Assembly (NCBI GenBank): GCA_017548605.1
Contig: JAFYZT010000045.1
Location: forward strand, 4,332 to 68,331
DNA length: 64,000 bases
Direction of reading: 5' to 3'
Origin: Prevotella sp.
GTDB lineage: Bacteria > Bacteroidota > Bacteroidia > Bacteroidales > Bacteroidaceae
Part shown: positions 1-64,000 of the stretch, one piece after another
How positions within the stretch are numbered: position 1 is the first letter of the stretch
Layout of the letters: each line of letters starts with the position of its first letter
The notes under the pieces: model-generated
Database searches by the model: none
What the model saw: the letters and a program-made list of their open reading frames with translations, nothing else
Told to the model about the DNA's origin: nothing
Made by a program: the position numbers and the translations under genes

Positions 1-326
1 ATACCTTGTTTCATGGCATACCGCTGCACATGGCCAACGCCCGCGATCGATGATAACTGATGCATCATGCTGTCATCAAGACAGATGGGGTTATTGCCGC
101 TCTCCTGTAACGACAGGAAATCGCTCACGGTGATATGGCTGCCGAAACCGACCACCTTGTCGCGAATGGTATGCTTGAATCCGATGACCACGCACACAGA
201 GATAATCATCACTGCCAGACCGATGGCTACGCCCCACATGCCTATCTTGATGGCGGGGCGACTCACCTTACGGGTGGCGGTGTGGTCTTTGTTGATGCGA
301 CTGGCAAGGAAAAAGGGGAGGTTCAC
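1..326 (-). CDS. FtsX/LolE-like ABC transporter permease, N-terminal part (continues beyond left edge)
   Basis: Not in the ORF track (no stop in window). Manual minus-strand translation from GTG 326-324 gives VNLPFFLASRINKDHTATRKVSRPAIKIGMWGVAIGLAVMIISVCVVIGFKHTIRDKVVGFGSHITVSDF... This is a basic N-terminus, a first TM helix and then a periplasmic loop, as in LolC/E-type permeases. Confidence 0.6.
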   Translation of the reverse strand, partial: MNLPFFLASRINKDHTATRKVSRPAIKIGMWGVAIGLAVMIISVCVVIGFKHTIRDKVVGFGSHITVSDFLSLQESGNNPICLDDSMMHQLSSIAGVGHVQRYAMKQG

Positions 327-387
327 TCTAGTAATGTTTAGGGTTGAGTGTAGAGTGTTTTGTATTCACTCTGACACCTTTTCTTCT

Positions 388-415
388 CCCTCCCTTTGGG
401 AGGGTCGGGGTGGGT
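388..415 (+). repeat. REP-like unit (CCCTCCC hairpin plus G-rich tail)
   Basis: ccctccctttgggagggtcggggtgggt. Confidence 0.85.
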
Positions 416-418
416 TCC

Positions 419-1621
419 TCACGTTGTTTGTCTTCCGGGATAACTTTCCAGAGCTTTGCGGAGCACGATGAGGGCATGCACCAAATCTTCTTTCTTCAGC
501 ACGTAGGCGATACGTACCTGGTCGATGCCCGCACCAGGGGTGGTGTAGAAGCCCGAGGCGGGGGCCATCATCACCGTGCAGCCTTCATAGGTGAACTCCT
601 CGAGGCACCAGCGGCAGAACCGCTCGGCATCATCGACAGGCAATTTGGCCACGGTGTAGAAAGCACCCATGGGAATAGGGGAATAGACGCCGGGTATGCG
701 GTTCAGACCGTCAATCAAGCATTTGCGCCGCTCCACATATTCGTCGTACACCTCGCGGTAATACTCTTCGGGAGCGTCGAGTGAGGCTTCTGCCACTATC
801 TGACCGATAAGCGGCGGTGACAGACGGGCCTGGCAGAATTTCATCACGGCAGCGCGCACGGTGGCATTCTTCGTGATGAGGGCGCCGATGCGGATGCCGC
901 ATTCGCTGTAACGCTTCGACACAGAGTCGATGAGGATGACGTTCTGTTCAATGCCTTCCAGGTGGCAGGCACTGATATAAGGCGAGCCTGTGTAGATATA
1001 TTCGCGGTACACCTCATCGGAGAAGAGGTACAGGTCGTATTTCTTCACCAGGTCGCGTATCTGGTTCATCTCCCTGCGGGTATAGAGGTAGCCCGTGGGG
1101 TTGTTGGGGTTGCATATCATGATGGCGCGGGTGCGCTCGTTGATGAGCTCCTCGAATTTCTCTACCTTCGGCAGTGAGAAACCCTCGTCGATGGTGGTGG
1201 CGATGGTACGTATCTTCGCACCTGCACTGATGGCGAAGGCCATATAGTTGGCGTAGGCAGGTTCGGGAACAATAATCTCGTCGCCAGGATTCAGACAACT
1301 CAGGAAGGCAAAGAGCACCGCCTCGCTGCCGCCCGAGGTGATGATGATATCTTCGGGCGTGACGTGAATGTTGTATTTCGCGTAGTAGCCTACCAGTTTC
1401 TCTCGGTAACTCAGGTAGCCCTGCGAGGGGGAGTACTCCAGGATTTCGCGGTCGATGCTCTTCAGTGCCGCCAGTCCCTCTTTCGGTGTGGGCAGGTCAG
1501 GCTGGCCTATATTCAGATGATAGACCTTGGTTCCGCGCTTCTTGGCAGCCATGGCCAGGGGGGCGAGTTTGCGGATAGGCGATTCGGGCATTTCTACGCC
1601 GCGAAGTGATATGTCGGGCAT
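419..1621 (-). CDS. PLP-dependent aminotransferase, class I/II (aspartate/aromatic type)
   Basis: 400-aa ORF. Motifs NIGQPD, NPNNPTG and SVSKRYSECGIRIG (Schiff-base Lys context) are typical of fold-type I aminotransferases. A -7 box lies upstream at 1719-1727. Confidence 0.9.
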   Translation of the reverse strand: MPDISLRGVEMPESPIRKLAPLAMAAKKRGTKVYHLNIGQPDLPTPKEGLAALKSIDREILEYSPSQGYLSYREKLVGYYAKYNIHVTPEDIIITSGGSEAVLFAFLSCLNPGDEIIVPEPAYANYMAFAISAGAKIRTIATTIDEGFSLPKVEKFEELINERTRAIMICNPNNPTGYLYTRREMNQIRDLVKKYDLYLFSDEVYREYIYTGSPYISACHLEGIEQNVILIDSVSKRYSECGIRIGALITKNATVRAAVMKFCQARLSPPLIGQIVAEASLDAPEEYYREVYDEYVERRKCLIDGLNRIPGVYSPIPMGAFYTVAKLPVDDAERFCRWCLEEFTYEGCTVMMAPASGFYTTPGAGIDQVRIAYVLKKEDLVHALIVLRKALESYPGRQTT

Positions 1622-1718
1622 TGGTTGAGTGTTGAGTGGAAGTTAAGAATTAAGAGTTGAGAGTTAAGCAGATACGCCTGTGGGGTATAGTCTTTGCTCC
1701 TTGCTCCAAAATTTGGGT

Positions 1719-1727
1719 GCAAAGGTA
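1719..1727 (-). promoter_or_regulatory. Bacteroidota -7 box (TAccTTTGC)
   Basis: Plus strand reads gcaaaggta, about 95 nt upstream of the aminotransferase start. Confidence 0.5.
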
Positions 1728-1776
1728 ATTATTTTTCGTGTAATTAGTGTAATTCGTTGTGGAAATTATTAGTTGT

Positions 1777-3885
1777 TCAAAAAAACATCGTCACCTTCAT
1801 CACCACATTGCGGCCCATGTTGTAAACGCCCCGACGACCTGTCACGGGGTTCACATCGGCATATTTCAATCGGCTCAGGTGGCTCTGATAGGCGCGGTCG
1901 GTCAGGTTGGTGCCACTGACGCTCACCTCGGCCCATTTCTTACCCTTCACCATGATGTCGGCTCCTGCGGAAAGGTTCAACAGCGTGTATGCTGGTGTGG
2001 CGGTCTCGGTGCCATCGGCCTCGTAGTAATGACTCTGTCGGAAATTCTGGTCCACTTCGAACGACAAATAACTGTTGTTCAACACCTTGCCATGGTGGTT
2101 AATTTCCCATTTCACTTCCGACAGCCAGCGTGGAGCAGGGGTAAAGGGCAGCCAACGACGGTCTGCGGGCTGGTGCATCTGTCGGGCAGAGACCATCGAG
2201 AAACTGTTGCCAAAATGGAGACTGTGGATAGGGTGGAAATCAATCTTGGCCTCCAAACCCATCAGCAGGGCGTCACCTTGACGGAAAGCATACACGGCAT
2301 GACCTTCGTCGGACAGCTCGCCCGTCTTGCTGGCATAAATATAATGGTCGATGCGGTTGGCGAAAAGGGCCAGTTCGGCACCTATGTAATGACTGCTATA
2401 GTCCATGCCGAGGTCTGCCTGCCAACTGTTTTCTGCCTTCAGCGACGAGTTGCCCAGTTCATAGCGCAACGTGCCTTCATGTTCGCCGTTCGAGGCCAAC
2501 TCGCTCAGGTTGGGAGCGCGGAAGCCGCGGGCAAAATTCATGCGGATGTTCAACTGTTGACTGGCGTTGAACACCGCACCCAGACTGCCGCTCAAACCGT
2601 TGAAGTGGCGGTGGAAAGACTCGAAACGCACTTCTCCCTCTTCTTCCAGCCGCTCGCTGTGCAACCAACGACGGTCAACGCGCAGACCACCATTGACGGT
2701 CCATTTGTCTATCTGTCTGGAGGCTGTGGCCGACAAGCCGATGTCGAACAGGTGATAGGCGGGAATGAGAAATTCCTCACCTTTGTTCAACGAACGTTGG
2801 TACATGCCGTTCAGGCCGAAGTTGTAACGCCACCCTGAATGTTCTTCCGACAGATAACGGAAATCATAACCTAATGTGTGGGTCTGGAAATACAACCCAT
2901 ATTCATCGGCCGACTCCTCATATTCCTGACGTTGGTTCTGCTGGTACGACAAGTTGGCTTTCAACTGGCTTTCGCCGATATGCAGACTGTTGTCCCACAC
3001 GGCCTTGTAATGCTTCACCTGTTGGAAGGGTAAAGCCTTGGCATAGGTCTTCACATCGTCGGTAGTACATTCCAACGCACCTGTCTCCTCGTCGCGCTCG
3101 CCTTCGACAATGCTTGGCGTGAGGTGGTAGTAACTCAACGTCAGACGGCTCTGGCCCCAATGACGCATCACGCCGAACATGCCTTTCACAGCTTGCTCGC
3201 GAAACTGCGAACCAGCCACGTAGCCGTCATACTTGTTTTTGTAGGCATGGGCCCACTTACCACTGTAGCGGATGTCCCACAACCACCCTTTCTGGTTGCC
3301 GCCAAAACGGAGGGAATAGTCCACCAGACCATTGTTCGTCTGATATTCGGTGGAAACGTTGCCACCCATCTCACCCTCGGGCAGCAAGGGTGTGGTGTGG
3401 AGGATGACCACACCGGCCAAGGCATCGGAGCCGTAGAGCAGACTGGCGGGACCTTTCAGAACTTCCACGGAGTGGACACTGGCACCGTCAACCTCCAGAC
3501 CGTGTTCGTCTCCCCATTGCTGGCCTTCCTGACGTACGCCGTCAACACTCACCACCACACGGTTGTAGCCCAATCCGCGTATCACGGGCTTGCTGATGCC
3601 GCCACCAGTGGTAATCTGCGACAGTCCCGGCATCTTGGCGATGGCATCGACGATATTGGTCGAGGGGGTCTGGCGAAGGTCTTTGCTGCGGAGAAGGCTC
3701 ACGGCGGAAGGGGTGTGTTTCAATTTGGTGTCGCCGGTGACACCGGTAACCACCACTTCGTTCAGTTGCAGATGTCGCCAGAATATGTCGGTGCTGTCAG
3801 TGACCTCTTGGGCCGAGCTGTTGAGAGCGATGGAAAAGAATAATAAGGTACCATAAATGGTGGTACGTATATTTAGCTTGTTCAT
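1777..3885 (-). CDS. TonB-dependent receptor
   Basis: Plug-domain motifs are present (VVVTG..., IRGLGYNRVVVSVDGVRQEGQQWGDEHGLEVD) and the C-terminus ends MKVTMFF. The ORF-track start 4074 is probably too long; Met at 3885 gives the signal peptide MNKLNIRTTIYGTLLFFSIALNSSAQE. Confidence 0.85.
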   Translation of the reverse strand: MNKLNIRTTIYGTLLFFSIALNSSAQEVTDSTDIFWRHLQLNEVVVTGVTGDTKLKHTPSAVSLLRSKDLRQTPSTNIVDAIAKMPGLSQITTGGGISKPVIRGLGYNRVVVSVDGVRQEGQQWGDEHGLEVDGASVHSVEVLKGPASLLYGSDALAGVVILHTTPLLPEGEMGGNVSTEYQTNNGLVDYSLRFGGNQKGWLWDIRYSGKWAHAYKNKYDGYVAGSQFREQAVKGMFGVMRHWGQSRLTLSYYHLTPSIVEGERDEETGALECTTDDVKTYAKALPFQQVKHYKAVWDNSLHIGESQLKANLSYQQNQRQEYEESADEYGLYFQTHTLGYDFRYLSEEHSGWRYNFGLNGMYQRSLNKGEEFLIPAYHLFDIGLSATASRQIDKWTVNGGLRVDRRWLHSERLEEEGEVRFESFHRHFNGLSGSLGAVFNASQQLNIRMNFARGFRAPNLSELASNGEHEGTLRYELGNSSLKAENSWQADLGMDYSSHYIGAELALFANRIDHYIYASKTGELSDEGHAVYAFRQGDALLMGLEAKIDFHPIHSLHFGNSFSMVSARQMHQPADRRWLPFTPAPRWLSEVKWEINHHGKVLNNSYLSFEVDQNFRQSHYYEADGTETATPAYTLLNLSAGADIMVKGKKWAEVSVSGTNLTDRAYQSHLSRLKYADVNPVTGRRGVYNMGRNVVMKVTMFF

Positions 3886-3973
3886 GTGATAAATCGTTTG
3901 AATGGATAATTTGATGATGGTCTGGCGGACCGTCATCTTGAATGATAAAGGAAAATGGGGTGGGAGAAACGAT

Positions 3974-4321
3974 TTATCGCACGGGGGGAGCACGTAAAGA
4001 GATGACGATATGGGCACAACGCCACACATGGTCGATGGGTTGGATAGGAGCCTTGTGTCTGTCGTTGATGGCACAAAGGGTCATCATGGCGATGGGCAAC
4101 AAATAGATGAGGCTCAGGAAATGACAGAACACGCAGTCGAGGGTAGGACTTGCCGAGGCGTTGATGTGCGCTACGTGGGGCAGATGAGCCGCGCACTCCA
4201 CACATTCGTCTTCAATGGCAGCCTCCGTGGCGTGGTGGTGAAAAGACGACAACAGCAAAGCTGGCAGGAATACCGCCAACAAAAACCATGATACGATGCC
4301 GTTGCGCCTATTTTTAATCAC
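3974..4321 (-). CDS. small His/Cys-rich membrane protein (possible metal-binding partner of the downstream TonB receptor)
   Basis: 115 aa with an N-terminal TM helix, an HHH run, two CxxC motifs (CVEC, CVFC) and a second hydrophobic segment. Own -7 box at 4325-4333, directly upstream of the receptor gene. Confidence 0.5.
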   Translation of the reverse strand: MIKNRRNGIVSWFLLAVFLPALLLSSFHHHATEAAIEDECVECAAHLPHVAHINASASPTLDCVFCHFLSLIYLLPIAMMTLCAINDRHKAPIQPIDHVWRCAHIVISLRAPPVR

Positions 4322-4324
4322 GCT

Positions 4325-4333
4325 GCAAAAGTA
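4325..4333 (-). promoter_or_regulatory. Bacteroidota -7 box (TActTTTGC)
   Basis: Plus strand reads gcaaaagta, immediately upstream of ORF 3974-4321. Confidence 0.5.
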
Positions 4334-4414
4334 ATGATTTTTTCCATAATACGATTACAATTAAATCAAAAAAGAAATAATAAGTTTTTCTTTCGCCCAT
4401 TCATAATATTTTTG

Positions 4415-4422
4415 TAATTTTG
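4415..4422 (+). promoter_or_regulatory. Bacteroidota -7 box (TAatTTTG) for DUF4494 gene
   Basis: taattttg. Places the ~150-nt repeat 4453-4608 in the 5' UTR. Confidence 0.5.
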
Positions 4423-4452
4423 CTCCCCGAAATCTTAGTTTATTAAAAAAAC

Positions 4453-4608
4453 GGAGTAAAATAGGAAGTGAAAGGAAGTAAAATAGGAAGTTAAGCACTT
4501 CGTGCAGGACAATAGACTTGAAAGGGTAAAAAAGTAAAAGTAGTGGGCGGAGTAATGTCCATTTTAACTTCCAATTTAACTCCCATGAGCGAAGCGAATT
4601 AACTCCCC
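4453..4608 (+). repeat. ~150-nt repeat, copy A (5' UTR of DUF4494 gene)
   Basis: ...aggaagtaaaataggaagttaagcacttcgtgcaggacaatagacttgaaagggtaaaaaagtaaaagtagtgggcggagtaatgtccattttaacttccaatttaactcccatgagcgaagcgaattaactccc. Confidence 0.85.
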
Positions 4609-4635
4609 CTATAACTCTAAAAACATAAAAATACA

Positions 4636-5094
4636 ATGAGATCAAGAACAGCCATTTGGTTTGAAACCAAAGTGAGGTATGAGAAGACCATCGACGATGG
4701 TTCACAGAAGAAAGTAACGGAACAATATACGGTCGATGCATTGAGCTTCACCGAGGCCGAGGCAACCATCATCGAGGAAATGTCGTCGTATATCAGCGGC
4801 GAATTCGAGGTGTCCGACATCAAGAAGGCTACCTATAAAGAGGTGTTCTTCAGCGAGGCTGCCACCGACGACCGCTGGTACAAACTGAAACTGCAGTTTA
4901 TCACCATCGACGAGAAGACGGAGAAGGAGAAACGCACCAATAACTATTTTCTGGTACAGGCTGCCACACTGCATGGTGCCGTTAAGTATATCGAAGAGGC
5001 TATGAGCAAGACCATGATTGACTATGTGATTGCCCAGGTGGCAGAGACACAAATTATGGATGTGTTTGAGCATCAGACGAAGACAGAGGGCTGA
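4636..5094 (+). CDS. DUF4494-family protein
   Basis: 152 aa. The N-terminus W-FETKVRYEKTIDDG-QKKVTEQYTVDALSFTEAEA-IIEEM matches my memory of the Bacteroidota DUF4494 family. Confidence 0.75.
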   Translation: MRSRTAIWFETKVRYEKTIDDGSQKKVTEQYTVDALSFTEAEATIIEEMSSYISGEFEVSDIKKATYKEVFFSEAATDDRWYKLKLQFITIDEKTEKEKRTNNYFLVQAATLHGAVKYIEEAMSKTMIDYVIAQVAETQIMDVFEHQTKTEG

Positions 5095-5096
5095 GA

Positions 5097-5127
5097 ACCC
5101 ATCCCCAGCCCCCTCTCAAGGAGGGGG
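5097..5127 (-). repeat. REP-like unit, inverted orientation
   Basis: acccatccccagccccctctcaaggaggggg. Confidence 0.8.
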
Positions 5128-5168
5128 TGAAGAGGAGTGGGATACAATGAGTGACAAGTGACGAATGA

Positions 5169-5843
5169 ATGATGCAAATGATACAGGAAAACCTACAGCA
5201 TATTAAGGAACAGTTGCCTAAGCACGTCACACTTGTGGCAGTCAGCAAGTTCCATCCCAAGGAACGACTGATGGAGGCATACAATGCCGGACAGCGCATC
5301 TTCGGCGAGAGCCACGAACGGGAGATGACCGACAAATACGAGTCGTTGCCCGATGACATCAAATGGCACTTTATTGGTCACTTGCAAACCAACAAGGTGA
5401 AATACATCGCACCTTATGTGGCGATGATAGAGGCCGTGGACTCGATAAGGTTGTTACGCGAGATAGAGAAACAGGCGGCCCGTCACAACCGTGTCATTCC
5501 TGTACTCCTTGAACTGCACATCGCTCAGGAAGCCACCAAATACGGACTGACGCTTGATGACTGCCGGGCGTTGCTGAGTGATGGGGAATGGCGCACGATG
5601 AGCCATGTGAGCATCCAGGGCTTGATGATGATGGCATCGTTCACCAACAACCAGGAGCAGATACGACGTGAGTTCCTCACCGCGCTATCATTCTTCGACG
5701 AGGTGAAACGCGACTATTTTGCCGGCGACGACAATTTCTGTATCCGCTCCTGGGGCATGAGCGACGATTTCCTCATCGCCGTCGAGTGTGGCAGCACCAT
5801 GGTGCGTGTGGGTACTTCCATCTTCGGACAGAGGGAGTATTGA
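5169..5843 (+). CDS. yggS: YggS-family PLP homeostasis protein
   Basis: 224 aa with VAVSKFHP (PLP Lys), HFIGHLQTNKVKY and a C-terminal VRVGTSIFG; alanine-racemase N-terminal-like fold family. Confidence 0.9.
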   Translation: MMQMIQENLQHIKEQLPKHVTLVAVSKFHPKERLMEAYNAGQRIFGESHEREMTDKYESLPDDIKWHFIGHLQTNKVKYIAPYVAMIEAVDSIRLLREIEKQAARHNRVIPVLLELHIAQEATKYGLTLDDCRALLSDGEWRTMSHVSIQGLMMMASFTNNQEQIRREFLTALSFFDEVKRDYFAGDDNFCIRSWGMSDDFLIAVECGSTMVRVGTSIFGQREY

Positions 5844-5858
5844 GTGTCGCAATCAATC

Positions 5859-7748
5859 TTACCTGAAAGTCCTGAAGTTGTTGTAAATCATCGAATGGAT
5901 CAATATACTGGAATTCACGTTGTCAGGTTCCTTTTTCGCAACGGCTAACTTATAGGATAATTCGATAATTGCCAGAACTTCTAATGAATTGATGCCAAAT
6001 AACCTAGTAAATAATTTGGTTGTCGATATTTCTGTAAGTTGATCCAATCGGATGCGAGTGAACTGGTTAACACCACAATAGTCGGTCTGGAAGATGCCGC
6101 GTGTGCGAGTCTTGTTGAGATGCTTGGTGAATGTGGGATATGTTTTGGCTGCACACTCTGAATAGTTGGGCAACGGCCAGGGATCCCAGAAATAGGCATT
6201 GCAGGCATTGAAAATCCACGTTGTGTCGCGTTTTGCGGCACAGCCGTGCATCATGTCGATGAATTTCCTTTTCTTCAATTGCACAAACTCATTGATGGTT
6301 TGGCCTTCTTTTTCCTGTCCCCATTCATTCTGTGTGTGTGTCTCGGCTACTTCTTTACCGTCGGGGCGCATGAGATAATCATCCTTGACGGCAATATAAC
6401 CGGCCAGTTCGCCCCAATCGACAGTTTCTCCATCTTCGGTGGGTTTTTCGAACATTACCATCACTTTTCTGCGCAAGTCCTTCATCTTCATGTCGCGCTT
6501 AAAAGTTGCTAAGCAACCTTTATTGAGGAGGTGCTCCTTGATTTCCGTAACTGCTTTTTTGACACATGCTGGTCGGTCGAGGTCGGACGAATCGAAGTCT
6601 AATGCTGTTAAATCGTCAATCAGTGGGGTGAAAATTTCAGATAAGTACCAACCGAAAATTTTGTTTTTTTCTGGCGAAATCCATACGATGGCGCCTTCCT
6701 GACTGCCTTCTGCGGTGACCATTTCAACGATGTCGTCCAGTGCATCAGTGAACTCCGTGTTGCAGTCCAGACAATCATGGAAACAATAGTTGGCGGTATT
6801 CGAAAACCTGTTGCGGATGCGGAGGTCGAACACGCGTACTCCCCGCCGAAACTGTTCCTTCAAATCTACGGCTTGCGAAATTCCGAAGGGTGTCATGACT
6901 TTCCTGATGTTGTATGTGGTACAGTCGTGGGCAGAGGGGATACAGAGGTTGCATATCAACTCTTCATCGTCCACTTTAGACATCCAAGAGTCAAGTTCGA
7001 AGATGGATTCCGCGTTATTGGCAGCTACACTTTTTTTGGCTGCAAAGCAGGCCGGGGCGGCAGACAGAGGATTGCTCTGGGCGGCAGACAGAGGATAGTT
7101 CTGGGCGATGTATTCCTCGTCTTCTGGGTCGGGATAGGAGTAGTAGTCTGTCTCGTCGCTTTGGTCGTTCTCGCTTTCCATCCTGGCCGTTATCTCTTTG
7201 TTTAACTGCTGTATTTTTGCCTTGTCGGTTTTCGTTTCATCAAAGACCTCCTTGCTGAAAGCTAAATAGGAGTCGGCATTCCCATTAACATTCACACATA
7301 GGGAATCGTTGTCGACGCGTTTGATGGAATAATCGATGGAGGTATTGTCCAGCTTTACCGTTCTTAATTCAGGGTTTTGGGTGTAGAAGGCGGTAGTGTC
7401 GATGACAAGATGTAGCACCTCGTTCGATGTGCCATTTGTCGTATTACTGACAACTTGGTAAGTGATGGGCAATGAGAACTGCGCATACTTGTCGGCCTCT
7501 TGGTCGTAAATCCAGAAACCGAAAGACGAGGCCTGTTGCTGTTCCGACAGCTTCAGTTCTACGAAGCCAATGTCGTAATCTGTGCCATCGAGGTCTGCAA
7601 GCCACGAACCGGCCACCTGCTTGGTGAGCTGTGTCATGTATTGCTGCTGGGGTGTCAGTGTCATCTCTTCGTCTTCACTGCATGCCGCCATCATGCCTGC
7701 CAGCAGTGTGAATATTGTCCAAAGTGACAAAAATATGTTTTTTTTCAT
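5859..7748 (-). CDS. lipoprotein with PI-PLC X-domain-like phosphodiesterase region (tentative)
   Basis: Met at 7748 gives the lipobox signal MKKNIFLSLWTIFTLLAGMMAAC. The central IPSAHDCTT ... GVRVFDLR segment resembles the catalytic His/Arg context of PLC-like phosphodiesterases. Confidence 0.65.
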   Translation of the reverse strand: MKKNIFLSLWTIFTLLAGMMAACSEDEEMTLTPQQQYMTQLTKQVAGSWLADLDGTDYDIGFVELKLSEQQQASSFGFWIYDQEADKYAQFSLPITYQVVSNTTNGTSNEVLHLVIDTTAFYTQNPELRTVKLDNTSIDYSIKRVDNDSLCVNVNGNADSYLAFSKEVFDETKTDKAKIQQLNKEITARMESENDQSDETDYYSYPDPEDEEYIAQNYPLSAAQSNPLSAAPACFAAKKSVAANNAESIFELDSWMSKVDDEELICNLCIPSAHDCTTYNIRKVMTPFGISQAVDLKEQFRRGVRVFDLRIRNRFSNTANYCFHDCLDCNTEFTDALDDIVEMVTAEGSQEGAIVWISPEKNKIFGWYLSEIFTPLIDDLTALDFDSSDLDRPACVKKAVTEIKEHLLNKGCLATFKRDMKMKDLRRKVMVMFEKPTEDGETVDWGELAGYIAVKDDYLMRPDGKEVAETHTQNEWGQEKEGQTINEFVQLKKRKFIDMMHGCAAKRDTTWIFNACNAYFWDPWPLPNYSECAAKTYPTFTKHLNKTRTRGIFQTDYCGVNQFTRIRLDQLTEISTTKLFTRLFGINSLEVLAIIELSYKLAVAKKEPDNVNSSILIHSMIYNNFRTFR

Positions 7749-7910
7749 CGTCGTTCCTTTCTGTTTAAATGATATCTTCTTCTTCGTCAATAGTAGTCGA
7801 TTCGGGATCGGAATAGGGATCCAGTTTCTGGAAATGTTCAAAACTATTTGCCATGAGTTTGGGCCTTATCATGTGGAAGGCTATTGAAGTGGGCTTTATA
7901 TATTGTTTTT

Positions 7911-10214
7911 TCATTTCACGAAAATTTTACGTCCTTTGTTGATGTAGATACCCTTTGCCGTCGGTTTGCCATTCAGCAAACGGCCGTCGAGCGTGTACCA
8001 GCCAGAGTCGAGGGTTGAGCATTCATCCGACCTGGGGTCAAGCGGAGAAGAGAAAGATTGCTGTGTGCTGATGCCTGTCGTTTCTTCGACAACAAAGTTG
8101 AACTCATTGGCGAAGGAGACCGTTTGAGGCACCCGCAGATAGGCCTTATAAGCAGGAATACGAATGTTGGAGGGGACATATTGGAAATTGACATGTTCCT
8201 TATTGTCAGAATCCTTGTATTTTGCCAATGCATAATAGATGTAGCCAGACTCCTGTTCGACCGCCGTTGTGCTGCCCAGCAATTGGTTGCCCGAGGTGGT
8301 GCCCTCGTCAATGCCATAATAGCCATCTTGGTATGTCAGGATGAACTTGGCACCTGTTTCTGATAAATGTGCTGATTCCCCATGTAAGATAACAGCCTGT
8401 CCCTGCGGAATGTACAGGCTTCCCGTATTCTTCACCATCACGTTGTCATCTTCTACTTTCGCCACATAAATATCGGGAGTGAAATCCAATTCCTCACCGT
8501 CAAGATAACTGGCAGTCAACGCCAGGCGGTCGTCACCTTCAATGGGCGGACAATAGAGAGAACTCCAGCATGTACCATCGCCGGGAGCCACAGCATTGAG
8601 AGCCATGTCGAAATCGGCATTCAGTTTGTCATGGTAATTCTTTCCCCAAGCCAGCAGGTTTGACACATTATCCACATGACAAGCAAGCGTTGTTTCGCTG
8701 TCGAAGTCATGCACATAACCATACCACTCCAGCGTCGTGGGATTAGGCTTCAGATTGAGTTCCTTGAGACTGGTGCAGCCCGTGAAAGCACCTCTTGAAT
8801 ATTGGGTGTCTTCACTACCGATGTATTTCACACTGGCGGGGATGGTCAGCGCGGTGGCATTTCTCTTGTCGGCCCTCAGGTTAGAACAGTTTAAGAAAGC
8901 AGATGCCTCGATGCGTTCCAACTTGTTGTTTAACTTCACGTAGTTCAAATGTGTGCATCCCTCAAACGCTACCTCACCTATCGTTTCCACATTGTCGGGA
9001 CAGGTAAAATTCTCCAAACTGGTGCAATAACTGAACATGCCCGTGGGAATCTCTTTTACTTCTGCTGGACAATATGTGAAGTATTTGAGTTTTGAGCAGT
9101 CGGCAAAAACGAAGGGCGCAAAGCCGATTTCCCCTTCTCTATAGAAGCGAATTGACTCAAGATTACTACAGTTGGAGAATGCCATGTATCCGATGTAATT
9201 CACGTTATTCATGATAGCGATGGAAGTGAGGGCATTGCATCCGCTGAAGGCACGACCACCGATGGTAATCAGATTCTCAGGCACGGAAACAGTAGATGGA
9301 GGAATTCCTATGTTTGACAAATTCACACAGCCACAAAACGCTTCAAAACCGATATACTCGACGGTGTTGGGGATTTCAATGGACTTCAAGTTCGTCATTC
9401 CACTAAAGGCAGCATCGCCAATACCTGTCAGCACGGCACCATCCAACATCTCAAATACAACATGTTCTATATTTTCTCTTTGATTGTTCCAGTAATGGTA
9501 GGCAGCATTGTCAGGCAGTTCCTTGGTTTTCATCCTGATCGTGAGCTTTTTCGTTTCACTATCGTAAGAAGCAACGATAGGCTTATCCATATCGTAACCG
9601 ACATAGTCATTCAGGTCGCCCAGAATCTTCAAACGTGACTTATTACTGCCCCACTGGATGTTCCAGGCAGAGTATAGAAGATCTTTAACATGAAGAACAG
9701 TTCGGTCAGAAAAGGCCACATCTGCACTTTCCCATGTCTCGAACGGCTGGGCACCGCAGAAGATGTCAGTCACGGCATTACAGCCCGTAAAGGCATCATC
9801 TCCGACAAAAAGACTGCTTGTGCCTGCAGAGATGGAGACGCGTTTGAGCGCATGAGCACCGTAGAAGGCATCTTCGCCAATGCTGGTCACATCCTCTCCA
9901 ATATAGACGGAATGTAGCGAGCGATAAGCGTTAATGCCCGAATAGAAGGCACAATCTCCGATATGGGTCACGCCATCGCCGATGACCACCACGGAAATCT
10001 TATCGTGATAATTGTACCAGGGGGCTGGATGGTTGTCATCATAGTCATCCATTATACCTGTATTTATTCCCGTAATTGTGAGAAGTCCATTGTCCAGTTT
10101 CCAGGCCACATCATCGCCAGCCTTGCCCTGTTCTGCCGCGGCACGTAGAACCGAGGTCATCAGTAGGACGGTCAGAATTGCCAACGTTTTATAATTTCTG
10201 ATTTTTAGTTCCAT
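7911..10214 (-). CDS. BspA-like leucine-rich-repeat surface protein with T9SS C-terminal sorting domain
   Basis: Repeated I-IP--V--IG--AF--C--L units, signal peptide from the Met at 10214, and a C-terminus GWYTLDGRLLNGKPTAKGIYINKGRKIFVK typical of Por/T9SS CTDs. Confidence 0.8.
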   Translation of the reverse strand: MELKIRNYKTLAILTVLLMTSVLRAAAEQGKAGDDVAWKLDNGLLTITGINTGIMDDYDDNHPAPWYNYHDKISVVVIGDGVTHIGDCAFYSGINAYRSLHSVYIGEDVTSIGEDAFYGAHALKRVSISAGTSSLFVGDDAFTGCNAVTDIFCGAQPFETWESADVAFSDRTVLHVKDLLYSAWNIQWGSNKSRLKILGDLNDYVGYDMDKPIVASYDSETKKLTIRMKTKELPDNAAYHYWNNQRENIEHVVFEMLDGAVLTGIGDAAFSGMTNLKSIEIPNTVEYIGFEAFCGCVNLSNIGIPPSTVSVPENLITIGGRAFSGCNALTSIAIMNNVNYIGYMAFSNCSNLESIRFYREGEIGFAPFVFADCSKLKYFTYCPAEVKEIPTGMFSYCTSLENFTCPDNVETIGEVAFEGCTHLNYVKLNNKLERIEASAFLNCSNLRADKRNATALTIPASVKYIGSEDTQYSRGAFTGCTSLKELNLKPNPTTLEWYGYVHDFDSETTLACHVDNVSNLLAWGKNYHDKLNADFDMALNAVAPGDGTCWSSLYCPPIEGDDRLALTASYLDGEELDFTPDIYVAKVEDDNVMVKNTGSLYIPQGQAVILHGESAHLSETGAKFILTYQDGYYGIDEGTTSGNQLLGSTTAVEQESGYIYYALAKYKDSDNKEHVNFQYVPSNIRIPAYKAYLRVPQTVSFANEFNFVVEETTGISTQQSFSSPLDPRSDECSTLDSGWYTLDGRLLNGKPTAKGIYINKGRKIFVK

Positions 10215-10529
10215 CATTATTTGATTATAGTTATTTTGAGCTATTTTTGTGTCCCGCATTTTCATTGCTTTTGACATTGCAAATATAAAAAGTGAAAAGA
10301 CGTATTACAACAGAATTTATTTTTTTCACTCAAAGTCTTTACGACAAATGTTGCTTTTCTACGTCAACCATTGTTTATCCTCAATAAATATGTCGCATCA
10401 GGCGCAAAAAAAGTATAAAAAACGTTGGATTTCAGAAACCTTTTTATATTTGTCATTATGAGCGATACCATGAGGCGTTACCATTCCAAAGATTTTACTC
10501 AGTAATTCCTGCCAGGGTTATGCCAAACA

Positions 10530-10566
10530 AATAAGTCCTGATGGAATCGTTTCATCAGGACTTATT
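10530..10566. terminator. bidirectional hairpin terminator
   Basis: 14-bp perfect stem AATAAGTCCTGATG/CATCAGGACTTATT with T-rich flanks on both strands. Lies downstream of the M6 protease gene. Confidence 0.6.
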
Positions 10567-10635
10567 ATTATCTTTTCAAAAAATGGAGGGCTTACTATTC
10601 TCTTGCCCCTTGCTCCTTGCCCCTTGCCCCTTTTT

Positions 10636-13131
10636 TTACCGTTTCAACACCTTCCTATAGGTGCCGTCGCTCATGCGGACGATGTTGATGCCACGGGCAA
10701 GACCATCCTGCTGACGACCGTCGATGCTGTAATAGCGTGTCATGCCGTCGTTATTGGCGATGAAGGGATGGCTGATGCCTGATGTCTCATCAGGTGTGCC
10801 GCCCAGGTTGTCCATACAGAAATAGCCGGGCGTGGTCATTCCGTACTCATTGCTGCGCGAACTGGTGACAGAGAATGTCAGGTCCTTCACCGTGCCCAAT
10901 TCGGCCAGGCTCACCCACTGCCAGCGGTCGATGTAATAGTGGTCGCTCTCCACCGGTGAACGGTAGTCGGCAAGGTACACCGATGTGGTGGCCTTTGTGT
11001 CGTCGGTACATGTGCCGGTGATGGTGAGCAGGCACCAGTCACCAGTCTGGAATGCACCGGGAGTCATGCCGTCACCCTCGGTGTAGGCCTTCACGTTGTT
11101 GGCGGTGTTGGTGACGTACATACCGCTGATTTCCTTGCCTGCGGGGTCGTTCACCTCGGCCTTCTCTCCGTAAGTGCTGGGGTAAACCACCGCATAGTTG
11201 GAGGAGCCGCTGTAGCCGCTGCCTACGCAACTGTGGTATTGGTCGTCGTAGCTGCTGAACTCGGTAGAGGTCTGGTTAGAGATGGCGTAGCCCGACCATG
11301 AACCCCACCCGGCGTTGTAAAGGGTGGTGAAGGTGAAACCACCGCTCTTCAGCAACACCTTGGTAACATCGGAGCCCCAAGCATCCTGCTCAGGTGTGCC
11401 TTCCATGCCGGCACCGTTGATATAGCTCTCTGGCTCCAAGGCGATATCCTCGAAGTGAGCCATGCCTTCGCTTGCCACGTCATTCACGAACTGCAAGGTG
11501 ATAACACCGTTGTTCTCCTCAATGTTGTACAGTCCTTTGTTCAGGCTTGTACCATTATACACCTTGAAGTTGGGCAGGTTGCTGGCCTCATCAACCATCG
11601 TCACGCCGCTGGTGCCGGGGAAGGGGTCGCCTGCCAACTGTGCATAGTAGATGGCATTTGTCACATTTTCTTCTTTGAGGTGTTTGTTGCTATAACACAC
11701 ACCGTCGGCAGGTACCACGGCCATGCGCGGATGACCAACTTCACTGTTCACGTGGTTCGAACTCAGTGAGAAAAGATTGGCATCATAGTCCACATGGTAC
11801 ACCAGCAGTCCGTTGCCTTTCTGGGCGGCGTTGAAATTGTACTTTTGTATATTCTCAATGATGAAATACTCCTTGTTGCTCGGGTCGTTGTCGTTGCGGA
11901 TACGGTAGGCCTTACCGCCGTCGTCATAACGCTTGAGCTCCAGGTCCTGGCTCTCGGTCAGATCCTCAATGGTTATCCACCCGAAGGCCTCACGCTCCCA
12001 GGCGGTATAGGCACAGGGATAGTTGCCGTTCGACAGGTAATTACCGTAGTCCATCACGCTCCACGTCTCCATCGACTGGTTGTCGGCCTTTTTCGAGGTA
12101 GGCACGGGGTAGAAGTCGGGAAGGCCCATGCAGTGTGAGAACTCATGCACGAACAGGCCTATGCCGTTGATGTGATTGTAGGGCTCTTTCGAATAAGCAC
12201 CGGGAAAACCGTTCAGTTCATTGTTCACACCATAACGGCTCACCGTCTTGCCGTCGAACAGACCGGCCGTCACCGTACCCGACTTGGGCCAGATGCATTC
12301 CACGCTGTTCTGGGCGAAACTCTGGCTGTAGCCGGCATAGATGACATACACCAGGTCCACCTTGCCGTCGTTGTTCGCGTCGTACTGCGAGAAGTCAATC
12401 TCGGCGTCCGCCTTCTGGCAGGCATGCTTGAGCAGGTCGTTCATGTTCTCCCCTGAGCCGTCGTGGTTGGGGTCCGTACTCTCCGAGCCGCCGTAGTACG
12501 ACAGGTTGTTGTCGAGGGTCACGGGACCGTAGATGTCGAACTGGGGGATGTACTGGCCGCCGCTCATGTTCTTGAAATAAAACGCCACACTGCTGATGTT
12601 GTCGCTCTCCTTATTGCCGAGGTCCTGGGGCTTGCTCATGCTGTTGAGGTACTGCTCGAACGAGGCTTTGGGGTCGGGCAGCGTGAAGGGCACGTCGGGA
12701 AACTCGACGAGGATGACCACGGCCTTCGGCGTGCCGGTATGCGGGAAGAGGGTGCTGCCGCTGATGGGCTCGCGCCTCTGCACGCGGCGCGGATACTCAC
12801 GCTCGGCGTAGTTCATGAAACGTCCCATGTCCTGGCAGCGCACCAGTTGCTGCTCCGCAGCACTGCGCAGCGCAGGCTCGTGTGCCAGCTGAGGCGTGGC
12901 ACGCAGCTCACCGTAGCCGCTTACTTCGGCCACGTAGTAGTCGGTGCCCACATGCACCAGCAATACACCGTCGGTGGTGGTATAGTAGTGGAAATCTTCA
13001 TCGCCATAGCCCAAAACGGTCAATTGGGTGCCGTCGCTCTGCGTAATCACCGCAGGTCCGGGATATACAGGAACGCCCCATGTCGTCAATGACATGAGTG
13101 CCACGATAATTGATGTAAAGAGTTTTTTCAT
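10636..13131 (-). CDS. M6-type (InhA-like) zinc metalloprotease fused to a DUF4465-like domain and a T9SS sorting domain
   Basis: Met at 13131 gives a signal peptide (MKKLFTSIIVALMSL). HExxH in VHEFSHCMGLPDFY. The C-terminal ~200 aa are clearly homologous to the C-terminal module of ORF 52850-58429 (GDGMTPGAF..., YYLADYR..., HYY-D-WQWV-L, SRSN-YG-TTP-YFC-D). Tail is RYYSIDGRQQDGLARGINIVRMSDGTYRKVLKR. Confidence 0.85.
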   Translation of the reverse strand: MKKLFTSIIVALMSLTTWGVPVYPGPAVITQSDGTQLTVLGYGDEDFHYYTTTDGVLLVHVGTDYYVAEVSGYGELRATPQLAHEPALRSAAEQQLVRCQDMGRFMNYAEREYPRRVQRREPISGSTLFPHTGTPKAVVILVEFPDVPFTLPDPKASFEQYLNSMSKPQDLGNKESDNISSVAFYFKNMSGGQYIPQFDIYGPVTLDNNLSYYGGSESTDPNHDGSGENMNDLLKHACQKADAEIDFSQYDANNDGKVDLVYVIYAGYSQSFAQNSVECIWPKSGTVTAGLFDGKTVSRYGVNNELNGFPGAYSKEPYNHINGIGLFVHEFSHCMGLPDFYPVPTSKKADNQSMETWSVMDYGNYLSNGNYPCAYTAWEREAFGWITIEDLTESQDLELKRYDDGGKAYRIRNDNDPSNKEYFIIENIQKYNFNAAQKGNGLLVYHVDYDANLFSLSSNHVNSEVGHPRMAVVPADGVCYSNKHLKEENVTNAIYYAQLAGDPFPGTSGVTMVDEASNLPNFKVYNGTSLNKGLYNIEENNGVITLQFVNDVASEGMAHFEDIALEPESYINGAGMEGTPEQDAWGSDVTKVLLKSGGFTFTTLYNAGWGSWSGYAISNQTSTEFSSYDDQYHSCVGSGYSGSSNYAVVYPSTYGEKAEVNDPAGKEISGMYVTNTANNVKAYTEGDGMTPGAFQTGDWCLLTITGTCTDDTKATTSVYLADYRSPVESDHYYIDRWQWVSLAELGTVKDLTFSVTSSRSNEYGMTTPGYFCMDNLGGTPDETSGISHPFIANNDGMTRYYSIDGRQQDGLARGINIVRMSDGTYRKVLKR

Positions 13132-13156
13132 ATTGTTGAGTTTTTGAGTTTCGTTA

Positions 13157-13945
13157 TCATGTTCTCTCCAAATGTTCAACGTAATAGTATTGTCCCTTTT
13201 TCCTCGTCCTGCGGCCATATTCGATGGCGTGATGGGGACAGTGGTGGTAGCAGGCGAAGCAACTGAGACACTGTCCGTCGTGCGACCACTGTGGATGCGC
13301 ATGGTCATCAATGCTGATGGTGTGCGTGGGGCATACTTTTTCACATCGCCCGCAACTAGTACAACGGTCGGCCACCACATGAAATGGTTTGTCTGTTACC
13401 AGATGTTTCACGAACACATGACCTATCACGCGACTGTTCACGCGGGGCCATCGTCCACGAACGATATGGTGCTCGTCCTGCACTCTGTCTTTGATGAGCC
13501 GGGCATATCGCTCCAGCGTGACTGCCGCTGCAGCCTTCTTCTCGTGTTCGCGTTCCGGCGTGTCCACATCCATGAAGGGAAGGCCGACATACGACTCGGG
13601 CATCAACAGCGAGTAGGTGCTGTTCACATGCACCCCCTGGGTCGCCAGGTCGTCACACATCATGTCCATGGCTTCGCCAACGGTGTCACCCGCGGTACAC
13701 AGTGTCCAACAGTGGTGCCCTGAGGCATTCTTAATGCGCAGATGTCCCACAAAGCGTCGCACCGACAGTGGTGGACGCCATCCGTGCACGGGAAAGCAGA
13801 AACCTAACCGCTCACCAGGTTCCAAGTCGTAGCAGACATCTTCAGTCTGACATGGAGACATGAAAACCAAACGCTCATCCAAGAAGGTGGACAAAAAGCG
13901 TGCGGCCCATCGTGTATTGCCTGTGCACGAAAAGTAGAATATCAC
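13157..13945 (-). CDS. EFR1-family ferredoxin (flavodoxin-like domain plus 2x[4Fe-4S] motif)
   Basis: N-terminus is MIFYFSCTGNTRWAA. Two cluster motifs are present, CTSCGRCEKVCP and CLSCFACYHHCP. Lies 25 nt upstream of the M6 protease gene. Confidence 0.8.
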   Translation of the reverse strand: MIFYFSCTGNTRWAARFLSTFLDERLVFMSPCQTEDVCYDLEPGERLGFCFPVHGWRPPLSVRRFVGHLRIKNASGHHCWTLCTAGDTVGEAMDMMCDDLATQGVHVNSTYSLLMPESYVGLPFMDVDTPEREHEKKAAAAVTLERYARLIKDRVQDEHHIVRGRWPRVNSRVIGHVFVKHLVTDKPFHVVADRCTSCGRCEKVCPTHTISIDDHAHPQWSHDGQCLSCFACYHHCPHHAIEYGRRTRKKGQYYYVEHLERT

Positions 13946-13948
13946 GCT

Positions 13949-13957
13949 GCAAAAATA
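13949..13957 (-). promoter_or_regulatory. Bacteroidota -7 box (TAttTTTGC) for EFR1/M6 operon
   Basis: Plus strand reads gcaaaaata, just upstream of start 13945. Confidence 0.5.
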
Positions 13958-14100
13958 ACAATATTTCTCTAACCTACAAAGAATTTGCGATGATTTGAAC
14001 CTTTGTTGTGCTTTTTAACGTCAAATTGTTGCCCAATTCAGAAAATTGACGTAATATTGCAAATTATTTTTCAAAACAGGAATTTATTTAGAAGAAAAAA

Positions 14101-14247
14101 GGAAGAATTAATAGGAAGTAAAATAGGACGTTAAGCACTTCGTGCTGGACAATAGCTTGGAAAAGGTAAAAGAGTAAAAGTCGTGGGCAGAGTATTGTCC
14201 ATTTTAACTCCCTCTTTAACTCCCATGAGCGAAGCGAATTAACTCCC
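14101..14247 (+). repeat. ~150-nt repeat, copy B (5' UTR of paaK-like gene)
   Basis: Same order of blocks as copy A (gttaagcacttcgtgc, ggacaatag...tattgtcc, catgagcgaagcgaattaactccc). Ends 17 nt before ATG 14265. Confidence 0.85.
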
Positions 14248-14264
14248 ATAAAACAATAAATAAA

Positions 14265-15593
14265 ATGGACATTTCCAACAACGAATATTGGCAGCCGGAA
14301 TTGGAGACGATGCCAAGGGAACAACTGAGAGAGTTACAGCTGAAGAAACTGAAAGAGACGGTGGCCAGATGCCTCCGCGCTCCTTTTTATAAGAAACGCC
14401 TGGGAGAGCTGGGCATAACGCCGGATAGTATCACGTCGCTCGACGACATACGGCGCATACCTTTCACGGTAAAGAACGACCTCCGTGAAGCCTATCCTTT
14501 CGGTCTCGTGGCTGGTTCCCTCGACGACGCCATCCGCATCCATTCCTCGTCAGGTACCACGGGACACCCCACAGTAGTGGCTTACAGTCGTCACGATATT
14601 GACTCGTGGGCCAATATGATTGCTCGCAGCATGTATATGGTGGGATGCCGTCCTTCAGACGTGTTCCAGAACAGCTCGGGTTATGGTATGTTCACTGGTG
14701 GTCTGGGCTTCCAGTATGGAGCTGAAAAGCTGGGATGTACTACCGTGCCGGCAGCTGCGGGAAACAGCAAGCGCCAAATCATGTTCATACGTGACTTCGG
14801 CACCACTTGTCTGCATGCCATCCCGTCGTATGCCATCCGACTGGCAGAGGTGTTCAAGGACGAGGGCATCGACCCGCGCACCACAAAGTTGCACACCCTC
14901 TTTATCGGTGCCGAACCGCATACGGAGGAACAGCGTCAGCGCATAGAACGTATGTTGGGCGTGAAGGCGTACAACTCGTTCGGTATGACGGAGATGAACG
15001 GTCCCGGCGTAGCATTCGAATGTAAATACCAGAAGGGCATGCACCTCTGGGAAGACAATTATTTCATCGAAATCGTCAATCCCGACACGCTCGAACCGGT
15101 GCCCGACGGTGAGGTGGGCGAGATGGTGCTCACCACCCTCGACCGCACCCTCATGCCTATCCTCAGGTACCGCACGCGCGACCTTACCCGCATCATTTCA
15201 GAGCCGTGTCCCTGCGGCCGTACCCACCGGCGCATTGACCGCATCCTCGGCCGTACTGACGACATGTTCATCATCAAGGGTGTGAATGTGTTCCCCATGC
15301 AGGTGGAGAAGATTCTGGTGCAGTTCCCCGGCTTGGCTTCCAACTATCTTATCACGCTCGATACCGTCGACGACAACGACATCATGACCGTGCAGGTGGA
15401 AGTGGACGACATTCCCACCGATATCTATCCCGACATGCAGAAGATGGTGCGTGACATCCAACGTGCTCTGAAAGATGAGATTCTCCTCACACCGAAGGTG
15501 AAACTGGTACAGAAAGGGTCGTTGCCCGTCAGCGAAGGCAAGGCTGTGAGGGTTCACGACAACCGCAACAACAAGGCTAAACCCATGGCATGA
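14265..15593 (+). CDS. paaK: phenylacetate-CoA ligase family (PaaK-like) adenylate-forming enzyme
   Basis: 442 aa with the AMP-binding motif SSGTTGHPTVVAYS, YNSFGMTE and a C-terminal ACT-like tail; typical PaaK architecture. Confidence 0.9.
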   Translation: MDISNNEYWQPELETMPREQLRELQLKKLKETVARCLRAPFYKKRLGELGITPDSITSLDDIRRIPFTVKNDLREAYPFGLVAGSLDDAIRIHSSSGTTGHPTVVAYSRHDIDSWANMIARSMYMVGCRPSDVFQNSSGYGMFTGGLGFQYGAEKLGCTTVPAAAGNSKRQIMFIRDFGTTCLHAIPSYAIRLAEVFKDEGIDPRTTKLHTLFIGAEPHTEEQRQRIERMLGVKAYNSFGMTEMNGPGVAFECKYQKGMHLWEDNYFIEIVNPDTLEPVPDGEVGEMVLTTLDRTLMPILRYRTRDLTRIISEPCPCGRTHRRIDRILGRTDDMFIIKGVNVFPMQVEKILVQFPGLASNYLITLDTVDDNDIMTVQVEVDDIPTDIYPDMQKMVRDIQRALKDEILLTPKVKLVQKGSLPVSEGKAVRVHDNRNNKAKPMA

Positions 15594-16243
15594 AAAGACA
15601 ACGAGGCATATCCGTGAAGACGATGCTCTGCGCCATACTCATGGCGTGGGGTGTGACTCTCATGGCTCCGGCACAGGACCAGCTGCGGCGGACTCTCATG
15701 AGTATGCCCGACAGCATTGTGCCATTCCTCAACCACAGCATGATGGGCGAACTGGTGGAGTTTGCCGGTCGTGGCGGTACGGCGGAGGTGAAAAATAAAC
15801 TCGACGGCATGACGTCGCTCGACACCCTTCTCAGCGACTACGCCGCGTTCACATTGACCAAGGTCGATAAGATGCACATCCTGTTGTTGCCACGTGCCGC
15901 CGAAGAGCCGGTTGTCTGTATGGTTCATTCCTGCTACGGGCCTGAACCGGAAAGCACCGTCAGTTTCTTTTCAACGGATTGGAAACGTCTGCCCAACGAA
16001 GAACTGCTCACTGCTGTGACCGTCGATGAGTTACTGCAAAGACCTGACACGATGACGATGGACCGCTTCCTTGAACTTCGCCGGCTCATTGATCCGTGCC
16101 TGGTTTTCGTTGACGTAATACCCCAAGAACGGGCTCTTGTCTTTTCCTTGTCAAAGCCTTTGTTGACGGAGGAAGACAAAAAAGCATTACATGCAGTAGT
16201 TGTGCAAAAAACTATTAAATGGAACGGAAACACTTTTAAATAG
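15590..16243 (+). CDS. DUF3256-like secreted protein
   Basis: 217 aa with a signal peptide and MPDSIVPFLN... and SFFSTDWKRL segments resembling Bacteroidota DUF3256. ATGA overlap with the paaK-like stop. Confidence 0.65.
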   Translation: MKRQRGISVKTMLCAILMAWGVTLMAPAQDQLRRTLMSMPDSIVPFLNHSMMGELVEFAGRGGTAEVKNKLDGMTSLDTLLSDYAAFTLTKVDKMHILLLPRAAEEPVVCMVHSCYGPEPESTVSFFSTDWKRLPNEELLTAVTVDELLQRPDTMTMDRFLELRRLIDPCLVFVDVIPQERALVFSLSKPLLTEEDKKALHAVVVQKTIKWNGNTFK

Positions 16244-16348
16244 TGTTAAATCATATACATTTCGGTGTATAATTATACGTACTTTGAAATTTAACGTGTA
16301 AATTTGCACCGTGTTTTTCATGGTATTAGATTATTAAGGTTAATTAAG

Positions 16349-16379
16349 ATTGGTTGTCGTGAGACAATCAATTTTTTTT
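16349..16379 (+). terminator. intrinsic terminator after DUF3256 gene
   Basis: 10-bp stem ATTGGTTGTC/GACAATCAAT (one G-U pair), GTGA loop, then a T8 run. Confidence 0.7.
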
Positions 16380-16435
16380 GTGCCCATTTTTCCCCGGAAA
16401 ACGAAGAAACTTTTATGCTTTATTAGCCCTTAGCC

Positions 16436-16518
16436 ACTATTGTCGCTATAAATTCTATAGCCTCTATTAATTCTATAGCTTCTATTAATACTATAGTCAC
16501 TATAGCCCCTATAAATCC
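16436..16518. repeat. CTATA word array (period ~9)
   Basis: cactattgtcgctataaattctatagcctctattaattctatagcttctattaatactatagtcactatagcccctataaa. Confidence 0.8.
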
Positions 16519-16541
16519 TACCAATTACTTCATTCTTTCAA

Positions 16542-16913
16542 TCAGAACGGATGCATAGGGCGGCGTAAGGCGCGAGTGCGCTGGCGGTTGGCCTGTTCCT
16601 TTAGTTGGAGCAGCAGGGTTTCGCTGCGCTTCTCGTAGGAAGGGGCGGCTTCGGGGTTTACCGTGAGCAGCCATCGCCATACGATACGTTCGGTGAGAAA
16701 ATCGACGAGTGTGTCGCGTGAGGGGCACCAACGAAGCCAGGGTCGGGCCTCTTCGAGGGCACTCAGGTAATAACGGGTGAGCAGTTCGTCGTCGTACTCG
16801 TTGGTGGCTATTCGTTCATAATGGTCGGGTATGTCTGTCGTCTGACGGCTGCCCTGATACGCGGTGGTCATTGCCACCTGACGCATCACTCTTTCTTTCA
16901 ATGGGTTTTTCAT
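16542..16913 (-). CDS. hypothetical protein, last gene of the leftward phage-like operon (possible head-tail connector; weak)
   Basis: 123-aa ORF. Its ATG overlaps the stop of the 896-aa ORF (ATGA at 16910-16913). No recognisable motif. Confidence 0.55.
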   Translation of the reverse strand: MKNPLKERVMRQVAMTTAYQGSRQTTDIPDHYERIATNEYDDELLTRYYLSALEEARPWLRWCPSRDTLVDFLTERIVWRWLLTVNPEAAPSYEKRSETLLLQLKEQANRQRTRALRRPMHPF

Positions 16914-19600
16914 GGTTCAATATGGTATTTGCACCCTCCCTTTGGGAGGGCTGGGGTGTGTGTCCTAATTATCATATGGCTGATACGTTCGTCGCTTGCC
17001 ATCCATCCTGCTATGGCGATACGGTGCCATCGCCAGGGTGAGCCCGTCGGTAGTTGGAGAACAGGACAGCGGCTGCTGCCCAACAGGTGCCAGTGGAACT
17101 GGTCGTTACTGCCCCAGAGCATGAGGCAAATGAGCGGTTCCCTCCCCTCATGTCGCTTGCGGAACAGTCCGCATAGCTCCACTCGCCGCCACCGTTGCCA
17201 CTCATGGGTGGCAGTGCTGATCTGTCGGGTCAACGCCACGACGGGGATGCAGTCGGTTTCTTCAGCCCCATATTCCACCAATCCCCATTCGCCGCTATCG
17301 CTGTCGCAGGTGGCATGGAGCGTCTGCGTAGGGTCGATGATGCTTATCTGTCGCCGCTGCTTGTCGTAAATCAGGCGGCTGTTGCTGCTCCAGGAGAGCC
17401 GTCCACAGGGTAGGTGAGCAAACCGTTCGCCGAAGAGCGTGTTCATCATCATATCGAAATAGGGTAGGGTGGATGTGTCGAACAGTTCACCGCTCAAGGC
17501 ATCACCCATTCGTGAGAGAGTGCCTCCGTCAAGTCTGACCAGTCCCTGTTCACTGAGGTATGCCACATGGTCGTCGGTCTCGACAGGTTGGCCCGCCACG
17601 CATGGATAGCGGCTCACTTGGTACTTGTCCCGCCAAGCGATGCCGTCGCCACGCTGCAATGCCCACACACCGTCGCTGCAGAAAGCGTAGAGAGGGTATT
17701 GACCGAATTGTATGCCACCGTAGCGTTTCACACGTGACGTGAGGGCATTGATGGTGCCGTCGCCGATGGTTATTCGTCCCCTTGCGGGAAACACGAGCGG
17801 GTTATCGGCCACCGATGTGTACATCCTGTTGCTCCTCATTGCTGACGATGGCGTTTGTTGGGCCATGGCTTCGGCAGCCATCCATTCCTCGGCAGTCTCG
17901 CGAGTCCATAGGTCTGCCACGTCGTGCCATCGATGGTCGGTGGCGTCATATCTCATGCTCCGTGCTTGTTGGAGGATAAGACTGTGTACTGCCGCCCTGC
18001 CGCTGGCGTGACCGCCGCCGTTGCCGCTCCACAGTGCTATGGCCATGCCGCTTGTGCCCAGTGGGCGCAGACTCACGCTCTTTCTGTAGAAATGACTGCC
18101 TGAACTATCGGTGAAATGTAAGTGTAAGTCCATGGCGTATGCCCGTCGGTCAGGATAGGCCAGTATGCCTGGCAGCGGGTAACGCAGGTGGTCGATGAAG
18201 GCCCGTGTGCCGGCTGTGGTGCCCTCTCGCAGATGTACCACGCTCACCACGTCGGCCGGCAACCCTTCCTCCTGTTCGTCGATGTCGGGCCGTTCGCCGC
18301 ACAGACATTCCATCAGTCGGTCGTCGTCTGTGGTGCGTTCTTCACCGTCGAGGTTCCGAAACATATAGCTCACTGGTATGCTGAATGCACTGTTTTCTTT
18401 GGTGGTGATGGCAGCCGCGCAGAGGTGGCTGTCGAGGGTTCGCAGCACGCGGGCACCGAATGAGTGCCGGCGCATGTCACTGATGACGAGCGTGTCGCCG
18501 TCGCTGTTTCGGGGAATGACCACAGCCTGTCCGAAGTCGGTCAGGGCGATGTGCAGGGCATGCTGGAATGAGGTGCCCGCCAGACGTGTCGTGAGGGTGT
18601 TGGCATCGGCCCAGCTGTAACACAGGCGCGTGGCCATGCCCTCGCTGTCGGTGTCAATGGTTGTTGCGCCGCTCAGGTCGAGCATTGTCATTGGCGGGCT
18701 CTGGTAGATGTCAATGCCTTGCACCAGCTGTCTGGCCATCACCTCGTCGATGTCTTCCGCCAAACGAACCTTTATGGTGTGACTGTGCAGACTGGTGTTG
18801 GTGCAAAGCATCTTCTCATCGCCGTTACTTACCACAGTCAGTGTGGGCTCACCGTCGGCAGGTGCCAGGGCGAAGGGGTTGCTCATCAGTATCTGACTGC
18901 CGTCGAACAGGCGCAGTGTAGCGATGATGAACCGGATGTGTTTGTGCTCGTGGCTGCCGCCATGGCTCAGCTCGCGGTCGAGGATCTGTTCCATCCGCGC
19001 CAGGGCGAGCGAGGCACCTGTGGCCACGTCGTTGTTTCGCCACTCCGTGAACAGCTGTCTGAGCAGTGTGGCTTGTCCGTTCACCACCTCGTCGGCATGA
19101 AGCAGGTAGCGTTGCAGGGTGCTGTCAACGGGTGTGCGAAGCGTCACGCGACGTTGCATTCGCTGATCCACCTCTATGGTGTAACGAAGCGTCTCTTGCC
19201 GAAGGTGATGCCATGTGGCGTCGCTCTTGTCAAAGAAATGATACACCAGCCCATCATCGGAAGCAAAGACCAACAGTTCACCCATGGAACTGACTGCGTT
19301 GACTTTTTGGCCGTCGTCGTACCAGAAGGGATGTAGCGTGTCGCTGTCGGCGCTCCAATGATAGCTGTAACCATTGTCGTCATCGTAACGCTCGAAGATG
19401 TCGATACCTTGGTGGCGGATAATCCTGCGGTAAGCATGTCCGTCGGTATCAACACTCATTTCCGTGTCATGTTCGCTGATTTGTCGGGGATACCATTCTC
19501 CGGCATGGTTCACGAGGTTGATGGCGAGGCTCAGCTCGCCATCACATGCCTCGTGCTCCGAGGGCATGGTCTTCATGCCCTTCAATGTGATGTTTTTCAT
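16910..19600 (-). CDS. 896-aa orphan protein of the phage-like cluster (virion/tail component?)
   Basis: Long intact ORF, translationally coupled on its 3' side. No motif I recognise. The last ~15 codons (IRTHTPALPKGGCKYHIEP) are read from a REP-like unit at 16934-16962. Confidence 0.75.
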   Translation of the reverse strand: MKNITLKGMKTMPSEHEACDGELSLAINLVNHAGEWYPRQISEHDTEMSVDTDGHAYRRIIRHQGIDIFERYDDDNGYSYHWSADSDTLHPFWYDDGQKVNAVSSMGELLVFASDDGLVYHFFDKSDATWHHLRQETLRYTIEVDQRMQRRVTLRTPVDSTLQRYLLHADEVVNGQATLLRQLFTEWRNNDVATGASLALARMEQILDRELSHGGSHEHKHIRFIIATLRLFDGSQILMSNPFALAPADGEPTLTVVSNGDEKMLCTNTSLHSHTIKVRLAEDIDEVMARQLVQGIDIYQSPPMTMLDLSGATTIDTDSEGMATRLCYSWADANTLTTRLAGTSFQHALHIALTDFGQAVVIPRNSDGDTLVISDMRRHSFGARVLRTLDSHLCAAAITTKENSAFSIPVSYMFRNLDGEERTTDDDRLMECLCGERPDIDEQEEGLPADVVSVVHLREGTTAGTRAFIDHLRYPLPGILAYPDRRAYAMDLHLHFTDSSGSHFYRKSVSLRPLGTSGMAIALWSGNGGGHASGRAAVHSLILQQARSMRYDATDHRWHDVADLWTRETAEEWMAAEAMAQQTPSSAMRSNRMYTSVADNPLVFPARGRITIGDGTINALTSRVKRYGGIQFGQYPLYAFCSDGVWALQRGDGIAWRDKYQVSRYPCVAGQPVETDDHVAYLSEQGLVRLDGGTLSRMGDALSGELFDTSTLPYFDMMMNTLFGERFAHLPCGRLSWSSNSRLIYDKQRRQISIIDPTQTLHATCDSDSGEWGLVEYGAEETDCIPVVALTRQISTATHEWQRWRRVELCGLFRKRHEGREPLICLMLWGSNDQFHWHLLGSSRCPVLQLPTGSPWRWHRIAIAGWMASDERISHMIIRTHTPALPKGGCKYHIEP
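16934..16962 (+). repeat. REP-like unit inside the 3' end of ORF 16910-19600
   Basis: ccctccctttgggagggctggggtgtgtg. Confidence 0.8.
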
Positions 19601-19633
19601 GGTGGGTATTGTCTTGTGTTTAGTGTCTCTCTA

Positions 19634-20041
19634 TCATCTTTCTCTGCTCCCTCCCTTTGGGAGGGTCGGGGTGGGAATTATAATCACCATCGCCCGTCCG
19701 AGAGGTGTGTCGGTCACTTCGCCGCACATCACATGAGCCTGCTCTTGTTCACCTGTATGTCTCAGCACGAAACGGGTCAGTTTCTTGTTGTTTACACGCA
19801 GGTAACGGCTGCGCGGACCGTTCACGGCACGGCATGTGCCGGCATGTCGTCCGTTCAGTGCCCCTCCCGTATGTCGGGTGTATAGGTAATATTCCCGTTG
19901 GAATCCCTCTTCAACGGCGATGTCGATGACGTCGCCTGCCTTCAGGTCAAGTGCCTTGCTCACCCGTGCACAGATGTCGATATGTCCGTCGCGCCAGAAA
20001 GTGAGGTCGCTCTTCCGGCTGTTTTCCAGAACACTCTTCAT
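19634..20041 (-). CDS. hypothetical protein (phage-like operon)
   Basis: 135-aa ORF with an ATGA overlap to the upstream ORF at 20038-20041. The C-terminal IIIPTPTLPKGGSRER is encoded by REP unit 19649-19675. Confidence 0.55.
   Translation of the reverse strand: MKSVLENSRKSDLTFWRDGHIDICARVSKALDLKAGDVIDIAVEEGFQREYYLYTRHTGGALNGRHAGTCRAVNGPRSRYLRVNNKKLTRFVLRHTGEQEQAHVMCGEVTDTPLGRAMVIIIPTPTLPKGGSRER
19649..19675 (+). repeat. REP-like unit
   Basis: ccctccctttgggagggtcggggtggg. Confidence 0.85.
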
Positions 20042-20262
20042 GGTTGGCCAGTGATAGGGTGGTGGGTACGAAAGGTGATGGTGGTCACGTACATATAGGC
20101 ACGTGTCTGTTCTATGCGTTGGCGGTGAGCCATGGCAGAGCAGCGCGTGGGGTGTATCTGCGAGGCCAGGTCATACCTGTCGCTCCCGGCCTCGCCGATA
20201 ATCACCGCATAGTATTTGCGCCCGAACAGGCGCTCGGTTATCCTTCTTACAATCTTTTTCAT
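20038..20262 (-). CDS. small hypothetical protein (phage-like operon)
   Basis: Start chosen at Met 20262 (MKKIVRRITERLFGRKYYAVIIGEAG...). Stop overlaps the next start. Confidence 0.45.
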   Translation of the reverse strand: MKKIVRRITERLFGRKYYAVIIGEAGSDRYDLASQIHPTRCSAMAHRQRIEQTRAYMYVTTITFRTHHPITGQP

Positions 20263-20351
20263 GTATATGATTAGTTTAGTGTTTTGTGCTAGAGCTTGAG
20301 AGTTTTCTCTCACTACTCACCTCTCACCTCTCACCCCTCAATTCTTCCCTC

Positions 20352-20918
20352 TTACTTAAACGCATCCTGTAAGGCACGTTGCAACTCTTCCTTGGCCTTG
20401 TCCAGTTCACGTTTCATCGACTGTTTCAGCGTGTCGAGACCGGCCCTTAGTTCACCAGCTTTCACACCCAGACTGTCGGCGGTGCCACTGCCGATGCCAA
20501 GCTCGTTCATCAGGTCAACCATCGTATTGCCCAGCGTCTGTTCCAAATCAACGGTGGTGTTGCCCAACTGTTCTATCAGTCCACTGGCAGCCGACTTCAG
20601 GTAATTACCCAGGTCGCCCAGTTCACTGAAGGTGTCCTTAAACTTCGTCTTTGCCACGGTCATGGCGATGCGTTGTTTCAGGTCCGACACCGTTCGCTGC
20701 TCACTCTCCGTCAGGTCCAAGCCTTCCAGTTGGGCGCGGATGTCTTTATATTCCTGCTTCGACTTCTCCCATTGTTGTTGGTCGTAGTTCGGACCGTTGG
20801 TCTCCAGCTCATACGTGTACTTCTCCAGTTTCTCGATGGCGCGGCCTTTCTGGTCGCACGAGCCCAACAGGAACAGTCCCATCAGGGCCACCATCATCAT
20901 TGCCATTGTTTTTTTCAT
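20352..20918 (-). CDS. coiled-coil lipoprotein
   Basis: Lipobox signal MKKTMAMMMVALMGLFLLGSC followed by helical, charged repeats. Confidence 0.75.
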   Translation of the reverse strand: MKKTMAMMMVALMGLFLLGSCDQKGRAIEKLEKYTYELETNGPNYDQQQWEKSKQEYKDIRAQLEGLDLTESEQRTVSDLKQRIAMTVAKTKFKDTFSELGDLGNYLKSAASGLIEQLGNTTVDLEQTLGNTMVDLMNELGIGSGTADSLGVKAGELRAGLDTLKQSMKRELDKAKEELQRALQDAFK

Positions 20919-21027
20919 GTTTCAAAATTTTTAAGTGAAAGTATTTTTTTTTTTTTCAACTTCTTCTAACTCCTTCTTCCTCCTTTTTAATCTTATAATC
21001 TTTTAATTTTTTAATTTTTGAATCTTC

Positions 21028-21807
21028 CTAATATCCTACCTCTTTAGGTTTTTTCTTGATAACATAGTAGAGGGCGCGGATATCGTCTTCGCGTAGGGTG
21101 AAATCATGGTATTCCGGCGAAGGGTTCAGCGAGTGGAACGTCAGCGTGCCTTCCTTCAAATCCTGTCCGATCATCTGTTTGATGAGAACCGACGACCCGA
21201 AGACAATCACCCAGTAGGGTCGAGCATGGTAACGGATGGGGTCGCGCCAGAACACTCGTTCCAGTTCGCGGCAGAGCACCCGGTCGCCCGATTCGAAACT
21301 GTCGCGACTACCCGTGTCCATGGAGTCACCCTTTACCTCGAAAGAGAGGTAATTGCCTCTTCCCACGCGGTCCACTTCGTAAGTCTCTTCGCTCCATTCA
21401 TCGAGGACGGGGTCCAGTCGGTCGGAGGGGTTGGCAAACTGACCGAAGCAGGCGTAGGGCACATGTTTCACCGACATGAGCAGTTGTTCGCCACGTTTGT
21501 ACAGCTTGGCTCCTTTCACCGTTTCGCCGAAGAACAATCCTTCCTGCTCTTCCACAGGTGTCACTTCATCGTGTTGCGATGGAACGAGCATTTCTCCCTG
21601 GCCGTTGACCAACCATTCACGGTTGATACGCGGATCCAGTTCGCACAGCTTGTTCACGAATCGGTTGCTCACGGGCACATGGCCATTCACAATCTGCGAA
21701 AACGACGACTCTTGGTAACCCAATCGGTTCGACAGCGCTTTCTGCGAATTGCCATACATCCCCTGCTGTAACAACCAGCGAACTAATATCTTTATATTTC
21801 CTAACAT
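21028..21807 (-). CDS. CI/LexA-like repressor (HTH domain plus S24 peptidase domain)
   Basis: The N-terminal SQKALSNRLGYQESSFSQIVNG looks like an XRE-type HTH. The C-terminus has VKGDSM...GDRV...LIKQM, the Ser/Lys dyad context of S24 autopeptidases. Divergent from the terminase gene. Confidence 0.8.
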   Translation of the reverse strand: MLGNIKILVRWLLQQGMYGNSQKALSNRLGYQESSFSQIVNGHVPVSNRFVNKLCELDPRINREWLVNGQGEMLVPSQHDEVTPVEEQEGLFFGETVKGAKLYKRGEQLLMSVKHVPYACFGQFANPSDRLDPVLDEWSEETYEVDRVGRGNYLSFEVKGDSMDTGSRDSFESGDRVLCRELERVFWRDPIRYHARPYWVIVFGSSVLIKQMIGQDLKEGTLTFHSLNPSPEYHDFTLREDDIRALYYVIKKKPKEVGY

Positions 21808-21857
21808 ATAATAGGGTATGATATATCAAAAGTTTATATTTTCTTTATATTTTCGCT

Positions 21858-21866
21858 GCAAATATA
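21858..21866 (-). promoter_or_regulatory. Bacteroidota -7 box (TAtaTTTGC) for repressor gene
   Basis: Plus strand reads gcaaatata, about 50 nt upstream of start 21807. A similar context (cgctgcaaatatata) precedes 51499-52626. Confidence 0.5.
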
Positions 21867-21940
21867 TATCTTTTCTAAATACCCTCCAAATATTTTCGCT
21901 ACTTTTTTCATTTTTTTAATTCTATTTTGCTAAAAACCTT

Positions 21941-22006
21941 CCATTGTAGGGGAGGCCCTGCAAACTATTTCCCCTCCCATTGTAGGGGAGGGGGCAGGGG
22001 TGGGGT
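21941..22006 (+). repeat. REP-like units (one partial, one full)
   Basis: ccattgtaggggagg ... cccctcccattgtaggggagggggcaggggtggggt. Confidence 0.8.
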
Positions 22007-22130
22007 CAGTATCATCCCTCATCTTTTTGTCCTTATGTTCCTATGTCAAAAAATACGTCCTTATGTTCTTTTGTCGAATAATTTTCACTACTTTTGCAGA
22101 AAACAATCAATCAATAACTCCACTTCCACT

Positions 22131-22183
22131 CCCTCCCCCTCTCCAAGGGAGCCCCTTCCCCATCCCTCCCCGAGGGGAGGGCG
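22131..22183 (-). repeat. REP-like units, inverted orientation
   Basis: ccctccccctctccaagggag ... cccttccccatccctccccgaggggagggcg. Confidence 0.75.
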
Positions 22184-22323
22184 TAGAGTGTTGTGACAAG
22201 TTGTTACGGGTTGTTCCATGTTGTTTATATTTCCCCCAAAATAGGCCAATTCATGGTAATTCATGAATCATTCCATGGTAATTTGTGTGAAAAAACATCC
22301 CTTATCGTTTTTTATTCCTCGAT

Positions 22324-22368
22324 GTTAAACGGATGACAAAAAAGTTCGTGGAATTCATGTTATCTTCG
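22324..22368 (+). promoter_or_regulatory. conserved phage-module promoter, copy 1 (terminase)
   Basis: GTTAAACGGATGACA, then exactly 37 nt from its first base to TATCTTCG (-7 box). Same architecture as copies at 32445 and 35221. Confidence 0.7.
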
Positions 22369-22395
22369 CCGCCGAAAACAGGATAACACGATACC

Positions 22396-24483
22396 ATGAC
22401 CAACACACAAATCCAAGATATCCTCGACGAGAACCGTCGTAGGAACAACACACTGCGAGCACCTTTCGACCCGTTGACCGGTGAGGGGAGTACGGGACGC
22501 CGCATTGCCGTCACCCTCCGCGACGTGCGCGACACCCCCACCACCTTCTTCCTGCCCGAAAGGATGATGGACGACCCGCTGGCACGTGAGGCACAACGAC
22601 TCGGTTCCATAGAACGGGCTGCACGGCAGTTGCAGATGCCGCTCCTCGGGCTCTCCGATATGCGCGACGCGTTCCACCGCCTACGCTGCCGTCACGACTT
22701 CCCATATTGGGCTGCCTCGCACGTGCGCATCAAACCCAAACAGGGTGGCGACGACGTGCCCTTCGTGCTCAACAGACCGCAGCGCCGCTTGGTGGAAGCA
22801 TTCGAAGAGATGCGTCTTGCCGACATGCCCATACGCGTCATCGTGCTCAAGGCGCGACAGTGGGGTGGCTCCACCGTCACGCAGATATACATGGCGTGGC
22901 TCCAACTGATACAACGGACGGGTCTGAACTCACTCATCGTGGGACATGTGAAGACGGCCTCGGCAGAGGTCTGCGGCATGTTCGACAAACTGATGGAGGC
23001 CTATCCCGAGGCGATGCTCTACCCCCGGGATGCCCAGCCGCCGAAGGGGATGAAGAAAATGACCGGCGACCGAAACACACGGTTGCTACGCCATATCCCC
23101 TCGCGTAACTGCAAGATCAAGGTGGGCTCGGCGGAGACACCCGACTCAGCACGGGGCGGCGACTCGGCTCTCGTCCATTGCACGGAAGTGGCTTTCTGGC
23201 GTAAGACACAGAACAAACAGCCCGAAGACATCATCCGCTCGGCATGCTCCGGCGCGGGCTACCTGCCGGGGACGATGATTGTCTATGAATCGACGGCCAA
23301 CGGCACGGGCAACTTCTTCCATCGCGAATACGAGGCGGCGAAGAAAGGATACTCGCAGTTCCGGCCGCTCTTCGTGGCATGGTGGCAGATAGAGCAGTAT
23401 GCACTGCCCTTTGACACCGACGAACAATGCACAGCTTTCGCAACGGCACTCTATGAGGGGCGCGACAGCGACACGGCGGAGGAACGGTCGCTCTCTGGAC
23501 GCTGCCTCTGGCGGCTGTGGACCATGGGCGCTACGCTCGAGGCACTGCACTGGTACACCCTGGAGCGGCGCAAATACGTGGACCAGGCCGACCTCGCCGC
23601 CGAGTTTCCCTCCGACGACATCGAGGCGTTCAAACATTCCGGCGCCAATGTCTTCGACAGCCGTGAGGTGGAGCGTATGCGGCCGCAATGCCGCCAACCC
23701 ACCCTGCGCGGTGAGTTGCTCGCACGGGGTGAGCGTGGCAGTGAGGCGCTTGCCGACCTGCGTTTCCAACAGAGCGACTACGGCTTGTTGTGGCTGTGGC
23801 AGCCGCCGGAGAAGAACGGGGAGGGTAGGGTGACCAACCGTTACCTGGTGGTGGTGGACATCGGTGGCCGCTCCATGAAGAGCGACTGGTCGGTCATCGC
23901 CGTCTTCGACAGGATGCCGCTGGCCGCCGGTGGCGTGCCCTGTCTCTGTGCCCAGTGGTATGGCCATACCGACATGGACCGTCTGGCGTGGAAGGCGGCA
24001 CAGGTGGCACGTTACTACGACGATGCGCTGCTGGTCATTGAGTCGAACACGCTCGAGACACATGGTCCCACGGCCTTCGCTTTCGAGGGTGGCGACCAGA
24101 GCCTGTTCATCCTCAACGAGATACGCGAGGTGTACGACAACCTGTATGCCCGTCCGCAGAGTGCCGACGAGATACGGCAGCGCGCCCCCGTACGCTACGG
24201 CTTCCACACCAATGTGCGCACCAAACCAGCCATCATCTCGACGCTTATCGCCGTGGTTCGAGACGGTCTCTACGAAGAACGCGACGAGCGGTGTCTCAAC
24301 GAACTGCTTACCTATGAGCGACGACCCAACGGCTCCTATGGTGCCATCGACGGATGTAATGACGACCTGCTCATGACGCGGGCCATCGCCCTCCATCTCT
24401 CTTACCATGAATTGCCGCCGCCCCGCCTCGTTCCCCACAAACTAACTCGTCCCCACAGACCACAAATCTTTGTTGAACATTAG
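22396..24483 (+). CDS. phage terminase large subunit
   Basis: 695 aa. FVLNRPQRRLVEAFEE...VLKARQWGGSTVTQIYMAW is the Walker-A-like context of Terminase_6-type TerL, and the C-terminal half (VVVDIGG...DWSV, NDDLLM) is nuclease-like. Confidence 0.85.
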   Translation: MTNTQIQDILDENRRRNNTLRAPFDPLTGEGSTGRRIAVTLRDVRDTPTTFFLPERMMDDPLAREAQRLGSIERAARQLQMPLLGLSDMRDAFHRLRCRHDFPYWAASHVRIKPKQGGDDVPFVLNRPQRRLVEAFEEMRLADMPIRVIVLKARQWGGSTVTQIYMAWLQLIQRTGLNSLIVGHVKTASAEVCGMFDKLMEAYPEAMLYPRDAQPPKGMKKMTGDRNTRLLRHIPSRNCKIKVGSAETPDSARGGDSALVHCTEVAFWRKTQNKQPEDIIRSACSGAGYLPGTMIVYESTANGTGNFFHREYEAAKKGYSQFRPLFVAWWQIEQYALPFDTDEQCTAFATALYEGRDSDTAEERSLSGRCLWRLWTMGATLEALHWYTLERRKYVDQADLAAEFPSDDIEAFKHSGANVFDSREVERMRPQCRQPTLRGELLARGERGSEALADLRFQQSDYGLLWLWQPPEKNGEGRVTNRYLVVVDIGGRSMKSDWSVIAVFDRMPLAAGGVPCLCAQWYGHTDMDRLAWKAAQVARYYDDALLVIESNTLETHGPTAFAFEGGDQSLFILNEIREVYDNLYARPQSADEIRQRAPVRYGFHTNVRTKPAIISTLIAVVRDGLYEERDERCLNELLTYERRPNGSYGAIDGCNDDLLMTRAIALHLSYHELPPPRLVPHKLTRPHRPQIFVEH

Positions 24484-24545
24484 CTCCCACCAGCTCCCCC
24501 GATTAGAGACCCCCACCAGCTCCCCCGAGGGGGAGAGAGAATAGC
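24484..24545. repeat. REP-like variant (CTCCCCCGAGGGGGAG + AGAGAATAGC), with partial duplicate
   Basis: ccaccagctcccccgagggggagagagaatagc. The same variant occurs at 34846-34884 and 37941-37978. Confidence 0.8.
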
Positions 24546-24560
24546 TTGTATATCTTTTTT

Positions 24561-24795
24561 CACAACGAATTTCACGAATAATGCGAATGGAACATCATTT
24601 ACGATAATTCACGGATAATTAACGGCAATTTACGTAAAAATCGAATATGAATAAACAACGAATTTTACGAATAACACGAATGGAACATCATTTACAATAA
24701 TTAGCGGATAATTCGCGGCAATTCACGTAAAAAAACACACGGCAATTCACGTAAAAAACACGAATATCAATTAACAACTAATTTCACAAATTGAG
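24561..24795 (+). repeat. two-plus copies of a diverged version of the ~96-bp unit
   Basis: cgaatttcacgaataatgcgaatggaacatcatttacgataattcacggataattaacggcaatttacgtaaaaa, then a second copy with agcggataattcgcggcaattcacgtaaaaaaa. Confidence 0.85.
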
Positions 24796-24807
24796 AACCT
24801 CTTTATT

Positions 24808-24842
24808 CCCCCTCTATTGGAGGGGGTTAGGGGGAGGCCCCC
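24808..24842 (+). repeat. REP-like unit
   Basis: ccccctctattggagggggttagggggaggccccc. Confidence 0.75.
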
Positions 24843-24879
24843 TTTTTAATATTTTAATCTTTTAATCTTTTAATTTTCC

Positions 24880-26466
24880 ATGTTTCCCATTCTTCGCCAG
24901 GCGGCTGTCTATTGGATGGCCATGGCACCTTTCAGAAAACAACGTGACCGCTGCAAACGCTACACCTACGGCGACCAGTGGCATGACCGCATCCGTGTCG
25001 ATGGGCATTGGATGACGGAAGAAGACTATATCCGTTCGCAAGGTAACGAACCTCTCAAGAACAACCTCATCCGCCGCCTCGTGCGCAACGTCATAGGCCT
25101 CTATCGTCAACAGGGGCAGGGGGCCTTTATTCGGGGGCAAGGGGCAGGGAGCATGGGGCAAGAGAATACCCCTCAGGTGCAAGATTCTTTCGCTCAGAGG
25201 CAGGGAGCCTTTATTCGGGGGCAAGGGGCAAGGAGCAAGGGGCAAGAGAACACCCCTCCGCTTTCCCCCTCCTTGGGAGGGGGGCAGGGGGAGGTTTTGC
25301 AGGGGGAGGTTCTCGAGCTTTCCTCTCGCACCCTCGAGGAGTTCCTTATCTCCGGCCTGGCGGTGCTGCGTAAGTCGTGGGGCACACGACGGGGCATCAC
25401 CGGGTGCTGGACCGACATGGTGTCGCCAAACGCTTTCTTCGTCGATAATATGGCGCGTGACCCGCGAGGGTGGGACATCTCGTGCATCGGCGAGTTGCAC
25501 GACCTTCCTTTTTCCGTGGTGTGCCGCCATTTTGCCTCGTCGCCCGAGGATATGCAGCGACTGCAACAAATCTATTCGGCCACAGACTATGATGACCGTG
25601 TGGCAGATGCCTGTGCATCGTTTGGACAACCGACAACCGCCATCGATTTCTTCCGTCCTCAGGGCAATCTGTGTCGTGTGGTCGAGGTGTGGCGTCTTGA
25701 GCAACAGCAACGCTACCGCTGCCACGACACGGCATCGGGTGAACTGTATCAGGTGACGGCCGATGATTATCCGTCGGTGGTGCTCCAGGAGAATGAGCGG
25801 CGCATGAACATCGGTCGTCGTCATGGAAGGAAAAAACAAGAGATAGCACTCATCCACGCCCAGTGGTTCATCGCCGAGCAGTGGCATTACTATTTCCTGA
25901 CACCCTTCGGCGACGTGCTCTGCCAAGGTTGTTCGCCCTACAACGACGGGGGACATCCCTATGTGTTCAAGGCCTATCCCTTCATCGATGGCGAGATACA
26001 CTCATTCGTGGCCGACCTCATCGACCAGCAGCGGTACACCAACCGGCTCATCACACTTTATGACTGGATAATGCGTTCCTCGGCGAAGGGTGTGCTCCTC
26101 GTGCCCGAGGAGTCGATACCCGACGGCTATTCCCTGGCCGACATCGCCGATGAGTGGGCACGTTTCAACGGTGTCATCGCCATACGCACAAAGAATGGGG
26201 CGCAGATGCCGCAACAGGTGGCCATGAATGCTACCAACGTCGGTATCAAGGACCTGTTGCAGACGCAGCTTGATTTCTTCGAGGATATTTCAGGGGTGGC
26301 AGGTGTGCTGCAGGGCAAGCATGACGGCAATTCCAATAACGCCTCGCTCTTCGCTTACCAGACAAATAATGCCACACTATCGTTGCTCGACATCTTGGAG
26401 TCCTTCCGCGCCTTCATCGACGAGGCTGCGGTCAAGGAACAACACCTCTACGAACAGTATGGATAG
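24880..26466 (+). CDS. portal-like protein carrying an in-frame ~200-nt repeat insertion
   Basis: The N-terminus RKQRDRCKRYTYGDQWHD and the later HPYVFKAYPFIDGEIHSFVADLIDQQRYTNRLITLYDWIMRSSAKGVLL...FEDISGVAGVLQG resemble podovirus-type portals. Codons ~78-145 (GQGAFIRGQGAGSMGQENTP...) are built from intergenic repeat families. Confidence 0.65.
   Translation: MFPILRQAAVYWMAMAPFRKQRDRCKRYTYGDQWHDRIRVDGHWMTEEDYIRSQGNEPLKNNLIRRLVRNVIGLYRQQGQGAFIRGQGAGSMGQENTPQVQDSFAQRQGAFIRGQGARSKGQENTPPLSPSLGGGQGEVLQGEVLELSSRTLEEFLISGLAVLRKSWGTRRGITGCWTDMVSPNAFFVDNMARDPRGWDISCIGELHDLPFSVVCRHFASSPEDMQRLQQIYSATDYDDRVADACASFGQPTTAIDFFRPQGNLCRVVEVWRLEQQQRYRCHDTASGELYQVTADDYPSVVLQENERRMNIGRRHGRKKQEIALIHAQWFIAEQWHYYFLTPFGDVLCQGCSPYNDGGHPYVFKAYPFIDGEIHSFVADLIDQQRYTNRLITLYDWIMRSSAKGVLLVPEESIPDGYSLADIADEWARFNGVIAIRTKNGAQMPQQVAMNATNVGIKDLLQTQLDFFEDISGVAGVLQGKHDGNSNNASLFAYQTNNATLSLLDILESFRAFIDEAAVKEQHLYEQYG
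25112..25312 (+). repeat. composite repeat insertion inside the portal-like ORF
   Basis: Two copies of gggcaggg-gcctttattcgggggcaaggggca-ggagca-ggggcaagagaa-acccctc, then ccccctccttgggaggggggcagggggagg. The same word families occur intergenically at 10599-10630, 29654-29673 and 36727-36759. Confidence 0.8.
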
Positions 26467-26482
26467 GCACAACCCTCTAGGG

Positions 26483-26594
26483 TGTTAATTCGCTTCGCTC
26501 AGAAGTTAAGCCATTACTCAGCTATATATTCAGTTGTTGTTCTGTACCATAGGCATACGGCTTAACTCCTTAACTTCTTAACTCCTTAACTTCA
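26483..26594 (-). repeat. TTAAC-word/hairpin element (MITE-like)
   Basis: gttaattcgcttcgctcagaagttaagccattac...catacggcttaactccttaacttcttaactccttaacttc. Confidence 0.75.
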
Positions 26595-26618
26595 GAAACA
26601 GGATCCCCCCTTTCCCAA

Positions 26619-27410
26619 CTATTCTTCTCCCCTCCCTTGGGGAGGGGTTGGGGGTGGGTATTTCACCTTTCTCCTCCATTTTGCGGCTTTTTTCACGTCG
26701 CGTTTCACCACCTCGCCTTTTTCATAGATATCGGCCAGGTAAAGTATGCAGCGTTCGTCACGCCGCTTGGCACCCTCTTCCAACCAGAAGAGGCCTCGTT
26801 TTACGTCTTTCTCCATGCCTATGCCTTCCATGGCGCATCGCCCGAGGTTATACAAGGCCTCGGGCATGCCCTGGGTGGCGGCTTCTTCATACCAGAACAG
26901 CGCTTTTTTGGCATCGCGGTCGATGCCCACACCCTGTTCCAGACAGTATCCCAGGTTGAATTGCGAGTCGGCATCACCCTGTGCGGCAGCCTGTCGGAAC
27001 CACCTGACGGCGGCTGCCTCGTCGCGCACCACTCCCACACCATTCAGGCATGCCACACCCATGGCATACTGGGCGGCGATATGTCCCTGCCGGGCGGCAC
27101 GTTCCATCCACACTGCCGACAGGCTGTCGTTACGCTCCACCCCGTCGCCTTGTGCATAACAGTCGCCCAGGGCATACTGCGCATCGGCATGACCCTGCAG
27201 GGCGGCCTGCTCATACCAATGGGCTGCCCGTGTGACATCCTTGCGGAGCCCCAGGCCACGGTCGTAACAATAGCCCAACGTATATTGGGCGGCGGTGTCT
27301 CCTTGTTCGGCCCGTTCCATCAGTTCCATGACGTTGATTCCCCGTCGCTGGGCAGAAAGCGGCAATCCCATCAACCAGGATATGGCGAAAAACAGAAAAA
27401 ACTTTTTCAT
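26619..27410 (-). CDS. Sel1-repeat (TPR-like) secreted protein
   Basis: Met 27410 gives the signal MKKFFLFFAISWLMGLPLSAQ, followed by about 6 Sel1 units (A--WY--AA-QG-A-AQY-LG-CY--G-GV). The C-terminal KYPPPTPPQGRGEE is read from a REP unit. Confidence 0.85.
   Translation of the reverse strand: MKKFFLFFAISWLMGLPLSAQRRGINVMELMERAEQGDTAAQYTLGYCYDRGLGLRKDVTRAAHWYEQAALQGHADAQYALGDCYAQGDGVERNDSLSAVWMERAARQGHIAAQYAMGVACLNGVGVVRDEAAAVRWFRQAAAQGDADSQFNLGYCLEQGVGIDRDAKKALFWYEEAATQGMPEALYNLGRCAMEGIGMEKDVKRGLFWLEEGAKRRDERCILYLADIYEKGEVVKRDVKKAAKWRRKVKYPPPTPPQGRGEE
26629..26659 (+). repeat. REP-like unit overlapping the 3' end of the Sel1 gene
   Basis: cccctcccttggggaggggttgggggtgggt. Confidence 0.85.
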
Positions 27411-27475
27411 GGCGCAAATATAGGGAGTTTTTCTATTTTTTTTCACAAATTGATTGGGAAAAAATATATTTTCAC

Positions 27476-27483
27476 TATCTTTG
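27476..27483 (+). promoter_or_regulatory. Bacteroidota -7 box (TATCTTTG) for FHA cassette
   Basis: tatctttg, 110 nt upstream of ATG 27594. Confidence 0.55.
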
Positions 27484-27489
27484 CATTGT

Positions 27490-27553
27490 CTATAGCTACT
27501 ATAACTATAAACTATAATCTATAACCTCTATAATATTTATAGCCTCTATAGCT
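27490..27553. repeat. CTATA word array (period ~9)
   Basis: ctatagctactataactataaactataatctataacctctataatatttatagcctctatagc. Confidence 0.8.
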
Positions 27554-27593
27554 TCAAAAACCCTAAATAGTAACATAAAACACATACATATTC

Positions 27594-28307
27594 ATGAAAA
27601 TTATCATAGGAAGAGAGGAACAGGGCTCAAGGCTCCATCTCGTGGCCATGAACGAACAAGGCCAGACCGTCAAGGATATCTGTCACGGACAACAACAGAG
27701 TGTCAACCAGTCGGTGAGCAGGCAGCACCTCAGTCTCACGCTTAACGACGATGGTACCTTCACTCTTGAGAACCTCAAGATGCAGAATATCACTTTCGTT
27801 AATGGCATGCAGGTGAACCGCACGATCGTGACACAGAATGACCGCATCGAACTGGGTCATGAGCGTTATCTCTTCGATTGGGCGGCGGTGAAACCGTTGT
27901 TGCCAAAGATTGCCGATGCTAAGCCGTTGAAAGCCGTATTCGATGAGTATGAGTTGGAAACGGCAAAAATCAATAAACAGCAACAGGTGTTCAATGCCAT
28001 GCGTGGCGGCACGAGTATCCTTACCATGGGTGCCATCGCCGTGGGTTTCATCTTTGGTCGCGATGGCGGTTTCAGCACCGTCACAGCCATCCTCTATGGT
28101 CTGGCCCTGTTCGCCTCGCTGTTCTTCACCGTCAAGTCGTTCATCGATGCCAGCAAACTGCCGGCCAAGCGCAAACGCATCACCGATGATTTCCGCCAGA
28201 ACTGTGTTTGTCCAAATGAGGAATGTCGCCATTATCTGGGTAACTATCAGTTCTACGAGAACCTGCCTAAGAAATGCCCCTATTGCCAGACGCAATTCAT
28301 AAAATAG
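27594..28307 (+). CDS. FHA-domain membrane protein with C-terminal zinc ribbon
   Basis: N-terminal FHA signature (IIGRE...VSRQHLSL...NGM-VN...DRIELG), two TM helices, then CPNEEC...CPYC. Confidence 0.8.
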   Translation: MKIIIGREEQGSRLHLVAMNEQGQTVKDICHGQQQSVNQSVSRQHLSLTLNDDGTFTLENLKMQNITFVNGMQVNRTIVTQNDRIELGHERYLFDWAAVKPLLPKIADAKPLKAVFDEYELETAKINKQQQVFNAMRGGTSILTMGAIAVGFIFGRDGGFSTVTAILYGLALFASLFFTVKSFIDASKLPAKRKRITDDFRQNCVCPNEECRHYLGNYQFYENLPKKCPYCQTQFIK

Positions 28308-28398
28308 TGACGAGTGACGAGTGACGAGTGATGAGTGACGAGTGATCATTCGCAACTCATAACTCGTAACTCATAACTCGTAACTCGTAATTCGTCAC
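28308..28398. repeat. heptamer word array forming a long imperfect palindrome
   Basis: gtgacga(g) x5, then the inverse words actcata/actcgta x6, ending in ttcgtcac. Confidence 0.75.
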
Positions 28399-28458
28399 TA
28401 AATCTCCGCCTTTCATGGAAAACGGGCGCAGATTCTTGCAATCGGCTTTGTGAATCAT

Positions 28459-28466
28459 TATCTTTG
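28459..28466 (+). promoter_or_regulatory. Bacteroidota -7 box (TATCTTTG)
   Basis: tatctttg, 50 nt upstream of ATG 28516. Confidence 0.55.
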
Positions 28467-28515
28467 CATCAGAAATCAATCAAATCAATAAATAACCCAT
28501 TAAAAAATTACCACT

Positions 28516-29643
28516 ATGAATCCAAATGAAAACACCCCAAACATGGGCCCCGTGAACAGCAATCCAGTGAATAACCCCGTGAATGAACCCCAGGAAGGCG
28601 GTTCCAACACCTGGAAGTATGTGACCATCGGCGGTGCTGCCGCACTGCTCGTAGGTGCAGGTACAGTCTATGCCACCGATGCTTTCGGTGCCCGTACAGC
28701 TATCTTCGGTGGCGATGACGCTGCCGCTCCTGCATCCACTGCTACTCCTGAAGTAGCCGCCGAGACAACAGCGGTCACGGATGGCTCTGAAGCCGCCAAG
28801 ACCACCGAGAGTGCAGAAGCTACTGCCGATGCAACTCCCGCTGCTGATGCTGCTGCCGATGCCGCCGCAACAGATGCAGGAATACAGGTGGAAATCTACG
28901 ACCACGCTCCTGTGGCTCATGTAGGTCAGCACCTCAGTTTCGCTGATGCCTTCGCCGCCGCCCGCGCACAGGTGGGTCCCGGTGGTGTGTTCCACTGGCA
29001 CGGCCATGACTATGGTACATATTATGAGACAGAGTGGGATGCTATGAGCGATGCCCAGCAGGCACAATATGAGGCCAGCGCCGCTACGCCCGCCCACGCC
29101 ACACATCCTGTAACACCGCATTTTGTGGCTGAGGCTCCCGTTGCTGTTGTGAGCGATGGCATGAGCTTTGCCGACGCTTTCGCCGCTGCCCGCGCACAGG
29201 TAGGTGCCGGTGGCGTGTTTGAGTGGCACGGTGGTGTGTTCAGCACCTATTATGAGAACGAATGGGACGGTATGACACCGCAGCAGCAGCACTATTTCAC
29301 CGCTCAGGTACATACCGAGCACGTGCCGCACCACACCCATTATTATGCCGATGCCGATGGTGGCGTACACTTCAAGGCTGTGGAGACCTTCGGCACCGAG
29401 CAGTACGACTACGACGATGTGACGGTGAAGGCATTGGACGATGCCGACAGTGGCTCGCTCACTACCATACAAGAGGTCGAAGCCTCGGATGGCGAGATGC
29501 ACATCGACGTGGCTTCCGACGGACAGACAGCTTTTGTCGACGTTGAGAACGACGGTATCGTGGACATGACCTTCACACCGATTGATGAGGCAAACCCTTT
29601 TGACGGTGCTCCGCTCACTGACGACGGTTCCATGATATTGTAA
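28516..29643 (+). CDS. membrane-anchored protein with duplicated ~55-aa module
   Basis: One TM helix (WKYVTIGGAAALLVGAG), an Ala/Thr-rich linker, two copies of SFADAFAAARAQVG-GGVF-WHG--Y-TYYE-EWD-M and an acidic tail. Confidence 0.75.
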   Translation: MNPNENTPNMGPVNSNPVNNPVNEPQEGGSNTWKYVTIGGAAALLVGAGTVYATDAFGARTAIFGGDDAAAPASTATPEVAAETTAVTDGSEAAKTTESAEATADATPAADAAADAAATDAGIQVEIYDHAPVAHVGQHLSFADAFAAARAQVGPGGVFHWHGHDYGTYYETEWDAMSDAQQAQYEASAATPAHATHPVTPHFVAEAPVAVVSDGMSFADAFAAARAQVGAGGVFEWHGGVFSTYYENEWDGMTPQQQHYFTAQVHTEHVPHHTHYYADADGGVHFKAVETFGTEQYDYDDVTVKALDDADSGSLTTIQEVEASDGEMHIDVASDGQTAFVDVENDGIVDMTFTPIDEANPFDGAPLTDDGSMIL

Positions 29644-29707
29644 TTGAAGCGTTAAGGAGCAAGGGGCAAGAGATTACCTCACAGGCAATTGTCTAAACTC
29701 CAGAAAA

Positions 29708-30211
29708 ATGAAAAAAGTAAATGTAAAGTGTAATTGCGGACAGCAGTTCGTAGCAACCTTTCGTGACGATAACGCCGCAGCGGGAACAGTTACCTGTCCC
29801 GCTTGCGGCTCTCGTTTGAAAGTGATTGTGCCGCAGTCTAAGCCACCCCAGCCCTCTGTCTCCAGCGAGACGAAACTGCCCACGGGTGCTTTTGCCCAGC
29901 CGGGTTCGCTCATCTGTGGGGGACGGGAGTATCCGCTGTCTGTGGGCGATAATATTGTTGGTCGCAAAGCCGCAGGTTCATCGGCCCATATACAGCTTGA
30001 GGTGAACGATCCCTACATGAGCCGCTCTCATCTGCTTGTGAGGGTGGTACGTGCCGGCGACGGAAGCATCACCACCTTCGTTTCGAACTATAAAAACATG
30101 AACACCACCCTGGTCAACCAGCGTTTGCTGGGTAAGGTCGATGAGGTGGTGGTCAAGGATGGCGACACCATCCAACTGGCCAACACCGTCGTGATGTTCA
30201 AAAACAGCTAA
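29708..30211 (+). CDS. zinc-ribbon plus FHA-domain protein
   Basis: CNCG...CPACG at the N-terminus. The C-terminal FHA signature is NIVGRK...MSRSHLLV...NTTLVN...GDTIQLA. Confidence 0.8.
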   Translation: MKKVNVKCNCGQQFVATFRDDNAAAGTVTCPACGSRLKVIVPQSKPPQPSVSSETKLPTGAFAQPGSLICGGREYPLSVGDNIVGRKAAGSSAHIQLEVNDPYMSRSHLLVRVVRAGDGSITTFVSNYKNMNTTLVNQRLLGKVDEVVVKDGDTIQLANTVVMFKNS

Positions 30212-30212
30212 T

Positions 30213-30240
30213 ACCCACCCCGACCCTCCCCAAGGGAGGG
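30213..30240 (-). repeat. REP-like unit, inverted orientation
   Basis: acccaccccgaccctccccaagggaggg. Confidence 0.85.
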
Positions 30241-30305
30241 AGTTCAGATTCATCACCCGACACTCGTCACTCGTAACTCGTCACTCGTAACTCATCATTA
30301 TAACC

Positions 30306-31718
30306 ATGCTCATCACCCTGTCAAAACCGTTGTTTATCCAAGAATTGGGCAAGAGGTCCAATCAAGAGGATTCGTATTTCATGTCCGAAGCGACCCATGA
30401 GGGCTCTTCGCCGTTTTTCATGGTTTGTGATGGCATGGGGGGACATGACAAAGGCGAGGTGGCCAGTGCTCTGGTATGCCAGTCAGTGTCGTCCTTTATC
30501 ACTGAGCAGATGGGGCAGGGCAGGGCATTCGATGATGCCTTGTTCAACGATGCGCTTCAATACGCTTACGGAGAACTCGATAAACTGCCAGTCGATGGCA
30601 AACGACCAGGCACCACACTCACTTTCCTCTGTTTTCATCGTCAGGGAGTCACCACGGCCAACATCGGCGACAGCCGTATCTATCACCTGCGTCCGAAAGA
30701 GGGGAAGATACTCTTCCAGTCGCGCGACCACTCGTTGGTTTTCGACCTCTACCTGATGGGTGAGTTGTCATTCGACGAGATGGCGACCTCACCTCAGAAA
30801 AACGTCATTACCAAGGCGCTGATGCCTGGCGAGGAAAACCATCACCGTGCCGACATGGTGCATATCGGCGATGTGCAGCCCGATGACTGTTTCCTGCTTT
30901 GTTCCGACGGTTTACTGGAACGGCTCAGCAACGAACAGCTGCTTCAGATTTTTTCTCATTACGATGATATGGAAGAGGTGCGCCGCTTGCTCATCGAGGC
31001 ATCGGATGATAATGGCGACAACCATACTGCCATTCTTCTCAAAGTGGACGAAGTGGAAAAAGAGGCCGGCGAGATGGTCTCCGACGATGAATACTCGTCG
31101 TCTTTCAATGCCATGAATGTGCATCCCATGGGTGGCAGTCAGGAAACACCTGTCGCCCCTGCCACTCCTGTCGCAGAAACACCTGAGAGTCCTAAGCCCA
31201 GTGCATCCAATACGTCGAAAACGTCCAATACGTCCAATACGTCGAAAACGCCTACAACGCCGAAAAAGTCGCGAAAGGGTTCTCCTGTGCTCACTGTTGT
31301 CATGGCCGCCTTGTTGGTCGGTGTGTTGGCAGCCATCGGCGTGCTCCTTTTCAAGAAATCACCGAAGAAGAGTTCTTCTCTCTCTCAACCGGCAGTGGAA
31401 GCAGTTGCCCCGGCCGACTCGACGGCCTTGGCATCTCCCGACACTTTAACTGTGTCAGGCAATGATGCTCCTGTGGCTGCTGAAGCTCAGGCTGCTCCTG
31501 CCGAAGCTTCCACGATGACCGACACCATTCACATGACGACGGCTCCACAAGCCACACCTACTCCGCGAACCACACCGAATCCTACGCCCACTCCGCGAAC
31601 AACACCGAATCCCGAACCGCAAGTATCGGCAGCCCCGCATACCACTTCCAGTCCGACGCCGGCAACCTCAAATGCTGCCCAGCAGCGCCGCGATAACCTC
31701 CGCGACCGCAGTAAATAA
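30306..31718 (+). CDS. PP2C-family Ser/Thr phosphatase with TM helix and Pro/Thr-rich tail
   Basis: MVCDGMGGHDKGEVAS, GDSRIY and CSDGL motifs, then a TM segment (VLTVVMAALLVGVLAAIGVLLF) and a low-complexity tail. Confidence 0.85.
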   Translation: MLITLSKPLFIQELGKRSNQEDSYFMSEATHEGSSPFFMVCDGMGGHDKGEVASALVCQSVSSFITEQMGQGRAFDDALFNDALQYAYGELDKLPVDGKRPGTTLTFLCFHRQGVTTANIGDSRIYHLRPKEGKILFQSRDHSLVFDLYLMGELSFDEMATSPQKNVITKALMPGEENHHRADMVHIGDVQPDDCFLLCSDGLLERLSNEQLLQIFSHYDDMEEVRRLLIEASDDNGDNHTAILLKVDEVEKEAGEMVSDDEYSSSFNAMNVHPMGGSQETPVAPATPVAETPESPKPSASNTSKTSNTSNTSKTPTTPKKSRKGSPVLTVVMAALLVGVLAAIGVLLFKKSPKKSSSLSQPAVEAVAPADSTALASPDTLTVSGNDAPVAAEAQAAPAEASTMTDTIHMTTAPQATPTPRTTPNPTPTPRTTPNPEPQVSAAPHTTSSPTPATSNAAQQRRDNLRDRSK

Positions 31719-31732
31719 AAGGAGTTATCGCT

Positions 31733-32010
31733 GGAAGTTAAAAAGGAAGTTATGAAGGAAGTAAAAGGGGAAGTTATAGAAGGAAGTTATGCACTTCGTG
31801 CAGGACAATAGTCTTGAAGGGTAAAAGGGTAAAAGTTGTGGGCTGAGTAATGTCCATTTTAACTTCCAATTTAACTTCCATGAGCGAAGCGAATTAACTC
31901 CCACTTTAACTCCCGATTAAACAAAAACTTCCATGAGCGAAGCGAATTAACTTCCCCTTTTACTCCCATTTTTACTTCCTTTTATAACTCCCCTTTTACC
32001 TTTTTACCCT
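31733..32010 (+). repeat. ~150-nt repeat, copy C, plus inverted partial copy (3' of PP2C gene)
   Basis: Core at 31733-31902, as in A and B. It is followed by a second catgagcgaagcgaattaac block and by the reverse complement of the ggaagtaaaa/gggtaaaag words. The whole can fold into a long hairpin between convergent genes. Confidence 0.8.
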
Positions 32011-32011
32011 T

Positions 32012-32416
32012 TTACTTTTTTACCCTTCCACATAAAATCACATACGCGCTTTTCTCTGTCAGGTAGAAGCGTGGTGCAGGTTGTGCTATCACCTCCCACA
32101 CCAGATGGTTGATGCGCTCGTGTTGTCTTTTACTTCGCAGGTGATGCACCCGACGCACTATCTCCTCATACATCATCCGTTGCATGGGCAACATCTTGGC
32201 GGGACGGTGCCCCGACAGCCATTGGTTGACCACACGAACAGCTCGTTCCTCGCTCACATAAAACCGTTCTGCCGGCATGGCTAAGGCGGCTCTGATAGTG
32301 TCATGCGAAGTGGTCAGTTCCTTACGTTGATAAGCTTGTTTGTACGCGCGAACCAAGTCGCGGTTGCGCGCCTCATGAAATTCCGAGGCGCTACGTGTTT
32401 TCTTGTGTGTTTTCAT
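32012..32416 (-). CDS. small basic protein with duplicated P-RFY--E motif (possible DNA-binding regulator)
   Basis: Start set at Met 32416 (MKTHKKTRSASEF...). Has an internal repeat, PAERFYVSEERAVRVV / PAPRFYLTEKSAYVIL. Divergent from the scaffold-like gene promoter. Confidence 0.5.
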   Translation of the reverse strand: MKTHKKTRSASEFHEARNRDLVRAYKQAYQRKELTTSHDTIRAALAMPAERFYVSEERAVRVVNQWLSGHRPAKMLPMQRMMYEEIVRRVHHLRSKRQHERINHLVWEVIAQPAPRFYLTEKSAYVILCGRVKK

Positions 32417-32444
32417 GGTTTTTTTCCACAAAATTACTCCCAAA

Positions 32445-32489
32445 GTTAAATGGATGACACACTTTTCACGGGAAAAGACAATATCTTTG
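32445..32489 (+). promoter_or_regulatory. conserved phage-module promoter, copy 2 (scaffold-like gene)
   Basis: GTTAAATGGATGACA, with 37 nt to TATCTTTG. Confidence 0.7.
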
Positions 32490-32510
32490 CCACGAACAAA
32501 ACCAATAACC

Positions 32511-33143
32511 ATGAAAACAATAACACAACAAACTGAACAACAGAGCCTTGACAATCTCAAGGAACAGGTAATGAACCGGATAACATCACGTCATCCCCAA
32601 CTTGACTCAGCCGATGAAAAAGCACTTTTCCAAGCCGTTTACGACGATTACGACGAAAACGACGTTTTGCAGGAACTCTACGATGAACTGGTGGAAAAGA
32701 TGGAGGCGATGACCACCGCCAAAAAGAAAGAAGAGGCCGAGTACGAAAGCAATCTCGACCAGACCATCGTCGCCATCGAGCAGATGAAACAAGAGGAGTC
32801 AGCCGATGGTGAGCGCATTGACGAGGCGGTGGCGTGGTTGCAGAAGGTGGGCGATGAGGTGGCCCGGGGACGGTTGCTCCCTGATGACATCCGGATGGTG
32901 ATGAAAGGAGCGGCTTACGATGTCGATGTGGCCGCCGCCGACCATGATGGAGAGGTGCGCGGACGCAACTACGTCATCGAAGAACACCTGCGTACTGCTA
33001 AGGATACGCCCGCCGACGTGCCAGCCCTGCGCGGCACGGGCGGTATGAACACCACCCAAGCGCTTCCTCGCGAAGTCCTCGGTGCTTTGGTAGGCACCAC
33101 CCGTCCCACTATCTGGGAACGGGGAAAAGAAAAGAGGTATTAA
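32511..33143 (+). CDS. acidic coiled-coil protein, scaffold-like (tentative)
   Basis: Start set at ATG 32511, downstream of the -7 box at 32482-32489. 210 aa, very acidic and helical. Its position between portal and capsid genes fits a scaffolding protein. Confidence 0.55.
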   Translation: MKTITQQTEQQSLDNLKEQVMNRITSRHPQLDSADEKALFQAVYDDYDENDVLQELYDELVEKMEAMTTAKKKEEAEYESNLDQTIVAIEQMKQEESADGERIDEAVAWLQKVGDEVARGRLLPDDIRMVMKGAAYDVDVAAADHDGEVRGRNYVIEEHLRTAKDTPADVPALRGTGGMNTTQALPREVLGALVGTTRPTIWERGKEKRY

Positions 33144-33146
33144 AAT

Positions 33147-33176
33147 ACCCACCCCTTCCCTCCCAAAGGGAGGGGG
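33147..33176 (-). repeat. REP-like unit, inverted orientation
   Basis: acccaccccttccctcccaaagggaggggg. Confidence 0.85.
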
Positions 33177-33270
33177 TTGGAATGTTGAGTTTTAAATGGT
33201 GAATGTTGACGAGTTGTTGAGACATATGTCGAAAAATTTTCGCCTCGCGATGTAGAATTGTTCAATGAAT

Positions 33271-33362
33271 AATTCATCACTCACCACTCAACATTCACCA
33301 CTCAACATTCACCACTCAACATTCAACATTCAACACTCAACATTCAACATTCACCACTCATC
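33271..33362. repeat. heptamer word array (cattcac/cactcaa/cattcaa)
   Basis: About 12 consecutive 7-nt words. Related arrays at 30247-30300, 36816-36858 and 37990-38040. Confidence 0.8.
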
Positions 33363-34783
33363 TTCCTATACAGTCGGCTTTTCGTGCTTCGTAGTGCTTG
33401 GTTGGAGCAGCAGAACGCCTGCGCCTTGCGATTGTCATCGATGTCATAATGGTCCATCACCACGTAGAACGTCTCTTTGGGTGTCAGCGGTGTTGAGGCA
33501 TGCGCCAACTCTTCGTAGAGCGGTTTGTTGATGGCTGGCAACACCTTCAGCAGTGCCGTCTCTTCCCGCTTGCCGAATTGGCTGATGTTATCGCCGCTGA
33601 CCAAGGCGTTGAGCACGTCGATACCCTCTTTCGTCTCCGTCACCGAGGTGAGCAAACGCTCTACTTCCCTCCTTTGGTTGGCGGAGGCGAATTGCGTGAG
33701 TTGGCGTTGCATGTGTTGCAACTCTTCCACACGGCTGTCCACGGTCTGCTTCAACTCGCTGATGGTCTGCTCTTTCTGTCCGAGTAGCGAGCGCACCTCG
33801 TGCAGCGTGTCGTTGAAGCGGAGCTTCAGCGACCGTTGCTTCCTGTCGAACCACCAGGTGATGGCGAGCACCAGGGCGAGCAGTGCCACGAGAGCCACGA
33901 CGAACCACAGCCGTTGCCGTTCCTTCTCCAGTGTCAGCAACTCACGGTCGTAGCGGTTTTGCAGGTCCACCATCTCCACGTTCTGTTGGCTGATGGCTAC
34001 CGAGTCATCGATAGCCTTCCATTGTTTGTAGGCCTCAAGAGCCCCACGGAAGTCGCCTTTCCTTTCGAGATATTCACTGCGCAGGAGGTAACGGTTGCGG
34101 CGGAGGGTGGAACCGCCGTCAGTGGCCAACGTGTTCATGATGATTTCCGCCTGGTCGTCGCGCCCTTGTTTGATATACACCATGCAGAGCAGCGACAGCG
34201 CATTGCCCATGGCTGAGGAGTCCTGTGCGAGGAGTGCCGCCCGATAGGCATGGTTCTCCGCTTCAGGCAGTGAGTCGGTGAGCATCTCGTAGTAAGCAAT
34301 ATTTTTCATGATGCACGACCGCTGGCTGTCGTCGGCCTCTTTGTAGAGCGCTGCCGCCCTAAGGTTGACGCGCCATGCCGAGTCGTTGAGCTGTAGGTTG
34401 TAGAGGGTGTTGGCCTGATTGATGAGCACATCGACCACCAGCTCCGGACGTTGCGTCTTTTCCGCAAAGCCAAGGGCTTTCTCCTGATAGTCGAGGGCGC
34501 GTGAGTAGGCTCCGCTATGTTCGTTCACCCATCCTATGTATTGGCAAATCTGGTATTTCTGCTTGTCGTCGTCGAGCTGTGGCAGCAGCTCCTCGGCACG
34601 CTTCAGCTGAAGCATGGCCTCGGAATATTCGCCACGGTCGATGAGCAGCACCGCACTGTCGAGACGTACCTCGGCCTGTGCCTGCGGTGAAGCAGGCGAC
34701 GATCCGTCACGGCACGAGGAGAGGACACAGAGTGCCACGCCGGCTATCATCAATACCATCTTTCTATACATACTGCTATACAT
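33344..34783 (-). CDS. TPR-repeat membrane protein with coiled-coil and C-terminal HTH-like region
   Basis: Signal/lipobox-like N-terminus (LSSC), TPR units, a TM helix (LWFVVALVALLALVLAITWWF) and a C-terminal segment resembling LuxR-type tails. The start may be 34771 or 34759 because a -7 box (34788-34796) abuts 34783. Confidence 0.75.
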   Translation of the reverse strand: MYSSMYRKMVLMIAGVALCVLSSCRDGSSPASPQAQAEVRLDSAVLLIDRGEYSEAMLQLKRAEELLPQLDDDKQKYQICQYIGWVNEHSGAYSRALDYQEKALGFAEKTQRPELVVDVLINQANTLYNLQLNDSAWRVNLRAAALYKEADDSQRSCIMKNIAYYEMLTDSLPEAENHAYRAALLAQDSSAMGNALSLLCMVYIKQGRDDQAEIIMNTLATDGGSTLRRNRYLLRSEYLERKGDFRGALEAYKQWKAIDDSVAISQQNVEMVDLQNRYDRELLTLEKERQRLWFVVALVALLALVLAITWWFDRKQRSLKLRFNDTLHEVRSLLGQKEQTISELKQTVDSRVEELQHMQRQLTQFASANQRREVERLLTSVTETKEGIDVLNALVSGDNISQFGKREETALLKVLPAINKPLYEELAHASTPLTPKETFYVVMDHYDIDDNRKAQAFCCSNQALRSTKSRLYRKMSGEC

Positions 34784-34845
34784 ACTGCAAAGATAAGAAA
34801 AATTAAAAAAATAAAAAATTTAAAGATTAAAAAAAATAATAGAAG

Positions 34846-34884
34846 CTCCCCCTCCTACTCCCCCCGAGGGGGAGAGAGAATAGC
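34846..34884. repeat. REP-like variant (AGAGAATAGC type)
   Basis: ctccccctcctactccccccgagggggagagagaatagc. Confidence 0.8.
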
Positions 34885-35063
34885 CTGTAAATTCTTTTTC
34901 ACTCATTGTTGTCTGAACCATACAACGAATTATACGAATTATTACACAATGGTGAGCGAAGCGAACACGAAAAATCGCAACTTGTTGCGTCAAACGATAC
35001 TGCGACCGGCAGGAAAAGGGAGCAGTACCTTAGTGAATGAGCGACGAGTAGGAGCGGTTACAT

Positions 35064-35215
35064 CCCCTCCCAATGTTGGGAGGGGCTTGGGGAGAGTAGG
35101 TACCCTCCTTAGGCAAGGAGGGGCGGGTGGTTGTGAAAGCAAACTATCTCCTTAGGCAAGGAGGGGCGGGTGGTTGTGAAAGCAAACTATCTCCTCGGGG
35201 GAGCAGGTGGGGGGC
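35064..35215. repeat. cluster of REP-like hairpins including a ~44-bp direct duplication
   Basis: cccctcccaatgttgggagggg; 2x ctccttaggcaaggaggggcgggtggttgtgaaagcaaactat; ctcctcgggggagcaggtgggggg. Confidence 0.8.
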
Positions 35216-35220
35216 TAGTA

Positions 35221-35265
35221 GTTAAACGGATGACAAAAAAATTCTGGAAAAGAGCCTTATCTTTG
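35221..35265 (+). promoter_or_regulatory. conserved phage-module promoter, copy 3 (capsid gene)
   Basis: GTTAAACGGATGACAAAAAAATTC, with 37 nt to TATCTTTG. 20 of the first 24 nt are identical to copy 1. Confidence 0.7.
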
Positions 35266-35336
35266 CCCCCGTTATCGGATAACATTCAATCAAAACCATC
35301 AAAAACACATTTAATCATTTAACACCAACACACATC

Positions 35337-36686
35337 ATGGCAACAGAAAACAATCTCTATCAGGGTGGTGCGGAGAAATACAAGGGGACGACAGAACCCA
35401 ACCCCCTCAATCCGCAATTCACCGACAATCCCGATGGTATCCTCACCGAGACCGTGGCACGCGAAATCGCTGATCCGGAGATGTACCAGAAAGACATCGA
35501 CGAGCGCATCACCAAAATCCGTCCCATGGCGACACCCGTCGACCAGATATCACGCTTCGCCACGCTTCAACAGGCATCATCGTTCGAAGTGAAGTACTAC
35601 AGCGTTGGCACCCGTCCGGTCATGACGACTCTCACAACAGCTGTCACGGCGAGTGCTTCGGCCACCAGCGTGCCTCTCGAGGTGGCCGACCCTGACATGT
35701 TCACGCTCGACGATACCATCCGCGTGGTGGGTGTCAAGGCCATCACCGACTTTCGTGGCACCGCCTACAGCAACAACGACCCCACGACACCCGACCTCTG
35801 CCTGTGCGTCTGTGGAAAGACGTCGCAGGGCCAGCCCATCGTCTTCGCTGTCAACGGCAATGTGGTGAACCGACAGAACATTGGCGTACCCAGCATAGCG
35901 GCAGGCACCAAACTTATCCGCATGGGAAAGAGCTGCGGCGAGCTTGACGTACAGACGGGACGATTCAATAACCTGCCCACCTCGGAGCTGCAGTATTGCC
36001 AGAACTTCATGGCGCAGATAGAGCAGTCGACGCTTGACAAGATAGCCAATAAAGAGGTGAACTGGGGCTTCTCCGACCTGGAGGAAGACTCCATCTACGA
36101 CATGCGACTGGCGATGGAAAATTCCTTCCTCTTCGGTGACATGAACATGGTGAAGCACACTACCAAGGACGGCATGGCGCAGTGGTTCACCAAAGGCATC
36201 TGGTGGCAGGCAGGCAAGGACATCGAGGTGGGCACGACCGTCAATGGTGTGACGACCATCACCGACAATGACCTCGTTGACATCTCACGCGACCTGTTCG
36301 TGGGCACGGGCATCGGCAACAAACGCAAGGTGTTGCTCTGTGGCAGCGACTTCCTCGCCGCACTGTCGAAGATTGATTCCGACAAGTTCCGCCTGAAAGA
36401 TACCGTGGAGGTGTGGAACCTGAAGTTCAAGAGCTGGGAGACCGACTTTGGCGAGATTCTGGCGATGCACGATGAGCTGTTCGATATGAACGGCATGGCC
36501 GACTGTGCCTTCGCCCTCGACCCGGAGTTCCTGACGAAAAAGACGCACCTGAGCTGGAGCCGTAACATCCTCGACCTGAAGAAGGCGGGAGTGCGTAACA
36601 CCGACGCCGTGGTCATCCAGGAAATCAGCTGCCTCTACCTCCGCTATGCCAAGGCCCATGCCCGCCTGCGCCTCGCAGAGGAATAA
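35337..36686 (+). CDS. HK97-fold-like phage major capsid protein (tentative)
   Basis: 449 aa. The N-terminal DIDERITKIRPMATPVDQISR segment and the overall pattern resemble major capsid proteins of the SU10/DUF5309 type as I remember them. Carries the conserved promoter module upstream. Confidence 0.65.
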   Translation: MATENNLYQGGAEKYKGTTEPNPLNPQFTDNPDGILTETVAREIADPEMYQKDIDERITKIRPMATPVDQISRFATLQQASSFEVKYYSVGTRPVMTTLTTAVTASASATSVPLEVADPDMFTLDDTIRVVGVKAITDFRGTAYSNNDPTTPDLCLCVCGKTSQGQPIVFAVNGNVVNRQNIGVPSIAAGTKLIRMGKSCGELDVQTGRFNNLPTSELQYCQNFMAQIEQSTLDKIANKEVNWGFSDLEEDSIYDMRLAMENSFLFGDMNMVKHTTKDGMAQWFTKGIWWQAGKDIEVGTTVNGVTTITDNDLVDISRDLFVGTGIGNKRKVLLCGSDFLAALSKIDSDKFRLKDTVEVWNLKFKSWETDFGEILAMHDELFDMNGMADCAFALDPEFLTKKTHLSWSRNILDLKKAGVRNTDAVVIQEISCLYLRYAKAHARLRLAEE

Positions 36687-36689
36687 GAA

Positions 36690-36720
36690 ACCCACCCTGA
36701 CCCTCCCAAAGGGAGGGGGG
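36690..36720 (-). repeat. REP-like unit, inverted orientation
   Basis: acccaccctgaccctcccaaagggagggggg. Confidence 0.85.
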
Positions 36721-36862
36721 GATGGAAGGGGCAAGGAGCAAGGGGCAAGGAGCAAGAGATATGCCAGTAGGGTAATGGCTTAACTTCTTAACTACTTAAC
36801 TTCTTAACTCCTTAATTACACTCATCACTCGTCACTCATCACTCGTCACTCGTCACTATACC

Positions 36863-37078
36863 ATGAAAACTTATATTGCCAAATCCCATATCTGCATCAA
36901 TGTGATGATGCCCGAGGGCGTACGTCACGTCAGGTTCATTCCCTGTACCCTCGGCAACAGCTACCTCATGACCGACGACCCCATCCTCCAGATGGCCCTC
37001 GAATCGCATCCTCGCTACGGAACACTATTTATTGAAAACCCACCCCGTCCCTCCCCAAGGGAGGGTGTTCTTAGATGA
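36863..37078 (+). CDS. small hypothetical protein downstream of capsid gene
   Basis: 71-aa ORF. The last ~13 codons (ENPPRPSPREGVLR) are read from REP unit 37038-37065. Confidence 0.45.
   Translation: MKTYIAKSHICINVMMPEGVRHVRFIPCTLGNSYLMTDDPILQMALESHPRYGTLFIENPPRPSPREGVLR
37038..37065 (-). repeat. REP-like unit inside the 3' end of ORF 36863-37078
   Basis: acccaccccgtccctccccaagggaggg. Confidence 0.85.
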
Positions 37079-37938
37079 CTTTCTTGAGTTTCAAATATAT
37101 ACACATTATTTCCTCCATGTCTATAACTTCCTCTAATCCAATTCCCACACCCACTCCTCCAACTCCCTCCCTTTGGGAGGGCCGGGGTGGGTATTCACCA
37201 TCCTCTCTTTCCACTCCCTCCCTTCGGGAGGGCCGGGGTGGGTATCCCACTCCCTCCCTTCGGGATGGTCAGGGTGGGTATCCCACTCCCTCCCTTTGGG
37301 AGGGTAGGGGTGGGTATGTTCCTTTAAATGTCATTTTCCACGACGTGCGTGTGGCCCTCAACATGAACCATGCCTGTCAGGCGCTTATCGACGAGGACAA
37401 CATCGATACGCTCACGCTCAACGAGCTGATACGCAACCAGATAGAGCCTGTGGCCGCCGAGGTGGTGAAAGCCGCTCTTTTGCTTGATCTTGGCGAGGGA
37501 AAACCTTTCGGTGGTGACATTCTCTGGGACGAGGTGCCAGGCCATGGCTCAGGCTCAGTGATTCTACCTCCCGACTTCCTTCGTCTGGTCTTGTTCCGTA
37601 TGTCGGGTTGGCGGCAGGCAGCCACGCTCATCGATGCCGCTTCGCCACGCGCCATGTGGCAGCGGTCACCTTTTCCCGGTGTTCATGGCAACCCGTGCCG
37701 TCCCGTGGCATTCATCAGTCCTTCTTCATTCGGCAACCAGTTGCATTTCTTCGCCTCCGCCGACGGCTACCATGCCCAAATCGTCGAGGCACGTTACATC
37801 CCCGTCCCGTGTCTCCAGTCCCTCGACAGCACCGATAACCCCTCGCCGGAGCAATGGCTCTCCCTGCCCCCGCGCCTCTATCATCCTTTCATCCAGGCCC
37901 TCGCCGAACGAGTTCAACTTATCATTCAAAACAACTAA
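37075..37938 (+). CDS. head-tail adaptor-like protein (tentative); first ~96 codons are REP units, so the real start may be 37363
   Basis: Codons 20-80 translate four tandem REP units (PSLWEGRGGY x4). The unique part starts near MNHACQALIDEDNIDTLTLNELIRNQIEPVAAEVVKAA. Confidence 0.55.
   Translation: MTFLSFKYIHIISSMSITSSNPIPTPTPPTPSLWEGRGGYSPSSLSTPSLREGRGGYPTPSLRDGQGGYPTPSLWEGRGGYVPLNVIFHDVRVALNMNHACQALIDEDNIDTLTLNELIRNQIEPVAAEVVKAALLLDLGEGKPFGGDILWDEVPGHGSGSVILPPDFLRLVLFRMSGWRQAATLIDAASPRAMWQRSPFPGVHGNPCRPVAFISPSSFGNQLHFFASADGYHAQIVEARYIPVPCLQSLDSTDNPSPEQWLSLPPRLYHPFIQALAERVQLIIQNN
37160..37316 (+). repeat. four tandem REP-like units (in frame with ORF 37075-37938)
   Basis: 4x c(t/a)ctccctccct(t/c)(t/c)gggagggccggggtgggta, with the third copy degenerate. 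Confidence 0.85.
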
Positions 37939-37940
37939 GA

Positions 37941-37978
37941 GCCCCCCTCCAACTCCCCCGAGGGGAAGAGAGAATAGC
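37941..37978. repeat. REP-like variant (AGAGAATAGC type)
   Basis: gcccccctccaactcccccgaggggaagagagaatagc. Confidence 0.75.
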
Positions 37979-38046
37979 ACACATAGTAATTTATGACACT
38001 CAACACTCATCACTCAACATTCAACATTCATCACTCGACCTTACCA

Positions 38047-38077
38047 CTCCCTCCCTTCGGGAGGGCCGGGCTGGGTT
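38047..38077 (+). repeat. REP-like unit
   Basis: ctccctcccttcgggagggccgggctgggtt. Confidence 0.8.
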
Positions 38078-38090
38078 TACTTTATCATCC

Positions 38091-40337
38091 ATGAAAAACC
38101 ATTCTTTCAACCACAAGTCTATCTACGCCCCTCCCTCGGGAGGGGATGGGAGAGGGGCTCTCTTTCCCGGAGGGGATGGGAGAGGGGCTCTCTTTACCGA
38201 CCTCCATGTCGGTGGACAGCTCACTGCACACCACGACCTCAACGTCCTCGGCAATGTGCATATCTCTGGCGCACTCTCCTGTGCGCAAGTCAATAACCTC
38301 GATGCCGGTTTCTTCGTGTCTGAACAGGCATTGCTCACGGCTCATCCTCTGCCAACGGTGGGCATGCATGCCACGGTGTTTCATGAGGAAGCAGGCCAGC
38401 CCGTCACAGCCACCATCTATGGCTGTGAGCAGGCGGGACAATGGCGAGCCCTGGCCGCACAGGTGCCCGTGACTGTCAGCTGGCAACGGTCATCCTTGCC
38501 AGATCCTGCCTACAGCATACCCTTCTCACATTTCGTCGTCCTTGACAGCATCGACAGCCTGCCGCCTGTTCCCCGTGACACGATGACGGGCTTTGTCGTC
38601 GATGGTATCATCTATGTCTTCGTGGCCAAGGGAGGCGACACGAAGGGCGGCCGTTACCTGGCCTGCGGCCCTTTGCACGGCATACAAGGTGAACAGGGTC
38701 CGCAGGGCGGTCAGGGTCCCGTGGGACCGCAGGGACCTGCCGGGCCGCAGGGCATCCAGGGCAATACGGGTGTCTCCATCGGCGACAACTATGAACTGTT
38801 CTCCACCCTTCAGGCTCTCGATGGCAAGACCACCGGACAGAAAGCCGCTATGATACCCGACGGCAACGTGGTGGAGGAGACAAACTATATCGTTGATGAC
38901 CTCGCGGCGAAAAAAGCCTACACCAACCGCATCATCGATGCCAGCGGAGCATCCGTCCAGCCACCTTCGGGCAACGGCAACCGACAAGTGGTCATCTTCG
39001 ACATTGCACAGTATGTGGGCTACACCATCGCTTTCGCTTCCTACAACAACTACGCGGGAGCCTATTCATGGGCGGTGTACCGGGGCGACACCACCATATC
39101 GCTCACAGGACTGTCGCTGAACACCGACGTGCGTGTGATGTCGGCTGCCACCACAGCCAGGGGCAGCTATATGGACAGTATCACCGTGGAACAAGGCGAC
39201 AGGTATCTCGCCCTGGTGTGCTACAACGGACATACTGCAACGGCGAAGACGACGAAGAGCGTGAAGACCATCCTCCTCGAAGACTCAACGCGGCTGGGAG
39301 CGGTGGAGAACAGGCTCGATAGCATCGAGACACAGGGACTGAACACCATCGGTCCCCTCAATGCCGACCGCGACAGTATGGTGGCGAACCTCGGCTACAC
39401 CGCTTCTACGCTGCGCCTGCTCCATTTCTCCGACCTGCACTATGACCCGGCGAACATGCAGCGTATCATGGACTGGAGAAACGCTCACGCCGATGACATC
39501 GACGACATCCTCAATACGGGCGATACGGTGAACAGCCGCTACGGTACGGCATTGGGCTATGGTAATGTGGAAGAGGTGGAGCGCATCCTCAACACCATCG
39601 GTAACCACGACATCGACGATACAGGAGACGGCTCCTATATCCATTCGGGTGTGGATGGCTATAATACCTACCTCAAACCGTTCATCAACAACTGGGACGT
39701 GACACAGCCCGACAATGCCGAGGCTGGCGGTAAGTGCTACTATTCTAAGGACTATGTGGCGAAGGGCATACGGCTCGTCGTGCTCGACACCATCGTGGCA
39801 TATTCCAGCGGCAGCGCGCAACAGACATGGTTCCGCCAGGTGCTTGCCGACGCTCGGACACAGGGTCTCGCGGTCGTTGTGGCCTGTCATTGGCTCAAAG
39901 GCGACCGCATAACCATACCTAACCACTTCGCACCGTGGCGTGACACATGGGCCGACTTCGAGGGGAAGGGCAGTGCGGGCAGTGCCGTGGTGTGTACCGA
40001 CGTACAGACGTTCATCAACGATGGCGGTGAGTTCATCTGCTATCTCGTCGGACATAGCCATGCCGACCATATCGGAACGATGAAGATTCATCCGCAGCAG
40101 CTGTGCATCGCCGTGGGAGCGGCCAACGGACTGCCACCCACCAATATCTATCATGTCAATCACGGTGGCGAGGTACGCCGACAGGGAACGCGCTCGCAGG
40201 ACAACTTCAACATCATCGGCATCAACACCTCTTCGCACACCATCACCCTCGTCAAGATTGGCATCGACAGCACCATCTATGCCCAGCACAAAGACTTCAT
40301 CCGCATCAATTATCTTTCAATGTTAGTGGAAGAGTAG
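38091..40337 (+). CDS. tail-fibre-like protein: collagen-type GXY repeats plus C-terminal calcineurin-like metallophosphoesterase domain
   Basis: Start set at Met 38091. Has GIQGEQGPQGGQGPVGPQGPAGPQGIQGNTG and phosphoesterase motifs LLHFSDLHYD, NTGDTVN, IGNHD and VGHSHADH. Codons 12-34 are read from duplicated REP-like units. Confidence 0.8.
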   Translation: MKNHSFNHKSIYAPPSGGDGRGALFPGGDGRGALFTDLHVGGQLTAHHDLNVLGNVHISGALSCAQVNNLDAGFFVSEQALLTAHPLPTVGMHATVFHEEAGQPVTATIYGCEQAGQWRALAAQVPVTVSWQRSSLPDPAYSIPFSHFVVLDSIDSLPPVPRDTMTGFVVDGIIYVFVAKGGDTKGGRYLACGPLHGIQGEQGPQGGQGPVGPQGPAGPQGIQGNTGVSIGDNYELFSTLQALDGKTTGQKAAMIPDGNVVEETNYIVDDLAAKKAYTNRIIDASGASVQPPSGNGNRQVVIFDIAQYVGYTIAFASYNNYAGAYSWAVYRGDTTISLTGLSLNTDVRVMSAATTARGSYMDSITVEQGDRYLALVCYNGHTATAKTTKSVKTILLEDSTRLGAVENRLDSIETQGLNTIGPLNADRDSMVANLGYTASTLRLLHFSDLHYDPANMQRIMDWRNAHADDIDDILNTGDTVNSRYGTALGYGNVEEVERILNTIGNHDIDDTGDGSYIHSGVDGYNTYLKPFINNWDVTQPDNAEAGGKCYYSKDYVAKGIRLVVLDTIVAYSSGSAQQTWFRQVLADARTQGLAVVVACHWLKGDRITIPNHFAPWRDTWADFEGKGSAGSAVVCTDVQTFINDGGEFICYLVGHSHADHIGTMKIHPQQLCIAVGAANGLPPTNIYHVNHGGEVRRQGTRSQDNFNIIGINTSSHTITLVKIGIDSTIYAQHKDFIRINYLSMLVEE
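38128..38195 (+). repeat. duplicated REP-like variant inside the 5' end of the fibre gene
   Basis: cccctccctcgggaggggatgggagaggggctctcttt + cccggaggggatgggagaggggctctcttt. Confidence 0.75.
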
Positions 40338-40341
40338 ATGT

Positions 40342-40441
40342 GGAGTTAAGAAGTTAAAGAAGTTAAGAAGTTAAGCCATTACCTTGCAATATATTCAGTT
40401 GTTCTTCTGAACCAAAGTAATACGGCTTTACTCCTTAACTT
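40342..40441. repeat. TTAAC-word/hairpin element (MITE-like)
   Basis: ggagttaagaagttaaagaagttaagaagttaagccattacc...ttcagttgttcttctgaacc...gtaatacggctttactccttaacttc. The terminal arms are inverted repeats. Confidence 0.75.
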
Positions 40442-40445
40442 CAAA

Positions 40446-40870
40446 TCACTCAACTACAAATTTCACAAATTCCACGAATGGAAGACAATTTACGATAATT
40501 AGCGGATAATTCGCGGCAATTCACGTAATAATACACTAATACCACTCAACAACGAATTCCACGAATTCCACGAATGGAACACAATTTACGATAATTAGCG
40601 GATAATTCGCGGCAATTCACGTAAAAAAAACACTAATACCACTCAACAACGAATTCCGCGAATTCCACGAATGGAACACAATTTACGATAATTAGCGTAT
40701 AATTCGCGGCAATTCACGTAAAAAAACACTAATACCACTCAAGAACGAATTCCACAAATTACACGAATGGAACACAATTTACGATAATTAGCGTATAATT
40801 CGCGGCAATTCACGTAAATAAACACTAATACCACTCAACAACGAATTCCACGAATTCCACGAATTGGAGT
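40446..40870 (+). repeat. tandem array, ~96-bp unit, about 4.5 copies
   Basis: Unit is cactaataccactcaacaacgaattccacgaattccacgaatggaacacaatttacgataattagcggataattcgcggcaattcacgtaaaaaaaa. Copies start near 40446 (partial), 40535, 40631, 40727 and 40823 (partial). Confidence 0.9.
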
Positions 40871-41037
40871 GGTTGAGAATACTCAGGCTATTGTCCAAAC
40901 TCCCAAACTCCTTTAACTCCTTTAACTCCTTAATTCTTCATTTGTCCAAACTCCCATACTCCTAAACTTCCAAACTCCCAAACTCCTTAATTCTTCATTT
41001 TTTTAATCTTTTAATCTTATATTTTTCTAATTATTCT

Positions 41038-41045
41038 TATCTTTG
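41038..41045 (+). promoter_or_regulatory. Bacteroidota -7 box (TATCTTTG) for AraC-type regulator
   Basis: tatctttg, 30 nt upstream of ATG 41075. Confidence 0.55.
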
Positions 41046-41074
41046 CAGTGCTGAATCTACTGAATTATTCATCA

Positions 41075-42241
41075 ATGCCTCTGTACGACCATTATTTTAG
41101 CCTCGCGGCTTTAGCCTTTATCCTCTCCGGCCTTTTTTTCGCGGCGGTGAGGTGGTTTCATGTGTGTCGTCCGTATCAGCAGGATCCCAGTTATTATTTC
41201 CCCGCCAGACCATTACTCACGGTATTCTTCATTCTTCCGGCCATCACGTTCCCTTATGTGTTGTGGCCTGGTGATCCCGATGCGTGGCTGTTGATGAAGA
41301 GTTATTTCCCGTTGATCCACATGTATATCTGCGCCGTCCTGATGTTCAACTACTTCGGGTCGGTCAAACACTGGAACAAATGGAAGCGCTCGGCCATTTT
41401 CATGGCGGTGCCGCTCATCCTCTTGTTGGTGTTCTTGCTCTTCAACGCGCTGACACATTATTATTCTTGGGGTGGGAGATCACAACAGGCTCTCGTCATT
41501 GTAACCATCGGCATGGGCATCATCGCTTCTGTCTTCAGTTTCGTATCTTTATGGAAAGTCATGTCTTGGCTGCGACAACTGAAGGCGGGTGACTTCTTTT
41601 CCAATCCTGATGATTTCCCGGCGGCCTATGCCCAGAAAATACTCTTTGCCCCCGTTTTCGAGTTCTTCGTGGTGTGGGCGGTTTTCTTCGCCGACAGCAA
41701 GAAGGCCATGGCATTGATGCACCTCGTGTTCATGGTGTTCAACATTTGGTTCCTATTGACAGTATTGCATTCAAAACGTGAAAAGACACCTACTTCATGG
41801 ATGACGGATGAGGAACCATCTGACTCTGCCCTGTCTTTGGAAAAGCAGCAACAGGAACCGTCTGAATATCAGGTTGCTAATCAAGAGCTACAACAGGAAT
41901 CATCCTATGTGAATGAACAGGGTGGAACAGGACTACCCGACGAGAAGGTGGCTTCCATCATGAAGGAGATACGGGCGTTCGTTGAAGAAGGACGTCAGTA
42001 CCTCAATCCACATCTCACCATTGCCGATGTGGCCAGCCATTGCGGCTACGGCCGCACCTACGTGTCGCGCGTCCTGGCCAATGAGATGGGGGGCTTCTTC
42101 CGCTATGTCAATACGCTCCGTCTGCAACATGCCCGCAAATACCGTGAAGAGCATCCTAACGCCACGCAGGAAGAAGTGGCTGTCGCCTCAGGATTCTCTT
42201 CGCGCCAGGCTTTCTATGCTGTTCGCCGCCGTATGAGCTAA
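41075..42241 (+). CDS. membrane-anchored AraC-family transcriptional regulator
   Basis: About six N-terminal TM helices and a C-terminal AraC HTH (IADVASHCGYGRTYVSRVLA...RLQHARKY...VAVASGFSSRQAFYAVRR). The ORF-track GTG 41048 lies 3 nt after the -7 box (41038-41045), so ATG 41075 is preferred. Confidence 0.8.
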   Translation: MPLYDHYFSLAALAFILSGLFFAAVRWFHVCRPYQQDPSYYFPARPLLTVFFILPAITFPYVLWPGDPDAWLLMKSYFPLIHMYICAVLMFNYFGSVKHWNKWKRSAIFMAVPLILLLVFLLFNALTHYYSWGGRSQQALVIVTIGMGIIASVFSFVSLWKVMSWLRQLKAGDFFSNPDDFPAAYAQKILFAPVFEFFVVWAVFFADSKKAMALMHLVFMVFNIWFLLTVLHSKREKTPTSWMTDEEPSDSALSLEKQQQEPSEYQVANQELQQESSYVNEQGGTGLPDEKVASIMKEIRAFVEEGRQYLNPHLTIADVASHCGYGRTYVSRVLANEMGGFFRYVNTLRLQHARKYREEHPNATQEEVAVASGFSSRQAFYAVRRRMS

Positions 42242-42503
42242 CGATGCAATCACCCTCTCCTTGCCTCTCTCATGGGGAGGCCTTTTCGCTTTTCTCGTCC
42301 TTTCGCTTTGTTCGCATTCTCAAACTCTTAATTCCCAGCAATTTCTGTTCATTCATGGCAATTCATGTGAAGTTCTAAACTCTCCTTTTATGGTAATTTT
42401 TTTTGGAAAATTTCATGACAATTCATGTAAAGTAGTTGAGTGTAAGGCATTTAGTGTTTGAAATTCGTATAATTCGTTCAATTCGTTGTTTAGGGTTGAG
42501 GAG

Positions 42504-42534
42504 CCCCTTCCCCATTCCCCCCGAGGGGAGGGCG
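42504..42534 (-). repeat. REP-like unit, inverted orientation
   Basis: ccccttccccattccccccgaggggagggcg. Confidence 0.8.
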
Positions 42535-42826
42535 TAAATACTCCACAGGATAATTTTTGTTAATATTTGAAGTTTTTTTTCTTGATTTATGTCAATTTTG
42601 TTCTTTTTTGTACCGTTTTTGTCACATTTGAACGTGTTTTTGCTTGTGAAATGGAAAAATTGTTGTATTTTTGCCCCGATTTTGAGAGATGTTATATTAT
42701 TTAAGGTGAAAAAATAGCCTTTCAATTGCTTTTTTGAACCGAAAGCATACGACTTAACTCTTTAACTCCTCTCAATATGTGAAATTAGAGATATGAATAT
42801 TCAACCATATAAATATTTTAAGAATT

Positions 42827-44662
42827 ATGAAGAAATTATTACTTTTAATGATGGCCGTTGTCGCATGCATGAGTGCGAAGGCGGGTTCAATTTCTAATGG
42901 TGTACTTACCATTAACGGATCTAATGATCTCGATTTGATGAATCATCCATCTGGTAGCTTTCACACAGTTAAGTTGGTTGGTGATTTTTCAGATGGTTGG
43001 TCTGGTGGTTGGTTAATTAATGATGGAGCTGATTCCAAGAGTTCTATCACCACGATTGATTTAAGCGAGGCTGACTTTACGAAGAGTTATTGGAGTTATC
43101 CTTCCACATCAGCACAAAATCATGCTAGTTACCAGTATTGCAATTGGAGTTTTAAAAACTTCGGTGCCCTGCAAACTGTGATATGGCCGACAGATCCCGC
43201 AAATTTGGCAGTCATTCCTGGCCATGCTCTTGAACATCTTGGAGCTGAAACTATCAGCATTCCTGGATACATCAAATTAATCAAACGGGATGCTTTTTGT
43301 GGCGTTTCTGGAACCGATGCACTCCATAATATTATATTTGAAGAATACAAAGTAAATGGTGAAAGTGCCGTGGATATGTATATTGAAGAATATGCTTTTA
43401 ATGAGACGGCTAAGATGACTGATGTCTATATCAATACGATGGGAACCATTCATGCGGAAAACATTGCTTTCCCATTGGACAATACTTATGGACATGCCGA
43501 CCCCGGAGCAGAATTGGCTACTCTTCATTTCCCCAAAGAAAAGGCGAGTGAATATGCCAACTTAAGTCATGAATTGGATGAAGAGACTGCTAATGATAAT
43601 GATGAGTTCCATAAATGGCTTATTGAGCATTTCACTCAAGCAGGACAAGCGTCCAACGGCTTTTATGAGTTCGTGTCAAGCGGTATCTCACATGAAGATG
43701 ATCCTCCTATTAGCACGGGAAAGTTCCTGAAAACTTTCAGTGACGCTGAGTATAGTTACATCGTGCCGAATGGTGTGAAGGCTTACATTGTGAGCAACAT
43801 TACTCAGGGTACAGGTGCTAATGCTGGCCAGTATATGCTTACCCTGCATCGCGTCAACGTGATTCCTAAAGGTACGGGTGTCATTCTCTATGGTGAGGCC
43901 AATTCTAAGAATTCCAATGGTGAGCCGACGCTTTCGATGACCATAGTCAACTATACAGGAGGTGCTTACAACGAAAATTCAACTATCAAGAATTACCTTG
44001 TTGGTACAGCTTCGGCTGCAGGAACAGCTGTTCATGTGAAACCCTATGATTTGGGCAGTGACGGTACAACAGTAGCCTACCGTAATTTCTTCTTAGGTCC
44101 GTTCAGCAATAGTTCATTAGGTAAAAAATATGCGAAAGAGCATGATGGAAAATACGGAGACTATCCTTGCACGGGACATGATAGTTCTAAGGGCGAGCGT
44201 GTGAATGGTGACTTTGTTGGTTTCTGGCGCGCCATTGAAAGTGATATTGCAGCAGGTAAAGCTTATCTGAAAGCACCTGCATCTTTATACGGGAACGGAA
44301 AAGGATCCGAGGCTATTGTTCTTGATCAGACAGCGATTGATATGAACATGGGTGGTGTTGCTTTATACAGAGCAGAGTATTGGCTGGCAGATAAAGCATA
44401 TCTGTCTGCCACTGAACTTGCTCAACGTGGCTTCTGGCAGTTGGCAGTTTGGGAGAAAGATTGGGGTGTACGTAAGTTTAATGCTACAAATCCTGTATTC
44501 GCAGATTCCTTCGGCGAACCTGAATTTGAGGTTGATGGTATTGAGACCATTTCAGAAGAAAACAATGGCGAGAATGTGTATTACAACCTACAAGGTGTAC
44601 GCGTGAGCCAGCCTACTAAGGGTGTGTATATCAGCAACGGCAAAAAATATATCTTCAAATAA
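42827..44662 (+). CDS. LRR-containing surface protein with T9SS sorting domain
   Basis: Signal peptide, BspA-like LRR units and a pre-CTD module shared with 7911-10214 and 46691-50965. Tail is VYYNLQGVRVSQPTKGVYISNGKKYIFK. Confidence 0.8.
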   Translation: MKKLLLLMMAVVACMSAKAGSISNGVLTINGSNDLDLMNHPSGSFHTVKLVGDFSDGWSGGWLINDGADSKSSITTIDLSEADFTKSYWSYPSTSAQNHASYQYCNWSFKNFGALQTVIWPTDPANLAVIPGHALEHLGAETISIPGYIKLIKRDAFCGVSGTDALHNIIFEEYKVNGESAVDMYIEEYAFNETAKMTDVYINTMGTIHAENIAFPLDNTYGHADPGAELATLHFPKEKASEYANLSHELDEETANDNDEFHKWLIEHFTQAGQASNGFYEFVSSGISHEDDPPISTGKFLKTFSDAEYSYIVPNGVKAYIVSNITQGTGANAGQYMLTLHRVNVIPKGTGVILYGEANSKNSNGEPTLSMTIVNYTGGAYNENSTIKNYLVGTASAAGTAVHVKPYDLGSDGTTVAYRNFFLGPFSNSSLGKKYAKEHDGKYGDYPCTGHDSSKGERVNGDFVGFWRAIESDIAAGKAYLKAPASLYGNGKGSEAIVLDQTAIDMNMGGVALYRAEYWLADKAYLSATELAQRGFWQLAVWEKDWGVRKFNATNPVFADSFGEPEFEVDGIETISEENNGENVYYNLQGVRVSQPTKGVYISNGKKYIFK

Positions 44663-44686
44663 ATAAATAAGTAGGAGAATTATACG

Positions 44687-44884
44687 ATGAAAGCAAAATA
44701 TATTGCCCCAAAAACAGAAATCGTTAAGGCTATTCAACTCCAAAGTTTGATGCAGGAAGCTTCCGGTACTTACGGGGGAGGTAACGCTTGGGGTAACAAA
44801 GCCCTCTTCGAGGAAGAGAATGGAGATGGTGATAACAATCAGGGAAATACTACCGAGGATGTAAACTTCACTCTTTGGGATTAA
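44687..44884 (+). CDS. small acidic peptide (65 aa), paralog of 46486-46680
   Basis: Starts 24 nt after the stop of the T9SS protein gene. Shares MK--Y--P---VKA--L, LFEEE and a terminal W(D/E) with the other peptide. Confidence 0.5.
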   Translation: MKAKYIAPKTEIVKAIQLQSLMQEASGTYGGGNAWGNKALFEEENGDGDNNQGNTTEDVNFTLWD

Positions 44885-45000
44885 TTTCTAAACCATTGAA
44901 AATCCATAGGTAGAAAAAATTAACCCGACAATCCATCAATATGTCGGTATTAACACTCTTAGCATTTAATATTTTCTCTTGAAATATTTAATGGTTGAAA

Positions 45001-45035
45001 CAGGGGAGGCTCACGAGCCTCCCCTGTTCTTTGCT
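45001..45035 (+). terminator. hairpin terminator after 44687-44884
   Basis: 11-bp stem CAGGGGAGGCT/AGCCTCCCCTG, CACG loop, then TTCTTTGCTTT. Confidence 0.55.
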
Positions 45036-45123
45036 TTATACTTGAGTAATTGCTTTTTACTTTCGCAAGCTCGCTTGCTTTACTAAAAAATATTAAACAC
45101 GATGCTAAATGACAAAAAATAAG

Positions 45124-45131
45124 TATCTTTG
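45124..45131 (+). promoter_or_regulatory. Bacteroidota -7 box (TATCTTTG)
   Basis: tatctttg, 37 nt upstream of ATG 45168. Confidence 0.55.
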
Positions 45132-45167
45132 CGCCGATTCGATAAATTACCTTTAAACTGTAGAAAC

Positions 45168-46268
45168 ATGAAAAGATACTCCTTCTTCCTGTTGGTGACC
45201 ATCGCTATGATGATGGTGGCCTGTGGTAAATCGTCAAAGGGTGGGGCAGAGTTCCTCGATAAACTCGGCATTGATGCCGACCAGGTGCAGATGCTTGCCG
45301 ACTCCATCGACGTGAGGATAGACACCACACTCTTCCACCTCAACAACGAACAGGGCAAGGCATTGCTTGGTGGCATCGTGCCGGAATGGGCGGAAGACAC
45401 CGTCGAAGTGGAAGGCGTGGCAAGTATTGCTGCTTTCAAGAAACTCGACAACGGCGTGTCTATCGCATTCCTCTGGCAGGAATGGGGCGACGGCGGGTCG
45501 ATGTATATCTGCTCCTACGACAAGGACGGTAAATTCGCCGACGGCATGGAATTTATCAACTGGCAGGCGCTCAACCAAAGCTCCATGGAGGAGGGCAGCT
45601 CGTTCTTTCTCAACTGGGAGGAGCGTTGCGGCGGCAATTTCACCAATGACGGTTTCACCATACATCGTATATACAAAGGCATGCGCACCGACAGCGAGAT
45701 GTCGGACTTCGTGCCGCAGTGGACCATCGAGAAAAAATATGACTATAAGGTGGACGACAAGGGTAAGCTGACACTCGGCGATATCCAACTCACACAGGTG
45801 GGAAAGGTGCCCGCAGAAATACTCTCCCTCGACGACCTGCGCGACTTGGCGAAGACGCCGGCTTCCGACAACAAGGTTATCGACAAGCTCAATCAGAAGG
45901 CGGCGACCAGCGAGGTGGTCAAGGCTGACGAGGACTCAAAAATCTTCTCCGAGGTAGAAAACGCCATCGGTACCATCTTCGAGCGCAATCCCACAGGAAT
46001 GCTCCAATGGATGGTGATGCACCCGGGTGAGCAGAGCTCGTTGAACCGATTCATCGAGAAGGCTGACGGTTTCGGCGTGATTGACCGTGAAACGTTCGAT
46101 GCAGCAGTGGAAAAACTTTCCGACGAAGCAGGGCGCGCTTACCTGCGCAACCTCACCAAGGACTGGTTTAAATCGGAGAGGATGAATGAAGATGGGGACT
46201 TAGACGAAGAATACTACGATGACGCAATCTCCACCGTCGTTTACGACGAAGAGGGGAACCCCGTCTGA
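45168..46268 (+). CDS. hypothetical lipoprotein
   Basis: Met 45168 gives MKRYSFFLLVTIAMMMVAC. A -7 box lies at 45124-45131. Confidence 0.75.
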   Translation: MKRYSFFLLVTIAMMMVACGKSSKGGAEFLDKLGIDADQVQMLADSIDVRIDTTLFHLNNEQGKALLGGIVPEWAEDTVEVEGVASIAAFKKLDNGVSIAFLWQEWGDGGSMYICSYDKDGKFADGMEFINWQALNQSSMEEGSSFFLNWEERCGGNFTNDGFTIHRIYKGMRTDSEMSDFVPQWTIEKKYDYKVDDKGKLTLGDIQLTQVGKVPAEILSLDDLRDLAKTPASDNKVIDKLNQKAATSEVVKADEDSKIFSEVENAIGTIFERNPTGMLQWMVMHPGEQSSLNRFIEKADGFGVIDRETFDAAVEKLSDEAGRAYLRNLTKDWFKSERMNEDGDLDEEYYDDAISTVVYDEEGNPV

Positions 46269-46320
46269 TGTTTTATCTTCCATACTTATTAAAGTCTCGC
46301 TTTTGCCGCTGTATACCCAC

Positions 46321-46405
46321 GGTTCAGAAGAACGATAGAAATGGTTAATTGTCAGGTGATGGCTTAACTACTGAGCGAAGCGATAACTTCTTAACTCCTT
46401 AACTA
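46321..46405 (+). repeat. TTAAC-word element, related to 26483 and 40342
   Basis: ggttcagaagaac...gtgatggcttaactactgagcgaagcgataacttcttaactccttaac. Confidence 0.7.
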
Positions 46406-46430
46406 CAAAGAAATTGAGTTGAATAAAAAC

Positions 46431-46460
46431 AACGAGGCGAGCTGGCAAGCTCGCCTCGTT
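46431..46460. terminator. bidirectional hairpin terminator between convergent genes
   Basis: 13-bp stem AACGAGGCGAGCT/AGCTCGCCTCGTT, GGCA loop, with A/T runs on both sides. Confidence 0.6.
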
Positions 46461-46485
46461 TCATTTTGCTATGCAGCGTCTGGTG

Positions 46486-46680
46486 CTATTCCCAGACATT
46501 CTTGTGCACCCAGTGTAAGTCTTCTTCTTCGAACAGGACCTCGTTGGCCGCTTCTTCACTGGGTTCATCCTCCGGAATGGAGGTCTCAATCAACCCGCCG
46601 TCGCCTTCACCATCCAACAACGGATCGGTATACAGATTGAGTGCTTTTACGCTCGGACTATTATAGATTGCTTTTTTCAT
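46486..46680 (-). CDS. small acidic peptide (64 aa), paralog of 44687-44884
   Basis: Starts 10 nt after the stop of the 1424-aa T9SS gene. See the paralog for shared motifs. Confidence 0.5.
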   Translation of the reverse strand: MKKAIYNSPSVKALNLYTDPLLDGEGDGGLIETSIPEDEPSEEAANEVLFEEEDLHWVHKNVWE

Positions 46681-46690
46681 TGTCGTTTTT

Positions 46691-49600
46691 TTATTTCCTC
46701 ACATATTTCTTTCCTTGCTTAATCACGATACCGCGATAGTTGTCGCCAACGCGCTGACCGGAGGTGTTCCATACGGCACCTTCGCCATTATTATCCTCCT
46801 CGGTGATACTGTCGATACCAGTGGTCTCGTCAACATAGAGCACATCGTTGGCATTGGGCGTGGTCAGGCGCAGGTAGGCCTTGCCCACACTTACCGTTTG
46901 ACCGGCCTTGGCCTTTTGGAAACCGGTCTTGCCTGTCGAGGTCTTCACATAACGATACACATAGCCGTAGTCGGCAGCGGTCACGGTGTACACCTCGTCG
47001 AGGTTAGCCACCAACAAGTTGTCGCTGTAATCGTCGGCACTCTCCGTCGTTGCCAGAGGAATATGGTAGGTGCCGGGTGTTCCCTTTACCACGATGCCCG
47101 TCTCGGCGGGTACGATGGTCACAGCCGACAGCCGCACACCGCCTGTCTCTACCTTCTCCACGGCCTTGTAGGCTTTCACCTCAGCAGCACTGAAGTTGAG
47201 GGCGTACGGTCCGCTGTAGGATGTGCCGGTGGCACCTGTTGCGATGGTGATATCGACACCGTTGTCCAGCACATAGTTGTTATCTTCGGAATTACCCGAC
47301 GACAGGTCAACGGTTCCTTCGGGAGCCAGGGTGATATAGCCCTCGGCCTCAACGGTCACGGTGTAGGTCTTGTCGGTCTGCACCACCTCCACGTCGAACG
47401 TGCCGTCCTCACCCGTGGTGGCGGAGTATTCAACATCGTTGTCATCGTTGCGCAACGTCACCTTCGCACCGGCCACAGCCTCTTCACTGGCATTCTTCAC
47501 GCTGCCGGTGAAATGGCTCCCGGCTGGTATGGTGATGGACAATACAGGTGAGGGATTGCCACTGGACAGGGTGAGTTCTGTAGATGTGGTATTATCGTTC
47601 TTGCCAGCCCATGTAAGATTATACGTGTTGTCTGTCGCGAACTGTGTCCTTTGGCTGCTATTCTCGTAAGTATCGGCATCAGAAAGCACTACAAGACGAA
47701 GGTTCTTGCCAGTATAGACAAAGGGGCTCTCAGACAAATCCGCTTTGAAATATTCCACAGGCTCACTGGCCGAACCATGGGCTTCGATAGTGAGTTCATT
47801 GTCGTAAATCTTTGTCATGCCATTGGTGTAGGGCTTGGATTTTGCGGTAGAACCGTCATCCTCCGTATTTTCCAACCACATCTGAACATGCGCATTTATT
47901 GATCCGGCTGGCTTGTAACTCAAAAGAGCCAGTTTTAATATCTGTGCGCCATCGGTAACACCATATTCCTGCAGTTTCTCTTTTGTATAGACGGTTTCAG
48001 CCAAACTATGCTTATAGTAGAAGCAGAGAGGATAGGTGTTGCTCATCGTCTTGTTCTCCAGAACGGTGATATCGCCACCTGCGCTCTCGGCTGCTACCGT
48101 TAGCGTATAGGCATCGGTCTGTACCGTCGTGGTGGGAGCGGCCAGGGCGATATAGCAGTTGCTGAAGGTGCCGGCCTCGTGCGGCGTGAAGGTGAAGGTG
48201 AATGTGGCGCTTTCCATCGAAGCTACGTCAACACTCTCCGCCTCTGCCACGGCCTTGCCGTCAACATACAGCGTAGCGGTGTAGTCGGCGGCGGCAAGCG
48301 TCGTCGCGTTGTAGTTCGTCGCCGTCACCGTAACTGTGTACACATTGTTAGTGGTGGCGGTGGTAGGAGCATCGAAACTCTCAATCTTGAAGTCGACGCC
48401 TTCCACGAGTTGGATGTCTTTCTCAAGGCTCGTGCCCTGGAAGGTCACTGTCAGCTCGTCCTCGCTCATCGGGAAGCAGTTCTTCTCCGTGTAGTTATGG
48501 CTCAAGGTGTAGGTCTTGGTGTCCTGCATCACCATGAAGTCGAACTGACCTTCGCTGTCGGTAGTGCCGCTGTAGGTAACACCGTCTTCTGAGGTCAGCG
48601 TGATGGTGGTGCCGGCGATGGGTGTCACCGTCTGGTCGGCATTCTTGATGGTCAGCGTACCCGTGAAGTGGCTCGCCTCCTTGTCGTAGAGCAGGGCAAT
48701 CCACGGCAACTTGGCATTGTCGCTGCCATAGTAACTGTCGCTCCATGTGCTCTTTGCCTTGTAGGCGGCGGTGGAGAGGTTGGATTGTGCAAAATTGACA
48801 CCTGTCTGTGTGGCATCCTGCACGCACTGGGCATGGATGCGCAGGTTTGTACCGTCGTACTCAAACGGCTGGGCAAGGGTGATGGTCATGATGTCCACCA
48901 TGTTGGCTTCACCATAGCTGCCACCTTTCTTAAAGGTGTAGCTGCCGTCGAATACCTTGGTCATGCCAGTAGTGTTGGTCAGGTCGTCGGTGGGGTCGCT
49001 GCCCACGACGGGTGACGTGGCCTCGGTGCTGCCTATCCATACCTGAACGGGAGCTGTCACCTCACTGCTGCTGTAACCCTTGAACACGATGCCTTTAATC
49101 ATCGTGCCAGAGGCGATGTCATAACTCTGCAAGTCGGAGGCTGTCCAAATCATATCTGAATAGCTGCCGGTGGAAGAGGTCTGAACGGGAATGGAAGTGC
49201 CATACGAATAGTAGTTACCGATGAGGGCCTCACCCTTCGGCTCTTCCTCGCTGATGGTAATCTCCACCTCGGAACTGCGCACAGTGGTGCCGTCGGCCAG
49301 TGTCAACTCGATATAGCTGTTGAATGTTCCCGTCTCATGAGGCATGAATGTGAACGAGAAGGTCTTCTCTGTGCGTGTGGTGAGACTCTGTGATGCTGCC
49401 TCGGCCACTGCCACGCCGTTGATGTAGTATTTGGCGGTGGCGGTCTCCGTGGCGTTCTTCAGGTTCTTTACCGTCCATGTGGCGGTCACCTCGTTATTGA
49501 CCTCGCCCTCCGTGGGAAGGTCCTCTTCCACGCTGATGATATCGTGAGCCATTTCAACGAGCGCGAAACCGTAGAAGTTATCAAGTCGCGCACCACCGTT

Positions 49601-50965
49601 GAACATGATATAATAGTCGCCACCCTCGGCAATGGTGAAGTTGAATTCCGAGAAGTCGTAGTCGCTCGATGAGCTGCCGCCCACCTGGGCTCCGGTATAG
49701 TCAGCTTCCTCAATGGTCTTCACGGTGGTCCATGTCTTGCGGTCTTTCGACACACTCACGGTCAATGTATAACCGAAGTAGCTCGCTCCGTATTTGGCGG
49801 CATCGAAATAGAACGTTTCACCGTCCTCGGCATGGAGCAGCGGAGTGATGAAGATGGGGTTGGTGCCCGGTGAGTAGTCAGTGGGACTGAGGTAGTAGCC
49901 GTTGGCGGCGAGATGTACGTAACTGTCAATCTTATATTCGCTGTAGTCACTACCTTCAGGCCAGGTCTGGTCCTCGAAGTCCCACGACCAGCGCGGGTTG
50001 GCCTCTTCCACCTTCATGGATACCTTCGAGGTCTTCACGCTCGCACCATCGGGGAAGACAATCTCCGCATAACTGGTGTGGCGGCCACGTGTGGTCGGGG
50101 TGTAGGTGAAGGTAAATGTCTGTGTGGCATTCACGGCAACAGCCACAGCCTCGGCTGTGGCCACTTCCACATCGTCGAAGTAGTATTTCACGGTGTAACC
50201 ATCGGCGGCCTCGGCAATGCCTTGGTTCACAATGGTAAAGCTCGCTTCGAACGGCTCATTGATGGTGGCCTGCGTCGGCAGGTTCGTCTCCGTAATCTTG
50301 AAATTGTGCTCACTGGCCACACCCGTCTCAATCCACAAGAAGGGAGAAGAGACCAATGAGAAAATACCGGTGTTCTGGCGGAACATGGTGTTCTTGAAGT
50401 CGGTAAAGGTTGATTTTGCGCAATAAGCATTCAACGCTCTGTTCAACTTGGCATCGCTTTCGGGCTTGACAACCATCACGCGCAGGTTGTTGCCGGCATA
50501 ACGGAAACTGTTGGGCACGGCAAATTCCATGATGATACCATCATCACCAGGGGCACTCACGGTGTAATTGCCATCGTAAATCAGCGTCATCCCCAACTCG
50601 TCAGGGTCGGCCATGTCGTAGTTGTACTCTGTGGTGCTGCCTTCTACGTATTGGGTGGTAGCGGGAGCATCATCAGTGGTATTGCCTATCCAAACCATCA
50701 CGGGAATGGTACCCGTATCGCCTGTGTAGATGCCTTTATAGACGATACGTTTGATGCCTGTTCCTTCTTCCAATCCGGCTGCTGTGAGGTCTGCCTTCTT
50801 GTAGATGGTCTCAGAATAACTTTGTGTCTGGTTGGCGGCAATCAGACGATTACTGTAAGTCGTCTGTTGGTCGGCGTCACCCACAAAAAGTAAATCCTGC
50901 GCCCACACCTGTCCGTATCCGAACAGCGTGAGCATCATGAGTAACAATAAACTGAGTTTTTTCAT
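46691..50965 (-). CDS. 1424-aa multi-domain surface protein with T9SS sorting domain, preceded by a cobalamin riboswitch
   Basis: Signal peptide MKKLSLLLLMMLTLFGYGQVWA. Three copies of a ~140-aa N-terminal-type module, CARDB-like repeats and two carboxypeptidase-regulatory-like units (TDSEGQFDF, GEDGTFDV). Tail is AVWNTSGQRVGDNYRGIVIKQGKKYVRK. Confidence 0.85.
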   Translation of the reverse strand: MKKLSLLLLMMLTLFGYGQVWAQDLLFVGDADQQTTYSNRLIAANQTQSYSETIYKKADLTAAGLEEGTGIKRIVYKGIYTGDTGTIPVMVWIGNTTDDAPATTQYVEGSTTEYNYDMADPDELGMTLIYDGNYTVSAPGDDGIIMEFAVPNSFRYAGNNLRVMVVKPESDAKLNRALNAYCAKSTFTDFKNTMFRQNTGIFSLVSSPFLWIETGVASEHNFKITETNLPTQATINEPFEASFTIVNQGIAEAADGYTVKYYFDDVEVATAEAVAVAVNATQTFTFTYTPTTRGRHTSYAEIVFPDGASVKTSKVSMKVEEANPRWSWDFEDQTWPEGSDYSEYKIDSYVHLAANGYYLSPTDYSPGTNPIFITPLLHAEDGETFYFDAAKYGASYFGYTLTVSVSKDRKTWTTVKTIEEADYTGAQVGGSSSSDYDFSEFNFTIAEGGDYYIMFNGGARLDNFYGFALVEMAHDIISVEEDLPTEGEVNNEVTATWTVKNLKNATETATAKYYINGVAVAEAASQSLTTRTEKTFSFTFMPHETGTFNSYIELTLADGTTVRSSEVEITISEEEPKGEALIGNYYSYGTSIPVQTSSTGSYSDMIWTASDLQSYDIASGTMIKGIVFKGYSSSEVTAPVQVWIGSTEATSPVVGSDPTDDLTNTTGMTKVFDGSYTFKKGGSYGEANMVDIMTITLAQPFEYDGTNLRIHAQCVQDATQTGVNFAQSNLSTAAYKAKSTWSDSYYGSDNAKLPWIALLYDKEASHFTGTLTIKNADQTVTPIAGTTITLTSEDGVTYSGTTDSEGQFDFMVMQDTKTYTLSHNYTEKNCFPMSEDELTVTFQGTSLEKDIQLVEGVDFKIESFDAPTTATTNNVYTVTVTATNYNATTLAAADYTATLYVDGKAVAEAESVDVASMESATFTFTFTPHEAGTFSNCYIALAAPTTTVQTDAYTLTVAAESAGGDITVLENKTMSNTYPLCFYYKHSLAETVYTKEKLQEYGVTDGAQILKLALLSYKPAGSINAHVQMWLENTEDDGSTAKSKPYTNGMTKIYDNELTIEAHGSASEPVEYFKADLSESPFVYTGKNLRLVVLSDADTYENSSQRTQFATDNTYNLTWAGKNDNTTSTELTLSSGNPSPVLSITIPAGSHFTGSVKNASEEAVAGAKVTLRNDDNDVEYSATTGEDGTFDVEVVQTDKTYTVTVEAEGYITLAPEGTVDLSSGNSEDNNYVLDNGVDITIATGATGTSYSGPYALNFSAAEVKAYKAVEKVETGGVRLSAVTIVPAETGIVVKGTPGTYHIPLATTESADDYSDNLLVANLDEVYTVTAADYGYVYRYVKTSTGKTGFQKAKAGQTVSVGKAYLRLTTPNANDVLYVDETTGIDSITEEDNNGEGAVWNTSGQRVGDNYRGIVIKQGKKYVRK

Positions 50966-51051
50966 ATAAGGTTATATTTAGAAATTTGATAATGTACTCT
51001 ACATCCGTACTGTACAAAGGTCAGTTAACTTTCCCAAACCAGCACCTTTCT

Positions 51052-51093
51052 CCCTCCCTTTGGGAGGGTCGGGGTGGGTGTCAGGCCGGGGTG
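51052..51093 (+). repeat. REP-like unit between riboswitch and start of the 1424-aa gene
   Basis: ccctccctttgggagggtcggggtgggtgtcaggccggggtgg. Confidence 0.85.
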
Positions 51094-51194
51094 GCTTGTC
51101 AAAAACGGTCCTGGCCGCTTTTAATTTTTTAATTTTGAAATCTTTTAATTTTGAAATTTCCCCAGAACCCTCCGCGGGGCCATGTAGGGGAGTA

Positions 51195-51350
51195 GGAGCG
51201 ATGGCAGGTCTTCTGACTCGCCGCCCGGTGGTGAACGCCTTCCCGACTCATCGTCAGTGGCTCTTCTGTTCACACCGCAGAAGGGCGGCTCACAGCAGCG
51301 GGACTGTCCGGGATTCTCACCCGTGTTCCCTTTTTAATCGCATGGTCTAA
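51195..51350 (-). promoter_or_regulatory. cobalamin (B12) riboswitch upstream of the 1424-aa T9SS protein gene
   Basis: The minus strand reads AAAAGGGAACACGGGTGAGAATCCCGGACAGTCCCGCTGCTGTGAG ... GAGCCACTG ... GGGAAGGCG ... AGTCAGAAGACCTGCC. Near-identical core to the 62.9-kb copy. -7 box at 51407-51415. Confidence 0.85.
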
Positions 51351-51478
51351 CGGCCAAAGCGAACCATTTCCTGTGAGGAGCGCGACAATACGCGCGCTTT
51401 TATACTGCAAAAGTACTCCTTTTTTCTTTTCGCACCAAATAATTCGACAGTTATTTCAGTATAGATGGATAGTCTAAC

Positions 51479-51519
51479 ATACAAAACGAGTTGTCCGATT
51501 ACGACAACTCGTTTTGTAT
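51479..51519 (-). terminator. 17-bp perfect hairpin spanning the stop codon of the ATPase gene
   Basis: ATACAAAACGAGTTGTC/GACAACTCGTTTTGTAT, with the stop codon in the loop and no clear U-tract. Confidence 0.35.
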
Positions 51520-52626
51520 CCATTTTGCCATAAACTTGTCGTAAATTTCATAAATTCCATGATGACAGGTGAGCAGTTGCTTTGCTGTCAGCACTTCGGC
51601 TGCTTTCTGGACGCTACTGGCTGAAGTGAGATGGTGGCGTTTCATAAATTGGCTACCAGTAATCTTCGTGGCTTTCTCTTCTTGGGCTATGGCTATAAAG
51701 AGGTTTCTTTGCTTGATGGTAAGTTGGAAAAGGGTGTCTTTATAGGATTCTTCATTCTGTGAGAGAATACGCTGCTCACTACGCATGATATCGTCGAGAC
51801 TTGCTTCGCTTCCAATAGCTGTTTCTGCAAATAGCTGGTTCAGCATCTTCTGGATATACCATGTCACACCATCATACCTTTTGTATATATAACTCAGAAC
51901 ACCATCACCTAATGTCTTTTGATATCGTGAAAATAAACCTTTAGCGAAATCATCATATTTCTGTACATTTACAGGATGTAGAAATAACATGGAAACACTT
52001 TGGTAAAACGGACGGGATGGGGATGAGAACATTTCGTTCATCAGGCTCTGCTGCGAACCGGAGAAGACAAAGATGGCATTACGACATTGCTGGATATAGG
52101 TGCGCAAAAGGGCTTCGGTGTTTTTTTCAGGATAGTTCACTAGAGACTGGAATTCATCGATGGCTACAATGCAACGCTTATCTGCTGATTGCAAGTAATT
52201 GAAAATCTCATCAAGGGTAAATGCCGGTGATTTGATGTCGCCAATGTTGACGTTCCAACTGGCATTGCCTCGACCATCAAACGAGATACCAGTGCGGAGG
52301 GAAGTGACGTAGAGTAGGAATGTATCAATGAATGACCTACCTTTCGACTTTAGCCGTTTCACAATGCTTTGCCCCATCTGATAGACCATGTCTTGAAGAT
52401 TTTTGGTGGCATAGATGTCAATTAGGAATGTGAAATATGAGTCCTCTATCTCTGGTTGTGCAAAACAGTGATGAAGTAACCCAGTTTTGCCTATTCTGCG
52501 TGGTGATATTAATGCAGTATGGTTGCCGTTAGTGAGCAGACTGATTAGTTGGCGCGTCTCTTCTTCACGGTCGCAAAAATACGCTGCCGATTCGTAACCG
52601 TAGGTAATAAATGGATTGTCTATCAT
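51499..52626 (-). CDS. AAA-type ATP-binding protein (archaeal-ATPase/DUF234-like family)
   Basis: Walker A SPRRIGKTGLL and Walker B VAIDEFQ, with a C-terminal winged-helix-like part. Confidence 0.85.
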   Translation of the reverse strand: MIDNPFITYGYESAAYFCDREEETRQLISLLTNGNHTALISPRRIGKTGLLHHCFAQPEIEDSYFTFLIDIYATKNLQDMVYQMGQSIVKRLKSKGRSFIDTFLLYVTSLRTGISFDGRGNASWNVNIGDIKSPAFTLDEIFNYLQSADKRCIVAIDEFQSLVNYPEKNTEALLRTYIQQCRNAIFVFSGSQQSLMNEMFSSPSRPFYQSVSMLFLHPVNVQKYDDFAKGLFSRYQKTLGDGVLSYIYKRYDGVTWYIQKMLNQLFAETAIGSEASLDDIMRSEQRILSQNEESYKDTLFQLTIKQRNLFIAIAQEEKATKITGSQFMKRHHLTSASSVQKAAEVLTAKQLLTCHHGIYEIYDKFMAKWIQNELS

Positions 52627-52849
52627 GGTGTATTCTTTTTGTTTCTCGCTGCAAATATATATATTTCTAAATAAACACCAAAATTTTTATCCAAAAAAGA
52701 TTATCCTTTTTGGATAAAAGCATCGAGTACCCATTTGTTAGAGGGTAAAACGAGCACAAATAACACGAATCACGGATTAGACTCTACTTACAGATTCAAC
52801 AGATTCGTGTTATTTGTGTTCGCTAATTAGTTGTTTAAAACCGTATAAG

Positions 52850-55800
52850 TCAACGTTCAACCTTTCTCCAATGCCCGTCTTTCGTCTTTATGATATACAG
52901 ACCATGCTGAACAAAGCGTTCCAGTTTCTTACCATCGAGCGTATAGATGGCTTCGAAGTCGTTGTCGTTGAGTGTGATATCTTCGATACTTTCGGGTATT
53001 TGGATTTCCACATGTACCTTCGCAAACTGAATCCTTCCACGCTGGGTGGCTTGTATGACCATGTCGAAAGGCTCGGTGTAGCCACTAACGTAAAGCGTAC
53101 CTTCCGGTGTCAGCTCCAAGGCATCGAGCACTTCCTGCTCAGGTTGGTCGGCGAAGTCATAGACAATGCGTCCTGCACAGTCTGTGGGTTCGAACAGGGT
53201 CGACAAATCCAATTCGTCTTCGATAACCACGGTGCCCGCATCTTTCACATCGCGCTTGCCGTTGAAGTCATCTAAGCAGAAATAGGTGGGGGTGGTCAGA
53301 CCGTATTGATTGCTACGGCTGCCTTCTAGTTTGAAACTGATGCTGCTCACTTCGCCCAATGAACGCAGATCCACCCACTGCCATGTGTCGAGGTAGTAAT
53401 GTTCCACTTCATCATCGTCGCGGTAGTCGGCCAGGTAATAGGTAGTCTGGCTGGTAGTGCCGTCGGCATGCGTGCCGGTAATGACCATGCGCAGGTAGTC
53501 GTCCTTACGGAAAGCTCCCGGTGTCATGCCGTCGCCATTGAGGATGGCGTCGACGGCCCATGCCTCGTTGGTCACATAGAAACCGTCAATCACGTCGGCC
53601 TCCTTGTTCAGCACGTGGATGCTGCCTCCATAGGGATAGGCCACCACATAGTTCTCGCTGCACAGATGACCGCAACCTGCGGCACTGTTGAATTGGTCGG
53701 GATACATCTGAACGAAGTTGGTGGCGGTACGGTTGGAATAGGCGAACTCACTCCAAGAACTCCATTCAGGCATGTTGGTGTTGTCGAACAGATAGCTGCC
53801 GCTGACGAACGAGCCGCTCATGTCGGCACCATACCAGTAACTCTCTTCGGGCAGGTAGAGGTTTTCGAAGGTGGCTGTTACAGCTTTGCCCGTAACAATC
53901 AACCGAACGGTGTCGCGACCTTCAATGCCGTTAGCATCGACGACGATGGCCTGCCAGTCATCACACTCCTGCGGTGTGGCTTCTACGGTACATGTGGACG
54001 TGGCATCATCAAGGTCGTTCTCGCCCATCACTTCATGTTTGCCGTTGAGCCATGTCACATGATAGGGTGCCTCACCATCGACAATGGTGGCGGTGAGCGT
54101 GGTCGTAGAGCCTAATTTCATGGTGGTGGTACCACTGATGGTTATCTGAGGCACCGTCAGTTCCGTCAGTTCATGACCTTCGGCAATGAATGCTTCGGTG
54201 TTGTAGAGAATGCTCTCCGTGCCTCGCAGACTGCGCAGCATGATGAAGGCTCGGTAGGTCTTGCCCGTTTCCAGTTCCGTGGATACGAGAGAACCCTCGC
54301 TGCCCTTGTGCAGTGCCACACGCTGGCCGCTGGCCAGCACTTCGGCGACGGTGGGTGTCGTGCCGTCTTCCACCACGAGTACGAAGGCTTCGCTGTTCAT
54401 GTCGGCAGCAAACAGAATACGGGCGGTGGTGTCGGTGTTGTCAGTCACACTGGGATAGCCATCGTTCATCACAGGAGCACGGTCATCGTCATCGTATTCG
54501 TAGGCACCGAGGGTAGGCTGCTCAGCACGCTCCGTGCCGTTGATGTCGTCATAGACCCACGACAGCTGTTCACCGCTGACCAAGCCACCAGCATCTGCAG
54601 GTTCCAGAATCTCATCGTCTAGGAAGGTGACCTCTTCATCAAGGCCATCGGTCTCGCCCGACTGTTTTACCCAGAGGGAATGAGTGGCATAGCCTGTGTC
54701 GCCAATCAAGGCGAACAGGTTACCATTGGTATGCCCAGCCTGATGGCGCCATGACACAGGACTGAGGTAACTGTCATTGCTTATGCGGTACACATAACCG
54801 TGACTGCTGTTCTGCAGCACGTTGTTCACCATTTCCACGCCGGCTCCCATCTTGTCGTTCAGGAAGAAGATGGCACCGCTATTCGTGCCTCGGGCAATGA
54901 GGGTGTTGTGGGCAATGCGCAGATAACTCGAACTGCTGTTCACAACCATGGTGTAGTCGGCGTTGCTGATGCCGTTGACCACCACCTCATTGTTGAATAC
55001 GTTGACTGGACAGGCTGCGGTGCCATTGACCAGACGGATGTGTATACCGGTGGTCTCACCAGTGCTGCCAAAATAGAGGTGGTTGCCTTCTATCACAGCA
55101 CTTTCATCGTAGGTGTCGCGCACCTGGAAGTCGATGCCACGGAAGTTGCTGCCGGTCTTTTGCGAACGGATGGTGTTGTGGATGACCTTCACACCGCTCT
55201 CTTCCATCACGTAGATGCCTTTGCTGCCTTGGTCAACGAAGGTGTTGTTCTCAATAACACCGCCTCGCTCCTTGGGTAACACTACATAACCGGTACCGCC
55301 CATACGGATGCCGATATAGCCGCCTTCCAGCAGACAGTTCGTCACTGTCAGGTAGTCGTTGTTTTTGTTAGCAACGTTCGCGGCATAGGTATTGATGAGC
55401 TTGATATCACCATTATTGTAGTTTTGGCTCGTGGCACAGTGGATATGGCAATGGTCGATGGTGACATGGCGGCTCTCATTGGAAATATGCACCACACCGG
55501 GGAATGACAAGTCCTGAGTGGTGATGTCCAGACCACGTAGTGTCACATAGTCACAATGGTCGATGGTGAACACACCGAATTCCTTCGACATCTTGTCATC
55601 GCTGTATGGGGGCTCGTCGTAGTGATCGAAATAGATTTTTACGTCTTCCCAACTGCCTGTCTGACTCTCAATCACCAACGGGTTGTTACGTGAGGTGCCG
55701 GGGATGGCGGGCACCTTCACCACCTCGTTGTAGATGCCGGGAAGGATGCTGATGGTAACGGGACCGCTGATGCCGCCACTCACGGCATCCACGGCGGCTT

Positions 55801-58429
55801 GTATCGTGCCGTAATTACCGCCACGACCCACGGTGAGCTTTCCCTTGAACCCTTCAGAGACGGTCATCACGGCAGGCGTCACTTCGCTCAATGTGAATGT
55901 AGTGCGGTCGGTGACGAGCAAGGTGGGGGTGATACTCAGTGTACTTCCAGCGGGTGCGTCTGCCTTCACATCAATGACGACATGGAAATAACAGGTGCCG
56001 TCTTTCCCGAAGACATAGCTGCCTGTGACAGCCGACAGGTCGCCAGTGGACTCTCCGAAGAGGGCGGTGGGTGAGAAACTGCTTTCACCATCGGTAGCAT
56101 AGACGGCCACACGGTCGATATGTTCGCTGCTTTCGTTGTTGAACGTGAACTGTTCAAGAGTCATCTTACTGCCTTCACCGGCCACACTGATGCCGATAGT
56201 GTACATCAATACATCGGTGACTCCCTGCATCACTACGGCAGATGGTGCACTGACGATGCTTACTCCGGTAATCTCCTGTCGTTCCTCGGCATAAGAACTC
56301 ACGTCGATGGCGAAGCCCTCGGGTTGGTTGAAAGTGCTCTTCACCACGAAACGGGCAGTGAGTTTACCGTCGGGAGCGCTACTCACGAAATAGTCGGCCT
56401 GGGCCGTGGCTCCACTGAGAGCGGCCAACAATTGCGCTTCGGCCACCTCGCCACCATTATATATATATAAGGTGTCCTTGGTGCCCAAAGAGAGTTGCTG
56501 GAAGTCAAAACGTATCTGTTCGCCTGCAGTAAGCGGATAGAAGGTCACGGTGCCGTCGAACTTCTTCGTGGCTTTTCCGTCTTCACCACCATCATCGTAG
56601 AAAAGGATATGCTGGCCGTGGGCTACGCCAATCTCACCGTTATCGCCGGACGCCAGCAAATAGATGTCTTTCACTGTGCGCGAACCGTCGGGATCGCCAT
56701 TGACGACAGCAATGTCATTGCCGCCAGCATTGATACTTATTACACGGGCATCAATCTCGTCTTCGCCCTCTGCATCGTCACTCACATTACCACGCAGTCG
56801 GAAATAATTGTTGCCCTCCTGCAACTGAAGAGGAGTGGTCAGTGTCAGCACGGTACTCTCACCGTTGACGTTGACAGTACCTATGCTGGGGTTGGTCACC
56901 TCGCCGTCGCTGCGACCGAGGTAGTAGAGCGACAATTGCGACAAAGGACTGTTCTTCGTGTCGATGGTGATGCTGTTCAGGCTGATGACACTCTGGTCGC
57001 CCATGGCGGTGATGTTCATCGTGAGCAGGTCGATATCCATGGCGTGATTGGGCACGATGTCGGTACTCGCCTGTGTCACCTCCACCTTATCAACGGCCAT
57101 GGGCTGTGACAGATATTCACTCACCTCGGCCTGCCAGCCGGTGCTGTTGTAGTTCCAGTCATTGGGACAGAACAGGATGGTCAGCGAGCCGTCAGCGGCA
57201 GTGCTGCGGACGATATGGCCGGGACCAACGTCCTTGTCTTCAACGTTGTTCAACTCCCACAGCAGGGTGCCGGTGGTGCCCGAACCGCTGTAAATCTTGA
57301 ATTTTGACTTCACACCACCATAATAGCTGTTGGTGTACTGCAAACCGAACTCGGTAAAGTCAATCTGACAGACCATCCCCTCATGCTTGGGATGGAAGAT
57401 GGTGATACGGTCGTCATTACCGGGCTCGTAGCGGTGCTGGTATTCGCTCACGTCGCGGGTGCGGAAATGCAGACTCCCGTTCACGGTGCGTTCCTGTGTG
57501 CCTTGGTTGGCGTAGCAATAGACAATGTTGTCCACAGGACGACTACCTTCAGGATTGCCGCTGCTGATGGCCGTCATGGTGCCACTGAGGGTGAGGGTGA
57601 TGAGACCGCCGTCGATAGTCGTTCCTTCCTCGGCACCGTCGCTGATGTCATAGACGAGGAAGAAATGGTTGTCACCCTCGTATAGGGTGATGGCTTCGTC
57701 ACAATCAATGGAAAACTCATCCGATGTAATGGCGGTGCTGCCTACAAGCCGTGAACCGGCCATGCTACCGTTGATGCCTCCATAGTATAACTTGGCCGAA
57801 GCCAGATTGGCAAAGGTGCCTGCGGTGGTGAAGATGAACTGGTTAGCGGTCAGTGCCGGCTCGGTATCGCGGGTGATGAGGTTGAAATAGAGGATGGGTT
57901 GGTTCTTGTCGTCAGCACATACGGGGTCGAGGGTGGGGTGGTTGGCCTCCACATGGTCCAGGGCCATGGGCTGTGGCGTGTACTGGGTAATCAGGGCTTC
58001 TATACCATCGGCGGTTTGCTTCGTGCCGTTGGTGCCGAGGAAGATAGTTATCGACCCGTCGTCTGCTGTGGAATGGGTGATGCAGGTCTCCCCGTGGCGC
58101 AGTGTCTTCAACAACTGGCTGGGGTCTTGGCTGTGACCGTTGTACACAGCGATGTATTGGTAGTAGATGGAGCCGTTGGCCAGGGCAACTTTCTGGAAAT
58201 CTACCTGAATTTTCTTCGTCGCATCTGCGGGAACAAAGGTGATGAGACCGTTGTATTCGGAGGTGATTTCTCCATCCTTGCCGCCATCGTCGTAGAGCAT
58301 AATGGGGGTGTCGCCCACGGTAATCTCTTGATGCTCATTGTTCATGAGCACTTCAATGGGCTCGTCGGCTGTGGCATTTCCTGCTATCAGAAGCAGGAGC
58401 CAAGTAATGAATAGTGTGTGTGTCTTCAT
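52850..58429 (-). CDS. 1859-aa T9SS-sorted surface protein: CUB-like modules, parallel beta-helix region, C-terminal DUF4465-like domain
   Basis: Signal peptide. Three units of the LYDDGG-DG...F-P type, beta-helix repeats (NNTFVDQGSKGIYV, IHNTIRS) and a DUF4465-like module homologous to that of 10636-13131. Tail is IYTLDGKKLERFVQHGLYIIKTKDGHWRKVER. Last gene of the riboswitch-led operon. Confidence 0.85.
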   Translation of the reverse strand: MKTHTLFITWLLLLIAGNATADEPIEVLMNNEHQEITVGDTPIMLYDDGGKDGEITSEYNGLITFVPADATKKIQVDFQKVALANGSIYYQYIAVYNGHSQDPSQLLKTLRHGETCITHSTADDGSITIFLGTNGTKQTADGIEALITQYTPQPMALDHVEANHPTLDPVCADDKNQPILYFNLITRDTEPALTANQFIFTTAGTFANLASAKLYYGGINGSMAGSRLVGSTAITSDEFSIDCDEAITLYEGDNHFFLVYDISDGAEEGTTIDGGLITLTLSGTMTAISSGNPEGSRPVDNIVYCYANQGTQERTVNGSLHFRTRDVSEYQHRYEPGNDDRITIFHPKHEGMVCQIDFTEFGLQYTNSYYGGVKSKFKIYSGSGTTGTLLWELNNVEDKDVGPGHIVRSTAADGSLTILFCPNDWNYNSTGWQAEVSEYLSQPMAVDKVEVTQASTDIVPNHAMDIDLLTMNITAMGDQSVISLNSITIDTKNSPLSQLSLYYLGRSDGEVTNPSIGTVNVNGESTVLTLTTPLQLQEGNNYFRLRGNVSDDAEGEDEIDARVISINAGGNDIAVVNGDPDGSRTVKDIYLLASGDNGEIGVAHGQHILFYDDGGEDGKATKKFDGTVTFYPLTAGEQIRFDFQQLSLGTKDTLYIYNGGEVAEAQLLAALSGATAQADYFVSSAPDGKLTARFVVKSTFNQPEGFAIDVSSYAEERQEITGVSIVSAPSAVVMQGVTDVLMYTIGISVAGEGSKMTLEQFTFNNESSEHIDRVAVYATDGESSFSPTALFGESTGDLSAVTGSYVFGKDGTCYFHVVIDVKADAPAGSTLSITPTLLVTDRTTFTLSEVTPAVMTVSEGFKGKLTVGRGGNYGTIQAAVDAVSGGISGPVTISILPGIYNEVVKVPAIPGTSRNNPLVIESQTGSWEDVKIYFDHYDEPPYSDDKMSKEFGVFTIDHCDYVTLRGLDITTQDLSFPGVVHISNESRHVTIDHCHIHCATSQNYNNGDIKLINTYAANVANKNNDYLTVTNCLLEGGYIGIRMGGTGYVVLPKERGGVIENNTFVDQGSKGIYVMEESGVKVIHNTIRSQKTGSNFRGIDFQVRDTYDESAVIEGNHLYFGSTGETTGIHIRLVNGTAACPVNVFNNEVVVNGISNADYTMVVNSSSSYLRIAHNTLIARGTNSGAIFFLNDKMGAGVEMVNNVLQNSSHGYVYRISNDSYLSPVSWRHQAGHTNGNLFALIGDTGYATHSLWVKQSGETDGLDEEVTFLDDEILEPADAGGLVSGEQLSWVYDDINGTERAEQPTLGAYEYDDDDRAPVMNDGYPSVTDNTDTTARILFAADMNSEAFVLVVEDGTTPTVAEVLASGQRVALHKGSEGSLVSTELETGKTYRAFIMLRSLRGTESILYNTEAFIAEGHELTELTVPQITISGTTTMKLGSTTTLTATIVDGEAPYHVTWLNGKHEVMGENDLDDATSTCTVEATPQECDDWQAIVVDANGIEGRDTVRLIVTGKAVTATFENLYLPEESYWYGADMSGSFVSGSYLFDNTNMPEWSSWSEFAYSNRTATNFVQMYPDQFNSAAGCGHLCSENYVVAYPYGGSIHVLNKEADVIDGFYVTNEAWAVDAILNGDGMTPGAFRKDDYLRMVITGTHADGTTSQTTYYLADYRDDDEVEHYYLDTWQWVDLRSLGEVSSISFKLEGSRSNQYGLTTPTYFCLDDFNGKRDVKDAGTVVIEDELDLSTLFEPTDCAGRIVYDFADQPEQEVLDALELTPEGTLYVSGYTEPFDMVIQATQRGRIQFAKVHVEIQIPESIEDITLNDNDFEAIYTLDGKKLERFVQHGLYIIKTKDGHWRKVER

Positions 58430-58490
58430 ATTATAGTGGTTGTTTTGCTGTTTGTTGGTTTCTTTCCTTCCTTGTTTCCCTTAAGTTTTC

Positions 58491-59573
58491 CTATGGCTTC
58501 CTGATAACTTTTGCTTTACCGTTCTGCCGAATAATACTTAAGCCGTGCTGGGGTGCGGATAACCGTCGTCCGCTGAGGTCGTAATACTCAACTGCGCCAT
58601 TCCCCAAAGCCTTGTCACCCGCCATTTCGCTTATCCCTGTCAAAGCCTTTACAGAGGCTTCCAGGTGCAGGTCCTTAGCTCCCGACACCTCGGTCGAGGT
58701 CTCGCCTATCCAGCCGCATTGCTGGTTTTCCGCAGTATAGACACGCACGAAATCGATGCCGTCAAGATGTACCGGCTGACGGTTGTCATCCACGGCCCAA
58801 TCGATATCGAAACCGTTGGCCTGCCAGTCGTAGTCGCCATCGGTGCCAAGGTTGGCTTGGTTATCGACATAGCCCCAGTCGAAGGCGGTCAGTTCCCATT
58901 TCTGGGGACTCACGCTCACCTGCGTGCCGTTTTTCGGCAACAGGGTACCGCAGTAGGTCTGCGCACCGTCCATCCACAGCGGGAAATATTCCTGGTCGTG
59001 GAAATCGTCTAAGCGCTGGATGAATCCTTCGCCGCCTTGGTTATCGGTCCAGGGGATAACACCCATGGGGTTGGGCTGGTAGGTCACCTCATAGCCATAT
59101 ACAACGTCGGTGCAGCTGCCTGCCAATTCATACCATGTGTCATCGGGCAGGCCGTTGCCGTTCTCATCGACACTCACCATGACAATGCCAGGTTCACTAC
59201 TCAGAACCAACAGACTGCCGTCGCTCTGCTTGGTGGCGAAGGTATTGCCCAGCACGCTGAAGTCGAGCTGGCCTGCCTCGTTGCTCACGCGGTGGTCGAA
59301 ATGGAAGGTGACAGAGCCACCGAAAGCGCCCAGGCAAATCATGCTATGTCCCTGTTGGTACACGTCGCCGGCAATGGCCTGTGTGCATTTCGCAGCCATG
59401 CTGGCAGCATCGTCGCCTGTCACATACACGGGCATGGTGTTGATGAATTGTCCTGGTGCCGGACGGTACTCGTCAACGCCTTGTAGCCATGCGCTGTAAC
59501 CCTCGTAACTGTCCTGCCCAAAGGCAAGGCCTCTCACCGCCGTCATGGCAATAAAAAGTAGTATTTTCTTCAT
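58491..59573 (-). CDS. T9SS-sorted protein of unknown function in the B12 operon
   Basis: Has a signal peptide. The C-terminal VEYYDLSGRRLSAPQHGLSIIRQNGKAKVIRKP looks like a T9SS CTD. Confidence 0.8.
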   Translation of the reverse strand: MKKILLFIAMTAVRGLAFGQDSYEGYSAWLQGVDEYRPAPGQFINTMPVYVTGDDAASMAAKCTQAIAGDVYQQGHSMICLGAFGGSVTFHFDHRVSNEAGQLDFSVLGNTFATKQSDGSLLVLSSEPGIVMVSVDENGNGLPDDTWYELAGSCTDVVYGYEVTYQPNPMGVIPWTDNQGGEGFIQRLDDFHDQEYFPLWMDGAQTYCGTLLPKNGTQVSVSPQKWELTAFDWGYVDNQANLGTDGDYDWQANGFDIDWAVDDNRQPVHLDGIDFVRVYTAENQQCGWIGETSTEVSGAKDLHLEASVKALTGISEMAGDKALGNGAVEYYDLSGRRLSAPQHGLSIIRQNGKAKVIRKP

Positions 59574-59592
59574 ATTTTTTCTTTACCTTTTT

Positions 59593-59690
59593 GTCGTTAT
59601 TTCGTTATCACGTTATTACGTCATTTCGTTATTACGTTATCACGAAACGTTCAATGTTCAACGTTCCACGTTCCACGTTAAAAACGCTGC
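59593..59690. repeat. word array (cgttat/acgttcc)
   Basis: gtcgttatttcgttatcacgttattacgtcatttcgttattacgttatcacgaaacgttcaatgttcaacgttccacgttccacgtt. Overlaps the stop of 59658-60821. Confidence 0.75.
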
Positions 59691-60821
59691 ATGTCCGGGA
59701 ATGTCGCCTGTAGCAGTGTCCCATTTGTAGTTGCCATCTTTGTCAAAGCAGAACAGGACACCACTCGACACGTAGTTGGTGGCATCCATGATATACAGGT
59801 CGCGCGTCTGCGGGTGTACTTTGATGCCGTAGGGCGTGCGTATTTTACGTCCTTCGGGCAGGGTGATGTGATTCTTCGTCAACACCTCCAATGTCTTCAG
59901 GTGCAGGATGCCGTAGTTGTTCTGTTTCTTCCCTTCCACGGTCTCGCTGCCGTAGAAATACAGACTGTCGCTACAGATGTCGAGGTCGGCAACGGGCGTG
60001 TCTATCTCGTGTGTCAACAGCATGTCGCCATTCACATCGGGCTCCAACAGGTACAGGCGTGAGGGAATGTTCTCGTAGTCACCGCGCGATGCCACCCACA
60101 GACGGCCATACTGGTCGGCGCGAATACGGAATAGGTTGGGAGCCACATCGATATGACGCTCTAAACGAAATGTGGTAAGGTCGATGACGCTCACCCTGTT
60201 GTCATAACCCAGACCCTCGGTAGCGTTGTAGCCGCCACTGTTGGCCACGTATAGTTTGCCACCGGTGATGGCCAGCTCGTCGGGCTGATAACCTACGCTC
60301 ACCGTGCCCACCACCTGCAGACTGGTAGTGTCTACCTTATATACACTGCCCAAAACTGATTGACCATTCACAGGGCCCACGTAACTGCTCACGTAGGCAT
60401 AGCCGTCGGCAAAGGCCATGTAACGGCAGTTGGGGATGTCCACATGACCAATACTCACGGCAGTGAAGGCATCAGCCACCTCCACCTTGTTGCTGCAGTT
60501 GATAACCATCCACAGACGGTGCCCGTACACGCTTATGTCGTTGCCTACATCGCCCAGACTCATCGTCACCGAAGGGTTGCGCGAGGGATATATATTTCGG
60601 TGATATTCGCCGGTAGTAAAGTCCAAGTAGTCAAGAGTTGCCTTGTTCGAGCCCATGTTACCCTCGTTGAGCACGTACATGCCAAGGTAGTCGCGGCCGC
60701 TGCCGTCCACGGGCACGTCGCCGGTATCATCGGTCATGGGATAGTAAATCAGCTCCTCGTCGCGACAACCGACAAGCAGCAGCATGACTAACAGCAGGTA
60801 TGTCAGGTGTTTCTTCTTCAT
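59658..60821 (-). CDS. btuG: BtuG-like surface lipoprotein (YncE-type beta-propeller)
   Basis: Lipobox MLLLVGC and repetitive blade-like segments. ATGA overlap with the upstream btuB-like stop, the same position as btuG in Bacteroides B12 loci. The last codons (LTWNVER) are read from a word-repeat array. Confidence 0.6.
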   Translation of the reverse strand: MKKKHLTYLLLVMLLLVGCRDEELIYYPMTDDTGDVPVDGSGRDYLGMYVLNEGNMGSNKATLDYLDFTTGEYHRNIYPSRNPSVTMSLGDVGNDISVYGHRLWMVINCSNKVEVADAFTAVSIGHVDIPNCRYMAFADGYAYVSSYVGPVNGQSVLGSVYKVDTTSLQVVGTVSVGYQPDELAITGGKLYVANSGGYNATEGLGYDNRVSVIDLTTFRLERHIDVAPNLFRIRADQYGRLWVASRGDYENIPSRLYLLEPDVNGDMLLTHEIDTPVADLDICSDSLYFYGSETVEGKKQNNYGILHLKTLEVLTKNHITLPEGRKIRTPYGIKVHPQTRDLYIMDATNYVSSGVLFCFDKDGNYKWDTATGDIPGHAAFLTWNVER

Positions 60822-62845
60822 AACGTCAGTTCTAAGCTAAGGGCGTAGTTGCGTTTGGGCATGGGGTAGTTTACGATGACATCGTAGTCCTGGCTCAGCA
60901 GGTTGTTCACCTCCAAAGTCGCTTTCCAGTGCATCTTCCCCATCTGTCGCTCGTAGGTCAATCCCAGGTCGTTGGTGTACCACGGCTCCATGTGGTTGTA
61001 GATGATGTTCTCCGGCTCGTTGTAACGCTCGCCGGCATAGATGAAACTGTAGTTCACACCCCAACCCTTCCAAGTGGCACCGAGGATGAGCGAGCCGCTA
61101 TGCCAGGGGATATAGGGCAACTGGTCTTTGTAATAAGGTGTGTCGGGGTCGGTCACGTCACGGGCATCCTGATAGGTATATTGCACGCGGCCGGTGACCA
61201 ACAGTTGGGGCAGGGGGGCGAGGGTGGCCGAGGCTCCCACGTCGATACCGTGAATCTTCACCTTGCCCATGTTGAGCATTGTCCAACGGAACTGCTGTCC
61301 CTTGGGGTAGGCCACAATCTTATCGGTCACGTGGTTATAGTAACCGTCAATCTGGAATGATAACTGGCGAAGCGCGCCGCGCTGCCAACTCTTGTCGTAC
61401 ATCATGCCGATGTCGTATTGTGTGGCGCGTTCGGGACGTAAAGAGGCATTGCCGAGGTCGGTATAGTAAAGGTCGTTGAACGTCGGCATGCGGAAACTCT
61501 CTTTCACATAGGCACGCAACGACAGGGCATGGTCGCTGAAGGGAAAGACGTTGACGAATAAGGCGGGGGTGAAACGTCCACGGTCGTTGGTGCTATTGTC
61601 CAGACGGGTGCGGTCGTGGATAAAACTGTAGAGGATGCTGGCCTGTGCTTTGACACGCCAGAAATCGATGCCCGTAGCCAGTGACACGAGGTGCGACCAA
61701 CGAGTGGGACGGGCAAAGCGGTATGTTGTGGCGTTCAACTTGTTGTATCGGGCGTCGTAGCTCATCGACACGCTCCATCCGCGCATCACTTCATACACAT
61801 GCGAGGTGGTGAGGTAGAACTCTTGCTGGTAATATTTGTTGTCGACAGGCAAAAGGGTAGGGTCGTTGTTCTCATAATGGGTGCGGTAGTAGGCCCACTT
61901 GCCCATCACACGGGTGCTGTAACGGTCACCGAAACTCTTCTGCCACGCGCCTTGCACAAAGGTGTTCAGGTCACCCTGACGCTCACCGCGCCGCCACACA
62001 TTGTTGACGATGGCACCGGGGATGCCGCGGGCACTGTTATACAGGTAGCCTTTCACATGCCAATAGCCTTGGTCAATCACGCCGTGCAGGTTGGCTTCCA
62101 CACGCTCGGCATGGATATCACCATTCTGTCGTGTCGCCGTAGTGTCCCAGGCCACGGTATGGTCGAGGTTGAAACGGCGGTAACGGAACTTGTACTTGCC
62201 GCTGGCAGTGACGAAACCGGCGGAGAGCGAGGCGCTCACGTCGTCGTTCAGTTTCTGCTCCCAGAGAGCGGTGCTCCTGAACAGGTCGCTGGAGCCGTAT
62301 GTGGCCTTGAAACGCAAGTGCTGTCGTTCACCATGAAGAAAACGGGGACGGCGTGTGCGGATATATACGCTGCCGGCATTGCCGAAGTCACTCGCTGTCT
62401 GGAAGATGGCACTCTTCTGACCGTTGTACAACGTCACCTCTTCCACATTATCCAAGGAGAACTGCCCCAGGTCAATTTGTCCGTTCTGGGCATTTCCCAA
62501 CTCAATGCCGTCGTAGTAGATGCCCAGATGGTGCGTGCCCATTGAACGGATGTTCACGGTCTTGATGCCGCCCACACCACCGTAGTCCTTCAGCTGGATG
62601 CCTGAGAAATAACGCAGGGCATCGGCAATGCTGTGGCTGCTCATGCGCTCCAACTCTTTGCCGCCTAACTTCTGTGAGGGCACTACCTCGCGGAACACCA
62701 GTTTGCCGCGCACCACCACCTCGCCAATGCTGCCGATAGTGTCTGCTGGGGTGGAAGACACATCTGTATCTTGGGCAAACAATAGGCTTGTCCAGACAAT
62801 ACAACCCAGAAGAAAAGTAAGGCGCAGCCTGATGTTACTTGGCAT
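60818..62845 (-). CDS. btuB: TonB-dependent receptor, BtuB-like (cobalamin riboswitch upstream)
   Basis: Signal peptide, plug motifs (GEVVVRGK, IRSMGTHHLGIYYDGIELGNAQNGQIDLGQF) and a C-terminal LSLELTL. Lies about 80 nt downstream of a cobalamin riboswitch. Confidence 0.8.
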   Translation of the reverse strand: MPSNIRLRLTFLLGCIVWTSLLFAQDTDVSSTPADTIGSIGEVVVRGKLVFREVVPSQKLGGKELERMSSHSIADALRYFSGIQLKDYGGVGGIKTVNIRSMGTHHLGIYYDGIELGNAQNGQIDLGQFSLDNVEEVTLYNGQKSAIFQTASDFGNAGSVYIRTRRPRFLHGERQHLRFKATYGSSDLFRSTALWEQKLNDDVSASLSAGFVTASGKYKFRYRRFNLDHTVAWDTTATRQNGDIHAERVEANLHGVIDQGYWHVKGYLYNSARGIPGAIVNNVWRRGERQGDLNTFVQGAWQKSFGDRYSTRVMGKWAYYRTHYENNDPTLLPVDNKYYQQEFYLTTSHVYEVMRGWSVSMSYDARYNKLNATTYRFARPTRWSHLVSLATGIDFWRVKAQASILYSFIHDRTRLDNSTNDRGRFTPALFVNVFPFSDHALSLRAYVKESFRMPTFNDLYYTDLGNASLRPERATQYDIGMMYDKSWQRGALRQLSFQIDGYYNHVTDKIVAYPKGQQFRWTMLNMGKVKIHGIDVGASATLAPLPQLLVTGRVQYTYQDARDVTDPDTPYYKDQLPYIPWHSGSLILGATWKGWGVNYSFIYAGERYNEPENIIYNHMEPWYTNDLGLTYERQMGKMHWKATLEVNNLLSQDYDVIVNYPMPKRNYALSLELTL

Positions 62846-62924
62846 ACAGCTTAACTACTTAACTACTATTTACTTAACTACCCAAAAATGATTATATACC
62901 GCACTAACCCAAGAGCACGGCATG

Positions 62925-63092
62925 TGCTGGGCAAAGGCAGGTCTTCTGACTTCGTTGACCGTCGGCGAACGCCTTCCCGAAATAATCAGTGGCTCGTTGT
63001 TCGCGGCGATAATGACAACTCACAGCAGCTGGACTGTCCGGGACTTACACCCGTGTTCCCTTTTTAATCACGTATAGTGAACCTGTTGCTTT
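62925..63092 (-). promoter_or_regulatory. cobalamin (B12) riboswitch upstream of btuB-like operon
   Basis: The minus strand reads AAAAGGGAACACGGGTGTAAGTCCCGGACAGTCCAGCTGCTGTGAG ... GAGCCACTG ... GGGAAGGCG ... AGTCAGAAGACCTGCC (B12 box). A -7 box lies just upstream at 63102-63110. Confidence 0.85.
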
Positions 63093-63297
63093 GTTAACGA
63101 TGCAAAAGTAACCTTTTTTTCGATATACGCAAAAAAAACACTTAGGTTTTTTAGTGTTCTCATTAAGTGATTTGAAAGGGAAACTTTTTCCGAGATAAGA
63201 ATACGTGAACATATGGTGAAGAGAAATCCCTCTCAACAATAGGGAAAATCCTACACCTGTTTAGGAATTATCCTTTGTCGGATAGCATAATCTGCTT

Positions 63298-63411
63298 TAC
63301 CTTTGCACACAGAAACACAGCATTACACCTATCCAGCACGAAAACGCACGAATATATTATTAGGTTATTTAGATTATGGCCGTGCCTCACCTCTAGGCAC
63401 GGCCTTTTTTT
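63298..63411 (+). ncRNA. candidate small RNA (own -7 box plus intrinsic terminator)
   Basis: TAccTTTG at 63298-63305. Hairpin GGCCGTGCC/GGCACGGCC (63378-63386 / 63396-63404) followed by T7 (63405-63411). No credible ORF in between. Confidence 0.4.
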
Positions 63412-63485
63412 GTTTATTCCCCTCCTATTCCTGCACCTCAGCAAAAAAATGAACTCGTTCATTTTGTTTTGTCTTCGGTTTGCAC

Positions 63486-63493
63486 TACCTTTG
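63486..63493 (+). promoter_or_regulatory. Bacteroidota -7 box (TAccTTTG) for thrS
   Basis: tacctttg, 28 nt upstream of ATG 63521. Confidence 0.55.
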
Positions 63494-63520
63494 CACTGAA
63501 TTTCAAAAAACTATATTTGT

Positions 63521-64000
63521 ATGTTAGTAAAAATCACTTTTCCGGACGGCTCCGTGCGCGAATATGAGCAGGGAGTGACCGGCTATCAAATCGCAGAGAG
63601 CATATCGCCGGCTCTCGCCCGCGACGTTGTATCTTGCGGGGTTAATGGCGAGACAGTGGAACTGAACCGTCCTATCCTCAACGATGCCACCATCGCGCTC
63701 TATAAGTTCGACGATGACGAGGGTAAACACACTTTCTGGCACACGTCGGCACACTTGTTGGCCGAGGCGCTAAAAGAGCTTTACCCAGGCATACAGTTCG
63801 GTTTCGGTCCGGCAGTGGAGAACGGCTTCTTCTATGATGTCATGCCAAAAGAGGGTGACGTCATCAGCGAATCCGACTTCCCGAAAATCGAGGAGAAGAT
63901 GCGCGAACTGGCTAAGCGTAATGAGCCGGTGATCCGCCGCGACATCTCCAAGGCAGACGCCATGACGGAGTTTAAGGCCGACGGACAGACGTATAAGTGC
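63521..64000 (+). CDS. thrS: threonine--tRNA ligase, N-terminal part (runs off right edge)
   Basis: Not in the ORF track. Manual translation from ATG 63521 gives [52 protein letters not shown]...[35 protein letters not shown], i.e. TGS plus second additional domain of ThrRS. Confidence 0.85.

Follow-up and report, generated by a model that had tools for sequence, protein, structure and literature searches.

Stop-anchored small dispersed repeats with a triplex-type three-block layout in a rumen Prevotella genome

The 64,000-nt stretch of rumen Prevotella DNA analysed here (the window) carries a dense family of repeat units, each about 34 bases long. Searching it with GGGAGGGTCGGGGTGGG at no more than 2 mismatches returns 12 matches, and the pattern CCCTCCC-N2-8-GGGAGGG returns 17 matches across it, while dinucleotide-preserving shuffles return 0 in both cases. 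When all sub-families and a covariance model are included, about 25 units at about 20 loci are counted between 385 and 51082 (chance expectation 0), close to the 22 loci and 30 units of the preliminary description, and the unit density in the window is about fourfold the genome average.

Coordinates of window units are followed by the strand on which the G-rich sequence lies. A main-family unit at 385..418 (+) lies 4 nt after the stop of an aminotransferase gene (419-1621, –), with which its C-rich strand is sense, and a unit of the GAGGGGG-arm sub-family at 5097..5130 (–) lies about 5 nt past the stop of ORF 4636-5094(+). The main-family unit at 16931..16964 (+) sits within the last codons of ORF 16910-19600(–), which reads through it and ends in ...HTPALPKGGCKYHIEP followed by the stop; units lengthen ORFs in this manner, adding C-terminal tails. 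Another main-family unit (19646..19679, +) is C-sense to the surrounding minus-strand genes. The divergent region 21808-22395 holds a unit whose 8-bp stem encloses a 7-nt loop at 21969..22008 (+), of sequence CCCCTCCC-attgtag-GGGAGGGG-gca-GGGGTGGG, and a unit of the GGGGAGGG-arm sub-family with the tag GGGAAGGG is found at 22150..22183 (–). Downstream of ORF 22396-24483(+), positions 24484..24535 (–) contain a CTCCCCC/GGGGGAG unit tagged GTGGGGG (24510-24535) with a partial copy ahead of it, and a CCCCCTC/GAGGGGG unit with the tag GGGGGAG lies upstream of a portal-like gene (24808..24836, +); both are missing from three conspecific strains. A CCCCCTCC/GGAGGGGG sub-family unit with the tag GGGGGAGG falls within the annotated portal-like ORF (25263..25298, +), and an 8-bp-stem unit falls within the last codons of a Sel1-repeat gene, 26619-27410(–) (26627..26662, +).

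The main-family unit at 30210..30243 (–), 2 nt past the stop of an FHA gene (29708-30211, +), is kept in 10 conspecific strain contigs, and that at 33144..33177 (–), 4 nt past the stop of ORF 32415-33143(+), is likewise kept in strains. A CTCCCCC/GGGGGAG unit with the tag GAGGGGG (34848..34874, –) is followed by a two-unit composite at 35062..35131 (+), made of CCCCTCCC..GGGAGGGG and CCCTCCT..AGGAGGG with the tag GGGTGGT; the segment holding this composite is inverted in other strains. Another main-family unit (36687..36720, –) stands 4 nt past the stop of a capsid-like gene (35337-36686, +) and precedes GGGGCAA/GGAGCAA heptad repeats. The main-family unit at 37035..37068 (–) forms an inverted pair, tags outward, with a four-unit main-family tandem array at 37162..37318 (+), with units at 37165, 37216, 37252 (degenerate) and 37288. 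Next come a main-family unit with the mutated tag GGGCTGGG (38046..38079, +) and a unit whose 8-bp stem encloses a 2-nt loop (38128..38156, +), after which a GGGGATGGGAGAGGGGCTCTCTTT block is duplicated. The last unit, of the main family (51049..51082, +) and preceded by a partial tag, separates a minus-strand cobalamin riboswitch (51186-51383) from the beginning of ORF 46691-50965(–) and is C-sense in this 5′ leader.

Genome-wide, CCCTCCCNNNGGGAGGGNNNGGGTGGG has 129 exact matches and the reversed pattern has 0. The genome contains 211 main-family matches at no more than 2 substitutions, and adding the sister sub-families brings the oriented units to 284-289. The sub-families number at least 10. 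The genome has 379 hairpins that pair perfectly and have an all-pyrimidine arm, compared with 21 in a third-order Markov control. Within the genus, 127 of 301 genomes have at least one match. The initial view that the repeats are small, palindromic, REP-like, densely spaced and placed at gene ends is upheld.

The units are strongly oriented relative to genes. Of the units placed from –60 to +15 nt relative to a stop codon, 101 have the C-rich strand in the mRNA and 2 have the opposite one, whereas at 41-100 nt from the stop 33 C-sense units are matched by 33 G-sense ones, so the polarity is gone beyond about 40 nt. Placement at gene ends or between genes, as first described, is borne out and can be narrowed: copies are found almost exclusively just past stop codons, most often beginning 0-6 nt beyond them. 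Of 159 units, 66 begin no more than 10 nt past the stop with a mode of 2-4 nt, and 63 units occupy the 0-6-nt interval where the opposite orientation has 0. The feet of the hairpins peak at +12 to +16. Gene calls came from a crude home-made predictor; a polarity check independent of any gene caller gives 79 versus 5 in the same genome and 50 versus 4 in other genomes. Where the neighbouring genes run in the same direction, the template strand is the G-rich one in 82% of contexts. Such sharp anchoring could reflect targeted insertion rather than selection.

Read along the G-rich strand, each unit consists of a homopyrimidine arm, a loop of mostly 3 nt, a homopurine arm, a 3-nt linker and a tag. 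In all sub-families, the purine arm is repeated in mirror image by the tag, in which G faces G and either T or A faces A. A mirror tag accompanies 294 of 377 hairpins compared with 3.2% of shuffled flanks, and the linker measures 3 nt in 248 of 307 and 214 of 246 cases (80-87% of units). Asymmetric arms, in which a mirror and a direct repeat can be told apart, fit the mirror 125 times and the direct repeat 14 times in this genome, and 53 versus 12 times in about 60 other genomes. The base opposite an arm A is T in 248, A in 87 and G in 2 cases (T or A in 335 of 337). A fixed-register test on 225 distinct pairs and 38 arm types gives an odds ratio of 8.5 for the mirror with a 3-nt linker and no more than 1.1 for each slid or direct control; because the sub-families are amplified copies, the independent events number about 12-15 arm types rather than hundreds. 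The arm and the tag change together across sub-families, so that the mirror relation is kept up and not accidental. The stems had been described as varying between copies while staying self-complementary, with structure as the object of selection. Complementary changes are confined to comparisons between sub-families. The main family contributes no stem covariation: its stem is near-invariant, most departures from it break the pairing, and the values observed are no different from those of shuffles.

The domain order and the antiparallel third strand, with G*G-C and T*A-T / A*A-T triads, are those of class II purine-motif intrastrand triplexes (PIT, or ITxF class II), and on sequence grounds the units are laid out in the manner of a class II purine-motif (reverse-Hoogsteen) fold-back triplex, in which a third strand lies along a hairpin. 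Elements of this kind, the BoxC/PIT/TMECO elements of E. coli, were reportedly treated by Hoyne and Maher in 2000 and 2002 and are described by Holder et al. in 2015 (PMC4666352). They have the same order of parts, namely a pyrimidine arm, a 3-6-nt loop, a purine arm, a 3-nt loop and a G-rich third strand that likewise places T or A opposite arm A. They are also G/C-rich, about 34-37 nt long and dispersed, form occasional inverted pairs, differ strongly in copy number among close relatives and in locus between strains, and carry a C-rich pyrimidine-motif candidate on the complementary strand. The preliminary description knew of no published account of this family. Its kind is on record, exemplified by TMECO, CCCTCTCCC-TGT-GGGAGAGGG-CCG-GGGTGAGGG (PMC4666352); our literature search found no description of the Prevotella family itself. 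TMECO folds as a triplex and not as a G-quadruplex (G4) by NMR, and in vivo DMS footprinting in E. coli showed no stable triplexes (PMC4666352).

The two families differ in several respects. The second loop is CCG or TTA in BoxC/PIT/TMECO and YYR in Prevotella; the stem is 9 nt in the former and 7-8 nt in the latter; the hosts are Proteobacteria and Bacteroidota, respectively; and the roughly 290 copies in the Prevotella genome compare with 23 in E. coli K-12 and a survey maximum of 143. The TMECO/BoxC consensus CCCTCNCCC-N3-6-GGGNGAGGG-N3-GGGNGAGGG has 0 matches in the Prevotella genome. As far as sequence can tell, the Prevotella units thus represent the TMECO design in a different sequence family. 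A further difference is that the Prevotella genome has 10 or more sub-families side by side, whose arms and tags change in step, and this natural arm/tag covariation is new relative to E. coli. So are the polarity and stop-codon anchoring, as the E. coli elements have no orientation bias and no preferred distance from ORFs. The REP/BIME/REPIN elements of Enterobacteria and Pseudomonas are likewise 20-40-nt palindromes present in many copies at the 3′ ends of genes and in intercistronic spaces, in tandem and inverted clusters, with a likely mRNA hairpin role, and REP units, like those of Prevotella, lie near or overlap stop codons (PMC3733652). The Prevotella units differ from them in lacking the GTAG/CGTC tag and an associated RAYT gene, and in having a strictly homopurine/homopyrimidine stem and a mirror-image third block.

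On balance, we think it somewhat probable that the Prevotella units are small dispersed repeats of the BoxC/PIT/TMECO type that combine a triplex-type design with a REP-like role in mRNA. The triplex-type fold of the single-stranded G-rich DNA would matter for the generation or recognition of copies, and placement and polarity would be set at the level of RNA and ribosome. As RNA, the C-rich strand is predicted to form a clean hairpin (–13.4 kcal/mol, 82% of the ensemble). The mRNA would thus present an unstructured C-rich spacer of 10-12 nt and then a 7-8-bp GC hairpin, which would begin 12-16 nt past the stop, probably just outside the terminating ribosome; the opposite orientation may have been lost because the hairpin would then fall inside the ribosome footprint. 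There it would serve the same purpose as the REP elements of enterobacteria, as a 3′-end or intercistronic hairpin hindering 3′-to-5′ decay, and not as an intrinsic terminator. The most likely function would be that of a REP-like hairpin positioned where the mRNA ends, and the triplex fold may be irrelevant in the cell.

Unit copies multiply and turn over. The same stop codon is followed by one, two or three units in three strains, two or three units lie between pfs and luxS, and tandem arrays vary in copy number between strains. Near-identical copies in high number, patchy abundance within the genus, polymorphism between strains, REPIN-like inverted pairs (tags outward in 15, inward in 1) and the presence of copies within a phage-like module as well as on about 13 viral contigs of IMG/VR would all suit purely selfish, non-autonomous elements of the REPIN/MITE type, moved by a transposase in trans and seen wherever insertion is tolerated. 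We regard this account as quite unlikely. The absence of a RAYT gene, first reported for the window, extends to the whole 92%-complete genome, where no match to PF01797 (the Y1 HUH transposase) is found whereas it is detected in control genomes. The presence of Y1 genes does not follow unit abundance, with 18 of 22 genomes rich in units and 7 of 12 poor in them having such genes; units do not border the Y1 genes of unit-rich relatives, and no gene is recurrently flanked by inverted units. The position-by-position profile of the unit 5′ end reads RAWA-CCCACCCY in place of a GTAG/CGTC end tag, unit ends show no consistent target-site duplication, and no clean empty-versus-filled site was found for the units. 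Tandem pairs (63) and single units far exceed inverted pairs, the units have no replication-strand bias, and insertion tolerance alone does not explain the 63-to-0 orientation immediately past stop codons. The same position directly past the stop would also suit a dedicated transcription stop signal operating without a U-tract, either through a factor-helped RNA hairpin (for example, Rho loading on the C-rich tag) or through a G-rich template structure blocking RNA polymerase. Canonical hairpin-plus-T-run terminators are near background in this genome (9.4% downstream of genes, 6.7% in the control), other Prevotella species have canonical terminators or other hairpin repeats at the same position after trmD, and only 9 of about 170 intergenic units lie in divergent, promoter-only regions. 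A stop signal is nonetheless an unlikely role, because 68% of anchored units lie between same-direction genes, 45% of these with no more than 150 nt to the next gene, and because arrays separate pfs from luxS and one unit separates the cobalamin riboswitch from its ORF. The loss of polarity beyond about 40 nt fits distance from the ribosome better than the direction of transcription. The hairpin of an intrinsic (Rho-independent) terminator is present and its directly following U-tract is absent, as noted at the outset: the 10 nt after the hairpin are purine-rich, with no T-run on either strand. In E. coli, no effect of PIT elements as promoters, as terminators or in blocking polymerase could be measured in vivo (PMC4666352).

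The preliminary description also proposed that the 3′ arm and the G-run tail toggle functionally between hairpin and G4. The canonical motif, four runs of at least G3 with loops of 1-7 nt, occurs in 206 of 377 hairpins, mainly of the GGGAGGG and GGGAGGGG sub-families, and the GGGGAGGG arm also fits; the main sub-family, G3-A-G3-N3-G3/4-T-G3, conforms to the canonical G4 motif with loops of 1, 3 and 1 nt between the G-runs. Loops of these lengths favour a stable parallel G4. The motif is, however, confined to sub-families with a central A in the purine arm and is missing from six that share the unit architecture (GGAGGGGG, AGGAGGGG, GGAGGGG, GGGGGAG, GAGGGGG and GGAGGG). The mirror rule without a G4 motif is seen in 106 hairpins of these six, compared with 18 hairpins that have a G4 motif without a mirror tag, and a G4 requires neither mirror symmetry, nor T/A exactly opposite arm A, nor the strictly conserved complementary pyrimidine arm. 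TMECO, which its authors consider able in principle to form a three-tetrad G4, gives 18 imino signals, which fit a triplex and not a G4 (PMC4666352). Of the 103 units near a stop codon, 101 have their G-rich strand on the template side and so outside the mRNA, which carries the C-rich strand, and a G4/hairpin toggle in mRNA therefore does not apply. ViennaRNA does not model triplexes and computation does not separate a G4 from a triplex; on the evidence above the motif stands, the G-run tails are not primarily G4 elements, the mirror design yields the four G-runs of the main sub-family incidentally, and a functional toggle appears highly doubtful.

It is conceivable, though improbable, that the three-block design is in use in the cell and not a fossil. 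The G-rich template strand might form a DNA triplex in the wake of RNA polymerase or at replication forks, and thereby direct new copies to stop codons or stop trailing polymerases. Alternatively, U-bearing C-rich tags, such as that in CCUCCCCC-N3-CCCCCUCC-CAA-GGAGGGGG, might form a pyrimidine-motif triple helix in the mRNA right after the stop codon and protect the 3′ end, as triple helices do in some eukaryotic and viral non-coding RNAs. If either version were true, no earlier bacterial repeat family would have shown, through natural three-way covariation, that selection acts on a nucleic-acid triplex. To our knowledge, the E. coli PIT/TMECO elements, known for 25 years, have no demonstrated function and there is no evidence that their triplex fold matters in vivo; the Prevotella family adds natural covariation that E. 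coli cannot supply. The fixed polarity and the 0-6-nt stop spacing, likewise beyond what E. coli offers, make ribosome spacing, 3′-end protection and targeted insertion testable hypotheses. Since the units extend ORFs, vary between strains and are suspected of breaking assemblies, they should be masked or modelled when rumen and gut Prevotella genomes are annotated.

The repeat family is dense both in the window and across the genome, a 3.25-Mb assembly of 55 contigs with 48.7% G+C in which the window is C41:4332-68331 (C-numbers denote contigs of this genome, L-numbers loci or contigs from other strains or species). The 17-mer GGGAGGGTCGGGGTGGG gives 12 matches in the window at ≤2 mismatches and the CCCTCCC-N2-8-GGGAGGG hairpin gives 17, with none in shuffles for either pattern, and a covariance model combined with a structural scan places ~25 units at ~20 loci, confirming that the dense family noted in the preliminary description is real. 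Genome-wide, CCCTCCCNNNGGGAGGGNNNGGGTGGG has 129 exact matches (reversed control, 0) and 211 matches with ≤2 substitutions, and perfect hairpins with an all-pyrimidine arm number 379 versus 21 in a Markov control. No Rfam family fits the units at gathering thresholds, the weak E-value matches all lying far under threshold.

Each unit comprises, on its G-rich strand, a pyrimidine arm, a loop, a purine arm, a linker and a tag. The usual mRNA strand reads R-A-W-A, CCCACCCY, RR, CCCTCCC, NAA, GGGAGGG and (A or T)G over ~34 nt, and in a position profile the information content drops to zero outside these ends. The stop codon that commonly precedes a unit is ruled out as a fixed component, as anywhere from 0 to 6 nt separates it from the tag, and no consistent target-site duplication (TA or TGA) is found at the units. 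As RNA, the C-rich strand is predicted to form a single clean 7-bp hairpin (–13.4 kcal/mol, 82% of the ensemble) that leaves the C-rich tag unpaired, and the G-rich strand to adopt several rival folds; as DNA, both strands are predicted to form the hairpin at ~–7.3 kcal/mol.

The preliminary description had held that stems change between copies while staying self-complementary. Within the main family (purine arm GGGAGGG, tag GGGTGGG) this could not be reproduced: the stem is nearly invariant, departures are mostly unpaired, and every measure of covariation equals its shuffles. The genome harbors a superfamily, with pyrimidine arms including CCCCTCCC, CCCCCTCC, CCCCTCCT, CTCCCCC, CCCCCTC, CCCTCCCC and others, and a single architecture is common to all sub-families, in which the G-rich-strand tag is the mirror image of the preceding purine arm. 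Purine arm GGGAGGGG is followed by tag GGGGTGGG, GGAGGGGG by GGGGGAGG, GGGGGAG by GTGGGGG or GAGGGGG, AGGAGGGG by GGGGTGGT, and GAGGGGG by GGGGGAG.

For asymmetric arms, the tag is the mirror rather than the direct repeat of the arm in 125 versus 14 cases in this genome and in 53 versus 12 at loci from ~60 other genomes, where the arm types GGGGAGG, GGGGGAGG and AGGGAGGGG also obey the rule. The linker is 3 nt long in 80-87% of units, and the base facing the arm's A is T in 248 cases, A in 87 and G in 2. With this register preset (mirror, 3-nt linker), 225 distinct arm-tag pairs of 38 arm types yield an odds ratio of 8.5, compared with ≤1.1 at all other linker lengths and in the direct reading. 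The mirror rule holds for 78% of real hairpins and 3.2% of shuffled flanks; as the sub-families consist of amplified copies, the cases that count as independent number ~12-15 arm types, and almost every one conforms.

A hairpin of homopurine and homopyrimidine arms that leads, through a short loop, into a mirror-image block of G/T or G/A is the standard textbook layout for a purine-motif fold-back triplex, in which the third strand runs antiparallel to the purine arm and forms G·G-C, T·A-T and A·A-T triads. The preliminary description had read the G-rich tail as a G-quadruplex (G4) motif. A canonical G4 motif is present in 206 of 377 hairpins, and 106 hairpins, in six sub-families, follow the mirror rule but lack such a motif. 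Because the reverse case accounts for only 18 hairpins, the G4 motif is a by-product of the mirror design that arises when the arm's A is central. The two structures, G4 and triplex, may compete in the main family.

A precedent exists in the E. coli BoxC elements, which were refound as ‘potential intrastrand triplex’ (PIT) elements and afterwards renamed TMECO, for example CCCTCTCCC-TGT-GGGAGAGGG-CCG-GGGTGAGGG (PMC4666352). In Mg2+, TMECO oligonucleotides have melting temperatures of 70-82 °C, and they display 18 imino signals, indicating a triplex and not a G4 (PMC4666352). A stable triplex was not seen by in vivo DMS footprinting, earlier work found promoter or terminator activity to be absent, TMECO loci are rearrangement hot spots between strains, and RNA does not form purine-motif triplexes (PMC4666352). 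The Prevotella unit is built on the same design but with 7-8-nt stems, and the TMECO consensus has no match in this Prevotella genome. TMECO elements also lack orientation bias and a preferred distance to ORFs, and the placement and polarity of the Prevotella units are new relative to them.

According to our own rough gene predictor (2348 genes, 85.5% coding), 96 of the 117 units in same-direction gaps have a G-rich template strand, and only 9 units lie in divergent promoter regions. Units start ≤10 nt past the upstream stop codon in 66 of 159 cases, with a mode of 2-4 nt. From –60 to +15 nt of the stop codon, all sub-families considered, the C-rich strand is mRNA-sense 101 times versus 2 for the G-rich strand, so that the units, previously described as lying at gene ends in both orientations, are stop-anchored and strongly polar. 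The corresponding counts are 32 versus 11 at 16-40 nt and 33 versus 33 at 41-100 nt, and this loss of polarity beyond ~40 nt fits an effect of distance from the ribosome better than one of transcription direction in general. In a test that dispenses with gene calls, ORFs of ≥100 codons ending ≤12 nt before the tag outnumber those that the equivalent search finds at the hairpin end of the opposite strand by 79 to 5 in this genome and 50 to 4 in other genomes. Perfect hairpins of ≥6 bp starting ≤30 nt past a stop codon have an all-pyrimidine 5′ arm in 107 cases versus an all-purine one in 6; the pyrimidine-armed hairpins most often have their feet at +12 to +16, the remaining hairpins being evenly distributed. 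No convincing replication-strand (GC-skew) bias of the units is evident.

About 17 ORFs run through a unit and stop directly after it, with tails such as ...THPDPPKGREH and ...PTPALPKGG... Read-through at these sites, at window 16910-16964 and 26619-26662 and ~15 places elsewhere in the genome, lengthens the C terminus by 10-16 residues (PTPALPKGG.., THPxPPxGR..). Far inside long ORFs there are a few more units, those at C1:80091 and C18:1893 among them.

Transcription termination could be credited to the units despite the absent U-tract, inasmuch as canonical hairpin-plus-T-run sites are scarcely above background in this genome (9.4% versus 6.7%) and the slot right after the trmD stop codon, compared in 30 Prevotella species, holds canonical terminators in some and these units here. 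The units are nevertheless probably not classical terminators, because they lack a U-tract, as noted at the outset and borne out by the sequence profile and a check of the flanks, and occupy short same-direction gaps (the genes flanking 68% of stop-anchored units run in the same direction, with the next gene ≤150 nt away in 45% of those cases), and because unit arrays are present between pfs and luxS and one unit lies in the leader separating the first cobalamin riboswitch (window 51186-51383) from its ORF.

The first 100 nt past the trmD stop codon (loci L160-L188) differ wholly between the 30 species, with canonical terminators in L176, L181 and L184, heptad or octamer-repeat hairpins in L167, L169, L175 and L166, and a GTAGGGTGCGGCC-type REP array in L180. 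Such varied content suggests a common ‘post-stop hairpin’ niche filled by different elements. A 17-bp perfect palindrome with a T-rich tail at window 10530-10566 is the sole strong candidate for a canonical bidirectional terminator in the first 20 kb. The window also contains a second cobalamin riboswitch at 62919-63102 (85 bits, compared with 93 for the first) and a FopS-family sRNA at 16311-16381 (72.6 bits). This Bacteroidetes sRNA and the two riboswitches assign the window to Bacteroidota. A 63-aa peptide near the riboswitch unit was not on record in our look-up.

With the three-block mirror design, copy dynamics and stop-anchored polarity established, we lean on balance, though not strongly, towards a Prevotella variant of PIT/TMECO-type repeats that combines a design at the single-stranded DNA level with placement filtered by RNA and ribosomes. 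The design would act on single-stranded DNA during copy generation or recognition, and the filter on placement and polarity would operate through RNA and ribosomes. By spanning 10-12 nt, the C-rich tag would hold the hairpin clear of a ribosome that is terminating, and the hairpin itself would form a REP-like barrier, either 3′-terminal or intercistronic.

A link to RAYT is rejected: a search of the whole 92%-complete genome finds no Y1/RAYT gene, extending its previously reported absence from the window, and units do not flank the Y1 genes of unit-rich relatives. Y1 genes occur in 18 of 22 unit-rich versus 7 of 12 unit-poor genomes. A search for a REPtron-like gene repeatedly bracketed by inverted units gave no recurrent candidate.

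The covariance model matches 127 of 301 genomes of the genus, per-genome counts resting on the best 23 candidates, so that values of ~23 mean at least that many; two of the genus's single-contig genomes reach at least 21 matches apiece. The exact pattern occurs in only 1 of 24 same-genus genomes in a search of relatives. Public contigs sharing the repeat come overwhelmingly from rumen and gut Prevotella or Prevotellaceae. The exact pattern is present in a few IMG/VR viral contigs and has no match in GenBank phages. The ~20-40 kb part of the window is a phage-like module whose genes include a portal of P22 type and a capsid of SU10 type; in other samples the module sits within chromosomal contigs as long as 562 kb.

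In 10 conspecific strain contigs (95.7-100% identical), the module's three main-family units are kept in place, and beside them sub-family units and heptad repeats are gained or lost. Directly past the stop codon of a Na/Ca-exchanger gene (C32 reverse strand, ~75.9-76.1 kb; L151, L152), the unit counts in three strains are 1, 2 and 3; the additional 60-nt block, whose own end reads ..GTGA, has the TGA stop codon on one side and the older unit on the other. The pfs-luxS gap holds 2 or 3 units depending on strain. Adjacent units are mostly tandem (63 pairs), and inverted pairs have tags outward in 15 cases versus inward in 1. DNA-level synteny across 40 relatives, too diverged for this purpose, identified no empty sites.

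Other repeats accompany the units. G-poor tandem heptamers (CACTCGT, CACTCAT, TAACTTC) fill the spacer that leads from a unit to the following start codon at window 30244-30300, 36775-36860 and 37985-38040, and their copy number varies between conspecific strains, the run after 30244 being ~2x longer in L125, L128 and L129. Purine heptads (GGGGCAA, GGAGCAA) follow a unit at window 36720-36760. A composite repeat, ttcacaaccaccccgc-CCCCTCCT-tgccta-AGGAGGGG-tacctaccctccccaag-CCCCTCCC-gacatc-GGGAGGGG-atgtaaccg, occurs at ≥6 sites (window 35064-35131, C4:62074, C11:6939, C15:22047, C20:23231 and C37:4503), and 0 of 16 units of its sub-family are stop-anchored. A ~190-bp segment with two units upstream of the capsid-like gene (window 34970-35161) is reversed in L125, L128 and L129 (95% identity, reverse strand) and may represent a piece of promoter region that can invert or has been rearranged. 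Within the annotated portal-like ORF, G-rich blocks made of GGGGCAAGG words and a 15-nt TGCAGGGGGAGGTTC duplication (window 25107-25215, 25298-25312) are present or absent by strain, the called product ranging from 488 to 528 aa.

Follow-up and report, generated by a model that had tools for sequence, protein, structure and literature searches.

The closest described systems to the protein analysed here come from vitamin B12 capture and from extracellular proteolysis. BtuJ1 and BtuJ2 of Bacteroides thetaiotaomicron and D5EK51 of Coraliomargarita akajimensis (DUF4465, PF14717; PDB 9FCT, 9QPM, 9I2L and 9HMU) are all small and stand alone, either as SPII lipoproteins or in the periplasm. The papers on B12 binding by DUF4465, which is the BtuJ family, date from 2025-26, and PMC13398666 reports that eight distant members bind it. 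Bacterial B12 scavenging has until now been described in terms of binders and transporters that compete by affinity.

Two groups of proteases are relevant to the other half of the protein: the InhA peptidases (MEROPS M6), represented by the Bacillus InhA2 zymogen (4YU5, 4YU6), and the ~600-aa M6 proteases of Prevotella that are linked to an EFR1 gene. M6 proteases are broad-specificity enzymes. A functional parallel is provided by the gingipains Kgp and RgpA of Porphyromonas gingivalis, which are exported by the type IX secretion system (T9SS), anchored at the surface and equipped with haem-binding haemagglutinin/adhesin domains. Gingipains degrade carrier proteins and feed the cofactor to TonB-dependent uptake.

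We describe a gene of Prevotella sp. that joins an M6 protease to a BtuJ-type domain. The window is the whole stretch of DNA analysed, 64,000 nucleotides of contig JAFYZT010000045.1, and all coordinates refer to it. Both domains are matched by HMMs, the check proposed in a preliminary description of this DNA, and its reading of the gene as a protease fused to a DUF4465 module is upheld. The literature, searched by term in the BtuJ/DUF4465 papers and otherwise in full text, yielded no protease linked to a B12 binder, and to that extent the M6-DUF4465 pairing is previously unreported. The features of the locus are as follows.

13157..13945, minus strand: EFR1-family flavodoxin/ferredoxin gene (NF038196, 1.4e-65)
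10636..13131, minus strand: M6-DUF4465 fusion gene, 831 aa (reading of the open reading frame)
13072..13131, minus strand: start codon and putative Sec-type signal peptide MKKLFTSIIVALMSLTTWG, ~residues 1-20 (translation)
12742..13071, minus strand: N-terminal beta-rich/helical region, ~residues 21-130 (AF2 model)
11794..12717, minus strand: M6 (InhA-like) catalytic domain, residues 139-446 (TIGR03296, PF05547, Foldseek)
12115..12147, minus strand: zinc motif HEFSHCMGLPD, with H329, E330, H333, G336 and D339 (residues checked)
11464..11793, minus strand: post-catalytic beta domain, residues 447-556 (alignment and AF2 model)
10789..11463, minus strand: DUF4465/BtuJ-type jellyroll, residues 557-781 (Pfam, 9hmu, AF2/Foldseek, alignments)
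11098..11100, minus strand: N678, at the DE-helix aromatic position (BtuJ1 Tyr146; profile alignment to 9fct)
10819..10833, minus strand: HI-loop motif TTPGY(F), in which Y770 is the equivalent of BtuJ1 Tyr245 (profile alignment to 9fct)
10636..10788, minus strand: short sorting tail and stop, residues 782-831, ending ...YYSIDGRQQDGLARGINIVRMSDGTYRKVLKR (hhalign to T9SS C-terminal domains)
10530..10566, no strand assigned: 17-bp perfect hairpin, ~70 nt past the fusion stop codon

Gene boundaries, protease half and sorting tail

The correct start codon is the ATG at 13131, since the orthologues in two related genomes (L001 and L002) open with the same MKK and a signal-peptide-like N-terminus comes next. 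A longer, 914-aa open reading frame from 13380 was rejected because it overlaps the EFR1 gene and the orthologues begin at MKK. As previously described, the fusion gene follows an EFR1 ferredoxin gene (NF038196, 221.7 bits against a cut-off of 75), which ends 25 nt upstream of the fusion start codon. No hairpin was found in this gap, and the two genes are probably co-transcribed; the hairpin at 10530..10566 is likely the terminator. A generic sigma-70 promoter scan was uninformative, with 2 sites where 3.1 were expected.

By sequence and fold, the M6 half is an intact InhA-like zinc protease, and activity is predicted. The catalytic domain is matched by Pfam Peptidase_M6 (PF05547; 63.4 bits against a cut-off of 22, E 2.7e-17) and by NCBIfam TIGR03296 (182.7 bits against 110.8, E 1.4e-53). 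The HExxH core noted in the preliminary description is indeed present: it lies within FVHEFSHCMGLPDFYP (residues 327-342), and HEFSHCMGLPD (residues 329-339) matches HExxHxxGxxD, the form of the M6 zinc site. H329, E330, H333, G336, P338 and D339 are invariant in all 41 aligned homologues. A pseudo-protease was considered and rejected, because the metal ligands are intact; the NCBIfam 'inactivated M6' model reaches only 25 bits, its cut-off being 600.

The top Foldseek matches of the AF2 model (pLDDT 84.2) are 4yu6 and 4yu5, the InhA2 zymogen (E 2e-17, TMq 0.54-0.55). A phmmer search of the whole fusion protein against the PDB returned no M6 structure, and the InhA2 link comes solely from the fold search. 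Residues 21-130 of the model contain strands (27-82) and helices (91-118). The closest structural match is a zymogen, and ~residues 21-130 are possibly a pro-segment. The likeness to InhA thus covers the M6 HMMs, the metal site and a similar fold with the possible pro-segment included, but the two are only ~13% identical. The fusion is also a Bacteroidota protein with predicted T9SS export and other C-terminal domains, and the immune-evasion role of InhA is not implied. Residues 447-556 align with the corresponding part of ~600-aa unfused M6 homologues.

The N-terminus, read by eye in the translation, is signal-peptide-like and has no lipobox Cys; this start is common to the orthologues. At the other end, the "T9SS tail" claimed in the preliminary description stands in part. 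The last 74-84 residues gave no Pfam match to Por_Secre_tail (PF18962) at E<=1 and no NCBIfam match, TIGR04183 included, at E<=10. However, a profile built from such short tails is related to the canonical C-terminal domains of T9SS cargo (hhalign 96.5%, E 8.9e-10, 57 columns), in a comparison of 72 tails chosen by a motif regex, and so subject to selection bias, with 22 C-terminal domains taken from Pfam hits. The same tail is found on 81 of the 4115 open reading frames of the genome, which also has T9SS machinery (SprA_N 782 bits, GldM 230 bits) and 4 Por_Secre_tail matches above cut-off. A canonical Por_Secre_tail occupies the equivalent position in 41 of 141 scanned DUF4465 representatives. 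These comparisons suggest that the tail is a shortened T9SS type-A C-terminal domain, with T9SS export predicted.

The DUF4465 module and B12

Residues 609-776 match PF14717 over profile positions 3-176 of 176 (170 bits against a cut-off of 25, 8.3e-50). The preliminary description had equated the module with the C-terminus of the 1859-aa riboswitch-operon protein. All the sequence blocks it named do align with that protein, which has a Pfam DUF4465 match at residues 1555-1722 (1.4e-51), and BLASTP pairs fusion residues 558-781 with its residues 1519-1727 (44% identity, E 3e-49). The module there is not at the extreme C-terminus, however, because ~130 residues follow it.

The match to the described B12 binders extends from sequence to fold. 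By sequence, the module finds PDB 9hmu at 6.4e-28 and is 32% identical to B12-bound D5EK51. Its AF2 model (pLDDT 89.9) matches B12-bound 9hmu with E 6e-21 and TMt 0.86, and 9fct and 9qpm with TMt 0.81-0.82. In the profile alignment, MNTPSY of 9fct falls on the HI-loop motif of the module, the family motif being NTPAY/GTPAYF; all 23 sequences compared have the HI-loop Tyr, and the surrounding motif is also kept. An extracellular location, as for BtuJ1, BtuJ2 and D5EK51, is expected. By sequence and model, the module is a complete BtuJ-type jellyroll. It is predicted to bind corrinoids, and this premise of the preliminary description is well supported by family membership, by the fold match to a B12 complex and by the btu operons of its relatives (see below).

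The module differs from the described proteins at one hallmark position. N678, assigned by hand from the 9fct profile alignment to the position of BtuJ1 Tyr146, replaces the DE-helix Tyr, and Asn is found there in the fusion clade. Among 164 domains this position is Y in 88, W in 49, F in 3 and N in 5, so that 140 of 164 have an aromatic residue. Affinity or ligand preference of the module may therefore differ. One could go further and propose that the module has become poor at binding B12 and instead targets or attaches the protease by binding a different tetrapyrrole, a glycan or a protein, with the rare Asn, a weakly CBM-like jellyroll and the lack of B12 regulation of the gene (see below) in its favor. 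We consider this improbable. The HI-loop Tyr and its motif are kept, the module has the identity and fold match to D5EK51 given above, and according to PMC13616437 family members only ~16% identical still bind B12. Nor is the DE-helix aromatic absolute, since Met takes its place in a bona fide member from a btu operon. A generic carbohydrate-binding domain, which the preliminary description had allowed as an alternative, is much weaker, as Foldseek matches to carbohydrate-binding modules have E ~1e-2, compared with 6e-21 for the B12 complex.

The relatives of the module are tied to B12 by their genomic context. The window has cobalamin riboswitches at 62919-63102 and 51186-51383, and the other three DUF4465 domains of the genome are all riboswitch-controlled. 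When wide flanks were included, two of the nearest stand-alone DUF4465 relatives (49% and 45% identical to the module) both proved to lie in operons of a riboswitch, BtuB, DUF5074 and DUF4465 (btuB-btuG). With flanks of 1.5 kb, Rfam had given no riboswitch at any of 8 short DUF4465 loci; six were seen with those flanks only, and for the other two this is a flank artefact, since wider flanks revealed a riboswitch 3-4.5 kb upstream, at the head of the operon. The organism itself uses B12, judging from its methylmalonyl-CoA mutase and four cobalamin riboswitches. CbiD was sought in the 92%-complete genome and not found.

In contrast to the described BtuJ proteins, the fusion gene has no riboswitch and no btu neighbors. 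The preliminary description was correct that there is no riboswitch upstream: none was found near the gene at the gathering score, and none in 12900-14400 with Rfam at the relaxed E<=10. In L001 and L002, as here, the vicinity of the fusion gene is free of cobalamin riboswitches and btu genes. The fusion further departs from BtuJ1, BtuJ2 and D5EK51 in carrying the domain as a C-terminal passenger behind a protease, in having a T9SS-type tail and in lacking a lipobox.

Ancestry of the fusion

The fusion is rare and recent, and is confined to a small clade of ruminant-gut Prevotella. It occurs in 5 closely related protein clusters, each of them near Prevotella of the ruminant gut, and its close relatives are exclusively from metagenome-assembled genomes of ruminant fore-stomach or abomasum Prevotella. 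No second protease-DUF4465 fusion was seen: none of the 141 DUF4465 representatives scanned (of 149; E cut-offs of 1e-4, 1e-5 and 1e-6) has a peptidase domain, and none of the 150 M6 matches listed from 300 other Prevotellaceae genomes (there were 266 further matches) reaches into the DUF4465 part. As far as seen, the fusion has a single origin.

Congeners have the protease half without the module: in 6 of 9, EFR1 is followed by an ordinary M6 gene of ~600 aa. The EFR1-M6 pairing is kept in L001 and L002. The ~600-aa proteases (for example P0008; L006-L012) are orthologous to the fusion over residues 1-556, and P0008 is 69% identical to it. They have the same kind of short tail, but they lack DUF4465 and their tail is a GIYI..GKK variant, whereas the fusion has the GINIVRMSDGT.RKV variant, the one that accompanies DUF4465 proteins. 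In alignments, the fusion junction falls exactly at the post-signal-peptide start of stand-alone DUF4465 proteins (ATFEDL...). These alignments indicate that the fusion was formed in place, an entire mature BtuJ-like protein, its own tail included, having replaced the native tail of an EFR1-linked M6 protease. Since the ancestral EFR1-M6 pair exists without DUF4465, the basic role of the protease is independent of B12.

Both halves are under similar purifying selection. Among the three orthologues (this gene, L001 and L002), pairwise dN/dS is 0.12-0.14 for DUF4465 and 0.10-0.15 for M6.

Possible cooperation of the two halves

We suspect, at somewhat less than even confidence, that the fusion is a bifunctional cell-surface or secreted protein in which the M6 protease frees corrinoids and the BtuJ domain captures them. 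Release by proteolysis followed by capture is plausible. In its favor are the architecture, the B12 link of the module, the similar constraint on both halves, the use of B12 by the organism and the signs of T9SS export; against it count the lack of a riboswitch and of a B12 locus around the gene, the single origin of the fusion, the EFR1-M6 pairs that do without DUF4465, the Asn at a hallmark binding position and the variety of modules borne by the M6 core. Once exported by T9SS, the fusion would sit on the cell surface or close to it, its B12-binding domain beside the anchoring end. There, a broad-specificity protease could degrade proteins of rumen fluid, corrinoid carriers among them, from lysed microbes, feed, saliva or the surfaces of competitors. 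The tethered BtuJ domain could take up the freed corrinoid, which might then be handed to BtuG/BtuB of the riboswitch-controlled operon in the same window. A stronger version is possible but doubtful, namely that both halves form one T9SS-displayed, corrinoid-mining machine that strips cobamides from carriers of the host or of other organisms and relays them to BtuG/BtuB. In that version the pocket Asn may tune affinity or cobamide preference for the hand-off. The gingipains are alike in outline, as surface proteases with a tetrapyrrole-binding region. However, there is no homology, since gingipains are C25 cysteine proteases that bind haem and the fusion is an M6 metalloprotease with a predicted corrinoid binder; and the coupling of protease and cofactor is demonstrated for gingipains but inferred for the fusion.

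It is also possible, if again doubtful, that the two halves have independent functions, the protease in protein or peptide nutrition and the module as an extra surface reservoir of B12. The module would then have gained export and display by riding on T9SS cargo, and its adjacency to a protease would bring no benefit. The M6 core, present in 217 of 300 Prevotellaceae genomes, is widespread and bears many unrelated C-terminal modules, for example a dockerin in 8 among the 120 homologues listed and CHB_HEX_C_1/Fn3_assoc in this genome, so the fusion could be ordinary module shuffling. DUF4465 proteins are likewise highly modular (218-3053 aa, 1-7 domain copies). Even the absence of B12 regulation from the fusion gene is consistent with a plain reservoir: BtuJ1 of B. 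thetaiotaomicron is abundant whatever the B12 level, according to bioRxiv 10.1101/2025.07.01.662609, and B12-independent expression would thus be normal for BtuJ. However, the fusion has been kept, with its halves similarly constrained, in at least three species-level genomes, and a genome that already has three riboswitch-controlled DUF4465 domains has less obvious use for another.

If carriers are degraded, their identity matters. The preliminary description proposed an enzyme that acts on the host B12 carriers intrinsic factor, haptocorrin and transcobalamin and captures the released cofactor. This shares the general logic of release and capture, but it is very unlikely, and the targets are not supported, as the close relatives are ruminant-gut Prevotella and M6 proteases are of broad specificity. 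Neither intrinsic factor nor transcobalamin is, to our knowledge, to be expected in the rumen, and both are improbable substrates in this lineage; microbial or feed corrinoid proteins are more likely. Haptocorrin is present in saliva (PMC3360681), so some could reach the rumen. BtuG, however, can already take B12 off intrinsic factor without proteolysis, as stated in PMC13616437. A third set of targets would be the BtuG/BtuH/BtuJ/BtuK-type surface binders of neighbors, shaved off by the protease while the module takes the cargo. The rumen is dense and competitive for cobamides, and surface binders hold their ligand partly exposed (PMC13398666). Such interference competition shares all its architectural evidence with general carrier degradation, from which it is computationally indistinguishable, and we regard it as unlikely, with perhaps a small chance of being correct.

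Whatever the substrates, the fusion is a clean, datable case of domain accretion, an enzyme having acquired a whole mature protein together with the sorting tail of the latter, and it suggests that BtuJ-type proteins of Prevotella travel by T9SS and not as lipoproteins. If the halves do not cooperate, it would represent ordinary module shuffling among T9SS cargo. If they do, cobamide acquisition would gain a new, proteolytic step, which would open up the large pool of protein-bound corrinoid in the rumen, an environment in which propionate formation by Prevotella is governed by B12. Corrinoid mining, if true, would be the B12 counterpart of gingipain-based haem acquisition.

Domain structure of the fusion protein

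The preliminary description had proposed an M6 metalloprotease with a C-terminal DUF4465-like module. Profile HMMs place both domains above their cut-offs, as listed here with the other features of the window considered below.

10636..13131, minus strand: M6-DUF4465 ORF, 831 aa
fusion residues 134-381: Peptidase_M6 (Pfam, 63.4 bits; cut-off 22)
fusion residues 139-446: TIGR03296 (NCBIfam, 182.7 bits; cut-off 110.8)
fusion residues 609-776: DUF4465 (Pfam, 170 bits; cut-off 25)
13157-13945, upstream of the fusion gene: EFR1-family ferredoxin gene (221.7 bits; cut-off 75)
52850..58429: 1859-aa protein, DUF4465 at residues 1555-1722 (Pfam)
51186-51383 and 62919-63102: cobalamin riboswitches

A longer frame starting at 13380 was rejected, as it overlaps the upstream gene and the orthologues begin at the MKK of 13131. 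Because the orthologues share this MKK, 13131 is taken as the start codon.

Judged by sequence, the fusion protein carries an intact protease. The HExxH core recognized earlier lies within HEFSHCMGLPD (residues 329-339), a metal site invariant in 41/41 aligned homologues, and the NCBIfam model for an inactivated M6-like T9SS protein scores far below its cut-off (25 versus 600 bits). Residues 1-550, modelled with AF2 (pLDDT 84.2), have the Bacillus InhA2 zymogen as best solved match (E 2e-17), a match absent from a sequence-only search of the PDB; the first 130 residues may be a pro-segment.

The fusion protein also includes a BtuJ-type domain. Its module is 44% identical to that of the 1859-aa protein (BLASTP, 225 columns, E 3e-49), and every block quoted earlier as shared falls inside this alignment. 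The status of DUF4465 as a domain of "unknown function" is now outdated: passages of PMC13398666 report that six very divergent members bind B12, in addition to BtuJ1 and BtuJ2, and present a DUF4465-B12 complex solved at 1.85 A (9HMU). The module matches 9hmu both in sequence (6.4e-28, PDB sequence search) and, as an AF2 model (pLDDT 89.9), in fold (E 6e-21, TMt 0.86). Further fold matches are BtuJ1 (9fct, 9qpm), BtuJ2 and two structural-genomics DUF4465 entries; carbohydrate-binding modules reach E near 1e-2 only in the same search.

Two conserved tyrosines are described in the same passages, HI-loop Tyr245 and DE-helix Tyr146 (BtuJ1 numbering; PMC13398666). In a profile alignment to full-length BtuJ1, Tyr245 corresponds to Y770 in TTPGYF, invariant in 23/23 sequences, and Tyr146 corresponds to N678. 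At the Tyr146 position, 164 DUF4465 domains (regex census) mostly have Y (88) or W (49), rarely F (3) or N (5); those with N are four proteins of the fusion clade and a single other one, of 304 aa. N678 is real evidence for a different pocket in the fusion module, though weakened by a bona fide member of a btu operon in which Met takes this position.

The C-terminal tail

The preliminary description was correct in its observations, and its interpretation is supported in part; the claim of a T9SS tail needed more work. The last 74-84 residues are recognized by neither Pfam nor NCBIfam. However, a profile of 72 short tails, gathered by motif regex and thus subject to selection bias, aligns with a profile built from 22 canonical Por_Secre_tail domains (hhalign, 96.5% probability, E 8.9e-10, 57 columns); the middle strands are absent. 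The short-tail HMM matches 81/4115 ORFs (≥150 aa) of the source genome, including all three DUF4465 proteins, and the genome has the T9SS machinery genes SprA and GldM. Canonical Por_Secre_tail domains end 41/141 scanned DUF4465 representatives, where Prevotella-type proteins have the short tail. We conclude that the fusion tail is probably a shortened T9SS type-A sorting domain.

The Pfam Por_Secre_tail cut-off is reached by only 4 ORFs of the genome, versus the 81 with the short tail, which escapes library HMMs and exists in two forms (GIYI.NGKKVVVK; GLNI.R..DG..RKV.VK). Two of the DUF4465 proteins have the tail at window 10636-10788 and 52850-53000, and the third is the protein at L013 8868-10454 on another contig (C4); two of the three have signal peptides other than the lipoprotein type. 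In the literature, most DUF4465 proteins are described as lipoproteins. For Prevotella, the data suggest export of the BtuJ family by the T9SS.

Origin and neighborhood of the fusion gene

Five clusters among the best 120 homologues listed combine M6 and DUF4465 (71-100% identity), and a further one has DUF4465 but no M6; the remaining 114 are M6 proteins that lack DUF4465, mostly about 600 aa, with dockerin in 8. The species-level genome collection holds two fusion orthologues, from a buffalo abomasum Prevotella MAG (82%) and the Prevotellaceae MAG RUG812 (76%). An M6 homologue occurs in 217/300 other Prevotellaceae genomes; none of the 150 matches listed there (of 150 + 266) runs into the DUF4465 part. 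The fusion's DUF4465 type is found in 30/400 genomes with a module-only query, mostly within giant proteins of about 2100-2480 aa.

The EFR1 ferredoxin gene that had been placed before the fusion gene is indeed there, separated by a 25-nt gap in which no hairpin was found, and both orthologue loci keep this order. An EFR1 homologue also lies immediately 5' of an unfused, secreted M6 gene at 6/9 same-genus loci (L006, L007, L009-L012), and therefore the fusion arose in place. The pairing is thus of EFR1, a cytoplasmic flavodoxin/ferredoxin, with a secreted protease. Upstream, TAttTTTG (13950-13957) ends 4 nt before the EFR1 GTG start and resembles the Bacteroidota -7 promoter box; a box at this place would leave the transcript with a very short leader or none.

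In the alignment of M6 homologues, the M6 beta domain ends ...FVNDVAS and is followed by GMAHFEDIALEPES, the point where stand-alone DUF4465 proteins start after the signal peptide. The fusion ends in the GINIVRMSDGT.RKV variant of the tail, which typifies DUF4465 proteins, and unfused M6 proteins have the GIYI..GKK variant. Junction and tail together indicate that the native M6 tail gave way to a BtuJ-like T9SS protein in its entire mature form. Among the three orthologues, the catalytic domain (dN/dS 0.10-0.15) and DUF4465 (0.12-0.14) give similar ratios, which are rough because dS is about 0.8-1.5. Protease, BtuJ-type domain and T9SS-type tail are thus joined in one constrained protein.

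C-terminal modules are often added to the M6 core. A second M6 protease of the source genome (803 aa; locus L046 519-2927, contig C6) has CHB_HEX_C_1/Fn3_assoc modules before its tail, and Prevotellaceae M6 homologues range from about 545 to 1371 aa in open frame among the matches listed.

Two genes at 5859-10277, between the M6 gene and a 224-aa gene, are missing at the orthologue loci (L001 and L002) and look like inserted T9SS cargo genes: a 788-aa BspA-type LRR protein with a short tail and a 660-aa protein without a family match. An FopS-family sRNA (Rfam RF04319) lies beside a DUF3256 gene in 3/3 genomes (window 16311-16381, L001 6784-6854, L002 6812-6882).

Possible coupling of proteolysis to B12 capture

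The absence of a riboswitch upstream of the fusion gene, stated previously, holds in a scan of the window and in a search of 12900-14400 even at E≤10; neither orthologue locus has one. The riboswitch at 62919-63102 heads genes for a TonB-dependent receptor plug, DUF5074 (BtuG-like), 360-aa and 1859-aa proteins. In sampled genomes, the closest stand-alone relatives (49% and 45% identical) are in operons of riboswitch, BtuB, DUF5074 and DUF4465, one also with a BtuF-like binding protein; an earlier short-flank scan (riboswitch 0/8) missed both of these riboswitches. A giant T9SS protein (P0164, 3053 aa) joins two DUF4465 domains to a full DUF5074 (BtuG-like) propeller, and this BtuJ-BtuG fusion supports a B12 role for this DUF4465 subfamily. 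The source genome holds four DUF4465 domains (the fusion, one in the btuB operon and two in a 528-aa tandem protein), encodes methylmalonyl-CoA mutase and has four cobalamin riboswitches; at 92% completeness it yielded no CbiD. A cobalamin riboswitch immediately precedes the gene of the tandem protein (L013 8868-10888, C4), which is alone in its unit, without a transporter.

The fusion is built from two already-known kinds of protein. The terms protease/peptidase, fused/fusion and multidomain do not occur in the Results and Discussion of PMC13398666, and in the portions considered of PMC13616437, PMC12751083 and the BtuJ1 preprint, protease/peptidase appears only in reference titles, methods or as signal peptidase. 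Search listings held nothing relevant on BtuJ and protease, haptocorrin and bacterial protease, type IX secretion with B12 and BtuG, or immune inhibitor A and Prevotella. The architecture is unreported in the texts covered, and supplements (e.g., Table S1 of the BtuJ1 paper) could list it.

Several observations count against coupling of the two activities: the lack of B12 regulation of the fusion gene, an ancestral protease that works without the module, the single origin of the fusion, the many other modules accepted by the M6 core, and the Asn in the pocket. The main rival, that protease and BtuJ module function independently in one polypeptide, we consider only somewhat less likely than coupling. 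The missing riboswitch is not decisive either way, because BtuJ1 of B. thetaiotaomicron is reported in a preprint (bioRxiv 10.1101/2025.07.01.662609) to remain abundant whatever the B12 level.

We tentatively suggest that proteolysis is coupled to B12 capture. The fusion protein would be displayed at the surface with its B12 domain beside the anchor, the protease would degrade corrinoid-carrying proteins, and the BtuJ-type domain could capture the cofactor set free and hand the corrinoid on to BtuG/BtuB.

Follow-up and report, generated by a model that had tools for sequence, protein, structure and literature searches.

A rumen Prevotellaceae chromosome carries a 24-kb set of intact phage head, DNA-packaging and short-tail genes without integration, replication or lysis genes, and related species have inherited and conserved this locus. 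We consider it a candidate first gene-transfer-agent-like system in Bacteroidota, although particle production and DNA transfer were not assayed and nothing here shows that particles are made or that they carry host DNA. The locus lies at 16.5-40.4 kb of the window, by which we mean the whole 64,000-nt stretch of Prevotella sp. DNA that was analysed (assembly GCA_017548605.1, contig JAFYZT010000045.1). An earlier note, made from the sequence alone, had described this region as a phage morphogenesis module lacking integrase, replication and lysis genes, and that observation is confirmed by our analysis. Its interpretation, which left open either a decaying prophage or a retained, host-regulated particle-producing locus, is only partly supported, since the first alternative is contradicted and the second is supported by comparative evidence but not in its functional part.

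The head and packaging genes were identified in Pfam and PHROGs profile searches. The large terminase (TerL; 22396-24483, +; phrog_2 E=1.8e-20) is full length, is 54% identical over 685 aa to gp51 of the Bacteroides phage BKO1-TP3, and keeps every residue that is invariant in 37 homologues, including K152ARQWGGST160, with dN/dS of 0.09-0.11. The portal (24880-26466, +; P22_portal E=4.6e-15; phrog_156 E=7.8e-45) lacks the C-terminal ~120 aa of its phage homologues, its alignment to BKO1-TP3 gp54 ending at residue 534 of 656, and carries an in-frame 84-nt duplication near its N-terminus. A scaffold-like gene (ATG at 32511, ending at 33143, +; phrog_22323 E=9e-27) encodes an acidic, helical protein homologous to BKO1-TP3 gp48, which lies directly upstream of that phage's major capsid protein (MCP) gene. 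The HK97-fold, SU10-type MCP itself (35337-36686, +; SU10_MCP E=1.7e-32; phrog_26635 E=5e-210) is 67% identical to that of BKO1-TP3, and the identical protein occurs on 8 contigs from different samples. Next to it, p71 (36863-37078, +; phrog_23743; dN/dS 0.17) keeps only the N-terminal domain of a 125-170-aa phage protein encoded next to the MCP gene, the linker and C-terminal domain being missing both in the window and in L216, one of the related loci introduced below. This is followed by the ~190-aa core of p287 (37363-37938, +; phrog_22135), a candidate head-completion or adaptor protein that is present in 57 of 80 phage loci, has no PDB sequence match, and has a 36-nt hairpin repeat array upstream. 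The real starts of two ORFs are probably at 37363 and 38091, since the longer ORFs run through repeat arrays. The second of these is a fibre gene (38091-40337, +) encoding an N-terminal region, a short collagen repeat, and a C-terminal domain with all the calcineurin-like phosphoesterase motifs (DxH, GD, GNHD and GHxH). Its collagen and PHROG tail-fibre hits run through the repeat only, and a weak Metallophos match is recorded on a conspecific 613-aa variant.

No small terminase could be identified, as the note had also stated, but c2 (32012-32416, -; phrog_27246 E=3e-30) deserves mention in this context. It is a 134-aa all-helical protein made of two repeats, is present in 63 of 80 phage loci, and its homologue in the phages sits just upstream of TerL. 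Its AF2 model has a pLDDT of 88, but no PDB match reached E<0.8, and whether it acts as a small terminase or a late regulator is unresolved.

The note's statement that no tail tube, sheath or tape measure is present needs qualifying: the ancestor was podovirus-like, and a nozzle-like tail protein, encoded in the leftward operon, is present in addition to the fibre. The 896-aa protein (16910-19600, -) that the note called an orphan belongs to a family with 3813 representatives of 50%-identity clusters and is probably a podovirus tail nozzle or tubular-protein-B-like component (phrog_32516 E=3e-34). Structure searches, which the note had proposed as a means of assigning it, gave as the best PDB match a 910-aa chain of the phage SU10 virion (E=1e-6), followed by beta-propellers, and BFVD matches including Podoviridae proteins (E=6e-33), crAss "stabilization protein" and "tail tubular protein B"; the assignment rests, however, on a beta-rich AF2 model with a pLDDT of only 56. 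Its homologues are gp34 of BKO1-TP3 and gp33 of BF1-TP2. The operon ends with p123 (16542-16913, -), of unknown function, with weak hits to phrog_35482 and phrog_19255 and dN/dS of 0.10-0.21 for its orthologues in the related loci L003, L004, L214 and L215. Upstream lie p135 (19634-20041, -; dN/dS 0.06-0.19), 37% identical by tblastn to BKO1-TP3 gp33, which its depositors annotate as AbrB/MazE/SpoVT-like, and a 74-aa protein (20038-20262, -; the p91 ORF read from the ATG at 20262; phrog_30965 E=1e-12) that is homologous by tblastn to BKO1-TP3 gp31 and is called as 74 aa in conspecific contigs. The 4-nt ATGA overlaps noted earlier are present at 20038-20041 and 16910-16913. Further upstream, p188 (20352-20918, -; dN/dS 0.015-0.10) is a predicted lipoprotein, with a signal peptide ending in Cys, an apolipoprotein-like helical body and a weak Pfam Apolipoprotein hit.

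Interspersed with these phage-derived genes is a set of regulatory and host-type genes. The CI/LexA-type repressor of the self-cleaving type (21028-21807, -; phrog_4 E=1.7e-14; dN/dS 0.04-0.08) has an N-terminal HTH and an S24 domain in which the GDSM serine motif and a downstream LIKQ lysine are readable, although both Pfam hits (HTH_31 and Peptidase_S24) fall below their gathering scores. Two FHA proteins are encoded, one (27594-28307, +; Pfam FHA E=5.7e-11) with a transmembrane segment and a C-terminal zinc ribbon and with dN/dS of 0.025-0.035 against the window (0.097 between L003 and L004), placing it among the most constrained genes of the locus, and the other (29708-30211, +; Pfam FHA E=4.7e-8; dN/dS 0.08) combining a zinc ribbon with FHA. 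Between them p375 (28516-29643, +; dN/dS 0.06-0.07) is a membrane-anchored protein of unknown function with a duplicated ~75-aa domain and no Pfam, PHROG or PADLOC hit. A Stp1-type PP2C Ser/Thr phosphatase (30306-31718, +; PP2C_2 E=2.6e-13; NCBIfam Stp1_PP2C_phos E=3.9e-44, below its cutoff) has a transmembrane segment and a Pro/Thr-rich tail. A membrane TPR protein (33344-34783, -; weak TPR Pfam hits and a DUF6377 hit; NCBIfam BT3442_fam E=2e-11, below cutoff; dN/dS 0.10) is divergent from the capsid operon and is a candidate sensor or regulator. The Sel1-repeat gene listed in the note (26619-27446; E=3.7e-57) lies on the minus strand, the plus-strand ORF there being spurious, and is variable, being absent in L216. 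FHA, p375, PP2C, TPR, Sel1, CI and p188 have no homologue in 80 phage loci, and FHA/PP2C/TPR are among the most constrained genes.

The sharing of one promoter module by three operons also holds. The module, GTTAAAYGGATGACA-N24-TATCTT(T/C)GCC, lies upstream of the TerL (22324), scaffold (32445-32495) and MCP (35221-35271) genes and is conserved across species. Upstream of TerL (22324-22374, +) it reads GTTAAACGGATGACA, 24 nt, then the -7 box TATCTTCG, followed by GATAAC boxes, and this copy is conserved in L003, L005 and L216. The sigma-A-type promoter of the repressor gene and its AAATATAAA repeats are conserved in 5 genomes. Short tandem repeats and GC-rich hairpins do fill the intergenic gaps, as had been noted, and are roughly 7-fold denser in the island than in the host flanks (about 35 versus 7 TRF rows, and 12 versus 2 hairpins). 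The TerL-portal gap holds about 2 copies of a 93-nt tandem unit (24543-24766) related to the array at the right edge of the island (40366-40864), where a 77-nt copy of the element that follows the portal gene (26501-26577) precedes 4.3 copies of a 96-nt tandem repeat whose copy number differs between conspecific contigs.

The note had named integrase, replication and lysis modules just outside the region, with att duplications, as grounds for calling this an ordinary prophage, and none were found. No ORF in the island, or in the 16 kb to its left and 23 kb to its right, matched an integrase, replication, holin or endolysin family in Pfam or PHROGs, ARAGORN found no tRNA in the 64 kb, and no flanking att-like direct repeat was detected. 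Relatives at the same site also lack these features in the stretches available. The locus does not have the features of a functional temperate prophage, nor the integrase, replication initiator or primase, att sites and mobility of a cf-PICI-type satellite.

The ancestry of the locus can be traced to 55-68-kb temperate, podovirus-like Bacteroides phages of the BKO1-TP3 type. The MCP is 67%, TerL 54% and portal 50% identical to BKO1-TP3, a 65-kb temperate phage with an integrase, replication genes, an endolysin and a 5553-aa protein. Of the morphogenesis genes shared by BKO1-TP3 and BF1-TP2, the island keeps gp34, 45, 47, 48, 49, 51 and 54, plus gp46, which BKO1-TP3 shares with phage L131 rather than BF1-TP2, and it lacks gp35/36/38/52/55. 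All chromosome-embedded Prevotellaceae TerLs form one clade (50/50 bootstraps), nested within the phage radiation, consistent with a single origin.

Conserved synteny across related genomes had been proposed as a test of retention, and the same locus sits beside the same host genes in at least four species-level genomes. The junction AMP-ligase-DUF3256-p123-p896... is the same in L003, L004 and L215. L215 and L216 are the two ends of one 45.8-kb contig with the same gene order but with about 22 kb of host genes between CI and TerL, so that this relative tolerates separation of the two halves. TerL stays next to FGE-sulfatase in L004, L005, L007, L008 and L216, and next to GH36 as well in L005, L007 and L008. 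All 5 contigs that carry the identical DUF3256 protein also carry the island. Counting against the preferred reading, at this chromosomal site the island is confined to a narrow clade; eighty loci with AMP-ligase 81-87% identical lack it. The window-type portal is not in IMG/VR, where the best match is 52%, which is the only indirect point on whether particles package more or less random host DNA, itself untested here. Codon usage resembles that of the host (GC3 of 0.67 in the island and 0.64 in the host genes; codon-usage correlation r=0.90).

Selection on the locus, likewise proposed beforehand as a criterion, points the same way. All roughly 20 genes are intact in the four species-level genomes compared, with dN/dS of 0.015-0.31 and no internal stops, at dS of 0.4-1.5 or more, about the same as that of the adjacent host gene. 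The dS of the host AMP-ligase is 0.47-0.96, against 0.39-0.93 for TerL and 0.69-0.92 for the portal, although this host baseline rests on one partial gene (108-269 codons), and CI looks frameshifted in one metagenomic contig, L215. The MCP has a dN/dS of 0.047 against L216.

Our preferred reading, which we hold to be somewhat more likely than not, is that the locus is a domesticated remnant of a BKO1-TP3-like temperate, short-tailed Bacteroidales phage, kept by the host lineage as a particle-building gene set, that is, a GTA-like "viriform". What the data establish is that it retains the conserved virion and packaging core of that phage group (TerL, portal, scaffold-like protein, capsid protein, two capsid-adjacent small proteins, c2, a nozzle-like tail protein and a fibre), that it has lost integration, replication, lysis and the giant polyvalent internal protein, and that it has been inherited with the chromosome through several speciation events under purifying selection on every gene. 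The mechanism, by contrast, is our inference. In this view an SOS-type signal would cleave the CI/LexA-like repressor, and the three structural operons would be switched on together through their shared promoter module, with c2 or the membrane TPR protein as a possible activator. A membrane FHA-FHA-PP2C phospho-signalling module recruited from the host would gate or localise assembly, procapsids would assemble on the portal with the scaffold, and TerL would fill them with DNA cut from the chromosome in situ, because the locus cannot excise or replicate. The nozzle and fibre would complete a short tail, and release would need lysis functions encoded elsewhere. The embedded and conserved CI/S24 repressor, TPR protein and FHA/PP2C module, set beside the lack of any holin or endolysin in the window and the presence of an M15 peptidase next to a related capsid module in locus L129, leave undecided whether expression is under host control with release by lysis genes. 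No ejection or needle proteins are identifiable, and with the portal shortened and p71 reduced to one domain, the particle may be incomplete or altered. The capsid protein is close to those of phages with ~65-kb genomes, so the head, whose capacity was not measured, may not be reduced and may hold more DNA than the 24-kb locus, unlike classical GTAs; in L215/L216 the two halves span more than 45 kb.

Other explanations were weighed against this one. A domesticated module kept for a function other than gene transfer is possible but less likely, and candidates include interference with infecting BKO1-TP3-like phages (through decoy or poisoning capsid, portal or terminase subunits, or hijacking of their assembly), a killer or bacteriocin-like particle, or DNA release, with the FHA/PP2C module acting as an infection or envelope-stress sensor. 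The same conservation evidence would apply, the truncations and the missing lysis and ejection proteins suggest that the particle may not be infectious, the phospho-signalling module is embedded in the locus and highly constrained, and related complete phages circulate in the same bacterial order. On the other hand, no gene matches a known defence family in PADLOC, which returned only weak, partial hits (PP2C to PDC-M21C at 7e-8, and TPR repeats), TerL keeps all invariant residues, as expected if it still packages DNA, and a full head, nozzle and fibre set is more than interference would seem to need.

A helper-dependent, satellite-like island that encodes its own capsid and short tail and spreads horizontally is doubtful. 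Its missing functions (lysis, giant internal protein, replication) are exactly those that a co-resident or infecting BKO1-TP3-like phage carries, a CI-type repressor is present, and capsid-forming satellites are a known kind of element, but the absence of integrase, excisionase, primase/replicase and att repeats, the shared chromosomal site with dS matching the host gene, the splitting of the element by host genes in L215/L216, its absence from IMG/VR viral contigs and its host-like codon usage all argue against it. An ordinary cryptic prophage that is decaying neutrally and only looks intact because it is young is very unlikely. The lack of integrase, replication and lysis genes, the richness in repeat insertions and the shortened p71 and portal would fit such a reading, but it is contradicted by the intact ORFs and low dN/dS across species, by the conserved regulatory motifs, and by the conservation of the truncations themselves between species.

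Among known systems, gene transfer agents such as RcGTA of Rhodobacter (multilocus; PMC5026251), BaGTA, VSH-1, Dd1, and the podovirus-like FpGTA of Faecalibacterium (PMC12946183) likewise comprise phage-derived structural and packaging genes without integration or replication genes, are chromosomal and vertically inherited under purifying selection, have host-type regulators, and can have parts separated by host genes or dispersed, as in the multilocus RcGTA "genome". The locus has no sequence relationship to any described GTA, belongs to a different phylum, with none reported in Bacteroidota in the literature searched, has no identified lysis cassette, and has an FHA/PP2C module inside the cluster. 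Defective prophage particle systems such as PBSX of Bacillus subtilis are similarly chromosomal, SOS-inducible phage-like gene sets that cannot propagate themselves, but PBSX is myovirus-like, carries its own lysis genes, is unrelated in sequence, and its particles are demonstrated experimentally, whereas those of this locus are not. Capsid-forming phage-inducible chromosomal islands (cf-PICIs) and other phage satellites are compact islands with their own terminase, portal, capsid and head-completion genes plus a repressor, lacking many phage functions, but satellites have an integrase, a replication module and att sites and move between genomes, whereas this locus has none of these, co-diverges with the chromosome, and also encodes tail parts. 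The closest relatives by sequence are the Bacteroides temperate phages BKO1-TP3, BS-TP4 and BF1-TP2 (PQ571269, PQ571277, PQ571263; Liu et al. 2025, PMC12694917) and their IMG/VR relatives, with MCP 46-67%, TerL ~50-54% and portal ~50% identical, and with the scaffold-like protein, c2, p287, p71, the nozzle-like 880-900-aa protein and the small gp31/gp33 homologues shared; BF1-TP2 also has TerL followed by the portal gene on one strand. These phages are 64-68 kb and carry an integrase, recombination and replication genes, methyltransferases, an endolysin, giant 2600-5500-aa proteins and, in two of the three (BKO1-TP3, BS-TP4), a diversity-generating retroelement, none of which is found in the window locus, while the locus adds a CI/S24 repressor, a lipoprotein, and Sel1, FHA, PP2C and TPR genes that the phage loci lack.

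The flanks of the island are ordinary Bacteroidales chromosome. To the left lie genes for an aminotransferase, a TonB-dependent receptor, a BspA-type LRR protein, an M6 peptidase/DUF4465 protein, a ferredoxin-type protein, an AMP-forming ligase (14265-15593), and a DUF3256 protein (15590-16243), and to the right an AraC-type regulator (41048-42241), large CARDB and DUF4465 surface proteins, a STAND-like ATPase, and a TonB receptor. Two large DUF4465-containing surface proteins, one with an M6 peptidase domain and one with BNR and beta-helix domains, lie on either side of the island (10636-13380 and 52850-58429), each near TonB-receptor genes. The segment at 40900-46300 is low in GC (0.41-0.46) and holds an AraC-type regulator and 2 proteins with no family match, one of which has a GC3 of 0.37 and a C-terminal tail shared with secreted proteins in L129, a locus with a related capsid module; it may be a separate acquired segment abutting the island. 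Exactly at the left border of the island, between DUF3256 and p123, is a Bacteroidetes FopS-family small RNA (16311-16381, plus strand; Rfam RF04319, 72.6 bits against a gathering score of 56).

Reading leftwards from 21807, the island encodes a CI/LexA-type repressor with an HTH and an S24 domain carrying the GDSM and LIKQ motifs, then the lipoprotein p188, a 74-aa protein, p135, the 896-aa protein, and p123. Reading rightwards from 22396 are the large terminase (TerL) and portal, a Sel1 protein on the opposite strand, an FHA/transmembrane/zinc-ribbon protein, the membrane protein p375, a zinc-ribbon/FHA protein, a membrane PP2C phosphatase, c2 on the opposite strand, a scaffold-like protein, a membrane TPR protein on the opposite strand, the SU10-type HK97-fold capsid protein (MCP), p71, p287, and a collagen-repeat fiber. 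The C-terminus of the fiber (38091-40337; L043 13196-15037) carries all the calcineurin-like phosphoesterase motifs (DxH, GD, GNHD, GHxH), suggesting an enzymatic tip. The earlier note, which described a phage head and neck module without integrase, replication, or lysis genes, was right in what it observed, with 3 corrections: the Sel1 gene is on the minus strand, 2 ORF starts are later than the longest ORF suggests, and the 896-aa protein is not an orphan. The plus-strand ORF at 26637-27524, considered initially as a gene, is the antisense shadow of the Sel1 gene.

The discovery of integration, replication, and lysis genes just outside the region, together with att duplications, had been put forward in advance as what would make this an ordinary prophage. 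No ORF in the island or the flanks matches an integrase, transposase, replication, holin, or endolysin family, and no tRNA gene is found anywhere in the 64 kb. A search for direct repeats flanking the island found only one long pair (26501-26577 and 40366-40442), which lies after 2 operon ends and looks like a repeated terminator or REP-type element rather than att. For known defense systems, PADLOC gave nothing convincing and NCBIfam returned no equivalog. The c2 protein sits where the small terminase sits in the phages, but a confident AF2 model (pLDDT 88) found no PDB match at E<0.8, and Pfam and PHROGs give no function, so that c2 stays unassigned. Profile searches against PDB sequences likewise found nothing to support an adaptor or head-completion role for p287 and p71.

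Predicted-structure searches had been proposed beforehand as the way to assign the 896-aa protein, and here it was fold comparison alone that helped, as a sequence search of its profile against the PDB found nothing. A profile of its close homologs finds 3813 representatives of 50%-identity clusters, nearly all 850-1000 aa long. The AlphaFold model is beta-rich but only moderate in quality, with a pLDDT of 56 overall and 75-85 over residues 50-400. Against the PDB, the best match is a 910-residue chain of the phage SU10 virion (E=1e-6, probability 0.85), followed by a chain of a cyanophage portal-tail complex and many beta-propellers, and against predicted viral structures the matches include Podoviridae proteins (E=6e-33, TM 0.45), crAss-like "stabilization proteins", and a "tail tubular protein B". 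The SU10 paper describes a nozzle protein with platform, seven-bladed beta-propeller, and nozzle domains (PMC9509320), although we did not establish which SU10 protein the matching chain is. In a true phage contig (L131), the homolog lies between a 4881-aa polyvalent protein and TerL. We read it, with moderate confidence, as a podovirus tail nozzle or tubular-B-type protein. The locus therefore does encode tail parts, and the absence of tube, sheath, and tape-measure genes is what a short-tailed ancestor predicts.

The only cultured relatives are 3 temperate Bacteroides phages of 64-68 kb, BKO1-TP3, BS-TP4, and BF1-TP2 (PMC12694917). BKO1-TP3 carries recombination and replication genes, methyltransferases, an endolysin, a DGR reverse transcriptase, a 2638-aa and a 5553-aa protein, an integrase, and a repressor. 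In the GenBank records of BKO1-TP3 (PQ571269, gp51, 37872-39986 of locus L001) and BF1-TP2 (PQ571263, gp60, 40117-42144 of locus L217), the gene labeled "tail spike protein" is in fact the large terminase homolog, with gp51 54% identical to the TerL of the window over 685 residues. Of the morphogenesis genes shared by these 2 divergent phages, the island keeps gp34 (nozzle-like), gp45, gp47 (MCP), gp48 (scaffold-like), gp49 (c2), gp51 (TerL), and gp54 (portal), and it also keeps gp46, gp31, and gp33, which BKO1-TP3 does not share with BF1-TP2 (gp46 is shared with phage L131), while it lacks gp35/36/38, gp52, and the giant protein. Eighty IMG/VR loci found with the portal are all 49-52% identical and carry TerL, MCP, scaffold, p71, p287, and c2, but none has a homolog of CI, p188, p123, Sel1, the 2 FHA proteins, p375, PP2C, or the TPR protein. 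The window-type portal is not in IMG/VR at all.

Whether the locus holds the same chromosomal position in related genomes, with dN/dS well below 1, was a comparison already called for in the earlier note, and it is the decisive part of the evidence. A TerL scan of one genome per GTDB species returned 40 loci, mostly from rumen Prevotellaceae MAGs. Two of these, L003 (TerL 94%) and L004 (87%), have the same left junction and gene order as the window, running AMP-ligase, DUF3256, p123, p896, p135, p74, p188, CI, TerL, portal, FHA, and onwards. L215 and L216 are the 2 ends of a single 45.8-kb metagenomic contig with the same junction and the same order and orientation of every island gene (MCP 95%, TerL 89%), but in which about 22 kb of host-type genes lie between CI and TerL: TruA, DHDPS, an AraC regulator, DUF2461, a CoA ligase, then TonB_C and FGE-sulfatase. 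We considered that the left arm stands alone in L214/L215, but the c2 homolog P0281 lies on the same 45.8-kb contig, and the arm is thus separated from the rest by host genes rather than lost. The CI-TerL gap is 0.6 kb in the window, 3.2 kb in L003, and 2.4 kb in L004, where it includes an FGE-sulfatase gene, and in the more distant loci L005, L007, and L008 (TerL 81-66%), TerL-portal again follows FGE-sulfatase and a GH36 alpha-galactosidase.

Synonymous and nonsynonymous rates (Nei-Gojobori) were compared between host and island genes. The host AMP-ligase has a dS of 0.47-0.96 and dN/dS of 0.008-0.07, compared with a dS of 0.39-0.93 for TerL and 0.69-0.92 for the portal, both with dN/dS of about 0.1. 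CI has a dS of 0.70-1.3 and dN/dS of 0.04-0.08, MCP (window versus L216) a dS of 0.69 and dN/dS of 0.047, the FHA protein FHA237 a dS of 0.51-1.39 and dN/dS of 0.025-0.035 against the window (0.097 between L003 and L004), and the 896-aa protein a dS of 0.56-1.45 and dN/dS of 0.17-0.31. For every island gene dN/dS is 0.015-0.31, and no ortholog has an internal stop. Frameshifts in orthologs had been named as evidence that would count against a retained locus; in L215 the CI/S24 repressor ortholog (7736-8508) appears split into 2 ORFs of 197 and 75 aa, which is either a frameshift or an assembly error. At these divergences an unconstrained 700-codon ORF would not survive, and a decaying prophage is therefore rejected. 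The similarity of dS to that of the host gene, though this baseline rests on one partial gene, together with the fixed site and the host genes sitting inside the locus, argues for inheritance with the chromosome rather than repeated integration. Codon usage is host-like, with a GC3 of 0.67 versus 0.64 and r=0.90 against 0.95 between the 2 host flanks, and all 5 contigs that carry the identical DUF3256 protein, as well as all long contigs that carry the identical MCP, show the island in the same context.

Wide conservation at this site is rejected, as 80 more distant metagenome loci, with AMP-ligase 81-87% identical, have the AMP-ligase/DUF3256 pair without the island, confining it here to a narrow clade. 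The left part of the window (15590-20041, the host DUF3256 gene and the adjacent p123, p896, and p135) is much more diverged from L003 and L004 (dS 0.8-2.0) than those 2 are from each other (0.56-1.4; p123 1.4), whereas TerL is closest to L003 (0.39). A recombination breakpoint seems to lie inside the locus, and because the host DUF3256 gene shares the pattern, ordinary chromosomal recombination explains it.

The phenomenon appears to be wider than this site. A larger group of TerL homologs, about 60% identical to that of the window (L011-L019, L021, L023, L025, and L031, from GTDB Prevotellaceae genomes), constitutes a second, paralogous locus in which TerL sits with a scaffold-like gene, c2, a rhomboid-like gene, and a beta-helix protein between host genes (P-type ATPase, SerB-like, DUF4236) and ClpB in at least 10 species-level genomes. 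Most of these have no portal or capsid gene within 10 kb. Their TerL has a dN/dS of 0.09-0.23 and a dS that tracks that of ClpB, and one MAG, RGIG7584, carries both locus types (L008 and L014). Capsid modules with MCP 78-84% identical to that of the window also stand alone among host genes. In L129 (10001-16643), MCP, 2 small proteins, a fiber, and an M15 peptidase next to the fiber gene lie between dockerin/LRR genes and CutC, and in L132 (4757-12639) and L133, MCP, a 197-aa protein, and a fiber follow RuvX, Def, and a TPR protein. In an NJ tree of 64 TerLs, all chromosome-embedded Prevotellaceae sequences form one clade (50/50 bootstraps), sister to a true phage (L131) and nested within the phage and provirus radiation, which fits a single old capture followed by rearrangement and dispersal.

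The 3 operons with the GTTAAACGGATGACA module, TerL-portal, scaffold, and MCP-fiber, are each preceded by GTTAAAYGGATGACA, 24 nt, and then a Bacteroidetes -7 box (TAnnTTTG type), with GATAAC boxes near the start site. The module is conserved in L003, L005, and L216, while the surrounding intergenic DNA is not; at dispersed loci, under the patterns used, it was found only in the window clade, L005, and one phage-like locus, L032. The CI and FHA promoters look like standard -33/-7 promoters, and the CI promoter, with its adjacent AAATATAAA repeats, is nearly identical in 5 genomes. The FHA-p375-FHA-PP2C set is membrane-associated by sequence, is absent from the phages, and stays linked to TerL-portal even where the block is inverted, as in L009, but has no kinase partner in the window.

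Arrays of 7-9-nt tandem repeats (TTTTAATC, CTTAACTY, CACTCRT, and others) and CCCTCCC-N3-GGGAGGG hairpins lie upstream and downstream of genes in nearly every intergenic gap of 16428-41046, and also at 388, 10602, 51052, 51123, and 59595, and are much denser in the island than in the host flanks. Relatives have arrays in the same positions with different unit sequences. A 93/96-nt tandem repeat family with the core CGGCAATTCACGTAA, whose function is unknown, is found only at 2 places, the TerL-portal gap (24543-24766, about 2 copies) and the right edge (40447-40864, 4.3 copies); its copy number differs between conspecific contigs, and it is absent or single-copy in L003, L004, and L216.

There are also signs that the particle genes have been remodeled. 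The portal (24880-26466) lacks the last ~120 and the first ~38 residues of the phage portal and has an in-frame 84-nt tandem duplication at 25111-25258, and all chromosomal relatives have portals of 470-560 aa, against 650-700 aa in phages. p71 keeps only its N-terminal domain, both in the window and in L216, and the fiber is 748 aa in most conspecific contigs but 613 aa in one. These changes are conserved rather than random and could mark adaptation or an incomplete particle.

The best-supported explanation is a domesticated podovirus-derived particle gene set under host control, resembling a GTA or viriform, although membership is not demonstrated, as particle production, DNA content, and head capacity were not measured here. 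The alternative interpretation offered in the earlier note, of a retained, host-regulated, particle-producing locus or a decaying prophage, is thus borne out only in part. What the comparisons show directly is the phage origin of the genes, the shared site, and the purifying selection, whereas the control scheme is our inference: a specific activator or sigma-type factor for the structural genes, for which c2 and the membrane TPR protein are candidates, and SOS-type input through CI self-cleavage, neither of which is tested. A domesticated set used for something else, such as phage interference, a killer particle, or DNA release, is a rival, as is a helper-dependent satellite-like element, while neutral decay is contradicted by the data.

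A bolder possibility, which we hold only tentatively, is that rumen Prevotellaceae carry an old, single-origin domesticated podovirus whose modules (nozzle arm, TerL-portal, capsid-fiber) can be contiguous, as here, or separated by host genes or dispersed, and are controlled by a LexA-like repressor and an FHA/PP2C phospho-switch through a shared late-type promoter. If so, then because the locus cannot excise or replicate, its terminase would start packaging in situ and fill phage-sized heads with neighboring chromosomal DNA, making it a host-owned lateral-transduction machine, and the terminase-plus-scaffold locus beside ClpB in many species would belong to the same or a sister system.

Such loci are easily called "incomplete prophages" in MAG surveys and inflate lysogeny estimates. 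The comparative signature used here, namely the same chromosomal site in related species, dS equal to that of host genes, low dN/dS, and host genes inserted between modules, can be applied to separate domesticated sets from decaying prophages. Gene transfer agents are known from a handful of lineages, mostly Alphaproteobacteria, plus Brachyspira, Desulfovibrio, Methanococcus and, recently, Faecalibacterium. We found no report of a GTA-type system in Bacteroidota in the literature available, although Bacteroidales show very high rates of gene exchange in gut ecosystems, and this, if it is such a system, would be the first in the phylum. A conserved, host-regulated, podovirus-derived particle locus in Prevotellaceae, the dominant rumen bacteria, would add an independent domestication event, give a concrete candidate mechanism for chromosomal gene flow in the rumen, and link particle production to Ser/Thr phospho-signaling, which has not been reported for GTAs. 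The capture, rearrangement, and dispersal suggested by the terminase tree resemble the multilocus organization of RcGTA (PMC5026251).
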